Assembly: GCA_002269645.1 (NCBI GenBank)
Contig: NIVC01001283.1
Span: 248,001 to 312,000, forward strand
Direction: 5' to 3'
DNA length: 64,000 bases
From: Macrostomum lignano
Lineage: Eukaryota
In this document: in pieces, positions 1 to 64,000 of the stretch
Layout: each line of letters starts with the position of its first letter
Position numbering within the stretch: the first letter of the stretch is position 1
Position numbers and translations under genes: made by a program
Notes under the pieces: generated by a model
Databases searched by the model: none
Seen by the model: only the letters and a program-made list of their open reading frames with translations
Told to the model about the DNA's origin: nothing

Positions 1-1571
1 ACAACAAGGTACAGTGTAAAGTCCATCTCTAACAATAAATAAAGCTAGGGCCTTGCACTCCTGTGTGTATTGTCCCTGTGTGTACACGCATGACTGTGCA
101 CGTATCTGATGATCGAATACGTACGTTACGTGGAATGGGCAGATAACGTCTCGATCGCCAGGCCAGTTGTGACAGCCGCTTTAAGTCGCTAGGATCGATG
201 CACACAGCCCAGCCCGGACTCTAACTCACTAAAACTAAAAAAACCCGAACAAGCTGCTGCAGCAGGGGTGTAAATGTATGTATAGTCCTATCTTTTTAAA
301 AGCAGTGCATGATGACAAGTTAAGCCTAGAGGATTTTCTTCTCGAAATGGTAGAACTTACATGGCACATCAGAATTATTTCTCAAATGTATTTCATGATT
401 TTACTCCTCAGCTGAATAGGAGGAACATACGTAATGTACTGTATTGTGCGTTGCTATAATTCAAGCTGGCCATATGGCAATAATTACTTTTTGGAGTTTT
501 TACAAAGAGAAATTAAAAAATGTTTGTTTTCTAATTATCTAGCCTGCAATAAAATTACATTTTAGCATTCATTACAGGCCTCGGACGAAAAATAAATTTC
601 ATGAGACACAGACTGTACCGCCAAGCACATTTGGCATGGCAAGCAATTAATCGTGTATAATAAGTTGTCAGAGCAGTTTACATGTTATTACAAATTGGTT
701 TAAAATTTAAACTGATTATTCTAACAATAGAGAAAGTTCAAAGTTCTTAAAATTTTTGCTCTAAGTGTTAGAGAATGACCCATACAATGACCTATTGCTG
801 ACCGGACTAGCTGGGTGGCGGTTCAAAAATAAAACATTTTTAGCTTCCATAGAATATTTATAAATCAACTGCTGAAAAAACGAATAACTTTTGATGGTTC
901 CGTAGATTGTCTCTAATGAAAACTGGAGTTGTCTCCAGATTACACGTATCTGATTGATAGCTACGGTTCAATTATGCAATAATCAAATAGAAACTCTTTC
1001 TGAGGTTCTTTTTAAGCTACTTGTAAATGCAGGCGCCTATCTGACTGGGCATTACACTTGTAGAAGATTGATTTTGAATCATAAATAATAGAAAGTAACT
1101 TTAATGGAAAGCCACTTTACCGGATACTGACCTACGACCTCGTGCAAGTAGGAAAAAACACATTTAAGCTGATGGACACTGATGGATGCCCTGGAGAATC
1201 AGCTGGATCCGCGCACTCTGCGATGCTGCGCTCTGCGTTTCGACGCAAACGACGCGCTTCCCCCAGCTGCCTCTGAGGGATGCGAGAGCCCCCAGTTCCG
1301 ACTCTGACTGGAGAAGCTGGATTTTTGAGAAGTGCAGCCCAAAGGCGTGTGTTCTGACACCTCCCCCCCTCGGCGACCACTCGTGGCCGGCGCGAGGTGT
1401 ATTTTGTTGTTGTTGTTGTTGCAAGCTGATATAAATAATAAAATGTAAATTAATATTGATATAATTTCAAATTGCGTATATGAATCAACAGGAAAGGTAT
1501 TTATTAAAATTAGACTAGATCGCATTAAAGATCGCTAATAGGGTTGCATACAGTAACTCAAACACAGATAT

Positions 1572-1920
1572 TTACAAGCCTGCACTCGTATCCGGTTTAA
1601 ACAGAGCAGCGTACTGGGCAGTGAGGTCCAAATAGTGGTCCCGCTTGCGCGGCGTATAGTCCAGATAGCCGTGCCGAGGCGCCGCCGGCTCAATCTGGGT
1701 GCCCTCGTGCCATTCGTTGAAGCTGGTGATGCTCAGGAAGGCCGGCCGGGCGGCGATGGCCGCGCGAAGGCCGCCAGTGTAGTAGCGACCGCCCTCGCGC
1801 TGCCTGGTGTTCTCGGCGTTCCAGGGCCGCACAGCCGTATCGATGTAACCGGGCCCGATGCTGGGCGCGAATGCGACTCCCGCGGCTGAGCACTGCCTGC
1901 TCATTGCAGCCCAGTTCGAC
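1572..1920 (-). CDS. MANEA: Endo-alpha-mannosidase, last exon
   Basis: SNWAAM, PSIGPGYIDTAVRPWN, ITSFNEWHEGTQIEPA, YLDY: GH99 C-terminal motifs; stop at 1572-1574. Confidence 0.9.
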
Positions 1921-2099
1921 CTGTTTTTAGAAAAGTTAGACGACTATTCACTTATTATGTAAGCTTTTTTGGCCTTTGTGTAAATATTGTTTAATATTTG
2001 TTGCTAGTAGTATGCAACTCGATGTGCACAGCCAGCCAATGAAGGGCTGGGAGCAGACGAAGTACATGTACAATGCAAATGTAGCTGCTGTAGATTGCT

Positions 2100-2470
2100 C
2101 CTGCGGCCGCCCCTCCGCCGCCCCTGCTGCTGCACCCTGCCGCCCCTCCGCCGCCCCTGATGTCGGCCCTCCGCCGCCCCTGCTGCCGCCCCTGATGCCG
2201 CCCCTCTGCCGCCCCTGCTGCTGCACCCTGCCGCCCCTCCGCCGCCCCTGATGCCGGCCCTGCTGCCGTCCCTCCGCCGCCCCTGCTGCTGCACCCTGCC
2301 GCCCCTGATGCCGGCCCTGCTGCCGTCCCTCCGCCGCCCCTGCTGCTGCACCCTGCCGCCCCTCCGCCGCCCCTGATGCCGGCCCTCCGCCGCCCCTGCT
2401 GCCGCCCCTGCTGCCGCCCCTCCGCCGCCCCTGATGCCGCCCCTGCTGCCGCCCCTCCGCCGCCCCTAAA
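2100..2470. repeat. GC-rich intronic minisatellite (CCGCCCCT/GCTGCT units)
   Basis: Degenerate tandem ccgcccctgctgctgcaccctgccgcccct units inside the MANEA intron. Confidence 0.85.
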
Positions 2471-2593
2471 GCCGCCCTTTTGGATACCCTGACACTGTGC
2501 CATTTTAGAAACTACTTTAACTCCCTAATCCGAATAGACACATTTGATATAGTAAATAAATCAAATATTTAGACTGCAAAACAACACCCTAAC

Positions 2594-2866
2594 CTAGTAG
2601 AAGCCTGCGTGAAGCCGTCAGCAGCAAAATAAGTATACGCTCCATCGAAGCCGCTCTCTTTAATTGTTTGACAATCGCCAATCGACATAGCCAAGCCGAA
2701 CATCAGGGCGTTCTCTGGCTTGCCGCGGATGCTGGCAGATCCGCCGAGACTGCCGCCAAGTAGCAGCGGGCGCCAGAGACTGTGCGGAATGCGATAGCTA
2801 TCGTAGATATAGTGCACCGGCAGCCAGCGACCGTCGCGGGTTCGTTCTCGATAGAAAGCCGGATGC
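2594..2866 (-). CDS. MANEA: Endo-alpha-mannosidase, middle exon
   Basis: RHPAFYR..LPVHYIYDSY, IRG, FDGAYTYFAADGFT; AG acceptor 2867-2868, GT donor 2592-2593; phases compatible with both neighbouring exons. Confidence 0.9.
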
Positions 2867-3127
2867 CTGGATGCAATAAATAAATAACATTAGCGCTTTA
2901 TACTACTGATCTGGCGATATTAAGTAGGGGAGTAGGGAATCTATGCAAGAATAAGACTAAAAAACATGTTGCTATTCAGAAGTAAGCACCCAGCAAGCAG
3001 TGGCGCGCCTGCCTGCCCGCCTCATCAATCCAGAATCCTCTGGACTCGCCATCCGGCTTCTAGTGGCCCCCCACCGGTGAAAATAGGTCATGCTACCTGG
3101 ATAAGATAATATTATGATTTACAAACC

Positions 3128-3788
3128 TGGCATGAGTAGCGGCTATGTAGCGCAGATGACGGCGCAGATTAGCAGGCGACCTGCCCGCATAGGGTTCAAT
3201 ATGCAGAGCCAGGCGCAATTGGAATTCCCGAGCAGCCGACAGCAGCATTGGCACCAGCCGATCAACCGGTCGGCCATTCTCATCCGCCATGCCGGGTGGA
3301 TACCAGGACACAACGACAGTACCAGCGCCCGACCGTCTGATCTGGGCAAAGTGGCGGCGTACAACACTGATATTGGCGCTAGAATAGGGACCCAGTTCCG
3401 GGTAGAAATTGGCACCAATGTCGCCAGGTGGCGTATGGCCGGCTTGGCTAAATTTGCGCGCTCGTTCAGCGTTCCAGTGCGGCAGGCGGCTGTGATTCCA
3501 GTGCAGCCAGGCGCCGTCAGTGCCGGGCTCGCCATACCAGGCATAATAAAATATGTGCACCCGATAGTTAGGCAGCGACTGCCGATTCTGATTGGCTGCC
3601 GGGGTAAGACTGGAAACGACCATCCCATCCTTCGCCTGGGCAGCCGGCGCCTCCGATTGGCTAGGAGGAGGAGGCTGGGGAAAGCTACCAGCGAGCCAGA
3701 TTATGCAGCCAATCAGAGCGGTCAGAGCCAAGCAGCGAGCCAATAAGCGCCGTTTCAACAGCACGCGACGCAAGATTGGGGGTAACAA
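3128..3788 (-). CDS. MANEA: Glycoprotein endo-alpha-1,2-mannosidase (GH99), first visible coding exon
   Basis: Type II TM segment, then GH99 motifs HIFYYAWYG, WLHWNH, DIGANFYPELGPYSS, VVSWYPPG, LHIEPY; donor CAG|GTTTGT at 3127. The ORF track start is TTG; frame stays open to an acceptor at about 3831. Confidence 0.9.
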
Positions 3789-6130
3789 TGCCTGGAGTTG
3801 GGCGAACGGGAGACAAGAATTAAGGTAACCTAGAAAAGCTTAGATTTCAATAGCTAACAACAATATTTTATTGACAGCCATCTAGATAGAAATATCGATT
3901 TTTTTCAGACGCTTGTTGGTAGATCTAACAGTTTGTGAAATGCTTTTATGTTTGTTTGCCCAGTGCTATATGGAAGCCATTTTGTTTGTTTTGCCTGCCC
4001 CACCCCGAAATTTATAGTTTTAGGTTCATTAAATAGTTATTTAACACATGCATAAATGCATATTTGCAGGAGGTCTGTGGGCACTGTAATATTTTCAGTC
4101 AAGTCAGTTTTTCATTTTTGCGCTCCCCAAACGGGCTGGATTGCTACTATGCATTGGGGGTTGGCCCTCATAGCTGTGAATCGCACGAACGACACCTCCA
4201 ATCTTTTGTGCACACACGAAGTCCCAAATGAATTTGGCCGCGCATGGAATCGAACTCAGGGGTCGTGGCGGCGTGGAGAATCGGACGAGTTTACCGCAGC
4301 TCTGCCCCTCAGTTAATTTACACAAAACAAATTTGGCATTACTTTCGTTCGCCGGCATCGATTTCAATATATTTAATAATCATTATTTCATTTTCAATGC
4401 TGAAAATCTTCAAGGTTTTGTTAAAAATCATAGTATTTTAGGCAGTAGGTTTTGTTTGCCTTTGGAAACTTTATCTGCTGTGTGTAAATAAAAAGATTGA
4501 CTGATACTTTCAGTTCAGTAGCAAAGAAGAATATATAAGCTATTTTATAAAAATAAAGGCAGCTGAAATGACTTTGATAAGTTTAGAAGCCCAAGCTTGC
4601 AGGCGTAAACAACTTGCATGCTAAATTGGTTCAGCAGTAATGTACATTGGCCAGTCCACTGAAATGTTCATGGCAGCTTTTAGGCTGGAATTCCGAGAAA
4701 GGCAATAAAAATTGGGGCGGGGCGGGGGGTAGTGTGGAAAGGCGCGGTTGGAGGGTTTAAGCTTGGGGGGTAAGAGCCAATGAATTGAGCCTTGGCTTTA
4801 AAAATACATTAAAATGCTTATTTAACTTACTACTGAACTGAAAGTACGAGTAGCTTGCACGCAAATGTGCTGAGTGGCCCGTCTAGTTATTCTAGTATCT
4901 GTGGTATTGTGTGGGATTCCTGGCAGTACCTAAACTTCACAGACATCATTATTCCCTAACATTCTGGCAACTAGCTAATATGAGCGTAATATTAAAAAAA
5001 TTCGAAACTTGCAATTTGATCATTATCTTGTGCAGACATTATAATCATAATAATACTAATAATAGCATTAACTGCGCGATATATTTGAATTGAATGAAAG
5101 TCACAGCAGCAGCAGTATTAATAAGGCAGCAGTATGCTCGTAGCAACAAATTAGAAGAATACTTTGCGTACATGCATACAAGTGCACAGGTATTGATCAT
5201 GTCTGGGTTACAGGTGCTGCACTCACTATTGAAAGACGGCACTATTAGCTTACAATTTCAGTGATATAGTAATACTACATGTAAACTATTCATAATATTA
5301 TATGCATTACATTTTCATAAGGAAAATCATTCAGCATAACTCAAATCCGGTGAAAGCATCCTCACCATATACTACTTAAGCTTCTCAGACAGTAAGTAGT
5401 CACAGAAAAGAGCATTATTAACTAATTTCGGTACAAAACTTTAAGAATAACGAAAATAAGAATAACAAATAATTGAAAGAGAAAATTTAATTAGCGAAAA
5501 GCGCGCAACAAAGTAAAAAATACAATGCTTTGCATACATAAGCTGTCTGTCTGGTTTGAACATCATGTTAAAAATATCCAGTTCAAAGAACGGCACACAC
5601 AACTTATTATACAAACTTGTCATACAAACTTTCAGGTCGGTCAGGTTATAGATGTAGATATAAACATTTGCAGGAGGGCTGCGGGCCCTGCTTGGACTCA
5701 ACCGCAGGAACATCAGGACGGGTGATCATGGCTGTTTCGCCAGGCATCGCTATCTCCAGGGAAAAACCCGTAGCGAGGAACGCCCCTTCTGCCTCTCCGG
5801 TGTTGAGACTGCGGAGAATTTCACCTGTGACTGCCCCGTCTTTACTTAAGACAGGCTTATCTACCTCGGCCCTAAACCGGACCTCTCCAGACCTTTTCAG
5901 GCCCGAGAATCTCTGCCAGCTCGTCCGTTAAGGCCAGCTGCCCGTGGTTGCCAGGGCTATCCGGATGCCCGGATGTCAATCAGACGAATGTTTCAGTTTA
6001 TGAATAACTAAAAACATTCTAGGCAAACCATTAAGCTTGTGAATGAATGAACTAGCTAGCACAATGAACAGGCAAAGCGTGTCTGAGATCCGCAGCAAAC
6101 AGTTGAACTACAGGCTATAAGAATCTGTTG

Positions 6131-6607
6131 CTATCTAACATAGTCGTTAGGCAGGGCGCTCCGTTCTAGTTGAGCAAAGTCGACGCCCGGTATGCTGAAG
6201 TGATTAGCCAAATCCGTATCGTTCAGCCCGTAGCCAAACACCTTTCTAACGCACGAATAGGCCGACACGTTGAAATCGTAGGCCCTGCCTAGCACTACGT
6301 TTAGCGCCGACGTGTCGTACAGGTGGCAGCCACTGTAACGAAAGTACGGCCGGATGTCGCCGAATCGGCAGCCGCTGCCGAGCACTACGAAGGGCCGGCC
6401 CGACCCAGCGGGCAGCCAGCACGCTGGCCGGAGGGCGCACCGGGACCAGGGCAACAGGAGGCGCCGGTGGACGAACGGCGAGGCGGCGAGGACAAGATGA
6501 GCGGCAGACACCATCCGGTGCAAGCGATAGTCGTGCGGACTAGCGTTGAGCAGCTCGAAGGTCTGCGGATGCGTGAACGCCGTAGTTGGCGGTGGAAACG
6601 ACCAGGC
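6131..6607 (-). CDS. DUF1647-family protein, exon 2
   Basis: Pyrimidine-rich acceptor ttccag|GCCTGG; TAFTHP, CALRPAC, CHLYDTSALNVVL; joins exon 1 in frame (about 418 aa). Confidence 0.7.
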   Translation of the reverse strand, partial: AWSFPPPTTAFTHPQTFELLNASPHDYRLHRMVSAAHLVLAASPFVHRRLLLPWSRCALRPACWLPAGSGRPFVVLGSGCRFGDIRPYFRYSGCHLYDTSALNVVLGRAYDFNVSAYSCVRKVFGYGLNDTDLANHFSIPGVDFAQLERSALPNDYVR

Positions 6608-6968
6608 CTGGAAGGGAGGGAGTGAATGAAAGGTTTCATTAATATCTTCTTGTAATACGGCAAAATAATTTATAGTTTCACTTCGGTCACATTGGAAAGG
6701 GGCAGAGCAGTGCGGGAGCACGAGAATTTCCCGCAGGAAGTTTTCCCGCCGAGGTTTACAGGCGTGAGCTTTTCTTACAGGAGGGGTTTCCAGTCGGAAT
6801 TTCAAGTCAAATCCAATCTTTTTAAAAATAGATTAGACTAGATTAGAACTAGACTAGAATAAAATAGACTAGATTATAACTAGACTAGAATAAAATAGAT
6901 TAGACTAGATTAGAGATAGACTAGATTAGAACTAGACTAGACTAGATTGAAACTAGACTAGTACAAAA

Positions 6969-7247
6969 CCTAATTGCAGCGCATGGGCATTTTGGCGGAC
7001 GGCGTCCGGCGCGGATCTAATATGGCGCGGCGCAGTGCGTACAGCGCGCGGCAATTAGTACGGCGCGGCGCGGTACTAATTAGATGCCGAGGCATTTAGG
7101 CTTGATAAGACAGTCATAGTTACTCCTGCCGTTTACCCAAAACTGCGTTAATTTTGCTTTAGGGTTTCTTTCACAGGTAAGTCATTTCACAGCGTGGCGC
7201 AGGTTGTGTAGGCGTCTGGCGTACTTAAGCCATGCGCTGCAATAGGG
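6969..7247. mobile_element. Small MITE with 8-bp TSD carrying a 28S rRNA fragment
   Basis: GTACAAAA at 6961-6968 and 7248-7255; TIR CCTA(A)TTGCAGCGCATGG. Confidence 0.7.
7075..7138 (-). other. Degenerate 28S rRNA fragment (helix 69 / R2 insertion-site region)
   Basis: Minus strand GGGTAAACGGCAGGAGTAACTATGACTGTCTTATCAAGCCTAAATGCCTCGGCATCTAATTAG versus conserved 28S GGGTAAACGGCGGGAGTAACTATGACTCTCTTAAGGTAGCCAAATGCCTCGTCATCTAATTAG. Confidence 0.8.
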
Positions 7248-7468
7248 GTACAAAATAGACTAGACTAGATTAGAACTAGACTAGACTAGCAATTTAAAAT
7301 CCGATTGGATTAGACTTTAAATTCCGACTGGACACCCCTGCGGGAAAACCTCGCTGCGGGAAAAGCTCGTCGGGCAAACCTCGGTGGGAAAACCTCCTGC
7401 GGGAAATTCTCATAGACCCGAGCAGCGCAGCGGGTAAAAATGTCTGACTCTTGCGCCAATACACCCAC

Positions 7469-8248
7469 CTGCAGTCCAGTGGCTCTCGCATCCTCCAGCA
7501 CAGGCCTGAGACCCGACATTCCGACTGAGAAGCCGGCTGGCCACGGGCCGCCTAAATCGGTCCAAACAACAACGCCAAAGCGTCGCAGCAGGGCGCCAAT
7601 AGCGAAGGGCTTGTAAGCCCGCGTGTCCAGCCGGCTGCTGACGTGCTCCGGGTACAGATCGAATCGAAACCGGCGCAGCCTGCACCACCGGCTGGGACAG
7701 GCCAGGCCGTCCTTTGCGCCGGAGGACAATTCCATCAAATCGGCTGTTGTCAATCCCAGATCCCACAGAACCAGAGTCAGGCTGGCATTAAATCTGTCGC
7801 GTACCGATCTAATCAAATCTATAGCGGCTGACTGTTCGCCAGACTGTACAGCGGTTGCTATGACAACAGAACCCGGCTGCTCCGGCGGAGTGTACGCGGC
7901 CAGCAGGGGAGGCAGAGAAGGCGCCAATGATGAAGATGTCACAGGCTTTGAAGACGATTGAGACAATCGAAACCTGGGCAAGGATATCGGTGATAATAGC
8001 CTAGATGAAGATTGAGAAGCTGCAGCCGGTAGCAACGCATCGCTGGCGTGAGTCCAATCGTCATCATTCAACGAAGACTTGGCAACTACGGTGCCAAAAG
8101 CATCGACAGATGCTTCATTAACGCTTGCATCAATATTTTCTGTCAGGTGATAATGAGACGTATAAATTGAAGGCAGCAGGTGGCCAGCCAGTTGGTATAC
8201 TACTAATAGTAGCACTATGCTTAATATAAGCTTAAACCGGGGTCGCAT
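7469..8248 (-). CDS. DUF1647-family type II membrane protein, exon 1
   Basis: ATG 8248, N-terminal TM segment, motifs LVLWDLGL, FDLYPEHV, AYKPFAI, VVWTD; donor CAG|GTGGGT at 7468. Confidence 0.7.
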
Positions 8249-8890
8249 TTTGATGCATGAAATTGTACTGAATAATAATAATACTATTCAAGGCGTTCAA
8301 ATTAGGGATTAGTTGATTGATTATTCCATTGGTTTCTGGAAACATCAAATTTAGGTTGTTTAGTTAGAGCATTAAGTAACATTATGTAAGCACAAATGAG
8401 ATGCAGTTAATTTATTTATAAAAAATTTAATTCTATTTATACCACTTGACATTACATTCAATGGCAATAAGGCCTAGTAGGTCTTAGACAATAAAGACAA
8501 AAAATTCTAGGATCTTTGCAAAACCTCCATGCATAAATATTCAGATAGACTACATTTTGTATATTTGCCCTATACTGTTAATAATGAGACATAAACTATA
8601 ATTTCAGCATCCTAAATTTAATTACTAGATGCCAAATTGGCACCCCTATTTTCCATATTACCATACTTTAAAGTATCATTGATTTGTTATCCTATTGATT
8701 TTTAGATGTAGTCTAGGATGCTAAATGGCACAGTGATTCTAATGCTAAAAAACTAAATTTTTTTAACTCTATGGTAGTGCTAGCAATATAGCACCAACAA
8801 ATACATCTTTAGTGGTAAAAAAATACCTGATTCATTCTTAGATAGATTTGTGTGTGAAGTCACAAAAATGCCCATCTAAAAAAAGACAAA

Positions 8891-9000
8891 GTACTAATTA
8901 GATGATAGAGGCATTTAGCTTTAATAATAGTCATAGTTACTCCTGCTATTTACCAAAAAATTATATTAAATTTGCTTAGGTCTCTTTCATAGGTAAATCA
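8891..9000 (-). other. Second, more diverged copy of the 28S-fragment repeat
   Basis: gtactaattagatgatagaggcattt..gtcatagttactcctgctatttacc plus about 45 bp of non-rDNA sequence shared with 7141-7180. Confidence 0.7.
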
Positions 9001-11580
9001 CATTTTTGGCCAAAAAGTAAATTGTATAGCTAGTATAAATCAAGGTATTGCACATGTATGATCAAGTATCAATATGAAAAGGCTCATTTTTTATAAGTTA
9101 GCCACCCCATGCTACACTAGTTGCTAGATCTTATTTGGTGATAGGCTATAGAAGTAAAGTAAGGTAAGTGCTAATAATAGTGCAACATTGGCTTTTGTTA
9201 TGATGCCATTGTTGACTGGCAAAACTTTATTAGAGATAAATATGCCTAGTACAATATCTCATCGATCATCCAATAGTATTTAGTAATATTAGTGGAGAAA
9301 TAGAAATAAATGAATCTTATTTGTTTCATTGAAAATAGGCCTGTCATTAACATATATACTAGCCTAGTGAATAAATAATAGTTGAACATAATACTAAGAA
9401 ATATATCATGATTCTCATTATTGACTATACAGCTATGGTGCTACTATATTTGATTTATTGTCATGTTTTCCTTGGTAAATGTGTGATCATTAATAGATAC
9501 CAAGTATAAATACATAGCTAGATAGCTTTAGAATCATGATATCAATAGTACAACTAGAAATTTGTTGAGAAAAGTAGATTCTGGAGGGTAAAAACTAGTA
9601 GCATAGCTAGAATGAGAAATACAGGGATATATCCCCCATATTGATGATTTATAGAAAGCTAAAAGATGTTTTTTTGAAAAAACAAAATAAAGTGGCTTTA
9701 GATTTAGAAAAAATACCCAAAATGATATAGTAAACATTCATAAATTATCATTAAAAAATTTTGAACAATATTTTCATGAATTCTAAGTTCTCAAAATGCC
9801 AGAGTTAGGATTTTTTATTTTAATAAAAATAAAGTTTCTGAGCTTATTAATAATGATATAAAATACTTTTCAATGTATAGTAGGCCTAACACAAAAATAC
9901 AAAACAAACTATTTTATGAGACTGTGACTTTGACCTTTTTCAATTATCTTCCCATTTCAAAATCCTAGCTATGCCACTAGTAAAGGCCCAAGGAGGGCAA
10001 AAGGAGTATGGCTCTATATTTTGACTAAAATTTGCTTGGTCTCCCCTTTGATTTTTTCTAGGTTCCACCTACTTGGCAACCTCCTGCCTTCCTAATTGCA
10101 TTATTGGATATTGATTATTTACCATTGGCTTGCCTTTGTTAATCTTTAAGATCTGTATACGCAAACCTCATCATCAAATGGACATAGTCATAGGCACACT
10201 ATAAAGCAAAATTTTTAGCTAGACCTATACATTTTACTAATAGATTTTCAATGGAATTTCAATAGTCAATTTTCAGTGTTAAATATTCAGTAGTTCTTCC
10301 AGAGAATATTTTTAAAAAGACTGTCAGTGTAAACTTTTCAAAATTAAGATCTAATATTCTTATCTCATGTTTTTAATATAAGTGTACCTGTCCCTGTCTG
10401 AACTCTGAATATCTATTTTTGCTGAAACCCACACATTGTTAGACTAGCAGTGTGTTTTAGGCAAACTGAAAAAAACGTCGTACAATAAATTTTTATTTAG
10501 TATTACTATACAATATACATAGTATTATTAGAGCGGCAAAATTATATCACTAAATCCGCGGCGATAATAAATAAAAAAACCTTAGCACTGTTTGCATTCG
10601 AAACATTAGCACTTGTTTTCTATGAACCTTTAGTAATTTTAAACAAAAAAAAATTGGTTACAAAGAAGAGCTTATGCGTATTTAGATTTAAATCGTATGG
10701 GGGTATTGAAAGCTACATTAAACCACAATTGTCTCATGGCGAGTAAAGCAAGGTGATTAGGACGGCGAAGGTGACTGCGATAGACGAAATGTAAATTAAA
10801 TTGTTTATTATCAAATAGATGTAGTATTAGGTGGTCAATATTACTGCCCCGAAGTTGTCCAAAGACTACCGCCTTTTACATTTTACAGACCCAGAAAGAA
10901 TCTTAAGGAAGCAACAGAATTTTTGCCAAACTGGCCTACTTCGCCGCGACCCTGCTGCACTGTCGTTGCCGTATTAGGCAATTCTTGCGGACCGAAATTA
11001 GACGAAACTATAGCTTCCACATTTCCATGGTTTTCACTGAATTATGGCCTGCATTGCACCAAGATCAGCTCTCTCCAAAGTTCTGGTCGCGTCACTGCTG
11101 CCCTGGGAAAGTTTTTCGACACGCTACTGTATTTGTGTGAAATAAGTGAAACTGAGGTTTTACGGGTGATACTGTACATTTACTATAATATGTGAAGGTA
11201 AGATAGAAATATACGTTAGACATGTATTTCTCCAGAAAGAATATAGGTACAATGCATGCACATTAGCCAGCATTTATCTTCTTAGCAGTTTTGTCATTAT
11301 ACCTACTAATAAAACATTATTCAGATAGGATCCGGCAGAAAAAAAGTTTTATATATAAAGACCATGACAGCGTCAATTTCGGATTGCTCTCCTAATCAAA
11401 TGCGGTTTTCGAAGATAAAATTTACTGATTTTTACACAGGTTTTCTTTCGGTATGTAGCTTAGCTAGATATATCAGGGTATGTGAGAGCCGAAAGAAGAG
11501 TCAATTGAAATGGTAAGTTTTTTTGGGACACGGCCGCTATACTGAGCATCAATCTACACTCGATATTACATGTATCTGGG

Positions 11581-11771
11581 CAAGGAGTTCTATAATTAGC
11601 AATCTGGAGTGGAAACGAGTTTTACCTCATGAGGCCACGCAAATTGTTAAGATAAGGAGCTAGCACTGAATGTCTATGGCTCCGTCGGACTCTGTCTATG
11701 CTACTCTGGCCTCATGAGGTATAAGTGAAAAACTCTTTTCCACTCCAGGTTGCTAATTATAGAACTCCTTG
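11581..11771. mobile_element. P-type MITE (CAAGG ends, 7-bp TSD)
   Basis: TIR CAAGGAGTTCTATAATTAGCAA.CTGGAGTGGAAA; ATCTGGG at 11574-11580 and 11772-11778. Confidence 0.75.
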
Positions 11772-11782
11772 ATCTGGGTTTA

Positions 11783-12105
11783 GACCATGGAGGAAAGAAT
11801 AGAATGGAGTGCTAATGTGAGCCAGTTATTTTTATCTCGCTCGATCTTCACTTTTAACATCCCTTTCCCCCGTTCTTTCCTATTGGCTCGTGACTGCCAT
11901 AGACAAAGTATTTTTCGTGTCGCTTTCGTTTTCGTTCCCCTCTGAAAGGTATGTCCCAGCATAGTACGAGCTCGCATCAAAATATGCTTTCAGCCAATAG
12001 GAAGGAACGGGGGGAAAGGGATGTTACGACGTAAAAGCGAAAATCGAGCGAGATAAAAATAACTGGCTCAGATTACCACTCCATTCTATTTTTTCCTCCA
12101 TGGTT
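11783..12105. mobile_element. TA-flanked MITE with about 110-bp TIRs
   Basis: RACCATGGAGGAAA.AATAGAATGGAGTG..TGAGCCAGTTATTTTTATCTCGCTCG inverted at both ends; an interior fragment recurs inverted at about 25866-25975. Confidence 0.75.
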
Positions 12106-13149
12106 TAGACGTACATTTGACTATAATTGCGATTGCTATATATACATGTAGATTCTGTCAGTGTCTATGGTCGAAATCTATGTGAGAGCGCGGTTTGAAT
12201 CAAACTTGCATACGATGGCCACAGACTAATTGAGCTTTGCATGCGCTAAATGGTGGTTACATATCGATCGATAAAATTCAGTCTTAAACTGACAGCAACC
12301 CCGGCCAAGACTTTAGTGCACGCAATTTAAAAAAAAATACAGGATAAATTTTTCTGAGAGTTTTAAAAAGGGTAGGCCAATTCACAAGGAAAAATAATAT
12401 CTGCAGCTAGTCCTGAGGCTAGGCTATATCAGCATCACAGAAGCGAATAAGAAGCTTTCAATTTTTTCTATAGCTCTTCAGAGATTACACTACATGTACG
12501 CGTAGTAACAGTGTAGCAATTGGAATATCCTTAACTTTGCATAGAATTCACGCAAGGCTGCTTTCTGAGCGGTAAGTGTTTTTGAGCTTTTTTATGCATT
12601 TGAATTTTTTAAGACAGCGAAGTTGCTCGTAATTTCGATGTCCTCAATTTTAAAGTGACTTGTTGGTATTATGGGAAAATCAAGTATTTGCATGAGGAAA
12701 GTTCTCAACAATATACAAATTTGTACATTCAGACTGAACAGAAATATTTTGTGTAAACTTAACAACGGAGAAAATTTAATGTAAACATGCACAGGATTCA
12801 TAATAGGAGAATTAAGTGTGCATTATTGAATACACAGTAGAGATCTTAGGAGTTTTTATGAGCTTCGTAAGTTGTTGCACAAAGACAATAAGTGTCCACC
12901 ATTTTCTCGAGAATTTCTTCCGTCAGTTGAAGTGGCAAATCGGAGACTGTGGGCCATAGAAAAATTTATTCTGATACACGATTCAATGCGCATCGCTCAA
13001 TCCACAGGATTTTGAGGTAAACAGTTTTAGGAAAACGAATGACAGCAGGAAATGAGAACAAAGAACTGAGGGGTGTTTCTCGAAAGCTTGCTTAAGATCT
13101 ATGGTAAGACAGACTGCGTATGATTAATCGTAAGGGCGTATCAACATCC

Positions 13150-13620
13150 AGAAGGTCGACAGCGAGCATTCAATCGCGAGCTCAGGCTACTTTGTGGCGT
13201 GTTTGCTGATGCCACAGACGGAGATGGTGGCCTCGAGCTGGCTTCCTCTGCCATGCCAATCCTCAATCCAGAAGACAATGGGCGTCAGTCGTGGATTGTC
13301 TTCGCCAATTATTTGCAGCACCTTCAAGTCAGTAGCCGACATTTCGGCGGCGGTCCGTCACCGGTTTTCTCTACGTTTTTCTCCTTGATTCGCTGCAAGA
13401 TCTTCTTTCAACTTTTTTGTAACTTTTCAAAAGGGTAGCTAGTCTTGCACTGCTCATTGATCAGAGCTGTCACGATCTCCCAGGCCGTTTGCTCGTCGTT
13501 TCTGGCACGCAGGCGGTTGGCCTTTCGACAAAATGGCAGACGAATGTCCCTGCAGGGCATCGAGAAGAATGTCTTCGTAGTCTTTTGCTTACATGTGGTT
13601 GTGTAGTAGTGACATTTAGT
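13150..13620 (-). pseudogene. Degenerate Myb/SANT-like (Harbinger accessory) ORF
   Basis: Broken reading KDYEDILLDAL..AWEIVTALINEQCKTSY..KTGDGPPP, typical of the Myb_DNA-bind_5 family. Confidence 0.5.
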
Positions 13621-13949
13621 AGCGCAGAAGAAACAAGTGTAAGAAAAATCAATTTTGAGCTTGCCTTTTCATTGTGCTCCGTTTTTATGTTCTACTGACT
13701 TTGGCACATAGATTATAGGTAATTTCTTTAAAAATTGAACTTGAGTTTGGCGTTCGGTGCTTGCCTAGACCACAGATTCTATAAACACTAGATGGCTCCT
13801 CACTCAGCGAAAAATCTTGCTCCCAAACAGATCGTCTATGGTTGGAATCGCTATTTTTAGCCCTAGTGTTAAACGCAGGCTTTTAATGTGTTCTATACTC
13901 TTCTACTTTGTTCTATTCTTCTAGCTATGGAAAGTGAAAGCGAGGCATT

Positions 13950-15536
13950 GGGCCGTATGAATAAAACGTGAGAAAATCTTTAAAGATTATCTTTCGAGCC
14001 AAGAATTTCTTTAAAGAAATTCTTTTCCGGCAAGAAAATCTGTTGGAGAAAATCTTACGAGTCAAGATATTCTAGAAAAGACATGAATAAAAGTTTCTCG
14101 GCTCGTGAGATTTTCTCGGCGACTGCCACTTGGCTGAAAGTTGTCTAGGGCCCAAACCAAGATGTCGGTGACGTGGAATCGACGGCCGTCTCCTCAGGCT
14201 TGGGCGCAGCCCATGCTGTGTCTATGGCTAAAACCACGTGAAGACCGAAAATCCGTCCAGAAAAATCCTACTAGAAAGTGGCAAAATCCATGTGGAGTTT
14301 ACCTGAACATCAGGTGACAGGAAAGTCACTTTGCTTTGAAATTTTACCCTGAGATTGAGCGTCCTGGCATCGAATGGTTGCCAATTTTTTACATGTATAT
14401 CGTGATTACTCTTTGCAGGAGCCCAGAAACAATGCAAAAAAAACTGCGAGCATGTTATAAGACGCTGCGTGAGGGGTAGAAATGGGAGCTGCCGTGTGTA
14501 CAAAACTGTGTCCTTGGACCGTTCGCAAGCTGAGCGACGTAAATAGCCTACCAGTGAAGTATGCTACCAGATTTCATTGAAACCGCGCAATCTTCTCTCG
14601 AGAAACATGTCTGCCGCATCGGATGCCGAGTCTGAAAGTCAACAGGAAGCCGAGGAGGAAGCCGACTACATTGTCAACGTACTCTCTAAGCACCCGGTTC
14701 TTTTATCAAAGAGTAGCACGCCCGTCGTGAAGAAGAAGAAGGAGGCGGCCATTGCAGCATTGTGCGCTGAGTTAGAAATGCTGACAGGAAAGCTGTTCGA
14801 GACCGGCAAAACATCGAAGAAGATCGCCAACATGAAGACGCGTATGAAGGGCAAGGTGGATCGAAATAGGACAGGGAATCGTCCCATAAAACTTCTTCCA
14901 TGGGAATCCAGGTTGGCCCGCATAATGGACGCGGATTCGAATCCAACAATGTCGCAAACTCCAGGGGCAAGTGCGGCTGGATTCCAAGCAAGTGCAACCG
15001 TCGTCTCGCCACAGCCAGCTGATGAGAGACGTTCACCCTCCGTGCAGCCTAAGGAACCAGCGAGGAAGCGTCGCATGTCTGGCGAGACAGAGGAGACGGA
15101 GAAGTTGGGCAACGCCGATTTGCAACGACTGGTGCTGCTGGAGCAGCTGCGCTACGTCAGACTGAACGTCAGTCAGATATGTCTCCACTGGAGTGGCCTG
15201 TCGGGGCAGGTACTCCTTGGTCTTTCTGATCTGAAGGAACATCTCGTGTCTCGTGTTATGGGCGCTGAAGATTCGCTTGAGCCAGAGAAAGAGTTGCTCG
15301 CATAAAACTCAAGTGTCGGCTCTCTCGGCGAGAAAATCACGTCTTTTATTCATCAGAAAGCAAGAAAATCTTTTCCTCGTGAGATTTTCTTGCCGAGCAA
15401 ATCTTTTCTTGTGAAAGCTCGAGATTTTCTTGGCGAGAAAATCTTGCAAGAAACTCGCAGTTTTTTATTCTTATAAACGCAAGAAATTCTTGGATTTCTT
15501 GCAAGAAAAAAATTTCTTTTTTTATTCATACGGCTC
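13950..15536 (+). mobile_element. Non-autonomous PIF/Harbinger element
   Basis: TIR GRGCCGTATGAATAAAA, 3-bp TSD ATT (13947-49, 15537-39), many subterminal AGAAAATC repeats. Confidence 0.85.
14607..15305 (+). CDS. Harbinger Myb/SANT-like DNA-binding protein
   Basis: Open 232-codon ORF with KKIANMKTR..TGNRPIKLLPWE and C-terminal LQRLVLLEQL; no transposase in the element. Confidence 0.7.
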   Translation: MSAASDAESESQQEAEEEADYIVNVLSKHPVLLSKSSTPVVKKKKEAAIAALCAELEMLTGKLFETGKTSKKIANMKTRMKGKVDRNRTGNRPIKLLPWESRLARIMDADSNPTMSQTPGASAAGFQASATVVSPQPADERRSPSVQPKEPARKRRMSGETEETEKLGNADLQRLVLLEQLRYVRLNVSQICLHWSGLSGQVLLGLSDLKEHLVSRVMGAEDSLEPEKELLA

Positions 15537-16150
15537 ATTTACCTCAAAATTGCCGAACTTTTTGCCATAACGTTTGATAGAAAAATCGGAAGATGTCTCA
15601 AATTTCACACTGTCCTTCGTTTAGATAAAAGCAGACATCTGTGAAAAGACGACATCAATAGGACCTGCTTGTCACACGTTATACCACAATTATCGGCACT
15701 TTAAAACAAAGGCATATCGTAAAGAAGTCTCTTAAAGTGCCGATAATTGTCGCATAAATTCTGATTGGAAAATCCTACTGCCTTCAGATTTTCACAACCT
15801 GGTGCCATCATTTGTGGAGGTGGCTGGGTAAAACTGGAAGCCTCTGAATTTGTTGAATCAAAATTTATAGCGAAATTTCGGCACTTTTGAGGCGAAAACA
15901 TTAAGCATTGAACAAATAGGAGATTTAAAGGCACTTTATTGTATACATTATATTTAAGATATATACTTTATATGGGTTGCAAAAATATTTAAGCAGAAAC
16001 CAAATTGTTTGGGCGATAAAGTTCATAATTTGCCCTGGCAACTCGCAACAGCGTATGCAGTAAGAAAGTGACACCCATTATTCGAAAAAAGTGAAAACAG
16101 AGATACGAGTAGGTAGGAAGAAGTGCACAACTATGAAGCAACGATGAGTA

Positions 16151-16777
16151 TTGGTTTTTGCATGCTAAGTGAGACATTTTTCAAGCAATCTAAGACTGAA
16201 TAGCAAAAACACTATTGTCTATGGCCACCCCTCGCTGCAGCCCAGCTTTTTGGGATCGCCTTGCAAGCAAAGTGAGAAATTTTTTCAAGCTAAGTGAGAA
16301 CCATATTGAAAACAAAAGCTGGGCTATGGCAAATCAACCACCAGGCATGACACGAGATGATTGGCGATACATGCTGATGGATCGGCTTGGAAGAGAATCG
16401 CTGCATGTCATTACTCCGCACAAGATCGCAGGCTGGGAGCTCCACTGCACTCGAAAGTTTGCTCAGTGTATCAACATGCAACCCTTTATTTGAACGCTTA
16501 TAACATTATCAACAATTTTTGTACCGCTTGTTTTGTTGTGTTCCTGCGTATCCTTTTCTAAATATATAGTTTCCGACAGTACATCATTTTGTAATTTCGT
16601 AAAACCACCCGTTTGTTTTCAATATGGTTCTCACTTAGCATGAAAAAATTTCTCACTTTGCTTGCAAGGCGATCCCAAAAAGCTGGGCTGCAGCGAGGGG
16701 TGGCCATAGACAATAGTGTTTTTGCTATTCAGTCTCAGATTGCTTAAAAAATGTCTCACTTAGCATGCAAAAACCAA
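16151..16777 (+). mobile_element. Internally deleted derivative of the Tc1-like element at 53033-54574
   Basis: Same about 170-bp TIR starting TTGGTTTTTGCATGCTAAG, TA flanks; MANQ fused directly to PPGMTRDDW. Confidence 0.9.
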
Positions 16778-16779
16778 TA

Positions 16780-17378
16780 TCGCTTTTGACGCTCTAGATA
16801 AGACTTTAGACATTCAAAATAAGACTGCATAGGATCGCATGCAAGGCCAGGCTAGCCACGGCCAGAGCATGCCCAGTCTTGGCTGCAGGAATGGCTTGGC
16901 CATAGACTAAAAAATGGAATATCAAAATGAGAATAAGACGCTCAATATGAGACTGAGTGTGAAAGCCTTCAGATATCGCTCTAACCCTCTGACCTTCAGC
17001 CAGCTCTCCTTCTTCACCCCTTGGGTTGCATCTGACCCCTTGGATTTCACTGTGATGGCACCATCGATTCCTGCAGCAGACCAGTAAACAATGGATCAAC
17101 CATCCTAGCTGCCGCTCAAATTCTGCTTCTTGTTTATTGCCTAATTTCTCCTTAGCTGTTTGTATGGTGACTGCCAAAAAGCAAATAAATTACGTTCACT
17201 CCCGGTCTCATATTGAGCGTCTTATTCTCATTTTGATATTCCATTTTTTAGTCTATGGCCAAGCCATTCCTGCAGCCAAGACTGGGCATGCTCTGGCCGT
17301 GGCTAGCCTGGCCTTGCTTGCGATCCTATGCAGTCTTATTTTGAATGTCTAAAGTCTTATCTAGAGCGTCAAAAGCGA
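16780..17378. mobile_element. TA-flanked MITE with about 175-bp near-perfect TIRs
   Basis: TCGCTTTTGACGCTCTAGATAAGAC.. inverted at both ends; shares the TA at 16778-79 with the adjacent element. Confidence 0.85.
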
Positions 17379-17682
17379 TACTTACAGGAGTTTAGTACGC
17401 CAATAACATGCTCGAAACAATGCATCTAACTATGCTTCCACTGTTGAAAAACTGCTTTGTGTCAAATTCTGTTTTTTATTGAGGAAATCGAGGTCTGTTT
17501 AGCTTAATTAAGTGTATGGCAGACAGCTGTTCTTATAAGACTTGCAGATTATGGCGCTGTGGTGTGAATTAGTTCAACCTTCTTAACTTACGCTTAGATG
17601 CGATCGCCGATCTAGAAGCATCGAATGCGCGTGTCTGGAGGCGACACCAATGGTGCAGCCGCAGACGAATGAAGCAGCAGAC

Positions 17683-18075
17683 TTACTCGAACACCTGGTC
17701 ACGGTGGATGTCGCACGCGGACATGTTGTCCGCCTCCTCATCACTCCGCAAGATGACAGACTCCAGATTCTCTGGCAGCAATCGAGGCATCACTAGCTGC
17801 AGATCGAGAGGAGCGTTCCACTTCAGCCGAGAGCCTGGTTCATGTCGCATGGCAGCTGGGCAAGAGCACGCCTCTTCCACAAAATGATCGCTGCACACTT
17901 TTAAGTCTCTGCATCGAATTTCCTCGAGCGGGAACGGCAGCTCCAGAATCTGCATCCATCGCGTAGCGGTTGCCGTATCTTGAGGAAATCGGTGCAGCTT
18001 GATAGGGGTGTTTTGAGGCGGAGAGGTAACTGCCTTATTTTTGCAGCCTGCAGCACAGCAGATTTTTGAGTTCAT
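17683..18075 (-). CDS. THAP zinc-finger domain ORF (TE-derived, truncated)
   Basis: CCAAGC..LHRFP..RW..VCSDHF: C2CH THAP signature. Confidence 0.8.
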   Translation of the reverse strand: MNSKICCAAGCKNKAVTSPPQNTPIKLHRFPQDTATATRWMQILELPFPLEEIRCRDLKVCSDHFVEEACSCPAAMRHEPGSRLKWNAPLDLQLVMPRLLPENLESVILRSDEEADNMSACDIHRDQVFE

Positions 18076-18469
18076 TACCAGAAGCTTGTTGGTCTTCGCC
18101 TTCGGTGTTCAGTGTCAAATATATAATTCTATCTAGTTGTTGCAGGAGAAAGAACTGGGTGTGCTAGAATCAGTGAGAGAAAAGTTTTTTTGCTGGCTCT
18201 ACGCTAGTTATAAGCTGCTGGCGCGGGGGGCGAAGTCTCGCGAGCGAGGGATTCCAACCATAGACAGTGAGAATTTGGCCTCCACTGAAGGAATGGAGAG
18301 TGAGCCATCTAGTGTTTATAGAATCTGTGGCCTAGACTAGAGTAGCCTAGATTCTTCTCCTTAGTTAGGACCATAGATAAAAAAACACTAGATGGATCCT
18401 CGCCTATTTCATGAATATGCTACTTTCAATTGGGCGTCTGTATAGAGTTTTTTGGATATATTTTTGCAT

Positions 18470-18900
18470 CTAGTGAAGTGTTAATTTTATATTTAGATTA
18501 TGATGCAGAATGCAGATTAAAAAGTGCACGTGCACCAGTGAACCACTTTTTGCTAACACGTAGCCAGCAACATATTCCATGGCTTCGATTGATGCGTCAG
18601 GAGAAGCAAACGACTGCAAACTGCATTGGAGCCCCTCATCTGTGCGTGTCGTCGGCACGGTTTCAGAAAAAGATGCGCTTGATCCAGCTGGTAAATTTGG
18701 CGCTTGAGTAATGCATGCTGCTGTGACGCCAGCAGAGCAGTAGTCGCTGCTGCAATTCCCAGTTTTTTACTCGGGTTTCATTATGCCACTCGCAGAAATC
18801 GATCGAAGGGCACCAAATAGAGGCTGGAAGTTCTGGCTTTTCATTGAACCTGTAGAGGGTGCTACAACTAAGAACAAAAGGCAGATAATTGCAGTGGAAC
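18470..18900 (-). pseudogene. P-element/THAP9-like transposase C-terminal fragment
   Basis: ASIEAMEYVAGYVLAKS resembles the conserved YIAGY segment. Confidence 0.45.
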
Positions 18901-19670
18901 GAAGGGGTGAAGCTAGCGGTAGGGAATGCCGCTCTGGCTTCTTAGCTTAGCGCTGACGAACTGTATTTGATCATTAACCTCTGCCATAGACAATAGAAGC
19001 ATACTTAGTGTTGTAGTGTTGTAGTGTTATATTAAAACGCATAGTGCTATAACTACCCCCTCCCAAAAGGAAGATAACTAGATGTGCATCGGTTCGGTAC
19101 AGTAACATTATGAAAACGGCATCATGCACAAACAAGAACATGTTCGTAGTGTCCGTAGGGACACACGTACGAGCAACATAAATATATAAACTAATTGAAC
19201 GTACATATAGCTATTGCAAACCCCAGACGCAAAAGTACAAGCATAGACAGCTCCAGAACAATGACTACGCTGTGCATTTCATCACTAATCTTTATCCATG
19301 TTCTTGGCTGCGGGCCGTCACCTTGCTACTCTGGGGCTATTTCATAGCTAGCGTCGCTATCTTCATCTTCCAAGCTCATATTGTTGCTGATTTGTAGGTT
19401 AGAGAGCGATGGTAATCCTTTAGCAGACATGAGAGGACTTCCAAAGATGAATTCTTTGCTCACCAGTCACTTTTTATGCCATAGACTGGGGGCAGCAGTT
19501 GTCTCGAGTGTAGCGCTCTGCCACTGTGAGTTAAGCCAACTGCTGCTAAGCTCAAACTGACTGCAAAAAGCTATAATACATCCTTTTTGTAAGCAGATGC
19601 CATATTGCTTAAGTAAATTAAATAGGAGCTACTTTTGGCTTCGAAAACTGAGAAGTAAAATAACTTTAAT

Positions 19671-19900
19671 TTATATTTGTACGGCACGCCAGTCGGCAAA
19701 ACAGGGGGCTGCGCACAGTCCAGGGTTGCCTTCACATGAGCCACAGCATAAGACGGTTTTCTTGGCCTGGCCGTTCCTGTAGCTCTGTCTGCACCGCTTC
19801 GTTGGTCGGGCCTGCGCTTCGGTGGCTTCAATGCGCTTCAGCGAGTGCTGTTGGCGAGCCACTGCTAACTGCTGCTGTGCCCGAGCAGCTCGTATACGAC
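19671..19900 (-). pseudogene. piggyBac C-terminal cysteine-rich domain fragment
   Basis: ARPTKRCRQSYRNGQAKKTVLCCGSCEGNPGLCAAPCFADW, homologous to the CRD at about 34560-34720. Confidence 0.75.
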
Positions 19901-20207
19901 CTGGTCCCGAGGAGTCGATTGAGTTTTTGAAACTAAAAACTCGAGTGTACCTCAGCAAGATCGGTACACAATCCATCCGTTTCTGGCCAGCACAGGAACA
20001 AGATGATAGAACACTACAGGAATTCAATTTAGACTCTCTTTCATATTCAACCGAGTCCTTTCGATTCAGTCAGGCAAAATTGTCTATGGATTTTCTCTCT
20101 TTATTTTTCCACTTGCAGAACCATTAGAGGAAATTCTAAACAGACACAAGACAATCAAAATAAACACTTTCAAACTGAAACGGTAAACATTAGGACAGTC
20201 TCAGCAC

Positions 20208-21306
20208 TCAGCAGGAACCTACAACGCTGCAACCTGCAACGCTACAGTACACGCATCTGCGGCAAATCAACCATCTAAAATAGCTTGTCGAACAAAGTAT
20301 CTTTGCACGTAGGTGAAAATGTGGTTGAACCACGCGTTGCACTTGTCCGCAGTCACGCAGTGTGCCGTCTGCTGTATCATGGCCACGAGGGTCTCCTTGA
20401 GATGAGCAGTCGCCTGATCGTGGCAGAATCTGGCATCTCGTAGTACTCGGCGTCGTTGTGGGAGCTAACCTTGTCGATGACAATGTGGCACTGCGATCAT
20501 GGGAACTCCGATTGGATGTGCAAAAATTCTCCAAATCACTCCTTAGTCATCCCCCTGTTGTACGTCTGATAATGCACAATGCCGACCGCAGGGCAGACTG
20601 CGACACGCACAGTCACGCGGAGCCGCTTCTGCGAGCCGACCTGCCTGTAGACGCGCTCTCCACGTTGGGATCGTCGCTGCGATCGGCGCATCCACGTATC
20701 GAAGTCGAATTCGTCGATGAAAATCTTGTGCACAGCAAAAACCTCAGCCGAACAGATCCATTCACAGAAGTCCACTCGTTCTTGAATTACGTGTGGCGAG
20801 ATGCGTCCCGCAGGCAGGTCCCTGGCTAGCTTGGTGGTGTAAAGAGCCCCATTCAACTTGGCACTCACGGTCTTGTCAGTGACGACCAGCTAAGCTGGCA
20901 GATGCTGGCGCAGAAGTGAGTTGAGTTGCTTCAGTTTAATCAGAGGATTGGCTTCCACCTGAGCACAAATGAACTCCTGCATCCCTGCGTCCCACTTGAT
21001 TCGCTTGGCACCTCCTTTAGGCAGCTTGTCCACTCTCTCGGATCTCACAATCGTGTGCGCAGTCGCGCGCTTGATGTTCAGCCAGAGCGACGAAGTCTTC
21101 CCCTTTTTCAGAGGTTTCAATGATCCGGCGTCCATCGGTGTCACCGATATTGTTGTACGTACGGGGCTGTTGACCCTCTGCGTCTTCTGAATTTTCATCT
21201 TTTTTATCCTGATCGTCCTCTCCTGTTCCTTCTTCGCCTTCCTCTTCAAACAGCTCATCTTGCACGTCTCGTCTTCTTTCATGTCTTCACTCCCGACCTC
21301 AGTCAT
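20208..21306 (-). pseudogene. Degenerate IS630/Tc1-like transposase (third family)
   Basis: HTH segment VEANPLIKLKQLNSLL, then KIFIDEFDFDTW.RRSQ..GERV and HIVIDKVSSH; multiple frameshifts; homologous to the 53-56 kb elements. Confidence 0.7.
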
Positions 21307-22149
21307 TGTGTTTGATTTGATAAGACGTCTGTCTCTTTCGGTTTTCTTCTTTTCACCTGAGTCGGTTATAAACTTGCATGTTTAGCCATAGACAATTTTG
21401 GCTGACTGAATCGAAAGGGTTCTCTTGAATATGAAAGGGAGAGTCTTAATTGAATTTCTGCAAGTACTGTATTTCATAGACAGTGTCTGAATTGCTGTTT
21501 CGATTGTTTGAATTAAAAGTGTGCTTGGTCAAAATAAGCGGTAAAACGGTGTATACAGCTGCTTTGCGCTTCAATGGTCTTGGTCTGTGCGCCTAGCCCA
21601 GCAGCTATACATAAATCCTACAATGTTACCAGGTTATCCCAAAATTAAGTTTCGGTCACAAAAACTGTTATGATTGACGCTCAAGGCTCCAAGGTCTGTT
21701 CAATTATTGATTTGTGCTCAGAGGCACGATTTTTTGCGCGTTTATTGGGTGCGCCTCACAGCGTCTTAATTGTTGTTTCTTTTTGGGCACTGGGCTCTTT
21801 CTATGAGTATTTAATCTGCTTCACAGCAAGTACAGGCGGGGCTCGCATCTATCATTGTCTATGTTGCATACAAAAAATAAATATATACAAAGTACGAACA
21901 AAATGAGTCTGCTTGGGCCGAGCCCACAGCACCTCCCTTTCTTTATGAAAGTCCATAATGTTCACATGCACAGCACTGTTCACTCCTTGTACAACACTTT
22001 AGGCTCCAGCAGCAATCTCTCGCTCCGCCGAAGTTGCACCGCCTCTGAAGTGCCCCCCAGAACTTTGATGTTCTCCGGGTTCATTGGGTGGAGACTCAGA
22101 GACCTCGTCCCGCAGGCCTCTCTGGGTCCGGGTCCTGCTCGTTAGTTCC

Positions 22150-22577
22150 TGTTATAGCTTGCATATGAATGTTGTATACGGCGGCATAGCCGTCAGTGCT
22201 GCGCTTAGTGCGTATGCAGCTTGTGTATTTAGCATAATAAAGACAAGGGAATATTAAGGCCATAGACAACTTTTGTCTGTCTGAAACATCCATTTTTCCA
22301 AAAATTTGTCATACGCAGTAATGGATGAATGAATGAAAATGGCACTGTCAGTTAATTCAGTTTGAGTGCATAATTATGTAGCTCTGTAAAATTGAGTTGG
22401 CTTTACTTCACGTCCATATCGCGTGATGTATTTTGTTCCACCAGATTTTCCAGAATCCAGCTGAGAATTGTGTACTGTATCTGATGCATGAGCGTCTGAG
22501 CTGGGAGGTGAAATGGTCCCATTGTTAGAATCCTGATTAGGCATTTGAATCTTGGAATACTCTGGTATGGTCTGCAT
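22150..22577 (-). mobile_element. LTR retrotransposon 3' remnant: pol C-terminus, PPT and short LTR
   Basis: YITRYGREVKPTQFY* (22374), purine tract GGAAAAATGGA (22289-22299), LTR TGTT..AACA at 22150-22288. Confidence 0.6.
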
Positions 22578-22859
22578 TCTGCGGTCTGTATTGCGCTGAG
22601 CCAGAAATCAGACCTCTCAGACCCAATCGTCAAGCAATAACCGGCTGAGCAAATGCCAGCAAAACTCAGCAATGTCTCCCTCATCGGGCTGCTCGCGGAA
22701 TCGGCCTCGGGCGACGCTGCACCGCATGCAGCGATTCGTTCATTTGTTCACTCGTCCTTTTTGATAGGGAAAACAGCTTAACGGTATCTAAATCTTTAAG
22801 AATATCTGTTTATACCCTCGTAGTTTATGCACATTACCAGCGTAATTCCAGTTGTACAA

Positions 22860-23770
22860 CGCTCAAGCGTGCAGATAACGCCTATGTCTATGGTAAAATC
22901 CTATACTCAATCTATGCAAAAAGCGTGCAGATAATTGATGTCTATGGCAAAAATTTAACGTGGCTTGTCAGTGTGTATAGTTTAAGTAACAATTTAACGA
23001 AACAACAGTACTGCAAAGAACTGTATGAGAGGCCTGCCTCACTTTCGCAGTATTGTCCATTTTAAAGTAGAAAAAAAAAGTTACCTTCATTTTGGCAAAT
23101 TTAAGGTGCACCCACTCACGTTTCCATGAAAGTTGAGTGTCAAGGTGACCTGTCGTGGCTCTGCATGGTTGCCGCTGTTAGCCACAGCGCGCTCTGCTGG
23201 CATAGACGTCTCCATTCGATTTGTGCCGCCCATGGATGAGTTAGCTCCATGCAGCGATGAATGCAGTGCGCTGCACATGGCCCGCATCTCGGATGTGCGT
23301 CGACTTCGGAATTGCAGGTACCGTTCGACTGTTTTCACCTGCTCGTGACCAGTCACTTCACCAGACACTGTCTTCTAGGTCGTTGATAGCTTTTTCCAGG
23401 TCTTCAACGCTGGGCACGCAGTCGAACATGCCATCCAGGTCAATATCCTCGGGCAGCACAAACTCGCCGTCTCCATTTGACGGTTGCTCGACCAGACGCT
23501 CGTCCATTTGCTTTTCCATAAACCGCTCCTCGGTTTGCTGTTGAAGGAGAATGTCAATCTGTGATGATGACATTCCAGAAATGGCTTCTCCTGGCAGTTT
23601 CTTGTAGTCTACATATAGTAGACACGCTTATCCGGTGGCTCCTCGGTCAAGTTGTAGATCGCGTGATTTCTGGGTTCTTCTTAACTTCAAACGCTCTTAA
23701 GTTATATAGATATATGTCTATCGCTGATACCCGAAAAGCGTGCAGATAACGGATGTCTATGGCCACGAGA
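22860..23770 (-). mobile_element. Internally deleted Crypton (acidic N-terminus fused to VTGH..VERYL C-terminus)
   Basis: Homologous to 51389-52851; shares AAGCGTGCAGATAA repeats (about 22866, 22921, 23737); ends FHGNVSGCTLNL. Confidence 0.75.
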
Positions 23771-24539
23771 GAGAATAATTTCGCGTTCGTACAATGCGTC
23801 TAACACTAACTTTTGAGTGCTATTAACGTCTATGCGCACTCTTAGTGTCAAATTTAGTGTCAATCCATCATTGATAGACTCTTGTGACAAGATTAATGGC
23901 ACAAGTTAAGAGATATTTTTAATGAAATCATTTTTTAGCTGTCAGTGAGTAAGAGGCTGCTAAATGTCTATTGTAAAACGCTTATACCATTTATGTACTG
24001 TAAAGGGCTCTTGTCTGTGATACAATCATATCTCTGGCAGTGCAGAAATCGTTCGGTATATGCAAGGACTTCTTAATCACTCGGGACGGGAAACTAAAGC
24101 GTGAAATTAAAGCGAGGGCTTGTGGGTGTCTCCGTAGTGGTTCCGTCCGTTAAAATCAAATCAACAAATCTAGCTATATCAGCGTCAATAGTGGCAAAGT
24201 TGTCATTAAGGTCGTCAGTCCTATTTGCAAATTTTCAGAATCAGAATCGATCGATCAGAAAGATCGGGGACAAGTTGGGGGAAAATACTATGTCTCAGGT
24301 TTATTCATTTTCAATGATCAAAACAACTTCTCAGCCATTCTGATGGCCATAAATGAACGAATAACCGAGAGATATGTTATACCTAATTTCCTGTGACTGA
24401 CCCTCATCAATTCACAGTTGCTTTTGTTGATAAGAAAATGGTAAACTCATTCAATTTATTCTCATATACCGTACTTCGGGATTCGGGTGTGTCATAAGTA
24501 ATGTCCCTGGGTAAAAACAGACTAACTGAAAATTGCAGG

Positions 24540-24768
24540 TGAAGAAATCTGTATCGCTTAACAACGTAGATGTCAATGATCCTCTGCAGTTCTCGTGCAG
24601 CTTCTCCTGCTTGTCCTCAAGCTGCCAGAACCAGTGCAACGCGGCCTGCTTTACATCTTCATGGTTTGCGAAACTACTCTTGTAAAAGTCAGTCTTCAGC
24701 CATTTGAACAGAAATCTGTCGCACAAGTTAAAGCCCGGGCTGTAGGCATTCTGCCAAAGCAGATTCAC
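24540..24768 (-). pseudogene. mariner-like transposase C-terminal fragment
   Basis: AYSPGFNLCDRFLFKWLK..F..HEDVKQAALHWF (degenerate YSPDL motif). Confidence 0.6.
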
Positions 24769-24881
24769 TATTGTACTATCTCAAGTGTCAAATTGAAAAC
24801 GGGAGGAAATGGGAAACCAGTACAATAATAGTACAATCGTTTGCTTATTTATATTGAGTGCTTCGTTCAATGATAAAATAT

Positions 24882-24919
24882 ACCCTGACGACGGCCCTAG
24901 TGGGTTGAAACGCGTTGGT
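24882..24919 (+). ncRNA. Minimal type I hammerhead ribozyme motif (Penelope-like element type)
   Basis: ACC-CTGACGA-C-GGCCC TAGT GGGTT-GAAA-CGC-GTT-GGT with palindrome AACGCGTT. Confidence 0.6.
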
Positions 24920-25237
24920 TTTCGCCATAAATGTTGATCTTAAGCTTTATTTATTTGCTATTAATTAAGCGAGCAACTCTACCACAGCATATATATAGAC
25001 TCTGCGTATGATTCTATAAACTTAGATATTGCTTCAGAATTGAAAATTAGCGGGTTTGGCAGTGCCCAAATTGGAATAAAACCGTTAGGCGTTTTAACCA
25101 ATCATTTATTTGAGACAAATAACATATTTGAAACATAATTTAATTATTATTATTAATTCACCAATTTACTCCAACATGTATTCGCTGCTCCAGTTCTAAT
25201 CACATGTATGCTTTCCCCAATCGATTACATTCCTCAA

Positions 25238-27584
25238 TCAGCGTTCAGTCGCCTCAGCTTTCTCTGCACTGGTACAAGTGCAGTCCCTCTTCCGCTTTTT
25301 CTCTTCTGCACTAGAACTGTTGTACCAATGGTGCAGCCTCAGATTGGTGTACAGCGTTGCTAAACCAATAGTACAGCGTTCGTTGTGCTCAACATAATGA
25401 GTTCGTATGAGACTTCGAGCTGAACTGAGAAACAAAGCTCTAACACTGGCGCCAACACGCGGCTCGTGGAATTTATCTGACGGGTACATGAACATACCTT
25501 TCACGGTTTGCTGGGAATCGACGAAATCTCGTTTGTGCAGGAAATTTGTTTGCGTAGTTCTGGCAGCTATATGCAGCACATTCTTGATGCTGTCATAATG
25601 TTACAGTTGTCTCTGTTGGTGCCTTCTTTGCTGCTAATCACTGCCTTATTCATGTCAGTAGCAGCAGCAGCGGCCACAGAATATACAGTATATATATAAG
25701 ACTGCAGTCTCAGTCGTCTATGGCACAACCTCTCCAAGCCGCATACGCGTAAGTATAAGTGACTATCTTTCTTCACCACAAAAGGAGCTAAATATCCAAA
25801 TACTTTTTGCGGCAGATTTTTCTGTGAGAGGGCTGATCGGGCATTCTGTCTATATTCTGTGGCTGTGACATACCTTTCAGAGGGGGACGAAAACGAAAAA
25901 CCGAGACGAGAACGAGTTTGTCTATGCCAGTCACGAGCCAATAGGAAGGAACGGGGAGAAAGGATGCTACAGCCAAAAATGTACAAGTATAACAAAGCTT
26001 GTAGCTATTCACTTTATCTTCTATGGTACAAGTGTCTACGTCCCCGAGGAGGCAGAGAAAGCTTCTGGAAGCAAAAAATACTCAATACATGTTCTTCCAC
26101 GCTGGCTTTTTACATTCGCTTATTCGCCGAAGATGCCTCTCTCTGCAAGTGAGAAAACGCTTCTGTTAGAGAAGATACGCGAAGTCAAAAGAACACTATT
26201 TGGTCGCTGTAGTTGACGTCCCAGATGAAATTCACACGCTCTTTGAATGTGCGCCGGCGCTTGGGTTCGACGGAACCGTCACTCTCCTCGTCAGACGAGT
26301 CAAATAACATACTACTTATCTAAGCGTACTAATAATCGAAGTCAAAAAGATTCAAAAGAACTCGCGTTTAGTGAGTGAGGTTAGATGAATGTGTGCTTTG
26401 AAAACAAATTTACAAGCTTGAGAAAAAGAAGACGACTCTTCAACTTGTCAGCCACTACACGTGGTGGGGCTCGTAGCCATAGACACTATATGAAACAAAA
26501 CGCTTGTAGCACGAACTTGTAACTATCCTGTAGTTTGTAGGAACTTGTAGCTTTGTTAAAGTTTATGAAACGAAATTCACGTGTAACATGTCACTAGTCG
26601 CACTAGTAGCCACTACAAGTCGTATATGAAACAACCCCCTGGTAACTGATAGGCTACCAGTGATTTTTTACCACTGGTTATTAACCAGTGCTTCGTAAAA
26701 TTGGCCCCTGGTGGTTAGACAATAAAAAGAAACGCTTTCTGTTTGTGGGATGATTTTCACAGACAGTGCTACGATCCGACTTCCGTTCTGGTTGACCTTC
26801 GCAGGTGCAGTTGCAAGAATTTTGCTCTAAGAAGAACACTGACAATAGTCGCAGAACGACTGGCTTAGCACTAAATGGATTTTCAACATAACTTTGGGCA
26901 CTGTTCGAGCAGTTTTGTTAGAATTGTCATGCTCGGTGATTGACCGAGCATATACGGGCATCGATAGCGGATAGTCAGTTCCAGGTTGGTAAAGAACTTC
27001 ATGCGCCTGAGCCGGGCACTTAGCAGCACCTGCTCAACTGAAATAAAGTAATTTCCGCCACTCATTTGACGGTCCACACCGAATTCGCCTTCCAAAGGAT
27101 CTGCGCGGAATGTAGAGAGCAGTACATACTCCAAGATTATGTACAGGAGTATGTACTCCAAGAGTATGTACTACTCCAAGCCTCCAAGAGCTTGCAGCAC
27201 ATTTCAACAATTCAGAAAGGCTATTACATAGTGCAGTCTTTGTCTCAGCAGTAAAGCGCTGGTGACGACCTCTACCACCGCCACGCTCAGAAACGGCCTC
27301 TGCAAAAGCACGCAAGAAAAAGAGACGTTCATCAGAGACAGACGATACTGCTTTCGATTAGGATCATTTAGCTTTACATGCAAGTGGGGATTGCTGCAGT
27401 TTACTGTCTTCCAGAACTTCAAAATACATCGAACAAATTTGCAGTATCGAAAAGCCACCTTGTCGTCGAATACCTTAGAGCTAGGGAGACGTATGTCTTC
27501 TGGATTCCATTCGGGTAGCACGCTCAATGAATTAGATTTTTCCGTCGGACAACGTTGTCCCCTCAGCCTTGAAAACCTGTACAA
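25238..27584 (-). pseudogene. P-element/THAP9-like transposase remnant, interrupted
   Basis: SKVFDDKV..FWKTVN..KLNDPNR; FRADPLEGEFGVDRQMSGGNYFISVEQVL; C-terminal YPSDKF..RLHHW in colinear order. Confidence 0.75.
26060..26640 (-). mobile_element. Harbinger end with degenerate HARBI1-like N-terminus
   Basis: MLFDSSDEES..KRRRTFKERVN; terminal sequence GGGGGTTGTTTCATATACGACTTGTAG (reverse complement, about 26613-26640). Confidence 0.5.
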
Positions 27585-27796
27585 TGTGGCTGTTGCGATG
27601 TATTTAAATCAATACGATATATTTCTTGGGTATACCATAGACAACAATACAACAGTGGACCCAGTGTCACTTCCAGGTATGCGAATTATGGTGCTGTATC
27701 GCTGTTACTTTGGTTCAATTGAACTAAATTCGTTTTAAAAAAACGTTTTACTGCTTTCTCATTCCGATTTAAAAAATTCTGTATACGAGTAGAGGT

Positions 27797-30700
27797 TGTA
27801 GCGAGTGAATCAAAACGCAGTGGAATTTATTTTGTGGAAGTGAGATAGAACGGTTGTAAATCCTTGACGGGCTCTAACTTCGGCTTTATTCGATTTTAGA
27901 GACAGTAACGAGAACAGCTTAAGAATATTGTCTATGGCCAAAAGAGGCTTGCTGCTAGCTGATTAATGCTTCTCACTGCTACAAGATACTCCCCCTCCTA
28001 GAGGAAGTACATCACTATGCATTAGATAATCCGAGACAAAATTTCGAACAGCGCAGGGGAACGAGTAGGTAAGCAATGCAGAGGTCATATGTGTTGTGTC
28101 TTCTGTTTTTTTAATGAAAAATCAAATGAGCAAATCTGGAACTTAAAATGTTAAATTAACCAGCCGATCTTCGACTCTTGTCTTATTATTTATTTCTGCA
28201 AGCCTAGCTTGCTCTTGTTACGCGTAAATCACTAAAGCGTACGGTGCGCTGGGAAGCAAATCATTTTGTTTATAGTTCGGCTTGGCTTATAGCCACAGCA
28301 ATAGGTTGATCAGTTTATGAACACTGTCGGGTATTGCTAGGTGGACTGTCCTTCTATAAGATTTGCACGGAGGTCTCGCTCTTGAATAGCACGCGATTTT
28401 CGCTGCGCGACCTTGTGTTAGAGGCGGGCGCGTCGCTTGGCTTGGCCGGTGTAGCTGCTGGCTGCTCTTGTTGGGCTGTTGGTAGGGTGGCGGGCTTGAC
28501 ACGATCGATCGACACTAACGGTAGGCTTGCCGTTGATCTTGAGTGTCATTTTGGTGTCTTGCCTGTCCAGTACCGCGTACGGGCCTTGGTAAGGAGCCTC
28601 CAGGGGCCGTCGCACACGGTCCAACCGCAACCAGGCGTGTGTGCACGAACTCAGCGCGGCTGGCTCTCTCGCTTTGGCTCTCTCCCGAGATCTCTCGCGT
28701 TCTCGGCTGCCGGTATGGGAAGAAAAGCTGATGTAGCTCGTAGACTAGTCGAGAGCTCCTTGAGCCCAGAAGTGTCGGTGACGACTGGTGGGACCAACGG
28801 TTGCTCACCCATAACAACGGAGAACGGAGAGGCACCTGACTCATCTGGGAAAATGCGCATGCCCAGGAGCACGACGGGCAGCTACTGCAGCCAGTTCTTG
28901 CCGCGCGCCTTCAAACCGACCTTTAGCGTCCGGTGTGCACTTTCGATGATACCGTTAGCTCTCGGATTATAGGCTGAAGTGCGGATGTGGTGGATGCCGA
29001 GTAGATCCTTCAAGTTCTTCATGAGCTCCGCTCAGAATTGGGATCCCTGGTCACTGATCAGCGTCAAAGGTGGGCCGAACCGAGAAATCCAGGTGTCCAG
29101 GATGGCTTGTGCGACTGATGTGGCGGCAATGTTCGAAAGCGGTGCTGCTTCGAACCAGCGTGAGTAGGCATCGATAATGGTGAGTAGGTAGCGAGGCTTC
29201 GGCCCGGGATCTTCAGACTCAGGAGGCGGTAACGGTCCGACCAGGTCAATGTGTACCGTCGTGAATCTCCGTCTTCTCGATGTCCTCGTTTGCCATTGGA
29301 ACGAAGTGATAGGCCTTGACGACGTCAAGGGTGCTGAAAACTTTTGCACCGTGCAGCTGATGATGTAAATGGTTGATGTTAGGGATAGGGTAGCGGTCTG
29401 GCTCGGTTTCCGCGTTTAAGGCTCGATAGTCTCCGAAAGGTCTCCAGGAGCCGTCCTTTTTCTTTACTGTGTGAAACGGGGAGCCCCACGGACTGGCGGA
29501 GGGGCGGACGATGCCAAGTCGCAGGAGCTTGTCGAATTCCACTTTTGCAACCGCGAACTTGGCAGGGGCAAGCGGTCGCGGTCGACAAAAAATGGGCTCG
29601 CCAGTGGTCTCAATACGATGTCGAACCGACGTGGCGGATGCTGCAGTGTAGTCCGGAGCTTCCAGAACTCGAGGGAACCAAGCAAGCGGTGTGGTGGGCT
29701 CAAGCAGCGTGGTGGTGTTGATTTGAGGGACTGAATCACTAGAAGAACAGAGAGTCGAACGCAAAGATGTCGAACGCGCAGTACTAGTAACAATGAACGT
29801 CACAGGGTATGGTCTACGAAGGCCGGGGATAGCAAGTGTGACACAACATTGGCCGAAGCAGCAGCGTGGTGGCCTTTGACGGGTCGCGGCTCGGCCGAGG
29901 CACGTGACCAACTAGTTTGACACCTGGCTTGGCGTTGGGCTAGACGCCCGGGACTGAGCCGGAGTGGGCTAGTGGGCTGATGGCTCTCCAAAAATTTCGG
30001 CGGTTTCGAGCCTGGCCACTGGCACCATGGTCGGCAGGTGCGAGCATCGGTGGCGTAGTAGAGATGACCGTTGCAGATCTTGGGTCGTCGGCGTGAGTTC
30101 CGGTTGGAGCGCGAGTCGTCGGGCTTCCTGCTACGAAAAGAACCAGCGTTGCCTCTCGGGTGCTCTTGGCCGGTGGCCGAGGTGCGGTTTACAGAGGCGT
30201 ACGGGGTGGCACAACCGGCGACACAAGCCAGCATGCTGTCGGCGATCTTCGCAAACGCGTCCAGCTCCGCCTTTTCGTGACCGACCAAGGCGGAACGGAT
30301 GTGGGCCAGGTGGGCAGTGCAGTTAGGAGTCGAGACTTGATAATGCTGTCATCGACTTGTAAGCCTACTTCGCTGAATCGCCGCTTGATGTCGGTTACCA
30401 ACTGAGATGGGCGGCGATCCCCGAGCTCCACCGCGGCGAGGGCCTCCTCGATTCGTTGGTGTCGGTTGGTGCGCAAAGCTTCTAGCACCGATGTTTTAAG
30501 CGAGGCGTAGTCCTCTGTGCCTAGGTCGATCGAGCAGGCAACGTCCTCAGGCAGGGCCGCTAACGTATGATGGAACTTGGTCGCAGCGCGGGTGATTCCA
30601 GCCAGAGTAAACTGCGATTCCAGTTGCCGGAACCAGATCTCAGGCGACTTCCGGTAGAAGGCGGGAGGTTTGATAGCGATGCATTGCACGAAGGCCTCTT

Positions 30701-30953
30701 GTACTGGTTTCGCCAGGGCTCCAGCTTCGGGCGCTAACGGCTGCTGCTGTTCGTCCTCCATACCAAACGCTCTGCTACCACTTTGTAGCGAGTAAATCAA
30801 AACGCAGTGGAATTTATTTTGTGGAAGTGAGATAGTGCGGTTGTAAACCCTTGACGGGCTCTAACTTTGGCTTTATTCGATTTTAGAGACAGTAACGAGA
30901 ACAGCTTAAGAATATTGTCTATGGCCAAAAGAGGCTCGCTGCTAGCTGATTAA
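27797..30953 (-). mobile_element. Ty3/Gypsy LTR retrotransposon, internally deleted
   Basis: LTRs 27797-27983 (TG..CA) and 30784-30953 (truncated, about 6 mismatches); PBS TGGTAGCAGAGC (tRNA-iMet) at 30769-30780; PPT AGGAGGGGGAG; RT SPWGSP..KKKDGSWRPFGDYRALN truncated before YXDD; integrase HIDLVGP..IDAYSRW..SDQGSQF..NGIIE with stops. Confidence 0.92.
30189..30761 (-). CDS. Gypsy gag protein
   Basis: IKPPAFYRKSPEIWFRQLESQF..TKFHH; follows the PBS. Confidence 0.8.
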   Translation of the reverse strand: MEDEQQQPLAPEAGALAKPVQEAFVQCIAIKPPAFYRKSPEIWFRQLESQFTLAGITRAATKFHHTLAALPEDVACSIDLGTEDYASLKTSVLEALRTNRHQRIEEALAAVELGDRRPSQLVTDIKRRFSEVGLQVDDSIIKSRLLTALPTWPTSVPPWSVTKRRSWTRLRRSPTACWLVSPVVPPRTPL

Positions 30954-31080
30954 GGTCTCCATCTATTTGTTTGTTTATTTACGAATATGTGATAAGCATT
31001 AAATAAGAAAAGCTCAACAATTAAACAATTAACCTTAAAAATTGACATTGAATGTTTTTTGACAACGACATCCAGTGTTT

Positions 31081-31905
31081 TCATGTTCTTTGTCTCAACT
31101 TCCAGTCGAGCCTTCCAATAGCCAGTCGCTCACGCTCGATAGCCAGCCGGTCTTTCGCTACCTCCAGGCGTTCCCTTTCCACCTGCTGTCTCTGTTCTTC
31201 ACATTTACAGATGCCTTCCGTGTCGTTCATCACGGCGCACTCAATTTTGTCCCGATCTTCGGAGACGTCCACGATCCACAGGCCTGGCTAGTCTCGTGCG
31301 GGGTTCGCTCAGAGCTGAGCCTTTGGCATCATCAGTGCCAATGGGCCAGACAATTCATTAAATGGGCTCGAGCACCGATCCGAGGAATCAGTCTGTCTGC
31401 ATTGGATCTTGTCCGCCGGAAACTCTGATGATACTTTACAATGCTATCATTACAGCGGTATTCTGCTCAAAAGAAGTAAGAACAGCTGCAGTTGGATCAG
31501 CTGCCTCCTGTGGCCTGCTTGTCCTGCCGTTGCGACTGCATCTTCGCTGTGACTTCGGACTCTCACACAATCACAATCACTTCTTGCGGCATTCTTCACC
31601 CGTCCGCTTATTGGTACCAATGGCGTTGATGCGAGCTGCGATAGTCTCCCAAACTGCTTTCTTCTTCCTTTGCATCTCGACTATCGGATGCATCCTTTGC
31701 ATCTCTACTATCGGATGCATCCTTTGCATCTCGACTCTCGACTATTTGCAGATAGTCGAGATGCAAGAAGAAAGGAAGCTTTCTTTTTCCTTTGCGTCTC
31801 GACTATCTGATCCTTGGAATTGATAGTATCTAGGTACTTGTTGACGTAATTCAACAACTCTTCCTTTTCTCCAAGCACGAAGTTGGGTTGACGCTTGGTT
31901 GCCAT
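31081..31905 (-). pseudogene. Degenerate Harbinger Myb/SANT gene
   Basis: KRQPNF..EKEELL..KKKAVWETIAARINAIG..RTGEECRKK plus C-terminal coiled coil; its element appears to truncate the LTR at TAA (30951-30953). Confidence 0.7.
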
Positions 31906-32389
31906 GATCTTAGCTCATTTCTTCTTCGCTTTTTGTCTATGGTTCAACCCAACCCATATACTCTGTTAAAATTATGGCCCATCGGCAAACCTTCTAAATT
32001 TCTTCTCTCTCCCAAACAGAGCTCTTGCCTCTTCGCTTTTTTGTCAATGCTTTAATCCACCACTTTTTCTCTCCTGTAATAATGGCCACGGAATAATCTT
32101 GGCTAAAATAATCCCCATTGTACATATACTTACACAAGCAAACAATTGAAACAATTTTCGGTCATTATTCCACAGTTTTTTAGTACACCATAGACATTTG
32201 GATGCAAAACATTCATCGCAGAGTACTTTTGTCAATAAATACAGAACAACAAGAAGAAAATAAACAAAAGGAAAAAAATCAATCAAACTAAAGTACCAGC
32301 TACACATAAGAGTTCATGATAAATGTCACAGTGCAGTTCATAAGTTTGTAGTCAAGATTTAAAGATACGATAATCAATATCTCACCCAA

Positions 32390-33734
32390 AGTGAACGTAC
32401 AGTTCTCAAAGCGGCAGTTCCCAGAGATGCTGGACACTTTAGCCCAATGATTTAGCACTGTAAAAAGGAGTTGATCCATGTTGAATGTTTTTATAAAAGG
32501 GAAATATAGGTGCTCAATTATAATTTCAAAACTTATAATTTAAAAGATAAAAGCCTGATGAGCTTTCTTTGGTACCGGTATCCAAGCTCGGAATCTTTGG
32601 GACTGTCGGCTGCTTGACTGAATCTATTGATCACTTAATAAGCACTTAATAAGCGCTGTTTGACGAAATACACCAGCCATAGTTGCTTGACAGGACAAGT
32701 AGCTTCTACAAACGTTTTTTAATTAAAAGCAGTGTCGTTTTAGAAAGCGTGGTTGTCGGAATTGAATGCACATTGTCAAAAATTAGCTTTTAGGATAACG
32801 CTGCGTTATTTTTCAACAGAGACAACAAATGCGAACAAGAAAGAGAAAAGGCAATGATATATTAACGGTGAGAATTAATCACAATAAGTAGTACGGCACA
32901 ATTGTCCCAGTACCATCCTCCATTACAGTTGGCAATTGTTCGTTATGAAGATACTCCAGCAGTTCATTTGCCGACCGTCAGTCGCATTCACCGCACGGCG
33001 GCATGTCGGCAGGCTTTGTAAACGATTTTTTTCAACTTTGGACCATAGACTATGGTCAAATAACAGGGTTTATATTTAGTAAAACTAGTGATACAATATA
33101 ATACACGTTTAAGCATATTTGTTAATTATGCACGAAAACACAAAAATGGCATTCTTTGAGAAATTTGCAAAAGGTACGTTTGAAAGCAGTACAGTACAAT
33201 ACAGAATAGAACAGTAAGTTTTGATGTATTTTAAGCTCAGTATTCTTAATTCCTAAGCATCTTCCTAACAAAGCAGACGATCTATTACTAGCGACTGTAG
33301 GCCTAATTGCTTAAGTTGAACGTGCAATTTGAGAAGTGGCAGCCTGAGAAGACACTGGAAACATTTTGTTTACTTAGCGAAAAAGGTTTCGGAGATCGAT
33401 AATGATCAGTTGTCGCGAGTGGCGTGACAAACACGTCACCGTAGGAGAACATTTGGTCTTTGGTTGTGCACGGTGGCGAATCCAACTCGGCCTTATCCAT
33501 GCTGTCCGTAGCAATTAAATCTTTTCCTTCTTCGAAGTCCGGTGGAACGACACCAAGCAGCTGCTCTTTAGATCGCGAATGATCGGTAATGAAGTGGATG
33601 AAATCCTCCAGTTGGGCATCTTCTCTGTGATCAGCACTGCTAAGCTCCGCAAGGAAAGAATATTCGCTGGATGTAACGCCGTCGAGACTATCAGCTGGCA
33701 GATGGTACCAGTTGATAAGGTGTGAAGCAGACAT
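32390..33734 (-). pseudogene. Crypton-derived remnants (N-terminal ELSSADH..DFI region; C-terminal FSNCTF / FENCTF motifs)
   Basis: 33303-33734 and about 32390-32470 are homologous to 39934-40683. Confidence 0.6.
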
Positions 33735-34211
33735 TGCTTATAAGTATTGCAGTCGTCGAATTCTCTGCTCAATCCTATTAACTTAGTTTTAGTCTAACAC
33801 TACCCACTTCGTTTTCTGGGTAAAACTTTAATTGTCTATGGCATTATCTGAGTCCAACTTTAACGTCTATGGCTCACATCATAATCCAAGTTTAAACATG
33901 CATTATCAAACATTTGATAATGACAGATTATATAACATACTTTTACTGCGAAATCATGAGACAATAATATTATATAAAATACGATTGCTTATTTAATCGT
34001 TAAAATATTGTTTATTCAGAGCTGGGAATGTGTTGTCTGTGGTAATTTTTAACAAAAACTAAGATATTATATCATATAATCTCCTTGAAATCAGGAGCAA
34101 TCGAATTTAATATATGATAAACGCCGTTTAATTCATCATAGTCTATGGTTAGAATATCCTCGGCTGCAATCAATGGTCCTCGGCTCGCTACGCTCGCCTC
34201 GAGACCATTAA

Positions 34212-36623
34212 CCCCGCCAACACTGATGGCACGCCAGGCGTGCCATGGGTCTCATTTAACCATACACTGAGAATACGTGTCTATGGCCCAGATGGTTTAG
34301 CATAAATATGACTTTTCGATATCCCCATAAGTCACGGATGGCATGCTGTGCGTACCATGTTATTTTTTCGCATTTTTTAAACTATATTTGACTGCAAGTA
34401 CAGGATAGATAACAAAAACTTTAAAAACGGACAACAACAGAACAAAAAACAATTAGGTAAACAATATTTAAAACATCGATGAGGCATTTAGGAGGAGCGT
34501 TTTGAATTTCGTATTCTGAACGTAATTAAGTTTTGCACCGTACCACCAGTGCAACTGCTGTGCTGCTGCAGTGTGCCAATTCTGAAAGCATGGGACAGCA
34601 CACAGCCCGGGCTCTCCTGGGCAACCAGCGCATACGAACACCGTTCTTTTGGCCACACCATTGCTGTAGCAGACTCTGCATCGCTTTGTCGGCCTCGCAT
34701 TGGCATCTGTCGGCGGCAGCTTCGATGGCGCGTGCTGTCGTGCTGTGAGATGGCCTTGCGCTTCGATGTATTCAGACGTTTGCCCCGGCCTGTCTGCTCC
34801 ATGAGAGTACGGATCGCAGCTTCCAAAAATTCAACGAATTTGATATCGCTTCCTCCTTGGCAGTTGCAGATCCAGGCATTGCGGACCAACTGCAGCAAAA
34901 TGTGGAACCCGAGCTTCTGGTGCCATCTGTAGGTTCTTCTCCCCGCACTGTAAGGCTGCAGTGCTGCATCAAGGCGATCAACGCCTCCCATGTACTTATT
35001 GTACTGCAGCACCGAATTCGGTTTTAAAACTGACTCCTCCGCTCCGCCTCGGATCACTCGCCTCACTTCCGTGCTTTCAGCAACACCGTGCGTGTCCAAC
35101 AAGTACACAGTTTTGCGACCGCTTGCCTTCCTGCCTACCAGCTTGACTGCGAGAACATCGCCGCGGCGCATCTGGGAGTGACTGACGGGTTGTAGGGGCA
35201 GCAATTTCAGCTCATTCGGCACACCTCGATTGAGCCTCACCGTCCCAGTCAGTAAAGTACTGCGTTCCAGCAGAAACTGCGCCAGACGGAGCGATGTGAA
35301 CCAGCTGTCACAGAAGACCTTGTACCCTAGGTCCAGCAAATTTTTACTTAATTCAACGACGATCTTCTCGCTCATCGATAAATTACCGCAGTTTAATCCA
35401 TCTCCAAACTTGTCGTTATCCTGCTTAGCAGCATGTACATGAAAGTTCCACAGAAAACCTGTCGAAGCTTCCGTCAAGCAGTAGACCTTGATGCCGAATC
35501 TGGCACGCTTGTTGGGCATGAACTGCCGGAAAATGAGCCTGCCCTTGTACATGACCAGTTCTTCATCGACAGACACCTCTTGACGTGGGCTGTAATTTGC
35601 TTGGCAAATATCGCGGGCAATGTTAAGAAAAGGTCGAATCTTTTTCAAGGAGTCCTGTTGGTTGTCGGTGGTGCAGTCGTAAAATCGAAGGAATGATAAT
35701 ATCTGCACAAACCGATCCCTTCCAAGGCAATGTTCTTTCTGGAAGTATTCGCCGCCGTAGAAGTCTCCCGTGGACCAGTACATGTGCATTTCGGGCTTCT
35801 TCACAAGACCCATGTACAGGATGATTGCTAGTGACTTCTTCACCTCATTGTCGGTACACGGTCTCCAAGTTGATAGCAAATTGGGAAGAGCTCCGTCCTG
35901 ATCTTCAGCTGTCAAATGTTGAAGCTCCATGTCAGCTCGGGCGTTGGTCCAGATGCGAATGGCAGACACCAGATCAGCGGTGAGAAAGTGCTGCAGATAG
36001 AATTGCACCTGGGCCATTTTACCTTCAGGAGCTTGTGCTTGGATGTCTGGGTTCAGGCCAGGCACAGCGAGGAATTCGGGCAGATCGCTGAGACGCGAAT
36101 CTTCACCATCTTGAGCAGTTGTCCATTCATTCTCGTTGGCGAACTCGACTCCATGCTCAGCTACTTCACCATTACTCTCACCATCTTCCTCGTCCAGCAA
36201 CTCTTCATCGACACTCGTATATTCGCTGTCGCTGCCGTCGCTGGTGAAAACAGAACCTTCCATAATTGCAATTGCAGCATCATCAATGTTGTTAGCCATG
36301 ATTTTGAGTCTCGCGTAAGTTTAATTAATTATACAGTAAAGTTGCACAAATTTGTGGTATCAGTAAAAATTTACTGCATGATTCTGGACTGTTTTTACCA
36401 TAGACAGTTTTAAAATAAACTGTAGTATCAGTCAAGCGCAAATTTTAGGACAGTTGGAACTCAATAGTTAAGTAAGCCAGTCAGTAGTCTATGGGAATTT
36501 CTTGAGCCGTAAATTGACACAGTGCTCTGTGGCAGTGGGAAAGAGATTGAAGCCCCATGGTACGCGTGGCATGCCATCCGTCAATAGTGACTGTGTGCGG
36601 AAAAAAGCTCAGTGCGCTACTGG
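34212..36623 (-). mobile_element. piggyBac transposon, near full length
   Basis: TTAA at 34208-11 and 36624-27; CC..GG termini; subterminal inverted GATGGCA.GCCA.GCGT.CCATGGG. Confidence 0.9.
34488..36299 (-). pseudogene. piggyBac transposase with one frameshift before the Cys-rich domain
   Basis: VSVDEEL, FCDSWFTS, GGVDRLD catalytic segments; CRD (KRCRVC..CAGCPGEPGLCAVPCF) lies in another frame after about 34725. Confidence 0.9.
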
Positions 36624-37239
36624 TTAAACGCAGCCTCGGACACTCTAACCACAGAATTTGAATTAAACGGCGTTTATTATTTACATAAATTCAGAGGTAG
36701 ATAATGCTAAGTTTGATAATTTTTTGTCTATGTCTCGCCATGCTATACGTGTTGCTCAATGGCGTTGCTTAACAATCAGGCATACGACAGGCCATACAAC
36801 AATGCGAGTGTCCACACGGTTCTACCATTGACAATCTACCATTGTCGCAAACTTTCATTTCGACGCAATACCAATTTCAAAACGTTGTTGTTTAACACTT
36901 TTTTTACGATTTTCATAGACAACGAATCGAATAGGAGCAAGTTCATAACAAGCGTATTTATGTAACAGTTTAACAGCATGGAGAAATGAATCCTTCATGC
37001 TTAACAGTAGCACTACTACGAGCAGTAGTCATATCGGAAAAGACAACATATAAGCCCTCAGCCCGTTACTGACGCCAGCACAGATCCAAATTGTTAGTTG
37101 TTTAAGGTAAACGTGCAGTTTTCGAAATGGCAATTTTCAAACATTCGTAAAACTTGAGCTTGGATATTTCTAACAGAAAAATGAAAAATCTATCAAAAAA
37201 ACACTGGAGGTACATCTCGAAAGTCCTAAAGTTGCGGTT

Positions 37240-37640
37240 TACGAGGGCTATCCCAAAAATAAGTTTCGCTATACCATAAAAGACCAACTAGTAAATCCAC
37301 AATAAAAAAAAACTTTGCTACCGCAAAATGAACTCATATTTACTCTACAAGGTCAACGCATTTCTGCCAGCGGCGCAGCCACGCCTCGAAGGCAGGGCTG
37401 CAACCGCCAATGGCCAGATGCCGGATAGCTGATGAAGCACTATTTATTAATTCCACCGTTGAAACGTTGAAACGGCAAAACGTTGACCACGAAGACTCTC
37501 CTTTATCCTTGGAAAACGTAGAAGACCGCCGGAGCCAAGTCAGGCGAATAGCGTGGCTGAGACAGAAATTCCAAGCCCCAGAACTCCAGAGCTCTTCCAC
37601 TCTTCTTACCTGCTGAAAGATGCACGTCTTGACTCTGAGT
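37240..37640 (-). mobile_element. mariner 3' end fragment
   Basis: PRYSPDLAP and RRWQKCVDL segments; TA-CGAGGG terminus at about 37240. Confidence 0.7.
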
Positions 37641-37642
37641 GT

Positions 37643-37900
37643 TCAAGGCTTCTGTTTTGCACACGATGGCTGACCTTCTTTCCCGATTGGTTGCTTTAAG
37701 GTAGCGCTTATTGCTGTCGATGTTTGACAAACAGCGCAATCACTTTTTCTTGAGAGGTACCGTCGAACAGTCCGTTCCGTCTTTTGGCCAGTAACACACA
37801 TGATCCTGCTGAGATCGTGACCTGTTTGATTCGTATAGTCACGTGACAAATTTAACTTCTTACTAAGACGTTTCATCATATTGTTCAGCCGGTTAATTCC
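37643..37900 (-). pseudogene. Crypton recombinase C-terminal fragment
   Basis: MMKRLSKKLNLSRDYTN..IMCVTGQKTERTVRRY. Confidence 0.65.
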
Positions 37901-37934
37901 GCAAACCTGCTGAGAAGAAAAGCGCAATTCTTCT

Positions 37935-38873
37935 TCAAAGACCAGTGATGAACCTTTGAAAAATTATTTGCGCCGTTTTGATGCCGAAAATATCGAGCGG
38001 AGTGGCCATGACAGTCAGGTCCTTAGACGTCTCGTCGAGCTCTATTTGGTTGTAGGTTTTCTTTAAGTCCAAAATCGTGTAGACCTTACAACCTGACACT
38101 GCCGCAAATGCCAGGCATGTCTTGATGTACTTCGGCTTGGCCTCGCTCTTGAGCTCTAAGTGTGCCTCTTTGGTGCACTGTCCGAGGGTCCTGTCCCGCG
38201 TTCTGTGTGTCGGAGTGTCCAATTGTGATTGCACTCAGGTCGAAATTTAAAACATCTCTGCCAAGTAAGGCAAAGCGTCTACTCGAAGCTACAACTTGGA
38301 ACGTGACTTGGATTTGTCATTTGTTCCAGACTGCCGGTACAGTCAGTTGGCCTAGCAGGTCAAACTTGTGTTTGTCCATGTAGCCAATCAGGACTGCCTT
38401 GCTCAGTCGTAAGCGAGGTTTGCCGATGCTTTTCCACAAGCTGCTGGACATGACCGAAACTGTAGCGTTGACTCAAGCTGACACTAAACTTCCTGATCCC
38501 GGACTTTGGCGGAGCACACTAGAGATATTGACAGATAGGGGTCGTCATTGACTGCTGCAGCGTGCACCACGGACAGAACATCCGCCGGCTGTGCGTTTCC
38601 CGCCTGCGCCTCATGATTCTGACTCCCTGCTCTTGACTTGCCCATATTCTCAAAGTGGTTCATCTTACCACATTTCCAACAGGCCTTTCCCATGGCTGAC
38701 ACTGGACTTTTTCCTTGTGTTTTCCACCGCACCTTGGACACTGAAATTCTGAGGCAACGCCCGACGCTGGGTGGAACTCTTTGTCGGTAGATCTGCCATG
38801 TTTCCACCGTGCTTGTCTGCCTATTTTCATGACCGTCCCTGGTCCAGCCGCAAGAACCCAGACGCAATAACAA
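37935..38873 (-). pseudogene. Gypsy gag-protease-RT remnant
   Basis: Zinc knuckle CWKCGKMNH, protease end ALLGRD, RT ILDLKKTYNQIEL. Confidence 0.75.
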
Positions 38874-39156
38874 AAAAATTTTCAGGTTTTAGGCCATAGA
38901 CATAAGGATTTGAAATAACGTAGCTGTTATTAAGTGTATTTTAAACAAGAAAAAACGTCGAAACAGACGAAACTGCAAACTAGCAAGGTAGCAGAAACAG
39001 GAAGAAAGACGACCTAGCAGGCGACGACATCATCGGTGGCGTCCAATTCGTCGCCGAATTCTTAGTCGAGGGCGTCCAGATCCGCGGTTGACGCTCCAGG
39101 GCCGGCTTTTGTGATATGACAACATTGAGCGGCGACGATGGCAGTGCTAGCTGCTG

Positions 39157-39411
39157 CTAGCGGGCGCGTTTGGCCACCGGCGGCGTCAGTGGTGACGACA
39201 GTCGGGATTGGAAGTCGTCGTCGTCGTCGCCGAATAGTTCTCGTTTAATTCTGCTGCTGCTAATCGGCTGGCCCGGTGTCTCTTCGTCACTGTCCGGGAC
39301 CACGATCGCGGTGATCATAACATCATCATCAGCTGCCTGCCGCTCGGCTTCCTCACACGCCTCGATCAAGTCATCGACATCTTCGGTATCTTCGGCATCG
39401 TAGTTGTCCAT
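39157..39411 (-). CDS. Short acidic ORF (84 aa) ending in basic PVAKRAR; function unknown
   Basis: ATG-to-stop GC-rich ORF in AT-rich flanks; octamer about 135 bp upstream. Confidence 0.35.
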   Translation of the reverse strand: MDNYDAEDTEDVDDLIEACEEAERQAADDDVMITAIVVPDSDEETPGQPISSSRIKRELFGDDDDDFQSRLSSPLTPPVAKRAR

Positions 39412-39933
39412 GTCGCACCAAATATTCAATTTTTTAATAGGAAAGTGCACCAAAAGAACTAAAACAGCAACAGCAGCGACTAAAGCGTTCTCTTGGTTTC
39501 CTTTCTCCTACTATATATATGACTGGGCACCGCTGTTAATTTTGTTGTCTATGGCTAAAAGACCCTTTTGCTTGACCAAGCAGAAGAAGAGAGAGCCATA
39601 TCTATATATATTTTTTTTTAGGAAAAAGTGCTGGGCATCGCTGCGGCGCAGTGCTATTAATATGTTTTGTCTATGACACGAACTCGACAACTTGAATACT
39701 GATTTACCATGCACGCATGCAGAAAATGAATTTCTTCTAAACCTGCTTTACCATGCAGAGCCGCTTTACTATAGCGCTTTACCAGAGCACACGTTTTCAA
39801 AATTGATTTTTTATTTTGGCTATTTTTCACTACTGATGGCTGGTCCTAAGAGTAGTGTGAGAGTAAATTAACCGAGTGACCTTTCTAGTTATATAGTATC
39901 TGTGGTTTGTAGTCAACATTTTACAGCGAATGT

Positions 39934-40683
39934 TTATTTACTCGCCCCGAAATTGAAGGTGCAGTTCTCAAAGCGGCAGTTACCGAATATGCTAGACACC
40001 TGACCCTGGCTATTTAGCACTGCAAATGCAAAAATAATTTTTCCTGAATTAGGCTTCTCAAGTTTCCTACTAATAAGAGCTCTCGGTGACTGCATGGTTA
40101 CCTGACTTACCGCTAGATAGATGCACTTCTTGGCTTGTGGTGACAAGTTCATTTGGGGATTTCGTTTTGGCACTGGTCTTCAGACTGGGAGTCTTTTTGA
40201 CTGTCGGTTGCTCGGCTGAGTCTATTGGGCGCTCCAAGGCACTGCGTATAGCCGTCGAAGGGGTGAAGACGGCTCGATCGGTAGCGCCGCATAGTTCGTT
40301 CACTTTTTTGCCCGGTAATACACATGATGTCACTCAGGCTATGACTTTTCTCTTTCAGGTCAGCGATTCTCGTCACTCGTATGCAATGGTTGGTGTACTC
40401 TCGAGACAAGCTGCACCGCTGGCTCAGGCGTTTCATCAGAGAGTTAAATCAATTTATGCCTCGTACTTGTTGAGTAGCGATGCGCAGGTTACCAGCCTTG
40501 TCGTTCGGTAGAGCTCGTGGGAATTGTCGAGATCAACTGTTCATTGAGGCCATCCACTTCCGGCAGGTCCGGCAGTTCTTCAGTTCCATGGTCGTTCTCA
40601 ATCCAATCAATGAAATCCCGCAAGGCCTGGTCATCGTGATGGTCCGTTGAACTAAGCTCAGACAGCAGTTGCAACTCGTCCAT
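39934..40683 (-). pseudogene. Internally deleted Crypton recombinase
   Basis: MDELQLLSELSSTDH..DFI N-terminus; YTNHCIRVT..ITGQKSERTMRRY; IFGNCRFENCTFNF. Confidence 0.75.
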
Positions 40684-41429
40684 CTTGACTCCGTTTAGCG
40701 AGTCCACGGAAAGATTTTTCCAATAGGGTGTTTTAATTTTTAAGAATCGCATAACATAATCAAAGACAGACTTTGAGGAAATTGTTTTGTCTATGGCATA
40801 TCTAAGTATATGGTAGACCTCGTATAAGCTCTCGTGTGTTTCGTAAATCGCAAAAACAACCAATAGCACCAGAGCAAAAAAGTGTGGAATAATGACATGG
40901 CGCTGCTTAAAAGTATAAATACAATTCACTTGTATAGTATGTAACTTAATTGAATACTATACAATCTACCTTTATTCTGCTCGTATGAGTCCTAATGATT
41001 GTCCTAATAACGCTATTAGTTCAGGCTTCCAAAGAACACTAGAACCATAAACAAAACGTGCTGAAAAATCAGCCAACATTTTATTTGAAACACGTAACAA
41101 AAAATACAATAGGCAATAAAGAATGCATAAATGGATGCCTGTCTTCATCTTCAGTACCATTCTAAGGTAACGCTAAGGTAACCGAACGGTTCCGCCGCGG
41201 CCAAGGGCGGACTCAGACGCTCCGGGAGACACTTGTTGCCGACCTGGAGGCAATTGGACTGACCCCCTCCCCCCCAGACTGCTGCGACCTGCCCTGCCCC
41301 TCTTTTTCGCAATCGTGTGCGCGCTAGCGCCCCCCCCCCGATCCTAGCGTCGTTGTAATGTAATGTAATTTAAGGTAACGCTGCACACCAGCTCGAGCGC
41401 ACACAAGCGTAGCAGGCGAACACAGACTT

Positions 41430-42456
41430 CCATCAGCTTTCTTTAGTCCAAATTAGTAAAAACGAAGGTAGTCCCCAATCTTATCCTTTGTCACGTTTTC
41501 TACCTCTTCAGCTGTATGCTTGCGAATGAAGTCAACCTCCCTGTTGCATAATTTGTTTTTTGTAGATCGCGGTAACGAGTCCAACTCGACTTTGTCCATG
41601 TCGGCAGCCACGGACTCGGGTACTTCTGGCAATTCGACTCCCGAAACATAATCTTCAGTGTTTGCCTGAAGATCCGTGAGAAAGTTAATAAAATTCTTTA
41701 GTTCGTCCTCGTCGTTGTGATCCGTAGAGCTTTGTGCAGTATTAAAGCTAGCTCGTTGTCGCTAACTCCATTCAAAGATTTCCAACATTGAGACGAGAGC
41801 CGAATTTTTCTGCTCCTGTCTTAGAAAACAGTCCCTTACAGATATAGTTTTAAGCTTAGGAAAGTCCTAGTCTATGGCCGACATAATTCCCCTAACTCTT
41901 TTATGTGATCTTTTCACCAAAAAACAAAATTCTCGGGACTCGTTTCGGTCATAGAAAATGCGCGTGTGTGGCATGTCTTAGCCGTAGATAATGCTCGCAG
42001 TCGCGAGTGGCGAAGCATTAGATGGACTCGTCCAATGATTCAATGATTTGAAAACCACTTCACACCGGGCTTGACCAACGGTTGCCAATAGAAACAGGTC
42101 TGGACACTTGAGTAAGTATTTTTTCAAATAGGCTCACATGGCGCCTAACAGAATCGGTAGACTCAAAGTGGACAGCCTTCTTTGGCTTAATTCTTTTTGT
42201 GACTGGCCAACTCTCCTCCAGCGTTAGTCTTTGAAACACATTTACGGTATACCAAGCACCGTTTCTCGTCTCTAATCTCAATTGACAGATAATCGGTTGT
42301 CATAGCGCTGTGCTCCTCTCCTCCTCTAAGGACAATATGCAACCAATTTAGATAGAAAAGTGTCCTGAGTAACTTCTTCGGAGTAACATTGCCCAGCACA
42401 TTGGTCCAAAAGGTGCATTCAAAAAGTTCTTTTCGGTGCCCTACAAAACTGAACAC
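41430..42456 (-). pseudogene. Crypton remnants (N-terminal STDH..NFI piece and central LRGGEEH piece)
   Basis: TPKKLLRTLFYLNWLHIVLRGGEEH matches the DUF3504 first-Arg box; 41500-41790 is homologous to 33303-33734. Confidence 0.65.
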
Positions 42457-42469
42457 AAAACAACTGGAA

Positions 42470-43560
42470 CTATGAAAACACTGTTAAATTGTTTAACATG
42501 ACTCTGTCACTCAATATATTCACCGCCAATGTCTTTGCACTTTGCCAGCGATGTACCAGACCTCTGATTCCGGAACTCACATCACTCGCGTCCGTTTGAC
42601 GAACAGTTAGATTACAAGCAGCTTCGATGTGCTCGACGCTGTCGAATCGAATGCTTCGAAGGTGCCTCTTCACAGATGGAAATAAAAAAATTCGCATAGC
42701 GAAAAATCAGGCGACTAAGGTGGATATTCGAGCACTTTCCAGCCCCATTTGCTCAGGAGTTCCACGACGTTGTGCTTGCGATGTGCTGGCGCATCACGCC
42801 AGATTCCAGCAGACCAGGGCGCTTCTTTCGTATTTCTGGGCGCAACTTCTCCTGCAGAATCCACTTGTAGTAGTCCCCATTGACGGTGGTTCCTTGTTGG
42901 ACTGCCCAGTTCAGCACGATTCCTTGGGAATCAAAAAGCATGACGTGCATGATCTTCATCGCACCCTACTTCCTGATGGCCTTCTGAGGTCTTGGAGAAT
43001 GTGCTGGAAGGCATTCGGCAGACTGGGACCTTGTCTCAGGATCCCAGCTGTAAACCCACGTCTCGTCTCCAGCAACAATTCTCGATAAAAAATCCTCTCC
43101 TTCACGATGGAACCGACACAGGTGGCTGCTTGAAGCCACAGTTCGCTGCATATTTTGCTCACCTGTCTGCAGGTGTGGCAACCACCTGCTGAACTTTTTT
43201 TGCAGGTGAAGATGCTCAGTCAGAATGGTGTGGACGCTTCCTACTGACACACGAATGTCTTCTGCCAACTCTTCGCAAGTCCGTCGCCGATCATCATCCA
43301 GGAGTTCCTGCACTGTCTTCACAGCAGTCTCGTTGGTTGCTGTCATCGGCCTTTCAGAGCGATCATTGTCTTCAACGCTCTCTCGTCCCTCAGCGAATAG
43401 CTGGTACCATTTTCGAACTGTCTGCTCAGTTGGTGCACAGTTGCCAAGCACTTACTGAAGCTCCCTAAACATATCCGGTGGCTTTTTTCCTTGCAGAAAC
43501 TGAAACTTCATCAAGCTTCGAACGTCTGGTTTAGAACTGAGGCCTAACAACAGTATACCT
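42470..43560 (-). mobile_element. mariner (SETMAR-like) transposase pseudogene
   Basis: TVRKWYQLFAEGRESVED..RP, SRWLPH, IVAGDETWVY; stops and deletions in the second half. Confidence 0.88.
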
Positions 43561-44819
43561 AGCAACATTTCTCGTCTCTAATCTCAATTGATAGCTCGTA
43601 GTTGTTCGATTGTAAGTCAGTTCGGCCTCTCACCTCTCAGGTGCCGAGCTCTCAGATTCAGCTTTTATTTCATTTATCGGTTGCTATATCTCTCGAGAGT
43701 CTCCTCTCTAGTGATGCTCACACGAACAGGCAATTCAGCCTAGCAAACACCATTGACAAATTAATAATAAATGTTCTAATAACTTAGAAAAACTTTTCTG
43801 CTGTGCCCCAGCCTTTATCTCTGTTTAATCCCCAGTGTGGCTCAGTCCAGTGTCTATTGTATGTAACGCATTTTATTTTATGGCCGGGTCAGGAAATATT
43901 TCACGGCCGGGCCGTGAAATCAGCTAGTGCAGAACAGTGCCTGGCCGAGCCACACTTAGGTTCAAATATGATAACACCCTCTAGATTTGCTGTCTATGGC
44001 GTAAAGAATGGCTTCGGACTGCGCTTCTAGGCCTCCTCAACCATTCTATACGCCAAAAAAACAAATCTGGGGGGGGGATTTTATCTTATACTTATTCCCC
44101 ACTTGGTCGCACATTTATTTCTTTCTTTGGCCGAGTCATAGAAAAAGGCACCGGGCCAAAGAAGCGGGCCAATAAAAGGTGGAAACGAGTTTTATTTGGA
44201 AACTATAATGCAATTAATAATGAATTTAATAGGGGAGCATGTAGAGTAGCCATATTGTCAATACGGATCAGCCAAACGTAGTCTACTCGAATATATTGGT
44301 CACGCTGTTCGTTTCACCACAGATGTTAATCTTCATTTTCTTAGTTGTTCCCATCATCCCTACCGTCGCAGAAGATTCTCCCTTGACAAAAGCGATCGAA
44401 TCAGAGCCTGCTGATTCGTCCGGTTGGTCTCCGTAGGCAGCAGCGACTAAATTTATGTCAGATGGGGGCGAGATGGCCGAGGTCAGGCAAACAGACGTAG
44501 ACTCGACCATCGGACAAGAGCAAAGAGTATTGAGGTCGCCTAGTATAGAGTGCCAATAAGGATGAAAATCTGAAGCCGATTTTTAGAATCCACCCACCCC
44601 TCCGGTCACCAAGCTTTTTAGTCTATGGCACAAGTTGTGGCTAGAATGGTGTACAAAGCCGATGCTCAGAAATATACATAAAGTGCATGAGAAAAATACA
44701 AGTAGCTAATGTAGCTGGACGAATACCATGTATGCTTAAAACGTCCTCAAGACTTTATTTCTGTATCCATACTGTAACTGTACGTACATTTATTGCATTG
44801 TGTAAGGAGAAAAGAAGTT

Positions 44820-47800
44820 ACTACTATATGAACCCGTATGTGTTGATTTTGGAGGGGGGGGTGGGTGTCAACCCTCCTCGCCTCTCATTGGCTGGCGCCC
44901 CGATCACTAGGTGATCGATACCCGTATCGATATCGGCGCTCGGCGCGCGCGCGCCGCAGGCGCGTGGCGCCAAGCGCCGCAGGCGCACCCTCCCGATATT
45001 AGATCCCAATAAATCAATCAGATCCCAAATCAATCAGATCCCAAATCAATCAGATCCCAAATCAATCAGATCCAAGCGCACCCTCCAGAGCAGCAGGCGT
45101 CCATGCCGCAGGCGCCCCTCCCCACCGCACGCGCCCTCCCCCGACATGTATGCCGCAGGCGCCCTCCCCGCCTCAGGCGCCCCTCCCGATATGTATGCGC
45201 ACTCTCCCTATATGTACACCGATATGTATGCAGCAGGCGCCCGAGTGTACACTCTCCCGATATGTGTGTACACCGATATGTAGTCATCGATACGGGCCTC
45301 TTCCCCTCTCTCACCTACATCTCAACTAGCGAAATCGAACCCAGGTCGCGCCCATACTAGGACACTACACGGTTGTGGGGTATAGGGAGCGAGAAGTTTC
45401 AACCCTAACGCTGACGCAGCCCTGTACAGTGAGAGTGTACGGGCAGAGAGGGGTGGGGCGGACAGAGAACCAGCCACTAGGTTGTTATACTGTTGAAGCA
45501 TAGGGAGCGAGAAGTTTTAACCCCGATGCTGACGCAGCCCTGTACACTGAGCGTGTACGGGCAGAGGGTGGGTGGAAAGAGATGTGAATAACACAGCCTG
45601 CTGCAGGAGCCGGATAGAGAGGCGCATGCTAGGACAGAGAGGTAGTGTGAGTCACACACACCCCACAGAGAAAGCCATACAGAGGATAGAGAGCTCCCTC
45701 CCCAGTTGCAGGGGACAGAGAGGCAGGCAGGGTATGCAGGGGCATGCGAACCGTCAAGGGGCCACGCGAGGATAGAGTGGAGGAGCAGAGATGTGTTTGG
45801 ACAGAGAGCCAGCCACGTGTGCGTAGTGTGAGGGAACAGAAACATATGGAGCAGGAGGGAGATAGGAAGCAAACGCGCAGGGTAAGGGAGCCACACAGGG
45901 CGGTACAGTGAGACACGGGCAGGGGTGGAGCCGTGCGTGGACAGAGCTGAACGGCACGGTCAGCTGCAGGAATAGGATGATAGAGAGGCGCGGAGGGGGA
46001 CAGAGAGCAGTGTGCAGGGGTAGGCAGCCACGCAGGCTGGGGAACAGAGAGGCGCGTGTCAGCCAGTTGCAGCCCGGGACAGAGAAGTATGAAGGGGGCC
46101 TGGGACAGAGTTCCGAGCAAGGCACAGAGGTAGGGTCCTGTAGCTATGTATAGGCAGGGAGCCACGCGAGGGCAGGACAGGGGAGCAGACATGCAAGTTG
46201 CATGCAAGGCCAGAGAGGTGTGCGCGGAGGGAGACAGAGAGCAGTGTGTAGGGGTAGGTAACAGCAAACTTTAGTAGCGGCGCGTGCGGGGACGGAGAAA
46301 CCAGTCAGAGCATACAGAGACGTTACAGAGAGGTACACAAGCAGAGACCAAAGCGAGCAGAGCACATGTGTAGGGACAGAGACGTGAGGGAGAATCGACC
46401 AAAACACGCTATGTATTTTCAAAAGTTGGTTTTAGTGCAACATGTTTAATAGTGGGTAGTATAATAGTATGTACATAGTAGGTATAATAGTAGTAATAAT
46501 AGTAAGCATATTAGCCCAAAAGGTAGACTAAAACAGGCTAAACTGTGTGTACGCATCCTCATCACCCCACAAGCCCCCTCTCCCGCCAGACTCACTCTAC
46601 CAAACCCTCCTGTATTGCTGCATGAAGGAAAATATAGTGTAAAAATACAGATCTTAACCGTCAGACCGCTGAAATCAGGGCACACTAGAGGGGGTTTCGG
46701 GGTCTGCATGCTCTATGTAAGCTGCTTGAGGAGGTTCCAAGGGCGTTGTGAGGGTTTCCATTATGTTTTGAAAAAAAACTAGAGGCTTAAATACAACGTT
46801 TTATTCAAAAGTAGGTTATTTTAATGAAATAGCTGACACAATCATTGTCGAGAGTAGAAATTTTTATAAGAAACCAGGCATTTTAGCAAAAATAAACCTT
46901 CAAACCACATAAAATTGAATAAAAAGCAGACATTTTCAATTATAAACCGCAAGTATTTTAATAGAAAAGTAAGCAAACAAGGCACAAAACCAGCAAATTT
47001 TACCTTTTTATTTTAATGTTACTGATAAGGTAGAGAGTAGAAACTTGTGAGCTGTACGGAGTTAGAAAGTATTAACCATTATGTATCGTATGAATTATTA
47101 GTTCAGTACCAGCCATTGGTCAAGCGAGCATTTATGAAGTTATTACGAGTGATGAAGGGATAGAGAGCTATATACAGGAAGACAGTATCCTTCTAAACCA
47201 CCACGAACAGATTGCTAATAGAGATAAGCTTTGTCTGTGTGCAGTATGAGTAAGCGAAGGCGGGGCAAATACTTTTCCACATGCCGGACAGAACAGTATT
47301 GTGCTAGGATTTCTCTCGAAATCGCGGTACGTTACTAGTTTTTATCACACCATCCAGATGCGTCAACTAGTCAGCAGTAGTCATTTATATGTTATTAGAA
47401 CTTACAAACCCAGGTCAAGTAAATATTACAAAGAGTATATTACGTACACACGCCAACTCCGAATACCAAGCCATACTAGTCTACTTGCAGTGCTCCTGGA
47501 GGGAAGGGACGGCGGGGTGTACATCCGGCAGGGTGGGCGTCCAGCGAGTGTACATCTGACAGGATGGGTGTTCAGCAAGTGTACATCTGACAGGGTGGGC
47601 GTTCAGCAAGTGTACCTTCAGCGTCGAGTAGGTGTACACCCGTCAGTGGGAACTCAGCCCCTCCCACCAATGTCGTGTGCATGCGGTTAGTCAGTATAGT
47701 GGTGGGGTAGACGGTGCAGGAAGGAAACCCAGATGCTGACGCTGCCCTGTACAGCGAGCAACCAGCCCTCCTGTAGCAGGAGGGGGACAGAGAGTGCGTG

Positions 47801-49913
47801 GAGGCAGTAGGAGATAGAGGACGCTACCCGGCATGTCGCAGCACGCGGCGCGGGACAGAGAGGCAGTGTGTAAGTCACCCCCACAAGGAGAGCTGCCCTG
47901 GCAGGAGGCGCGGGACAGAGAGGCGGTGAATCACACCCCACGGAGAGAGCCGTACAGCGAGCTTCCCCACCCGAGTCCGGTAAATATTACAGAGTATTAC
48001 GTGCACACGCCAGCCCTGAATACCAAGCCATACTAGTCTACCTGCAGTGCTCCCAGAGGGAAGGGATGGTCAGGAGTTACACACCAAGAATGCATTCATA
48101 CAAAGAGTACACAACTCGAGCCCAGACACCAAGTCACAGTCTACTTACAGTAGAGATGGTAGATTAATAGCAAGATTATATTACAATTAGACCTCCCTAG
48201 CACATGAGGAGTGAAATTCAATAATAATTGAATTCAATAATAATACAACATTTAGACGTAGTAATTTAATTACAAAATACCACTAACACTGAGCCAACGA
48301 ATTGTAGGTTACAAAGGAGTTGCCACTCATATGGAAAGCCAGTATAATGCAGGTGTATATTATTAAAACATAGACAAAAACGATGCAGACGTATATACAC
48401 ACTATTGATTTTGTACATGTACATTTCGGCATATTACCACACATCGCAGGCACATATTATATATCGGGGATAGGTTAAAATACACACATCGTAGATGTAG
48501 AAGCAGACACAATGCAGGAAAATTATGATACGAGTGTACATATTAGTGCGTAAAAGTATCATATTATGACACCCTGTAGCACATATTGACATAATGCAGG
48601 GGAAAATATTGACAGAAATAGTACACAATTGTAGAGGTAACAACCCGCCAACTAGTAAGGACATCCAGCACTTGTTCAGGTTTTTATTATTTCGAGACGA
48701 GTGTCATGCCCCCGCAAGAGATCTTATCAGAAATTTGTTGAACTCCACTGCAACTCTCCCCAGAGCCTCCAAATGTGAGTTTTTAACCCAGGGTCGAGTA
48801 CAAAGGACCCGCCCACTCTTAACCCCAAGGGGTGATCGTAGCGGAGACCAAGTACAGTGCGGACGGAGAGGGGTAACAGAAAGCGCTACATCAGACCGTA
48901 GGGCTGCATTCCTCCCCCGAGGTAGGCGCGTCAGCTCCCACTCCTCATTTAACCATCAAGTAAACTAAAGAAGTCAAGCAGAAAGCCTTACAATCACCCG
49001 CAACCAGCACAAGTAAGAGTACTTTCCACTAGAGAGCCATAGTGCAAGATTCGCGAGCCAAGTTGAAGAAGCACACCAAATTACACTAAAGACATATGTA
49101 TTAAAAAGCATACCGGCACCTCTACAAAAACACAGTATGTACCGATTAAAGTTGCTTTTGGTGCAGTGTATTTAATAAAAAGCAGGTACCTAACACAAAA
49201 GTAGGCATCAATGCAGTGCACGGGCTAAACTGTATTTACAAACGCAGGGCAACGAACTACACACAATGTAGCGCATAGACATAATTGTACGCATAAATGT
49301 ACGCAATTTCCGGTATATAGGACCAAATGTACACAATGTACACAAACACACACACACACACTCAGGCGTATTCACAGCAAGAGCTTCCTGCCGATGGCGC
49401 CATCGCCTGCGGCGATCGGTGCTGCAGGATGCGCTGCAGGATGCGCCTGAGTGTCCACACAGGACACACATATCGGGAGAGTGTACACTCGGGGCGCCTG
49501 CTGCATACATATCGGTGTACATATAGGGAGAGTGCGCATACATATCGGGAGGGGCGCCTGAGGCGGGGAGGGCGCCTGCGGCATACATGTCGGGGGAGGG
49601 CGCGTGCGGTGGGGAGGGGCGCCTGCGGCATGGACGCCTGCTGCTCTGGAGGGTGCGCTTGGGATCTGATTGATTTGGGATCTGATTGATTTGGGATCTG
49701 ATTGATTTGGGATCTGATTGATTTATTGGGATCTAATATCGGGAGGGTGCGCCTGCGGCGCTTGGCGCCACGCGCCTGCGGCGCGCGCGCGCCGAGCGCC
49801 GATATCGATACGGGTATCGATCACCTAGTGATCGGGGCGCCAGCCAATGAGAGGCGAGGAGGGTTGACACCCACCCCCCTCCAAAATCAACACATACGGG
49901 TTCATATAGTAGT
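44820..49913. mobile_element. Non-autonomous Maverick/Polinton-like element
   Basis: About 450-bp near-perfect TIRs (44820-45269; 49464-49913), ends ACTACT..AGTAGT, 6-bp TSD GAAGTT (44814-19, 49914-19); no recognisable ORF inside. Confidence 0.65.
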
Positions 49914-50142
49914 GAAGTTGAGCAGGATTCTTGCAGCAGAGTCGGAAAGACAAAAACATAAGTGATAAACGCGTTATGTTAAGGCAGAGTGAAGGTGCAG
50001 CAGTGGGAAAAGCAAAAAGCATAAGTGATAAACAGGCAGAGCGAAAGAAAACAGTACTATGAGCAAATAAGCAGGAAGTAATGTAGCAAACATGTCAAGT
50101 GAGAGAGGAGAGGAGTCATAGCCTTGATCGCCAGAAGAATAT

Positions 50143-50445
50143 CTAAAAATTCATGAAGATTATTGTTCTGTGCAACCGATTCCGCACAGATAGACCATGT
50201 AGCTTGTCGCGACTGGCCTTTTCGATGTGTTTAGAACGCAGGAGGAAAAAGAATTCGGCAAAGAAGGAAATTAGCTGCGGTCCGTGGTTGTTGCTTAAAC
50301 TGTTGCAGGTCAGTGAGTCAATGAGTTGCAAGTCCATTGCCAGCGCGAAAATAGAAGATTTATATTTACTGAGAACATTTTTATCCTGATAGGCTTGTCG
50401 AATTACAATATCTCTGATGGTTGATGATACGCATCCATTTGACAT
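50143..50445 (-). pseudogene. P/THAP9-like transposase extreme C-terminus
   Basis: HGPQLISFFAEFFFLLRSKH..RNRLHRTIIFMN resembles the THAP9-family tail. Confidence 0.45.
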
Positions 50446-50890
50446 CTCCAGCAGATCTTAGTGGCACCCGCGCTCGCCACTCTCTCAGACGATCGACGTC
50501 CTTGAAAGGCAGACGAAAGAAGGATACAGATGCATCAGAAACGCAGTTATTGCAATTAGCTACCGCGCACTTTAGTGGCTTGGCTGTTGTTGTTCAGACG
50601 TAAGGGCTATATGACATGGCTGTTACGGAGTTGTGTATCGACGACGGCAACTGAGTCTGGTGACTGAGCGATGTTGTCTTGCTTATTTGATACATGCATT
50701 TTCTAAGTGTGAAATGTCTTATATTTCTGAGCATCGGCTTTGTACACCATTCTAGCCACAACTTGTGCCATAGACTAAAAAGTGTTATGCTTTTCGTATT
50801 GTGCTTTTGGAGACCGTGATGCGCAAAGACCGCTCTTGAATTGTTAAGTTCTTTTGGAGCTCTTGGGCTCTCAGCTTTTCTCAAATTTTA

Positions 50891-53021
50891 TTGTCCCATG
50901 ACTGAGCGTGCGTTTTTGGTCCAAAAAGCGTGCATTAATCTTACAGCCCAACCCTATGCGGCGTAGCCAAAAAAGCGTGCAGATAATGAAAAAAGCGTGC
51001 AGATAATGAAAAAAGCGTGCAGATAATGAAAAAGCGTGCAGATAATAGCGTACAGCGCCACAAAAAACAGCAGTTTGCAAGTGTGAGTTTTGGTGTTCGT
51101 TGTGTTGGCTGTTTTGGGGGTTGGCCTGCGCTGGGAGGTTGGGCACGCTTTTATTCACCTGAACCTATATTGATCGGAATGTACGCGCGTACATAGTGAA
51201 TGACAAATATATATATATATCGACTAACTTGGCCTTTGAGCCCTCGTACTGATTTTCTCGCAATTCTGGTCTTACACAAGCAACGTTTATTAAAACAAAG
51301 GGGAAAAACACAGCAAAATTTAACACCGATGCACAGAAACAAAAAGTCAGCAGTAAAACAGATGACAGCAGAAAGGTCGACGAAGATCTTAGATGCGTCC
51401 AAACGTGCAGCCGGTGACGTGACCACTGAAATTAAATACAACCTGTGGTACAGGCCCAATAGTATTGGTGGTTGGGGGCTCCGCGATCACACGAGCAGCA
51501 GGATCGTCCGTATTCGCCACGGCCCGTCGCGGGACCTTGCACAGAAGCGCCAAAACCTCCTTATCGACGCAGGCCACCTGGTTCGCGTGCATCACCGTGT
51601 TCAACGACGAGCACATGTCCTGCATCTCGCCAACGCGGCGTGACCCGAATCAAAGGTACCGCTCGACAGAGGCCGTGGCCTTGTGCCCCGTGACCTTGCA
51701 AATGTCGGATACTGAATGGCCGGCCACGGAGAGCTCCTTGATGACGGTGGACCGAACGCAGTGCGCAGTGTAGCGCCGGCTCAAGCTGGCTGCCTCGCAA
51801 ATGCGTGGGAAGAGCTCGGCAAAGCCATTAACGCCAATAGGCTGCTTGGGCGAAAACCACGTCCCCTTCTCGAAACCACTAACCTTCGGCTTCAGGAAGA
51901 ACGCCACGTCATCGGACGCCTTTTCGCCACAAGATGAAGAGCTAGGAATTGACGCACTTCTCTTCAGGAGGTAAAGTCGGAGGCACTCGACCGGGCACTT
52001 CACAGGAGACTCGGTCATCACAGCCTCCTTGACATTGTCGCTAGCGGCACGGCCCAAGTCCCTGGCGACATTCTTCACCCGCTTCTCTCGAAGGCGAACG
52101 ATCTCGCGACCGTCGGGGGCCTTGTCGAACTCGAAGCTGTCCACCCGCAAATCCCTCAACCACTCTCGACCACGGGTGCCGAAGTAGAAGACGACGTTGT
52201 AGTACGTCTCATGCAGAAGGCGAGTGGGAGTGCTCCGGTCGAAGTAGTCACCCAGTTTCTGTAGGTCCGATGGCTCCATAGCCTGGAAGTGGTCCACGCG
52301 GCCACCGCGGGCAAAGAAAAGACGCCCACCGGCCTTCAGCATTTGATTTGCAGAGTAGAATCGACCATCGGAAATGATGTTGATGCCCCGGTTCTTCATC
52401 AGGTAGCGGAACAAGGCAGCGCGAATGCACACGAGGCTGCTAGGAGCATACGGCTGGCCATCAGTCTTGCGAAGAGTGCCGTAAAAGTAGCGCAGGCCAA
52501 CGCTCAGCTCCTCAGGTTGCGAGGTGTCCAAATCGACGCGCAGGTGCGGATACTTGGCCAAGAAATCGCGAAATTTCGCGACGTATTGAGCCTCATGCTT
52601 CTTAGACGATTTACATCGGTCTCTTGCTCCAGCGCCCGGATTGATGCGTCAAGGTCGATCGAGGCCAAGTCGTCGTTCAAATCAAGGATGGAGTCGAATA
52701 GGCGGTTCAGCTCCTCGTTGTCGTCCACACTAGTTGCTTGGAGACGTAACTGCTCGTCCACAAGCTTCTCAACGTCGGCCCACTCAAAATGGTGGGAGAT
52801 CTCACCGGCCGTCATGCCGCTTCTCATGCCGTTAGGAAATAATGAATCCATATGGGGCCAAACTCACGATCAGAAGCTTGTGCATAGCAAGAAATTGTCT
52901 ATGGTCACTAAGAAAATGTCTATGGTAGGAACTCCTAGCTGCAGGAACAAAAAGCGTGCAGATAATAAAGTACAGTGCTGTGACAAAGAATTTTTTCAAC
53001 GCACGCTCAGTCATGGGACAA
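50891..53021 (-). mobile_element. Crypton (DUF3504 tyrosine recombinase) element with TIRs, near complete
   Basis: TIR TTGTCCCATGACTGAGCGTGCGTT with TA flanks; recombinase motifs RGRE, HCVR, TGH, ERY; frameshift at about 52612 and in-frame TGA at 51650-52; restored ORF 52851-51389. Confidence 0.85.
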
Positions 53022-53032
53022 TATGCCTACTA

Positions 53033-54574
53033 TTGGTTTTTGCATGCTAAGTGAGACATTTTTCAAGCAATCTGAGACTGAATAGCAAAAACACTATTGT
53101 CTATGGCCACCCCTCGCTGCAGCCCAGCTTTTTGGGCGCGCCTTGCAAGTAAAGTGAGACATTTTTTTCAAGCTAAGTGAGAACCATATTGAAAAAAGGG
53201 GTGGTTTTACGAAATTACAAAATGATGTACTGTCGGAAACTATATATTTAGAAAAGGATACGCAGGAACACAACAAAACAAGCGGTACAAAAATTGTTGA
53301 TAATGTTATAAGCGTTCAAATAAAGGGTTGCATGTTGATACACTGAGCAAACTTTCGAGTGCAGTGGAGCTCCCAGCCTGCGATCTTGTGCGGAGTAATG
53401 ACATGCAGCGATTCTCTTCCAAGCCGATCCATCAGCATGTATCGCCAATCATCTCGTGTCATGCCTGGTGGGCAACCGTTTTCCTCAGCCACGATTGCGG
53501 GCTCTACAAGGCGACGCTTAATCTCACTCTTAAGAACGTTGTGCGCCATGCCATCTCCACGGGATTCAAAAACGGCGAGTACGCCGGTAAGATTTGCAGA
53601 CGAATGAGATCCTCAAACTGCTCAGGTATCTCAATCCCTTGGTGAAAATTTGGACCATCGAAAATGAGAATAACTCGTCTGCCAGGAGCATCGGCCTGTA
53701 TGATGTTAGCCAGTTCCAAAATAAACTGCTGAAATCTCTCTCGTGTTTGACCACCTCGCTGCAGCGTACAGTGGACAAGACCCAGTTCAGATGACACTGC
53801 TAAGCACATCGTCATGTTGGGACCCCTCTGCGTTACCACCGTTCGTCGCACAGGCTGGCCAACTCTTGCTCGACCCTGCGTCCTTCTCGTCCATAGGTTG
53901 TAGCCAGTCTCATCGATAAACACAGCCAGGTCATTCACAGGCAGTCCCGTCATCATCATAGCATAGTCGCGCCTCGCTTGTATCACATCCTGTGTATTCG
54001 CAGCAAGCCTCACGTCGGCATCCTTGGTGGCGACTTTCAGTGAGATAAGCATGGAGCTCATCGCTCTAGCAATGGTGGATTCAGAGATAGCCGGCTTTTG
54101 TGGCAACTCCAAAGTTAGTTTTCTCTGCACATCCGTCAGAGTAACATAGGGATTTTGCTCAACTATCTGCTCAACGGCGTTCCGCATTTCAGCATCCATT
54201 TTTGTTGACCCCGGCTTGCGGCCACCGCGTTGCAACGCATGGAATTCACCAGTAGCTGCGTAGCGACTCCATATCCGATAGGCCGTCTTCTTGTTCAGAT
54301 TAAGGATTTTGGACGCAGTCGAAATTGAGTAACCATCTTCGACGGCATTGACCAGGCGCTCTCTATCCTCGTTGCTTGTTAGACGCAGTTGATTTGCCAT
54401 AGCCCAGCCTTTGTTTTCAACATGGTTCTCACTTAGCTTTAAAAATTTCTCACTTTGCTTGCAAGGCGATCCCAAAAAGCTGGGCTGCAGCGAGGGGTGG
54501 CCATAGACAATAGTGTTTTTGCTATTCAGTCTCAGATTGCTTGAAAAATGTCTCACTTAGCATGCAAAAACCAA
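53033..54574 (-). mobile_element. IS630/Tc1-like transposon A (DD33E)
   Basis: TA TSD, about 170-bp TIRs, ORF 54400-53316 with FIDETG, IFDGPNFH, YSPFLNPVE; 5-bp duplication frameshift at 53545-53554. Confidence 0.92.
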
Positions 54575-54641
54575 TACTAGGCTTACTCGTGCGATAATAG
54601 TCTATGGCACTCGTGCGCTTCGCGCACTCGAGCCAAGACTA

Positions 54642-56229
54642 TTGGTTTTTGCGAGCTATCTCAGCCAAGGAGCAAGCAAACTCATCCATCCCATAGATTT
54701 CAATACGACGAAGGAGGTGGTTTGAACCATAGACTATCACGTTTTTTCAACCAAACTCATCCAACGGGCGAGCAATTTCAGCCATAGCTTGTTTATTAAG
54801 CGAAAAATTTAATTGGTTCGTATATAAGAGACTTTATGATAGAGCAGCACATCAGAACACAGGAAATTGACTAACGGAACAAACAAATGACTCACTAAAT
54901 AAGCACTGGTTGCATCTGATGCACGGTGTCAATTTGTCAGCTAGTCTCATTAGACAAAGGGCTGCTGCTGGATGCACTGAGCATAATTTCTGCCGCAATG
55001 AATTTCCCAGCGAGCCACCTTCAGTGGTGTCACCGTGTCCAAGGCAATGCGGCCAAGTCGCTCCAACAGAATACAGCGCCACTCGGTACGGTTCATTCCA
55101 TCCGGAATTCCACCAGCTTCCTCTTCCACCAGGGCAGGATTGACCAGCTGCCGTCTGATGTCAGCCTTCACCGCGCTATGCGCCATTTCGCATGGGTTTA
55201 GGAACGGCGAATAGGCAGGAAGCAGCTGCAGTGAAATCCTCGGCTGATGATTCTGTGGCACGATGACTCCACGGTGGAAGGTCGGCCCGTCACAGACAAT
55301 TACAATTCTCGCATTGTTAACCTGGCCTTGGACTTGCTCCACTAGCTCGTTTACAAACTGTTGAAACCGCGGCCGCGTTTGGCCTCCTCGGAAGATCTCA
55401 CTCTTGACCAAACCCAGCGCAGAGGAGACGGCAAGGCAAATGGTCAAATTTGGTCCTCTCTGAGTGGTGCAGATGCGACGCACAGGCTGACCTCTGATTG
55501 CTCGGCCTTGTGACCTTCGGCTCCACAAGTTATATCCAGTCTCATCGATGTACACCACCACGGCATCGTGTGGCAGCGTCGTCATCATCTGGGCATAGTC
55601 GCGTCGTCGGGCAAGCACTTCATCCGAGTTGGCTTGCAGGCGAATGTCCGCGTCCTTAGTCGCAATTTTGAATGTGTACAGAGAGCCCTGCAGTGCTCTG
55701 TGCACAGTCGTGGTCGACACCACGGGTTTGTTTGGCAGTCTTTCGTGCAGCTGCTGACACATGGTCTCGAGTGTTGCAAACGGATTGGCATCCACAATGC
55801 GAGTCAACTCTTGGCGCATTTCTGCGTCAATCTTGCTTGATTCCTCCCGTATTCCGCCACGTTGGAGAGCAGCAATTCTTCCAGTAGCTACGTAAGTCCG
55901 AATTATATGTCTGGACGTCTTCAGCTTTATCCCGAGAATGCGTGAAGCAGTGCTCAAATTTTGTCCGTCATTCCGGCCATGCGTTGATTAGCTTCTCTCT
56001 GTCGGAGTTGGATGTTTGTCGCAACTGAGCCATCGGAGGAGGAGGAAAGAAAGAAGGGAAGAGGAAATGAATGGGCAGACAAGCTATGGCTGAGATTGCT
56101 CGCCCGTTGGATGAGTTTGGTTGAAAAAACGTGATAGTCTATGGTTCAAACCACCTCCTTCGTCGTATTGAAATCTATGGGATGGATGAGTTTGCTTGCT
56201 CCTTGGCTGAGATAGCTCGCAAAAACCAA
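54642..56229 (-). mobile_element. IS630/Tc1-like transposon B (DD33E)
   Basis: TA TSD, about 150-bp TIRs also starting TTGGTTTTTGC; ORF 56033-54950 with a +1 frameshift near 55976; YIDETG, VCDGPTFH, YSPFLNPCE. Confidence 0.92.
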
Positions 56230-57308
56230 TATTATCGCACTCGAAAGCCTAGTAGTAATCTAAATATACTAAATCTCTAATATTTGTTTGTTTGTATGCT
56301 TGTCCATAATCTTACATTAACTATGTTTAAGAGAGTCGAGCTCTACTGGCTCAAGCAGCCGTTAGCTGCCTACACAGCCATAGACAAAAATGAACTGAAT
56401 TACGCTCGAAAATACAAGTGAAGCTCGCAATAAGTTTGCTGTGCTCAACCCACAGCAAAAAGCTTGGTGACCGGAGGGGGTTGGTGGATTCTAAAAATCG
56501 GACTCAGATTTTCATCCTTATTGGCACTCTATACTTGGCGACCTCAATACTCTTTGGACAAGAGCCAGAGTGAATGGCGCTGTGTCGTTTCTGTTGGGAG
56601 AGCGAAACCCCTATATATCGTTCCAGAGCCGCGCTGCTGTGCCCAGTGACACGTGCAATATCTGCACGCTGTACTCCCGCCTCATTAAGTGTAGTCGCAC
56701 ACGTCTTGTGCAGGCTAGCGGCCTGTCGGCTCCTAGGACGCCCGTAGCCCATAGCTTGTCTTCGACACTTGACGGGATCGGCTCAGCCCACCGGAGTCCA
56801 GAGCCCTTGCCGTCGCGCGTGCTAAAATTCATAGAGGCATCCAAAGCGCGTCTAGAGTCAGCAAACTCCTGGTCCCTTCACAGGCTCCACGTCTGCTTGC
56901 ACTGATTCACGATATAATACTGAATCATGCTGAAGAAATCCTTTAGCGACGAGGCAGAATAGCGTTCACCATTCTTATTACGCACTTTCAACATGAAGAA
57001 TCGCAGGACATAGTTTAGATCACTCTTGCTCATGTCTTTAAGATCTTTCAGAACCATCAAGTTCATCACACTCCCATTTGCCTAATGCTGCTTCTTCAGT
57101 GCATGCCAGGCACTGAAGGTGTTGACCATCTGTAGAAAAGTCAATGCCGCGATATTGTGCTAGGCAGGCATGAAAAATAACTCAAGGCCCGCTTGCACTT
57201 AGCAGGGCCGACTTATATATTTGGCTATGACTAATTGCGTAATAAATCAATTATTGAAGTGGTTGGCTGTACGTACTTGTACGGGGCAGTGATAGCGCCG
57301 GACCAAGT

Positions 57309-57312
57309 GAGC

Positions 57313-57372
<60 letters not shown>
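57309..57372. repeat. (GA)n microsatellite
   Basis: About 30 GA units. Confidence 0.95.
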
Positions 57373-57374
<2 letters not shown>

Positions 57375-57731
57375 CAGATGTACACTGCCCCACACCATCC
57401 ATTCGCATTTCTTCTTCGTCGTTACTGGAGTCACTGCGTCAATTGCATCAAAGACGTCCTGCTCATTCATAGACGCCGCATTCGGTTCAGCAGATTGAAT
57501 TTGTCAACAGTTAAATTTGTTTCAGTGAGGCTTTCCTGCTATTTATCTGTCGTCTGTCTGTCTTTATAAAATATGTATACAGTATTGATGTCTATGGCCA
57601 ATTTGCGGGTTGTAGTTAAATACAACCCGGAGATTTCTTACTAGCTGTTATATAAATTAGCGGGTTGCATTTCGTACAAACAAACAAGCAAGATTTTCAT
57701 TTCTAGTATATGGATTTAAGTGAGATGACAC

Positions 57732-57816
57732 AGAGTTGAGGGATGTATTTTTCTTAAACCCCTCGGGCCTTCGGCCTTCGGCCCTCGGTGCTAAAATAAA
57801 TACATCCCTCAACTCT
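57732..57816. other. Palindromic hairpin element upstream of a Crypton ORF
   Basis: 19-bp perfect inverted arms AGAGTTGAGGGATGTATTT around CCTCGG GCCTTCGGCCTTCGGC CCTCGG. Confidence 0.7.
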
Positions 57817-58625
57817 ATTTGTTATCTTATACATATCCTGCTTGACCTCAAAACCATAACTTTTGGCTCTCTGAAGATCAGCCATCATGTTCTTGATCTT
57901 CGATGGTGATAAAGCGTAGGACATCCTTCCTTCAGAATCCTTGACTACAACCAATTCCTTAGGTCGTTGCAGTTACGGAAATCTCTCTCAAAATGTTACT
58001 TTAAAAAGTTTCAATGCATTGAATTTTTACTTATAGTAGTGTTTTATGCTAAAATTTGCCGATTTTAAATAAAATATACTATAAAGATATTACGGTACAA
58101 AATAAGCCCTGATACAGCTAAATGTATTTCAGTCAGTAAAACCCCACATTAGGGCTAAAATAGCAATTTAAAATATGTAAAAAGTTCGACAAATACGAGC
58201 TTTTACGAGAGTTGTTCTAAAAATAGCCGAGTTTAGTAGTGCAGTCGGCAGCAGTAGCTGGGTTAACACCCAAACTATCGCCCCTGTCCGTACCAGACGT
58301 CTACGAATTCTCGACTACCAGTAAATTGCACTCTGAAACAGTTTGGCGAAAACAAATGCAGTAAAACAATAAACACTTTTTTTGCCTGAAATGTGTGAGA
58401 ATTCAGACAATAAAGTTTTTTATCGCATATATACATATTTGAGCACTGCTCAGCTAATAGGTAAACAACACGAAACAATTCAAGCAGAGGGGACGCTGTA
58501 AATTTCGATCGAGGCCTGTTTCCGCAACAACACTATGTAGGCTCCCCTAAGCATCAGCGAGACGGGAGTTTTTACCTTCTTAACACTAAATTTACAAAAT
58601 CAAACCTCAATGCATTCCGATCGAA

Positions 58626-58915
58626 GGGGTTGTAGCCTAGTGGTCAGAGCGTCGGTCTCACAACTGAAAGGTCTGGGTTCGATTCTCGACCCACTTAGGA
58701 CAATTTGTGTCCTTGAGCAAGACACTTAACTCTGCATTGCTTCAGTTCACCCAGCTGGAAAATGGGTGCCAGCATTAGCTGGGGTAATTGAGGGTGTGTG
58801 GCGACCCCCCCTTCCCCCAGTCCTTGGACTGAACAGCCGTACGCAGCCTTCAGATGCGCCGCGCAATAGCTGCGGCTGAGCTGTCGGTTGCATATCTGCA
58901 CATTGGGGCACATGT
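58626..58915 (+). mobile_element. tRNA-derived CORE-type SINE
   Basis: A box TAGCCTAGTGG, B box GGTTCGATTC, then CORE-like TGTGTCCTTGAGCAAGACACTTAAC..CAGCTGGAAAATGGG. Confidence 0.75.
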
Positions 58916-58987
58916 AATGAAAAATATTCTGAATATCAAAGAATGAAGAGTAAAGGGTCAGACGGAGATTGAGATATTTGAGGAATC

Positions 58988-59371
58988 ACACAGAGCTCAC
59001 AGTTCACAGAGCTCACAGTTCACAGAGCTCACAGTTCACAGAGCTCACAGTTCACAGAGCTCACAGTTCACAGATCTCACAGTTCACAGAGCTCACAGTT
59101 CACAGATCTCACAGTTCACAGATCTCACAGTTCACAGAGCTCACAGTTCACAGATCTCACAGTTCACAGATCTCACAGTTCACAGAGCTCACAGTTCACA
59201 GATCTCACAGTTCACAGAGCTCACAGTTCACAGATCTCACAGTTCACAGAGCTCACAGAGCTCACAGTTCACAGAGCTCACAGTTCACAGAGCTCACAGA
59301 GCTCACAGTTCACAGATCTCACAGTTCACAGAGCTCACAGTTCACAGATCTCACAGTTCACAGAGCTCACA
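58988..59371. repeat. 16-bp minisatellite CACAGA(G/T)CTCACAGTT
   Basis: About 24 tandem units. Confidence 0.95.
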
Positions 59372-60028
59372 GTATCGTGTCCATATAAACGCACAGTAGA
59401 ACTCTCAACTCAGGGAGTGAAAGTGAACTGGGCTTCGCGGCTCAAAAACAATGCTTAAAACTTGGTCAAAACTCTCCAATACTGTCAGCTGCTACTGCAG
59501 TGGGCGGAGCTGGCCGAAAATGTGTCCCCTTATCCCCTAATGGTAAATAATTCAATGGGAGCTTGCTTCATTGATTTGCTCACCCTCTGTCTCTCACTCT
59601 ATTCCTCTCTGAAGTGGCGATTTATTGTCGCTATTGGCGCTTAGTTGGCGCCGTAGAACTGCCTGCCTGACGAGTTCTGTGCAGACACGTTCGTAGGCGT
59701 CCTTGCCTATTTGCTATATACAGATATAGTTGGTAGCATAGAGTTTTATGTGTTGCTAAGCTAGACCGCCGATTACGTAATAATATTAGTGAATTGCACA
59801 ATGCAGCTCAAGTATATGGTCCGGTCTAATTGTCTGTGTGTTTTTTTCTTTTTACCAATTCATTTCTGCAAGTCTGAATTGAGTCGCTTTCTGTAAACTT
59901 GGACAATTTTAATTATCTCAGCAATGCATTTGGCATGCTTAAGTAGCGATATATTTCTTGGCATGTGGCTAATATTATTTGATAATATTACTCATAAACT
60001 TTTTCCGAATTCGTCCGAATAAGCAGAC

Positions 60029-60535
60029 CAAAGAGTATTGAGGTCGCCTATAGTATAGAGTGCCAATAAGGATGAAAATCTGAGGCCGATTTTTAGAATC
60101 CACCCACCCCTCCGGTCACCAAGCTTTTTAGTCTATGGCACAAGTTGTGGCTAGAATGGTGTACAAAGCCGATGCTCAGAAATATAAGACATTTCACACT
60201 TAGAAAATGCATGTATCAAATAAGCAAGACAACATCGCTCAGTCACCAGACTCAGTTGCCGTCGTCGATACACAACTCCGTAACAGCCATGCCATATAGC
60301 CCTTACGTCTGAACAACAACAGCCATGCCACTAAAGTCCAGCTACATTAGCTACTTGTATTTTTCTCATGCACTCTATGCATATTTCTGAGCATCGGCTT
60401 GTACACCATTCTAGCCACAACTTGTGCCATAGACTAAAAAGCTTGGTGACCGGAGGGGGTGGGTGGATTCTAAAAATCGGCTTCAGATTTTCATCCTTTT
60501 TGGCACTCTATACTAGGCGACCTCAATACTCTTTG
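60029..60535. mobile_element. Intact P-type MITE
   Basis: About 155-bp TIRs starting CAAAGAG; 8-bp TSD AAGCAGAC (60021-28, 60536-43). Confidence 0.9.
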
Positions 60536-61140
60536 AAGCAGACGTTTTCCTGTCCTCAATTTCGCTGCATTTAATGCCTATTAATATATATACATATATA
60601 TATCATTCTTCAAGCCAAGAGCCCGCATCGGTGCCAGTGTTGGGCTGCTAAGGCCAAATAGACAAAGCAGCGCGTGCTGGCTGCGAGCCAGCGAATCTAA
60701 GGCCGGGGGGGGGAGAGAAGGGGAGAGAGTGAGGAGAGAGCGGGGGCAGTCAGTCGGGTGTGAGGAAGGAGAAGAGAAACAGGCCATCCGCTGCATTTCT
60801 ATTTCTAGGAAAGCCTACACGGCCTCTACGGTTTTCAATGCAGCAAAACTTCCCCCGTGGCTTCCCACGCTCCCTTCTGCAGCTCTCCGCCTGAGCAGCC
60901 AGCTTCTGCATTGAGTAGGAACACCAGACCAGGGAGAGTTGCTTCTCTGACGCACCTGGCAATTACGCAACAATCGGTGGAACACAAGCAGCTCGAGTAA
61001 GGAGAGGCAATTCCGCCAGAGCAAACAGCACTATTTGCTCCTGCTACTGCCTGCCGCTGCTCAGAGCGTTCGCCAGGCTGGATTCCTGACTCACCCCCGG
61101 GCGTTGGCACACGCAGCCAGGCTGACAGCTGCACCGCATC

Positions 61141-61689
61141 ATGCTGAAGTGGGCCAGCGGCAGCTCACCCGCTCCAGCTGGCCAGGCAGGCAGCCAAGCC
61201 TGCCCCGATCAGGTCGGCCTCGAGCACCCACCGGCTTCGAATACCTCGGAGCAAAGCACAACTCCTGCCGCTGCCGCCTCGGCCTCGTCGCCAGCCGTGT
61301 CTCTTTGCCGGTTCGGTCGCGGGCTTCGTCTGGCGTCGCTCTTCAACTCGACGGCTCAGTCGAGTCGCTGCGGCAGCAACAGCGGCGGCGGAGGCGGCGG
61401 CGGCGGGTCTCTGACGGAGCTCGCCTCAGTGGTGTCGGCCGCCACCACGACTGACAGCGGCGCCGTTGTGGAAGCGGCCTCGTCAATTTCGTCGAAATCT
61501 TCCAAGTCGTCATCAAAATCGTCGAATTCTACGAAATCGTCAAAGTCTTCGACGAGCTCGTCGCCGTCGTCATCGTCAGCTTCGTCCGCTGCTTTGTCGA
61601 AGTTCAAGCTTGTTGGCAGACGGTTGCAGCAGCAAAAGCACAGCCGGTCTCGCAGCGTTGACCGGTGCTCTCTGACTGCCAGCTCTCCG
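61141..61689 (+). CDS. Probable first coding exon of a Ser/Gly-rich host protein
   Basis: GC-rich ORF from ATG 61141 ending at consensus donor CCG|GTGAGT; no recognisable domain. Confidence 0.45.
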
Positions 61690-61826
61690 GTGAGTCTCAG
61701 GAAACAGACTTTGTCAGCATCTGATGAAGAATAGATGCCATTACAGTGTGTCTACCATTCCTTTGTTGTGTCTACCATTCCTTTGTTGTGTCTACCATTC
61801 CTTTGTTGTGTCTACCATTACAGAGC

Positions 61827-62240
61827 GTGTGTCTGTGTCTCCCCACTGGAGTGTCTGTGTCTCCCCACTAGGGTGTCGGTGTCTCCCCACTGGAGTGTCT
61901 GTGTCTCCCCACTAGGGTGTCTGTGTCTCCCCACTGGAGTGTCTGTGTCTCCCACTGGAGTGTCTGTGTCTCCCCAATGGAGTGTCTGTGTCTCCCCACT
62001 GGAGTGTCTGTGTCTCCCCAATGGAGTGTCTGTGTCTCCCCACTGGAGTGTCTGTGTCTCCCCAATGGAGTGTCTGTGTCTCCCCACTGGAGTGTCTGTG
62101 TCTCCCCAATGGAGTGTCTGTGTCTCCCCACTGGAGTGTCTGTGTCTCCCACTGGGGTGTCTGTGTCTCCCCACTGGAGTGTCTGTGTCTCCCCACTGGA
62201 GTGTCTGTGTCTCCCCAATGGAGTATCTGTGTCTCCCTAC
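61827..62240. repeat. 22-bp minisatellite GTCTCCCCACTGGAGTGTCTGT
   Basis: About 18 tandem units. Confidence 0.95.
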
Positions 62241-62274
62241 TCGAGTTCTGCTGTTACATGTGCGTTCAATAACC

Positions 62275-62430
62275 CATAGATGAATCTGTCATATCCGATA
62301 GATGAGTCTATCATATCCGATAGATGAGTCTATCATATCCCATAGATGAGTCTGCCATATCCCATAGATGAGTCTGCCATATCCCATAGATGAGTCTGCC
62401 ATATCCCTTAGATGAGTCTGCCATATCCCT
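62275..62430. repeat. 22-bp minisatellite ATAGATGAGTCTGCCATATCCC
   Basis: About 7 tandem units. Confidence 0.9.
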
Positions 62431-62867
62431 TAGATGTTTGAAACACCACACTGACAGCAGCTTACAAGAGTGAATTATTGTAATATAAGAACTATTCACC
62501 ATACGAGCAGTGACCTCGACTGACTCTGGGAGAGCTGCACAACTGTCTTTAGTATTTCTGCACAAGCAAATCAACTTCAGCATGGCCTGCTGCTGCCTTC
62601 CCTTGCACCCCACGGCGAAACTCAACAGAACTTCTTTTGTTTCTTTTGTGCGCGAGAAAGAGAAGGAGAAGAGAGAGACGAGGCAGTTAACGATTGAGAA
62701 GCTGAAAGACAGGGAAAAAACCGAACAAATAGACGACGGGAGTTTTAAACAGCTCCTAGCAGAAGGAAAATGTCATCAGGGCCGAAGCCACCTCTGCCGC
62801 CAGGACAAAGCGGTCGGCTGCTGCTGGCTTTAAGTTCCCCTTTTCTTCAAATTTTTACTAGTAGCGT

Positions 62868-64000
62868 TACCCTCTCTCCCTAGAGCCCCTACCCTCTCTC
62901 CCTAGAGCCCCTACCCTCTCTCCCTAGAGCCCCTACCCTCTCTCCCTAGAGCCCTACCCTCTCTCCCTAGAGGCCCTACCCTCTCTCCCTAGAGCCCTAC
63001 CCTCTCTCCCTAGAGCCCCTGCTCTCTCTCCCTATAGCCCCTACCCTCTCTCCCTAGAGCCCCTGCTCTCTCTCCCTATAGCCCCTACCCTCTCTCCCTA
63101 GAGCCCCTACCCTCTCTCCCTAGAGCCCTACCCTCTCTCCCTAGAGCCCCTACCCTCTCTCCCTAGAGCCCCTACCCTCTCTCCCTAGAGCCCTACCCTC
63201 TCTCCCTAGAGGCCCTACCCTCTCTCCCTAGAGCCCTACCCTCTCTCCCTAGAGCCCCTGCTCTCTCTCCCTATAGCCCCTACCCTCTCTCCCTAGAGCC
63301 CCTACCCTCTCTCCCTATAGCCCCTACCCTCTCTCCCTAGAGCCCCTACCCTCTCTCCCTAGAGCCCTACCCTCTCTCCCTAGAGCCCTACCCTCTCTCC
63401 CTAGAGCCCCTGCTCTCTCTCCCTATAGCCCCTACCCTCTCTCCCTAGAGCCCCTACCCTCTCTCCCTAGAGCCCCTACCCTCTCTCCCTAGAGCCCCTA
63501 CCCTCTCTCCCTAGAGCCCCTACCCTCTCTCCCTAGAGCCCCTACCCTCTCTCCCTATAGCCTCTACTCTCTTTCCCTAGAGCCCCTACCCTCTTTCCCT
63601 AGAGCCCCTACCCTCTCTCCCTATAGCCCCTGCTCTCTCTCCCTATAGCCTCTACTCTATTTCCCTAGAGCCCCTACCCTCTTTCCCTAGAGCCCATACC
63701 CTCTTTCCCTAGAGCCCCTACCCTCTCTCCCTATAGCCCCTGCTCTCTCTCCCTATAGCCTCTACTCTATTTCCCTAGAGCCCCTACCCTCTTTCCCTAG
63801 AGCCCCTACCCTCTCTCCCTAGAGCCCCTACCCTCTCTCCCTAGAGCCCTACCCTCTCTCCCTAGAGCCCTACCCTCTCTGCCTAGAGCCTTACCCTCTC
63901 TCCCTAGAGCCCCTACCCTCTCTGCCTAGAGCCCTACCCTCTCTCCCTAGAGCCCCTACCCTCTTTCCCTAGAGCCCTACCCTCTTTCCCTAGAGCCCCT
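62868..64000. repeat. 21-22-bp minisatellite CCCTACCCTCTCTCCCTAGAGC
   Basis: About 50 units running to the window end. Confidence 0.95.

Follow-up and report, generated by a model that had tools for sequence, protein, structure and literature searches.

Why should dead transposons of several families, crowded into one region, nearly all have their coding strands in the same direction? The question is raised by a stretch of 64,000 nucleotides (the window) of Macrostomum lignano DNA, in which one Crypton ORF matches a UniRef protein of this species at 99% identity. About 40-49 kb of it (roughly 45 kb) consists of dead, multi-family transposons that are nearly all co-oriented: no fewer than 17 coding remnants, drawn from five or more superfamilies, together with MITEs, mostly damaged and partly nested. 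Between about 18 and 58 kb (the block) the superfamilies are Crypton, Tc1/mariner, piggyBac, Gypsy and THAP/P-like, and the reading frame is broken in every coding remnant. The first-pass annotation had predicted a dense array of damaged, almost entirely co-oriented elements, mostly with one copy per family, and this structure was confirmed. It had also proposed a one-strand piRNA cluster, which, as discussed below, is the reading that we tentatively prefer.

The transposon features of the window are listed from left to right (TIR, terminal inverted repeat; LLR, codon-usage log-likelihood).

13760..18340, orientation ambiguous: composite element with 39-nt TIRs (pair I18) and two MITEs nested inside
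14607..15302, plus strand: Myb/SANT-like ORF (MADF / Myb_DNA-bind_5 type), 232 aa, codon LLR 29; main plus-strand exception
16147..16779, plus strand: deletion derivative (MITE) of Tc1-like element #1, TIRs 98% identical, TA flanks; second plus-strand exception
17686-18108, minus strand: THAP ORF of the composite element (Pfam THAP, E 1e-9)
18400..19210, minus strand: weak P-element-like C-terminal remnant, motif EAMEYVAGYV (motif search; Tnp_P_element_C, E 0.04, below the Pfam cut-off)
19686..19904, minus strand: piggyBac C-terminal zinc-finger fragment (tblastn to the 34.5-kb copy, E 2e-19; zf-Tnp_2, E 0.007)
20034..21441, minus strand: Tc1-like element #3, 56-nt TIRs (pair I12), degraded ORF (tblastn, E 5e-18)
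23102..23627, minus strand: Crypton C-terminal fragment (tblastn to P0002, E 6e-11; codon LLR 19)
24454..24780, minus strand: weak, possible mariner C-terminal fragment (by eye only; codon LLR 9.1; no Pfam match)
27796..30953, minus strand: internally deleted Gypsy-type LTR element (rve, E 1e-10; RVT_1, E 6e-10; DUF7041, E 2e-15), 171-bp LTRs 96.5% identical, minus-strand order gag-like, RT, IN
31084..31914, minus strand: weak second Myb/SANT-like remnant (Myb_DNA-bind_5, E 0.017; codon LLR about 8)
32303..33737, minus strand: Crypton-derived pieces, an acidic N-terminal region joined to a C-terminal tail, and another fragment of the tail (tblastn; blastp paralogy with the 40-42 kb Cryptons, E 3e-10 to 2e-9)
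34111..36683, minus strand: near-complete piggyBac, 603-aa ORF (DDE_Tnp_1_7, E 1e-60; zf-Tnp_2, E 1e-7), one frameshift upstream of the zinc finger, TIRs of about 57 nt (pairs I1, I2)
37400..37642, minus strand: weak, possible mariner C-terminal fragment, YSPDLAP motif (motif search; no Pfam match)
37688..37963, minus strand: Crypton tyrosine-recombinase C-terminal fragment (tblastn, E 2e-6; blastp to 40152-40448, E 2e-14)
37938..38888, minus strand: 5' portion of another Gypsy-type element (RVT_1, E 1e-4; zf-CCHC, E 0.02), with zinc knuckle, protease motif and RT start, truncated by a Crypton
39937..40956, minus strand: internally deleted Crypton (tblastn to P0001, P0002, P0003, P0006, E about 1e-10)
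41372..41761, minus strand: Crypton N-terminal part (tblastn, E 2e-6; paralogy)
42238..42411, minus strand: Crypton DUF3504 fragment (E 3.5e-6)
42756..43451, minus strand: mariner-type transposase remnant (HTH_32, E 9e-5; Transposase_1, E 7e-4)
44820..49913, no strand: young non-coding element, 450-bp TIRs 99% identical, 6-bp TSD GAAGTT; plus strand of the interior purine-rich, without coding orientation
51392..52863, minus strand: best-preserved Crypton, with QRICH1-like, DUF3504 and tyrosine-recombinase regions (Pfam), frames split into three ORFs
53022..54585, minus strand: Tc1-like element #1 (DDE_3 and HTH domains), TIRs 93-96% identical, one frameshift close to the C-terminus
54640..56231, minus strand: Tc1-like element #2 (DDE_3, E 6e-37), TIRs 99% identical, TA flanks, damaged N-terminus, 54% aa identity to element #1
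56564..57081, minus strand: Crypton fragment (QRICH1, E 1e-5; tblastn, E 3e-4)
60029..60535, no strand: MITE with two inverted arms, 8-bp TSD AAGCAGAC; single arms of its family, oriented either way, at 44.5, 50.6 and 56.5 kb

Cryptons are recognized by a tyrosine-recombinase catalytic domain and a DUF3504/QRICH1-type N-terminal region, and they possess neither TIRs nor LTRs. Phage_integrase, DUF3504 and QRICH1 (Pfam) occur together in the copy at 51.4-52.9 kb, which is 99% identical to M. lignano A0A1I8GNC8 and whose homologues share its domains; the remaining copies are fragments matched by tblastn. The DUF3504 fragment at 42238..42411 is not collinear with its neighbours, and was therefore counted as a separate copy.

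Concerning the other families, the first-pass annotation fared unevenly. The Myb ORF at 14.6 kb is real, with 424 homologues whose E is 1e-3 or lower (the best, P0009, is 99% identical), which bear MADF or Myb_DNA-bind_5; within the composite element it is convergent with the THAP ORF. The Tc1 deletion derivative on the plus strand was recovered by both tblastn and self-BLAST. One of the three proposed mariners has Pfam support, while the other two were recognized by eye or by motif alone, and the three P elements reduce to the THAP domain and the one weak Tnp_P_element_C match. PIF/Harbinger elements are characterized by a DDE_Tnp_4 transposase, usually accompanied by a second, Myb-like ORF and a 3-bp TSD; neither Pfam nor the motif search found DDE_Tnp_4 in the window, where only Myb-like ORFs are present, and the three proposed Harbingers were not confirmed. 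The hammerhead has no Rfam match even at E up to 1, its lone regex candidate having a poor helix II. For the SINE, no tRNA-like sequence was found, and the repeat family of about 200 bp is present in both orientations.

The strand of the coding remnants was evaluated by three methods, and each of them upheld the core claim of co-orientation. We scanned both strands with Pfam, taking all stop-to-stop ORFs of 60 aa or longer. On the minus strand this identified THAP, zf-Tnp_2 (twice), rve, RVT_1 (twice), DUF7041, DDE_Tnp_1_7, DUF3504 (twice), QRICH1 (twice), Phage_integrase, HTH_32, Transposase_1 and DDE_3 (twice), while on the plus strand, between 6.6 and 61 kb, no transposon domain was found and the sole match was an ERERER low-complexity sequence. 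When the TE proteins of the window and M. lignano Crypton proteins were used as tblastn queries against the window, all matches apart from the Tc1 deletion derivative (16.2-16.5 kb) and TIR read-through fell on the minus strand. The codon-usage test is homology-free and was validated both by leave-one-out and with an independent locus of M. lignano; ORFs with LLR >8 numbered 24 on the minus strand vs 4 on the plus (17 vs 3 without the training ORFs).

Altogether, 17 firm and 5 weak coding remnants lie on the minus strand and 2 firm ones on the plus strand. The first-pass annotation had given about 26 on the minus strand. Both plus-strand remnants, the Myb-like ORF and the Tc1 deletion derivative, are inside the one composite element at 13.8-18.3 kb, and from 17.7 to 57.1 kb there are no plus-strand calls at all. 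The binomial two-sided p-value is 7e-4 for the firm calls (17 vs 2) and 4e-5 when weak calls are added (22 vs 2). The elements carry their own TIRs, LTRs or TSDs, with TIR/LTR identities spanning 93-99%, and protein identity between paralogues in the window is only 30-57%; the insertions are therefore independent and of differing ages. The block is thus dense and diverse in transposons that inserted separately and nevertheless point the same way.

The flanks of the block were also considered.

1575..3839, minus strand: left host gene, GH99 endo-alpha-mannosidase-like exons (Pfam Glyco_hydro_99, E 6e-107), outside the block
7310..8248, minus strand: nearest host-like ORF, 312 aa, with N-terminal hydrophobic anchor (ORF list; codon LLR 23.5; no Pfam match)
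8300..11500, no strand: AT-rich spacer between host ORF and block (composition; GC 0.31-0.37), with neither ORF nor Pfam signal
61747..64000, no strand: right flank, three different 22-bp satellites (TRF), no supported gene

The minus-strand orientation assigned earlier to the left-hand neighbour is correct. The start codon of the 312-aa ORF faces the block, so that this ORF and any transcript made from the plus strand of the block would diverge, and the spacer is the sole room within the window for a putative plus-strand promoter. The gene predicted at 61 kb on the right was not recovered, the plus strand there having neither Pfam match nor codon signal and 61.7-64 kb being 22-bp satellite.

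How much the strand bias can bear depends on the Cryptons. They contribute 8 of the 17 firm minus calls, and the strength of the bias consequently rests on eight insertions counted as independent in orientation. Their integration is a site-specific recombination by a tyrosine recombinase, with short direct repeats as substrates (PMC3212892), and for this reason their orientations may be non-independent. If so, the bias becomes marginal (p about 0.02-0.04), being 10 vs 2 (p = 0.04) or 9 vs 1 (p = 0.02) with the Cryptons collapsed into one event. The region might then be an ordinary TE-rich, satellite-adjacent one without any special function, where chance combined with Cryptons entering or settling beside resident Cryptons in a fixed orientation, the few other elements having their strand by coincidence. 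We consider this unlikely, although three Cryptons crowd into 2.5 kb (39.9-42.4 kb), the non-Crypton firm calls alone give 9 vs 2 (p = 0.065) and the non-coding MITE family has no orientation bias. With weak calls included, the non-Crypton remnants are still 13 vs 2 (p = 0.007), and the codon-usage test, which is independent of family, is likewise biased. Moreover, the Crypton families are 30-57% identical, no common target sequence was seen among the copies in the window, and a solitary Crypton at another M. lignano locus (L001) stands among opposite-strand host genes. As for an artefact of local segmental duplication or assembly, nothing was found in its favour and we regard it as extremely improbable: several elements are flanked by TSDs, self-BLAST yields only TIRs, LTRs and small MITE copies, and no coding remnant is near-identical to another by self-BLAST or by comparison of all ORFs against all. 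Since the coding remnants are unduplicated and their paralogues so divergent in protein, local duplication as the source of the bias was excluded.

Transcription of another kind could also select orientation. TEs inside transcription units show an established antisense bias, and the block may lie within a long plus-strand host unit unrelated to piRNAs (intron, UTR or long non-coding RNA), from which sense insertions would be purged, as they supply splice or poly(A) signals. The poly(A) hexamers, 73 on the minus strand vs 47 on the plus, would fit elements harmful in sense, and the exon search covered the window, so exons may exist beyond it. However, neither Pfam nor codon usage gave a plus-strand exon signal on the flanks inside the window, the left being occupied by two minus-strand genes and the right by satellite, and exons that would make the block an intron were not found there. 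Furthermore, 47 hexamers are still present on the plus strand, and intronic biases in other animals fall far short of about 90%, above all where cut-and-paste elements are concerned. The locus resembles intronic accumulation, where purging of sense insertions brings about co-orientation, but differs from it in its far stronger bias and in having no flanking plus-strand exons in the window; we think such a host unit no likelier than the chance explanation. Finally, the bias could instead mirror a wider strand effect, such as co-directional genes or replication direction, that puts host and TE coding sequence alike on the minus strand, where both host genes of the window indeed lie. This seems to us improbable: two genes carry no statistical weight, L001 has mixed strands, and no mechanism is known that would give eukaryotic elements of the cut-and-paste, LTR and tyrosine-recombinase types a common orientation.

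The best reading, to which we give slightly less than even confidence, is that the block is a plus-strand, one-directional piRNA cluster of M. lignano. For it we infer a plus-strand transcript, piRNAs and selection. Independently inserted and mostly damaged transposons would have accumulated in the block, with coding strands almost all minus. Transcription would run rightwards on the plus strand from the AT-rich region beside the divergent host ORF (7.3-8.25 kb), giving a precursor antisense to every trapped element, and this would be processed to antisense primary piRNAs of the type loaded into Macpiwi1. An insertion antisense to the precursor would silence its own family and therefore be retained, and such retention would build the orientation bias. 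The agreement of Pfam, tblastn and codon-usage LLR on the strand bias supports this reading; counting against it are the plus-strand poly(A) hexamers, which are not depleted (47 observed vs about 38 expected), the possible non-independence of Cryptons and a low genomic prior.

That prior follows from the share of the M. lignano genome occupied by piRNA clusters, only 0.63% (PMC4604429). The species has a working PIWI pathway and 436 clusters, unidirectional and bidirectional (Zhou et al. 2015, RNA 21:1885; PMC4604429), which are TE-rich and 10-94 kb long (maximum 93.7 kb, median 9.7 kb; PMC4604429). The present locus is at best a further cluster of this sort, similar to those TE-rich loci of the same species that yield piRNAs from one strand (PMC4604429), and with its 40-49 kb or so it would rank among the largest. 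The piRNAs bound by Macpiwi1 are predominantly antisense to TEs (PMC4604429), and sources in which TEs lie antisense to the precursor are therefore required. TE orientation bias within clusters was not reported in that study (PMC4604429).

The comparison with flamenco, a uni-strand somatic piRNA cluster of Drosophila melanogaster and the best known case of orientation-selected trapping, is instructive. Both loci consist of dense, nested fragments of many families, damaged and nearly all co-oriented (in flamenco antisense to one long precursor), both have a protein-coding gene at one end and satellite or heterochromatin nearby, and here too the host possesses a PIWI pathway. Flamenco, however, is dominated by Gypsy-type LTR retroelements, whereas the present candidate locus contains mostly DNA transposons (Crypton, Tc1/mariner, piggyBac) and only two Gypsy pieces, and belongs to another phylum. 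A stronger proposal, possible but more doubtful than a cluster as such, is that the block is a flamenco-like master locus of flatworms, in which a long plus-strand precursor and orientation-selected retention as in Drosophila would act on a content consisting mostly of cut-and-paste DNA transposons and of Cryptons instead of LTR retroelements, and which may supply Macpiwi1 in germline and neoblasts.

If small-RNA mapping fails to confirm the cluster, a concrete question is left, namely whether Crypton insertions have a fixed relative orientation. If it confirms it, orientation-selected trapping of TEs in a one-strand piRNA source would exist also in a lophotrochozoan and would be shown to act on DNA transposons and Cryptons too, and there would be a defined locus for how the PIWI proteins of flatworm stem cells and germline gain their guides.

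The coding remnants of the block were assigned to strands with a Pfam scan of all stop-to-stop ORFs of at least 60 aa on both strands, and with further searches within the window, that is an all-against-all blastp of its ORFs and tblastn with its transposon proteins and six M. lignano Crypton proteins. The co-orientation proposed in the first-pass annotation was borne out: transposon domains are found only on the minus strand, and the protein searches and a codon-usage test agree. Pfam detected no transposon domain on the plus strand of these ORFs between 6.6 and 61 kb, the plus-strand matches of the protein searches were limited to a Tc1 deletion derivative at 16.15-16.78 kb and to TIR read-through, and all oriented calls from 17.7 to 57.1 kb are on the minus strand.

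Features of the window (protein searches: blastp/tblastn within the window)
left 8 kb, minus: GH99 endo-alpha-mannosidase-like gene (Pfam, E 6e-107)
7310-8248, minus: 312-aa host ORF, good codon usage, no Pfam family
17.8-18.1 kb, minus: THAP (Pfam)
19.7 kb and 34.6 kb, minus: piggyBac zinc finger (Pfam)
20.0-21.4 kb, minus: third Tc1 (protein searches)
23.1, 32.3-33.7, 37.7, 39.9-41.0 and 41.4-41.8 kb, minus: Crypton pieces (protein searches)
29.0-29.6 kb, minus: integrase and reverse transcriptase (Pfam)
30.5 kb, minus: gag-like DUF7041 (Pfam)
34.9-36.0 kb, minus: complete piggyBac DDE domain (Pfam, E 1e-60)
38.0 kb, minus: second RT fragment (Pfam)
42.3, 51.7-52.6 and 57.0 kb, minus: Crypton-type DUF3504, QRICH1, Phage_integrase (Pfam)
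42.8-43.4 kb, minus: mariner HTH_32 and Transposase_1 (Pfam)
53.5-56.0 kb, minus: two Tc1-type DDE_3 transposases (Pfam)
minus: second piggyBac C-terminus (protein searches)
58989-59373: 16-bp satellite
61829-62250, 62269-62436 and 62868-64000: three different 22-bp satellites (the window edge falls within the array)

The calls were graded by support as firm or weak, and the strand counts were tested by a two-sided binomial.

Strand counts of coding remnants
firm calls: 17 minus, 2 plus, p 7e-4
firm, ambiguous composite element dropped: 16 minus, 1 plus, p 3e-4
firm and weak calls: 22 minus, 2 plus, p 4e-5
firm, eight Cryptons collapsed into one event: 10 minus, 2 plus, p 0.04
firm, eight Cryptons collapsed and composite dropped: 9 minus, 1 plus, p 0.02
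non-Crypton elements, firm and weak: 13 minus, 2 plus, p 0.007

Since Pfam was blind to one real plus-strand ORF, encoding a Myb protein, a homology-free test of strand was added, based on a codon-usage log-likelihood ratio (LLR). In leave-one-out the true frame was chosen in 10 of 11 cases, the frame of the eleventh having been guessed, and at L001, an independent M. lignano locus, the called genes of both strands were recovered and three ORFs in 21.6 kb disagreed with the calls. The block has 24 minus-strand and 4 plus-strand ORFs with LLR >8; without the training ORFs the figures are 17 and 3, and three is within the false-positive rate of L001.

The Myb/SANT-like ORF (14607-15302, plus), already reported in the first-pass annotation, is real and well conserved: in 1.84 billion representatives, a full HMMER scan turned up 424 homologues, the best 99% identical, and its relatives carry MADF or Myb_DNA-bind_5 domains. 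The family has a conserved C-terminal motif, ETEKL..LQRLVLLEQL. A word-indexed homology search with concatenated ORFs (1380 aa for the plus strand, 1468 aa for the minus) returned no matches; this method is insensitive and uninformative on either strand, and its nulls are not to be trusted because it missed the Myb family, yet the single-ORF scan found it. The Myb ORF lies in a composite element bounded by 39-nt TIRs (13760-18340), convergent with the THAP ORF on the minus strand. The composite also holds another MITE and the plus-strand Tc1 deletion derivative, for which tblastn upheld the earlier call; therefore both plus-strand exceptions are confined to this left-most composite. No recognisable transposase core is left in the composite, which may represent a two-gene transposon family. 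An imperfect hairpin at 15640-15796 scores 35 bits with the mir-9261 model, far below the gathering score of 86, and is probably a small palindromic repeat.

Other elements named in the first-pass annotation fared less well. Rfam gave no match for the hammerhead, whether by gathering score or with E relaxed to 1, a single poor regex candidate being found; no tRNA-like sequence was found for the SINE, and Pfam and motif searches found no Harbinger transposase. Three P elements reduce to one weak fragment, and among three mariners the one with Pfam domains stands, the other two being unconfirmed; searched against PDB sequences, the putative fragments of mariner and P had no matches.

Most of the insertions are independent. 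The LTR pair at 27796/30953 is 96.5% identical, the TIR pairs of the three Tc1s, the piggyBac and the MITEs are 93-99% identical, and TSDs of TA, 6, 7 and 8 bp were found. Every copy is damaged by frameshifts or truncations, although several are young. Local duplication, set beforehand as a cause of strand bias that would speak against a cluster, is excluded because self-BLAST of the window found no duplicated coding segments and paralogues share only 30-57% protein identity (54% between the Tc1s at 53022-54585 and 54640-56231). The Crypton ORF at 51653-52648 (minus, 332 aa) shares 99% identity with A0A1I8GNC8 (UniRef), a protein of M. lignano; the other hits, from the same species, carry DUF3504 and Phage_integrase domains. 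This identifies the window as genomic DNA of M. lignano, a free-living flatworm. The copies at 33306-33737 and 39937-40956 lack the DUF3504 middle, their N-terminal acidic region running almost directly into the C-terminal part or tail; they look like internal-deletion derivatives, which suggests non-autonomous Cryptons. A young non-coding element of 5.1 kb occupies 44820-49913, with 450-bp TIRs 99% identical that contain a 16-bp tandem repeat, a 6-bp TSD (GAAGTT) and an interior with a strong purine excess on the plus strand (GC skew +0.16, AT skew +0.18).

The nearest host ORF is the 312-aa ORF, divergent from the putative plus-strand transcript, and a 3-kb AT-rich spacer beside it could be the site of a plus-strand promoter. 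Directly downstream of this ORF, 6656-6838 (plus) is an inverted partial copy of its 3' end (7293-7411, minus; 75% nucleotide and 60% amino acid identity). A GC-rich 12-bp tandem array (CCTGCTGCCGCC, 2100-2467) lies between GH99 exons, and its minus-strand reading is a Gly/Ala/Arg-rich ORF. On the right, satellite DNA adjoins the block, and the right end of the window (61.7-64 kb) consists of the 22-bp satellites. The right-hand gene previously placed there is not sustained, its probable source being a Ser-rich ORF (61141-61734) with neither a Pfam match nor a plus-strand coding signal.

Tentatively, and with somewhat less than even confidence, we read the block as a putative one-strand piRNA cluster, weighing a low prior, which counts against it, against a bias that is poorly explained by chance and, to our knowledge, not normally reached by ordinary intronic selection. 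This last point also weighs against a plus-strand transcription unit unrelated to piRNAs, which we consider unlikely; within the window its intron version is unsupported, since neither flank gave a plus-strand exon signal. Similarly doubtful is a non-functional nest of transposons and Cryptons: chance explains the bias poorly, but Cryptons contribute 8 of the 17 firm minus calls. Cryptons are mobilised by a tyrosine recombinase whose substrates are short direct repeats (PMC3212892), and should they tend to integrate beside resident copies in fixed orientation, their calls are not independent. The two host genes of the left 8 kb are also both on the minus strand, which would fit a wider strand effect common to genes and transposons, in our view improbable, and an artefact is more improbable by far. 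Against the cluster reading, the plus strand shows no depletion of poly(A) hexamers, the proxy used for a long transcript: it has 47, where ~38 would be expected. The minus strand has 73, in line with the 3' ends that the elements themselves carry.

In favor of a cluster, M. lignano has the machinery and loci of this type: 436 piRNA clusters (median 9.7 kb, maximum 93.7 kb), some unidirectional and some bidirectional, were described by Zhou et al. (2015), which cover 0.63% of the genome and are the source of 80% of unique piRNAs, and Macpiwi1-bound piRNAs are predominantly antisense to transposons (PMC4604429). Their supplement locates the clusters only by coordinates on contigs of the 2015 draft and gives neither strand nor sequence (PMC4604429). 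The block is like flamenco in architecture but, unlike it, is filled mostly with DNA transposons and Cryptons. Clusters that run in one direction have already been described in this species; the locus, if real, would be notable mainly for its size and for the strength of its orientation bias.

What the first reader, a model, noticed from the sequence alone, without database searches (positions are those of the whole stretch)
11672..60434. One octamer (CCATAGAC) sits just inside the ends of nearly every unrelated transposon superfamily
Seen: about 50 exact CCATAGAC/GTCTATGG copies in 49 kb (random expectation about 1-2) and none in 1-11.6 kb. None were found in the Polinton-like element or in the long transposase/pol ORFs. 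Removing TIR/LTR duplicates still leaves about 40 different contexts. Where ends are definable the motif lies about 45-135 bp inside: Tc1-A (about 66), Tc1-B (85), piggyBac (67), THAP element (66), P-MITEs (91, 102), TA-MITEs (114, 120), Crypton (about 96, 117). It is often 80-180 bp upstream of the element's ATG, in either orientation. These elements use unrelated enzymes (DDE families, tyrosine recombinase, RT/integrase), so a shared transposase site is unlikely. Inference: a host factor site convergently acquired by TEs (germline promoter element, or an architectural site analogous to IHF sites at bacterial IS ends), or a licensing mark for silencing or for insertion into this locus. I do not recognise it as a described motif.
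Basis: partly seen in the sequence, partly recalled or inferred. Interest (0 to 1): 0.9.

Follow-up and report, generated by a model that had tools for sequence, protein, structure and literature searches.

The report
Shared promoter-like octamer in flatworm transposons
In the flatworm Macrostomum lignano, unrelated mobile-element families all carry the exact sequence CCATAGAC in the non-coding DNA just ahead of their genes, which points to one undescribed host DNA-binding factor that these elements depend on.

Summary
CCATAGAC occurs 50 times in 11672-60434 (1.5 expected) and is the commonest 8-mer of the window. It sits in 41 unrelated contexts and never in the 6.9 kb of recognisable transposon ORFs.

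The window is Macrostomum lignano: a host exon is 100% identical to an M. lignano protein.

The site is longer than the octamer. It has R before, W then A after, and a T-rich patch 4-6 bp upstream. That profile fits a protein-binding site, not a shared ancestral repeat.

Outside evidence:
- Eight contigs from other public datasets encode diverged piggyBac and Tc1 relatives (about 40-65% identical). All carry the exact octamer in non-coding flank, seven of them 73-224 bp upstream of the ATG.
- It is the only 8-mer they all share.
- 81 outgroup piggyBac loci (232 kb) have none.
- Three host gene promoters checked lack it.

Best reading: a promoter-proximal site for an unidentified host factor, kept or acquired by piggyBac, Tc1, THAP/P-like, Crypton and LTR elements. 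Transcription is the only step all of these share.

Rivals not excluded: an architectural site at element ends, or a piRNA-related signal.

I found no description of the motif in the searchable literature. Function is inferred, not shown.

The parts
11672..11679 (-). octamer copy at the centre of a 190-bp palindromic MITE-like hairpin (11581-11771), 91/92 bp from its ends
11897..11904 (+). octamer copy in a 333-bp MITE (11778-12110), 119 bp from the left end; related decayed copies at 25920 and 10778
12163..12170 (-). octamer copy, unassigned repeat; TATA-like run about 26 bp downstream
13834..13841 (-). octamer copy in a THAP/P-like family fragment; conserved island compared with 18258
14220..14227 (-). 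octamer copy, unassigned repeat
16217..16224 (-). octamer copy in the left TIR of the Tc1-A-derived MITE (16149-16779), 68 bp from the end
16704..16711 (+). octamer copy in the right TIR of the Tc1-A-derived MITE, 68 bp from the end
16900..16907 (+). octamer copy in the left TIR of the 600-bp MITE (16778-17380), 122 bp from the end
17251..17258 (-). octamer copy in the right TIR of the 600-bp MITE, 122 bp from the end
17686..18108 (-). THAP-domain ORF (P-like element); the octamer at 18258 lies about 150-200 bp upstream, antisense
18258..18265 (+). octamer copy upstream of the THAP ORF (antisense to it)
18984..18991 (+). octamer copy, unassigned repeat
19479..19486 (+). octamer copy, unassigned repeat
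20082..20089 (-). octamer copy in the left TIR of the 1.4-kb TIR element (20017-21460), 65 bp from the end
21386..21393 (+). octamer copy in the right TIR of the 1.4-kb TIR element, 67 bp from the end
22260..22267 (+). octamer copy, unassigned repeat
22886..22893 (-). octamer copy followed 5 bp later by the Crypton-family 12-mer repeat
22940..22947 (-). octamer copy followed 5 bp later by the Crypton-family 12-mer repeat
23755..23762 (-). octamer copy followed 5 bp later by the Crypton-family 12-mer repeat
25716..25723 (-). octamer copy, unassigned repeat; TATA-like run about 25 bp downstream
26477..26484 (+). octamer copy, unassigned repeat
27635..27642 (+). octamer copy, unassigned repeat
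27796..30953 (-). LTR retroelement with 171-bp LTRs (27796-27966, 30783-30953), a gag-like DUF7041 ORF and a partial RT ORF; coding capacity incomplete, breaks not counted
27930..27937 (-). octamer copy in the 3' LTR, sense, 29 bp from the LTR 5' edge
30917..30924 (-). octamer copy in the 5' LTR (U3-like part), sense, 29 bp from the LTR 5' edge
31935..31942 (-). octamer copy, unassigned repeat
32188..32195 (+). octamer copy, unassigned repeat
33043..33050 (+). octamer copy forming a 13-bp perfect palindrome with its own 3' flank
33834..33841 (-). octamer copy, one of a pair 31 bp apart, just outside the piggyBac
33865..33872 (-). octamer copy, the other of the pair 31 bp apart
34108..36686 (-). 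piggyBac element (approximate ends from short inverted repeats); intact 602/603-aa DDE_Tnp_1_7 ORF at 34488-36299
34141..34148 (-). octamer copy in the 3' subterminal region of the piggyBac, 33 bp from the end; the matching position at the other end has two mismatches
34279..34286 (-). octamer copy about 200 bp downstream of the piggyBac stop codon, sense
36398..36405 (+). octamer copy about 100 bp upstream of the piggyBac ATG, antisense
36487..36494 (-). octamer copy about 190 bp upstream of the piggyBac ATG, sense
38894..38901 (+). octamer copy, unassigned repeat
39547..39554 (-). octamer copy, unassigned repeat; TATA-like run about 35 bp downstream
40789..40796 (-). octamer copy, unassigned repeat
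41870..41877 (-). octamer copy, unassigned repeat
43992..43999 (-). octamer copy, unassigned repeat
44621..44628 (-). octamer copy in one half (44521-44720) of a MITE split by a 5.8-kb insertion
50768..50775 (+). octamer copy in the other half (50569-50782) of the split MITE
50969..52965 (-). Crypton-like element (approximate extent, bounded by its family-specific 12-mer repeats); tyrosine-recombinase/DUF3504 ORF at 51650-52561
52897..52904 (-). octamer copy upstream of the Crypton ORF, sense
52918..52925 (-). octamer copy upstream of the Crypton ORF, sense, 21 bp from the previous one
53022..54585 (-). Tc1-A element with about 184-bp TIRs; DDE_3/HTH transposase ORF at 53504-54556
53099..53106 (-). 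octamer copy in the Tc1-A 3'-side TIR, 77 bp from the BLAST-defined end
54501..54508 (+). octamer copy in the Tc1-A 5'-side TIR, about 85 bp upstream of the first ATG, antisense
54600..54607 (-). octamer copy in the 54-bp stretch between Tc1-A and Tc1-B, belonging to the sequence they inserted into
54640..56231 (-). Tc1-B element with 153-bp TIRs; DDE_3/HTH transposase ORF at 54950-55957
54727..54734 (+). octamer copy in the Tc1-B 3'-side TIR, 87 bp from the end
56137..56144 (-). octamer copy in the Tc1-B 5'-side TIR, sense, about 110-190 bp upstream of the transposase frame
56378..56385 (+). octamer copy, unassigned repeat
57590..57597 (-). octamer copy, unassigned repeat; TATA-like box about 29 bp downstream
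60131..60138 (-). octamer copy in the left TIR of the complete MITE (60029-60535), 102 bp from the end
60427..60434 (+). octamer copy in the right TIR of the complete MITE, 101 bp from the end

Best explanation
CCATAGAC is the invariant core of a DNA site of about 16 bp (purine before it, A/T then A after it, a T-rich patch 4-6 bp upstream). An as yet unidentified sequence-specific DNA-binding protein of Macrostomum most likely recognises it. Transposons of both classes (piggyBac, Tc1/IS630, THAP/P-like, Crypton, an LTR element and their MITE derivatives) carry it in the non-coding region ahead of their coding sequence. When that region is part of a TIR or LTR, it appears at both ends.

The proposed mechanism is that the bound host factor activates or positions RNA polymerase II initiation some tens of bp downstream. 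This gives the element expression in the cells where new insertions are inherited, the germline and the neoblasts that feed it. Families keep the site under purifying selection, or acquire it anew, because transcription is the one step all these elements share.

Shown: enrichment, independent contexts, extended logo, ORF avoidance, position upstream of ORFs, recurrence in diverged relatives from other datasets, and absence from outgroup piggyBacs and from three host promoters.

Inferred: that a protein binds it, that the protein is host-encoded, that the effect is transcriptional, and the cell type.
For: (1) 50 copies against 1.46 expected, and the commonest 8-mer in the window.

(2) 41 contexts with no flank similarity. 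There is significant base preference at -6, -5, -4, -1, +1 and +2 relative to the octamer edges. 14 of 56 one-mismatch variants share this flank signature, against 2.8 expected. This is the profile of a binding site with a rigid core.

(3) No copies in 6.9 kb of transposon ORFs, against 7.1 expected.

(4) Upstream of coding sequence in the window: piggyBac at -190 and -100, Tc1-A at about -85, Tc1-B at about -110 to -190, two copies ahead of the Crypton ORF, one ahead of the THAP ORF, and one in the U3-like 5' part of a 171-bp LTR.

(5) Eight of eight external contigs encoding diverged piggyBac or Tc1 relatives carry the exact octamer in non-coding flank. Eight of the 10 copies lie 73-224 bp upstream of the ATG, seven of them sense. 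That is 10 copies in 5.5 kb of non-coding flank; 7 in the 4.5 kb of the six piggyBac contigs against 0.14 expected. It is the only 8-mer present in all eight. Their flanks share no BLAST-detectable similarity. R at -1 and W at +1 hold in every external site.

(6) Footprints: the octamer is a conserved island between diverged relatives.

(7) It is specific to the host lineage, not to the transposon superfamily. There are 0 copies in 81 outgroup piggyBac loci totalling 232 kb, against 5.8 expected.

(8) Over all upstream copies counted by hand, the orientation tally is 13 sense to 4 antisense.

(9) A TATA-like hexamer lies 18-46 bp downstream in 4 of 41 contexts, against 2% background (p = 0.009).

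(10) Precedent in the same species: heat-shock elements in LTRs of M. lignano retrotransposons drive their transcription (PMC12801592).
Against: - No expression, TSS, accessibility or binding data were available, so transcriptional function is inference.
- There is no fixed-distance downstream core-promoter feature. The A+T profile is flat beyond +14, and the TATA association covers only 10% of sites.
- MITEs, which need no promoter, carry the motif 65-122 bp from both ends. This is explained by descent from autonomous parents, but it fits an end-architecture role equally well.
- The window piggyBac also has two copies beyond its stop codon.
- Only three host promoters were checked, so the apparent restriction to transposons rests on a tiny sample.
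- The species of the eight external contigs is unknown.
- Extreme core rigidity (few one-mismatch variants) is unusual for ordinary transcription-factor sites.
Confidence: 0.5

Rival explanations
1. Architectural or tethering site at transposon ends. A host DNA-bending or chromatin-tethering protein binds inside the terminal regions and assists synaptic-complex assembly or target choice, as IHF or HMGB-type proteins do for some DNA transposons.
For: In seven TIR-bearing units (five repeat families) the octamer lies 65-122 bp inside both ends, within long TIRs. This includes five MITEs with no coding capacity. The window piggyBac has copies in both subterminal regions in non-homologous contexts. 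One external piggyBac (L004) has its exact copy at the 3' side.
Against: Five of six external piggyBac contigs have the exact octamer only on the 5' side, although they hold 290-650 bp of 3' flank. The motif also occurs in an LTR retroelement and ahead of a tyrosine-recombinase ORF, whose integration chemistry differs. Symmetry in TIR elements follows trivially from the TIRs themselves. Orientation relative to the end is not constant: outward in Tc1-A and the 1.4-kb element, inward in Tc1-B and the 600-bp MITE.
Confidence: 0.15
2. Small-RNA or silencing signal. The motif marks sites where piRNA precursors are initiated, or is recognised by a repressor, so that motif-rich transposon nests such as 11.6-60.4 kb act as piRNA source loci. 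This would be functionally analogous to the upstream motif of nematode piRNA genes.
For: The 49-kb stretch is a dense nest of young transposons with about one motif per kb. All seven Pfam-supported transposon ORFs lie on the same (minus) strand, as in unidirectional piRNA clusters. M. lignano has 436 such clusters, both uni- and bidirectional (PMC4604429). An 8-nt rigid core with loose flanks resembles the style of the nematode motif (PMC6436959).
Against: The motif belongs to the elements themselves and occurs in relatives on other contigs and in other datasets, so it is not a property of this locus. Elements would be selected to lose a silencing tag, yet the octamer is the best-conserved non-coding feature. 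No conserved position at a fixed downstream distance was found. The nematode core given in PMC6436959 is absent from the site.
Confidence: 0.12
3. Boundary or anti-silencing element. A host insulator-type protein bound at the site shields the element from heterochromatin spreading, without itself driving initiation.
For: It fits the same positional data as the promoter model and copes better with the copies beyond the piggyBac stop codon and at both ends. Homotypic pairs 21-54 bp apart occur (22886/22940, 33834/33865, 52897/52918).
Against: Most elements carry one or two copies, not arrays. The sense bias and 5' preference are not predicted by this model. No data on chromatin were available.
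Confidence: 0.08
4. RNA-level element. The octamer acts in the 5' leader of the transposon transcript, for example as a seed-length match to a small RNA or as an export or translation signal.
For: Length and rigidity resemble a seed match. There is a sense bias upstream of ORFs (13 to 4). The motif lies between the element end and the ATG, so it could be transcribed.
Against: Four of 17 upstream copies are antisense. The T-rich patch and purine 5' of the core, and the copies in both orientations within TIRs, are easier to read as duplex DNA recognition.
Confidence: 0.05
5. No function: fragments of one old dispersed repeat, chance, or an assembly artefact.
For: Nine of the 50 copies are duplicates from TIR/LTR/MITE pairs. 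Three piggyBac families share a homologous block next to the octamer.
Against: 41 contexts show no flank information beyond about 16 bp. 0 of 100 shuffles reach even 5 copies. The same octamer occurs in independent public datasets: the NCBI assembly, four Logan runs and a JGI sample.
Confidence: 0.02

Closest known systems
Heat-shock elements in LTRs of M. lignano LTR retrotransposons (PMC12801592)
   Same: Same species. A host transcription-factor site sits in the transposon's own regulatory region, upstream of the transcription start, and is used for the element's expression.
   Different: That motif belongs to a known factor, occurs in only six of 137 LTR family consensuses and confers stress induction. 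Here the factor is unknown, the core is not a heat-shock element, and the site is shared by Class I and Class II elements of at least five superfamilies.
Upstream (Ruby) motif of nematode piRNA genes, bound by the USTC/SNAPc machinery (PMC6436959, PMC6317315)
   Same: A lineage-specific short rigid core with loose flanks, present at very high density in particular genomic regions and linked to transposon biology.
   Different: The nematode core quoted in PMC6436959 is a different sequence. It lies upstream of thousands of tiny stand-alone piRNA units at a fixed distance from the start, not inside transposons. No fixed downstream feature was found here.
Transposon-borne transcription-factor sites in general, such as lineage-specific factor sites spread by LTRs and SINEs in mammals or tissue-specific factor sites in insect endogenous retroviruses (my own knowledge, not checked with tools)
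   Same: Elements depend on, and disperse, binding sites of host factors active where transposition is heritable.
   Different: Those cases usually involve one family or related families. Here the same exact octamer recurs across unrelated superfamilies and is the only shared non-coding word.
Host architectural-protein sites at transposon ends, such as IHF at bacterial IS/Tn ends or HMGB-type assistance in Tc1-like elements (my own knowledge, not checked with tools)
   Same: The site lies inside the terminal 65-122 bp of TIR elements, at both ends.
   Different: It is also present in an LTR and ahead of a tyrosine-recombinase gene, is mostly 5'-only in the external piggyBacs, and has variable orientation relative to the end.

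Membership tests
Single dispersed repeat family (all copies descend from one element) | Flanks of the copies align with each other beyond the shared word | tested here: not met
   41 contexts show no information beyond -6..+10. External contigs share no non-coding BLAST similarity.
Transposase-binding subterminal repeats | Sequence is specific to elements with related transposases | tested here: not met
   The motif is present in piggyBac, Tc1/IS630, THAP, tyrosine-recombinase (Crypton) and RT/gag elements. By contrast, the 12-mer found is confined to Crypton-like contexts.
Transposase-binding subterminal repeats | Conserved in the same superfamily in other hosts | tested here: not met
   0 copies in 81 outgroup piggyBac loci totalling 232 kb.
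Host transcription-factor site in transposon promoters | Lies in non-coding DNA upstream of the element's coding sequence or in the U3 part of an LTR | tested here: met
   -73 to -224 in 7 of 8 external contigs. Window piggyBac, Tc1-A, Tc1-B, Crypton, THAP and the 5' LTR also fit.
Host transcription-factor site in transposon promoters | Degenerate flanks around a conserved core; weaker variants share the flank signature | tested here: met
   Chi-square significant at six flank positions. 14 of 56 one-mismatch variants lie above the random 95th percentile.
Host transcription-factor site in transposon promoters | Matches the recognition sequence of an identified factor, and transcripts start downstream of it | not testable with these tools
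   No motif library and no TSS or accessibility data were on hand. The octamer was not found together with Macrostomum in any held paper.
Host transcription-factor site in transposon promoters | Also used by host genes | tested here: inconclusive
   Absent upstream of three host genes: the MANEA-like gene in the window, and the Ank and GRHL genes in L001/L002. The sample is far too small.
Nematode-type piRNA upstream motif | Core sequence as given in PMC6436959 | tested here: not met
   That pentamer is not part of the 16-bp site.
Nematode-type piRNA upstream motif | Fixed distance to an initiator or small-RNA 5' end | tested here: inconclusive
   No conserved column or A+T peak beyond +14. 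Small-RNA data were not available.
snRNA-type proximal sequence element (SNAPc site) | Present about 55 bp upstream of snRNA or SL RNA genes of the same species | not testable with these tools
   No snRNA or SL RNA gene in the window or loci (Rfam; SL sequence from PMC8629364 searched).
Architectural host-factor site at transposon ends | Present at both ends at a characteristic distance | tested here: inconclusive
   Met for the long-TIR elements and MITEs, at 65-122 bp. Not met for 5 of 6 external piggyBacs, which are 5'-only.

The most novel reading that the evidence does not exclude
One lineage-specific host DNA-binding factor serves as a near-universal entry ticket for transposons in Macrostomum. 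Elements of both classes can persist only if they carry its 16-bp site in their 5' region. The site would then be a pan-transposon promoter module, possibly borrowed from a specialised germline or neoblast programme or from small-RNA gene transcription. The same site might also seed precursor transcription in unidirectional piRNA clusters such as this 49-kb nest.
Probability: 0.25. Interest if true: 0.85.

Novelty: new variant of a known kind. Interest (0 to 1): 0.7.

Why it matters
Transposons are known to borrow host transcription-factor sites, but usually family by family. Here a single exact word is shared by unrelated superfamilies of one animal, is kept while everything around it diverges, and is absent from the same superfamily in other hosts. 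That would identify a common dependency of the whole mobile-element community on one host factor.

M. lignano already has a genome, 5'-end RNA data, small-RNA libraries and a single-nucleus accessibility atlas. The idea can therefore be checked quickly with existing descriptive data. It could reveal a germline or stem-cell regulator, a practical marker for recently active elements, and a handle on how piRNA source loci are transcribed in flatworms.

Tried and rejected
- **Literature.** Full-text searches for the octamer in either orientation returned primer lists only. There was no paper in which it co-occurs with Macrostomum, flatworm or transposon terms. The M. lignano genome/transgenesis paper, the piRNA paper, the LTR heat-shock paper and the flatworm multiome preprint describe no such motif.
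- **Promoter sequences in Supplementary Data 1 of PMC5730564.** These are stored truncated, so they were useless as host-promoter controls.
- **Spliced leader.** The 35-nt SL given in PMC8629364 does not contain the motif, and no SL gene is in the sequences held.
- **Structured RNAs.** No Rfam family reaches threshold in the window or in L001-L010. No tRNA was found in the window.
- **More M. lignano DNA.** The NCBI annotation excludes repeat-overlapping transcripts. The window's own transposases are therefore not on record, and only two genomic loci could be fetched.
- **Metagenome scan for piggyBac relatives.** It returned only distant outgroups, which I used as negative controls.
- **Fixed TATA or initiator spacing.** Only a weak TATA association was found, and the A+T profile is flat.
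- **Resemblances to known factor sites recalled from memory.** None fitted across the whole core. They were not pursued and no letters are given.
- **The 'Polinton-like element'.** It was not found.

Full report
**1.

- CCATAGAC and its complement occur 50 times between 11672 and 60434, and nowhere else in the 64-kb window. Dinucleotide-preserving shuffles give a mean of 1.46 and never more than 4.
- It is the most frequent 8-mer in the whole window, ahead of words from a 52-copy satellite. Each one-mismatch variant has only 0-8 copies.
- Most of the 8 CCATAGAT copies come from a 22-bp satellite at 62269-62436.
- Self-BLAST shows that nine of the 50 are trivial duplicates in TIR, LTR or MITE pairs. 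This leaves 41 contexts.

**2. Where the window comes from**

- An exon-like ORF at 3096-3839 (minus strand) is a Glyco_hydro_99 domain.
- It is 100% identical to a UniRef endo-alpha-mannosidase-like protein of Macrostomum lignano.
- That protein maps to 1575-3791 in three blocks.
- The best relatives of the window's piggyBac transposase are also M. lignano proteins.
- The window is therefore M. lignano. Its left end holds a host gene and further unannotated sequence (3.8-11.6 kb, with two no-Pfam ORFs), and I found no Polinton there.

**3. The elements are real and unrelated**

Pfam confirms the following:

| Element | Position (strand) |
|---|---|
| Intact piggyBac transposase | 34488-36299 (-) |
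| Tc1/IS630 transposase A | 53504-54556 (-) |
| Tc1/IS630 transposase B | 54950-55957 (-) |
| Crypton-type tyrosine recombinase with DUF3504 | 51650-52561 (-) |
| THAP-domain ORF | 17686-18108 (-) |
| gag-like DUF7041 ORF | 30192-30860 (-) |
| Partial RT | 29249-29911 (-) |

- The gag-like and RT ORFs lie between 171-bp LTRs (27796-27966 and 30783-30953).
- BLAST-defined TIR pairs delimit Tc1-A, Tc1-B, a 1.4-kb TIR element and several MITEs.

**4. Anatomy of the site**

- Aligning the 41 contexts on the octamer shows no information beyond about 16 bp.
- Within that span there are significant preferences: T at -6 to -4, purine at -1 (39 of 41), A or T immediately after (38 of 41, never C), then A.
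- One-mismatch variants carry the same flank signature five times more often than random positions do (14 of 56 against 2.8 expected).
- This is the profile of a protein-binding site with an unusually rigid core. It is not the remnant of one repeat.

**5. Position within the window**

- No copy lies in 6.9 kb of Pfam-supported transposon ORFs, against 7.1 expected (P = 8e-4).
- In TIR-bearing units the octamer is 65-122 bp inside both ends. In the LTRs it is 29 bp from the 5' edge.
- The piggyBac is the exception, with copies 33, 171, 192 and 281 bp inside my approximate ends.
- Relative to coding sequence:
  - about 190 (sense) and 100 (antisense) bp upstream of the piggyBac ATG;
  - about 85 bp upstream of the Tc1-A ATG (antisense);
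  - 110-190 bp upstream of the Tc1-B frame (sense);
  - two sense copies ahead of the Crypton ORF;
  - one antisense copy ahead of the THAP ORF;
  - one sense copy in the U3-like part of the 5' LTR.

**6. Evidence from outside the window**

*M. lignano genomic loci.* The two loci I could fetch (43 kb, mostly genic) hold 6 copies against about 1.3 expected (43 kb on both strands, my arithmetic). One is 400 bp upstream of a piggyBac ORF.

*External transposon contigs.* More telling are eight short contigs from four Logan runs and one JGI sample.
- Each encodes a different piggyBac or Tc1 relative. The six piggyBac proteins (plus four further relatives not fetched as contigs) are 39-64% identical to each other and 41-46% identical to the window's piggyBac; the two Tc1 proteins are 45-46% identical to the window's Tc1-A.
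- All eight carry the exact octamer in non-coding flank.
- There are 10 copies in 5.5 kb. Eight of them lie 73-224 bp upstream of the ATG, seven in sense orientation. None is in an ORF.
- It is the only 8-mer present in the non-coding parts of all eight. The runners-up are overlapping derivatives, or occur in at most four contigs.
- BLAST similarity among these contigs is confined to the ORFs.
- Purine before and A/T after the octamer hold in every external site.

*Retention as well as convergence.*
- Three piggyBac families share a homologous block of about 20 bp immediately 5' of the octamer.
- Two THAP-family fragments in the window keep the octamer as an island in diverged sequence.
- So part of the pattern is long-term retention, not only convergence.

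*Controls.*
- 81 outgroup piggyBac loci from other metagenomes (232 kb, 23-38% identity) contain no copy, against about 5.8 expected from composition.
- The motif therefore follows the host lineage, not the transposon superfamily.
- Three host promoters lack it: the MANEA-like gene in the window, and the Ank and GRHL genes in L001/L002. Three is too few to conclude that host genes never use it.

**7. Mechanism**

The only step common to cut-and-paste DDE elements, a tyrosine-recombinase element and an LTR retroelement is transcription of the element's own gene.

Four features fit a promoter-proximal binding site of a host factor:
- the 5' position;
- the sense bias (13 to 4 over all upstream copies I could assign);
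- the U3-like position in the LTR;
- the 5'-only pattern in five of six external piggyBacs.

The expected activity is in germline or neoblasts, where insertions are inherited. That last point is inference. A TATA-like hexamer 18-46 bp downstream occurs in 4 of 41 contexts against 2% background (p = 0.009). There is no general fixed-distance feature. M. lignano LTR retrotransposons are already known to use heat-shock elements in their LTRs (PMC12801592), so the principle has a precedent in this species.

**8. Rivals**

- *Architectural role at element ends.* This is not excluded for the long-TIR elements and their MITEs (65-122 bp from both ends). It explains the LTR, the Crypton and the 5'-only piggyBacs poorly.
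- *piRNA-related role.*
  - It is suggested by the density of the nest and by all seven recognisable transposon ORFs lying on one strand, as in the unidirectional clusters reported for this species (PMC4604429).
  - Against it: the motif belongs to the elements wherever they are.
  - A silencing tag should also be lost, not conserved.
  - The site differs from the nematode piRNA upstream motif as quoted in PMC6436959.
- *RNA-level reading.* This is weakened by the antisense copies and by the duplex-like flank preferences.
- *Common descent, chance and artefact.* These are excluded.

**9. Novelty and limits**

- I found no description of this motif. Subscription literature is not covered.
- The kind of thing, a host-factor site in transposon regulatory DNA, is known. 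The breadth across superfamilies and the rigidity of the core are unusual.
- Limits:
  - no expression, TSS, accessibility, small-RNA or binding data;
  - only 107 kb of M. lignano sequence;
  - external contigs of unknown species;
  - very few host promoters.
- The identity of the factor and the transcriptional effect remain inferred.

Noticed in passing
window 17686-55957 (ORFs at 17686-18108, 29249-29911, 30192-30860, 34488-36299, 42969-43451, 51650-52561, 53504-54556, 54950-55957): Every Pfam-supported transposon ORF in the nest lies on the minus strand, and the octamer itself is 31 minus to 19 plus. A one-sided orientation is what a unidirectional piRNA cluster, or a long intron of a plus-strand gene, would produce.
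   Followed up: partly
window 44820-49913: A 5.1-kb element with 450-bp, 99%-identical TIRs is inserted into a MITE (halves at 44521-44720 and 50569-50782). It contains no octamer. Its six longest ORFs scanned gave no Pfam match, and it has a strong positive AT skew.
   Followed up: partly
window 1575-3791 (-), repeat at 2100-2467: Host endo-alpha-mannosidase-like gene, 100% identical in exon 1 to a UniRef M. lignano protein. A GC-rich 12/23/35-bp tandem repeat lies within the gene span, and the middle block matches at only 77%.
   Followed up: partly
window 50969-51046, 52954-52965, 22867-22934, 23738-23749: A 12-mer (TTATCTGCACGC) occurs 8 times exactly, against 0.4 expected. Four copies form a 20-bp tandem array after the Crypton ORF and one lies before it. 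Three more lie exactly 5 bp after octamer copies at 22.9-23.8 kb. It is probably the family-specific recombinase-binding repeat of Crypton-like elements.
   Followed up: partly
window 62868-64000; also 61829-62250, 62269-62436, 58989-59373: Several short-unit satellites: a 22-bp unit in 52 copies running off the window end, with strong negative GC skew; two other 22-bp arrays; and a 16-bp array. The 62269-62436 unit contains a one-mismatch version of the octamer.
   Followed up: no
window 7073-7187 and 8856-9019; L001:20442-20611; L002:14623-14790: A repeat of about 110-170 bp flanking an unannotated 312-aa ORF (7310-8248, minus strand, no Pfam hit) is 75-84% similar to sequences in both M. 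lignano loci. In L002 the match lies just upstream of the GRHL gene start. Its nature is unknown.
   Followed up: no
L002:1-150: A tandem repeat of about 69 bp in the M. lignano assembly carries two octamer copies per unit, one with the typical flanks. The motif therefore also occurs in satellite-like DNA.
   Followed up: no
window 33043-33055: One octamer copy forms a perfect 13-bp palindrome with its own 3' flank. In many copies, especially the piggyBac ones, the octamer is followed by TAT, which gives a partial dyad. This hints that the factor may bind as a dimer at some sites.
   Followed up: no
window 15671-15763 and 31747-31810: Sub-threshold Rfam microRNA-precursor hits (E = 0.002 and 0.03, far below the gathering scores). 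The second is the 62-bp inverted repeat seen in self-BLAST. Most likely these are MITE-type hairpins, not microRNA genes.
   Followed up: no
L007:60-230: The 5' flank of one external piggyBac contig holds a tandem array of a unit of about 22 bp upstream of the octamer. It may be the subterminal repeats of that family.
   Followed up: no
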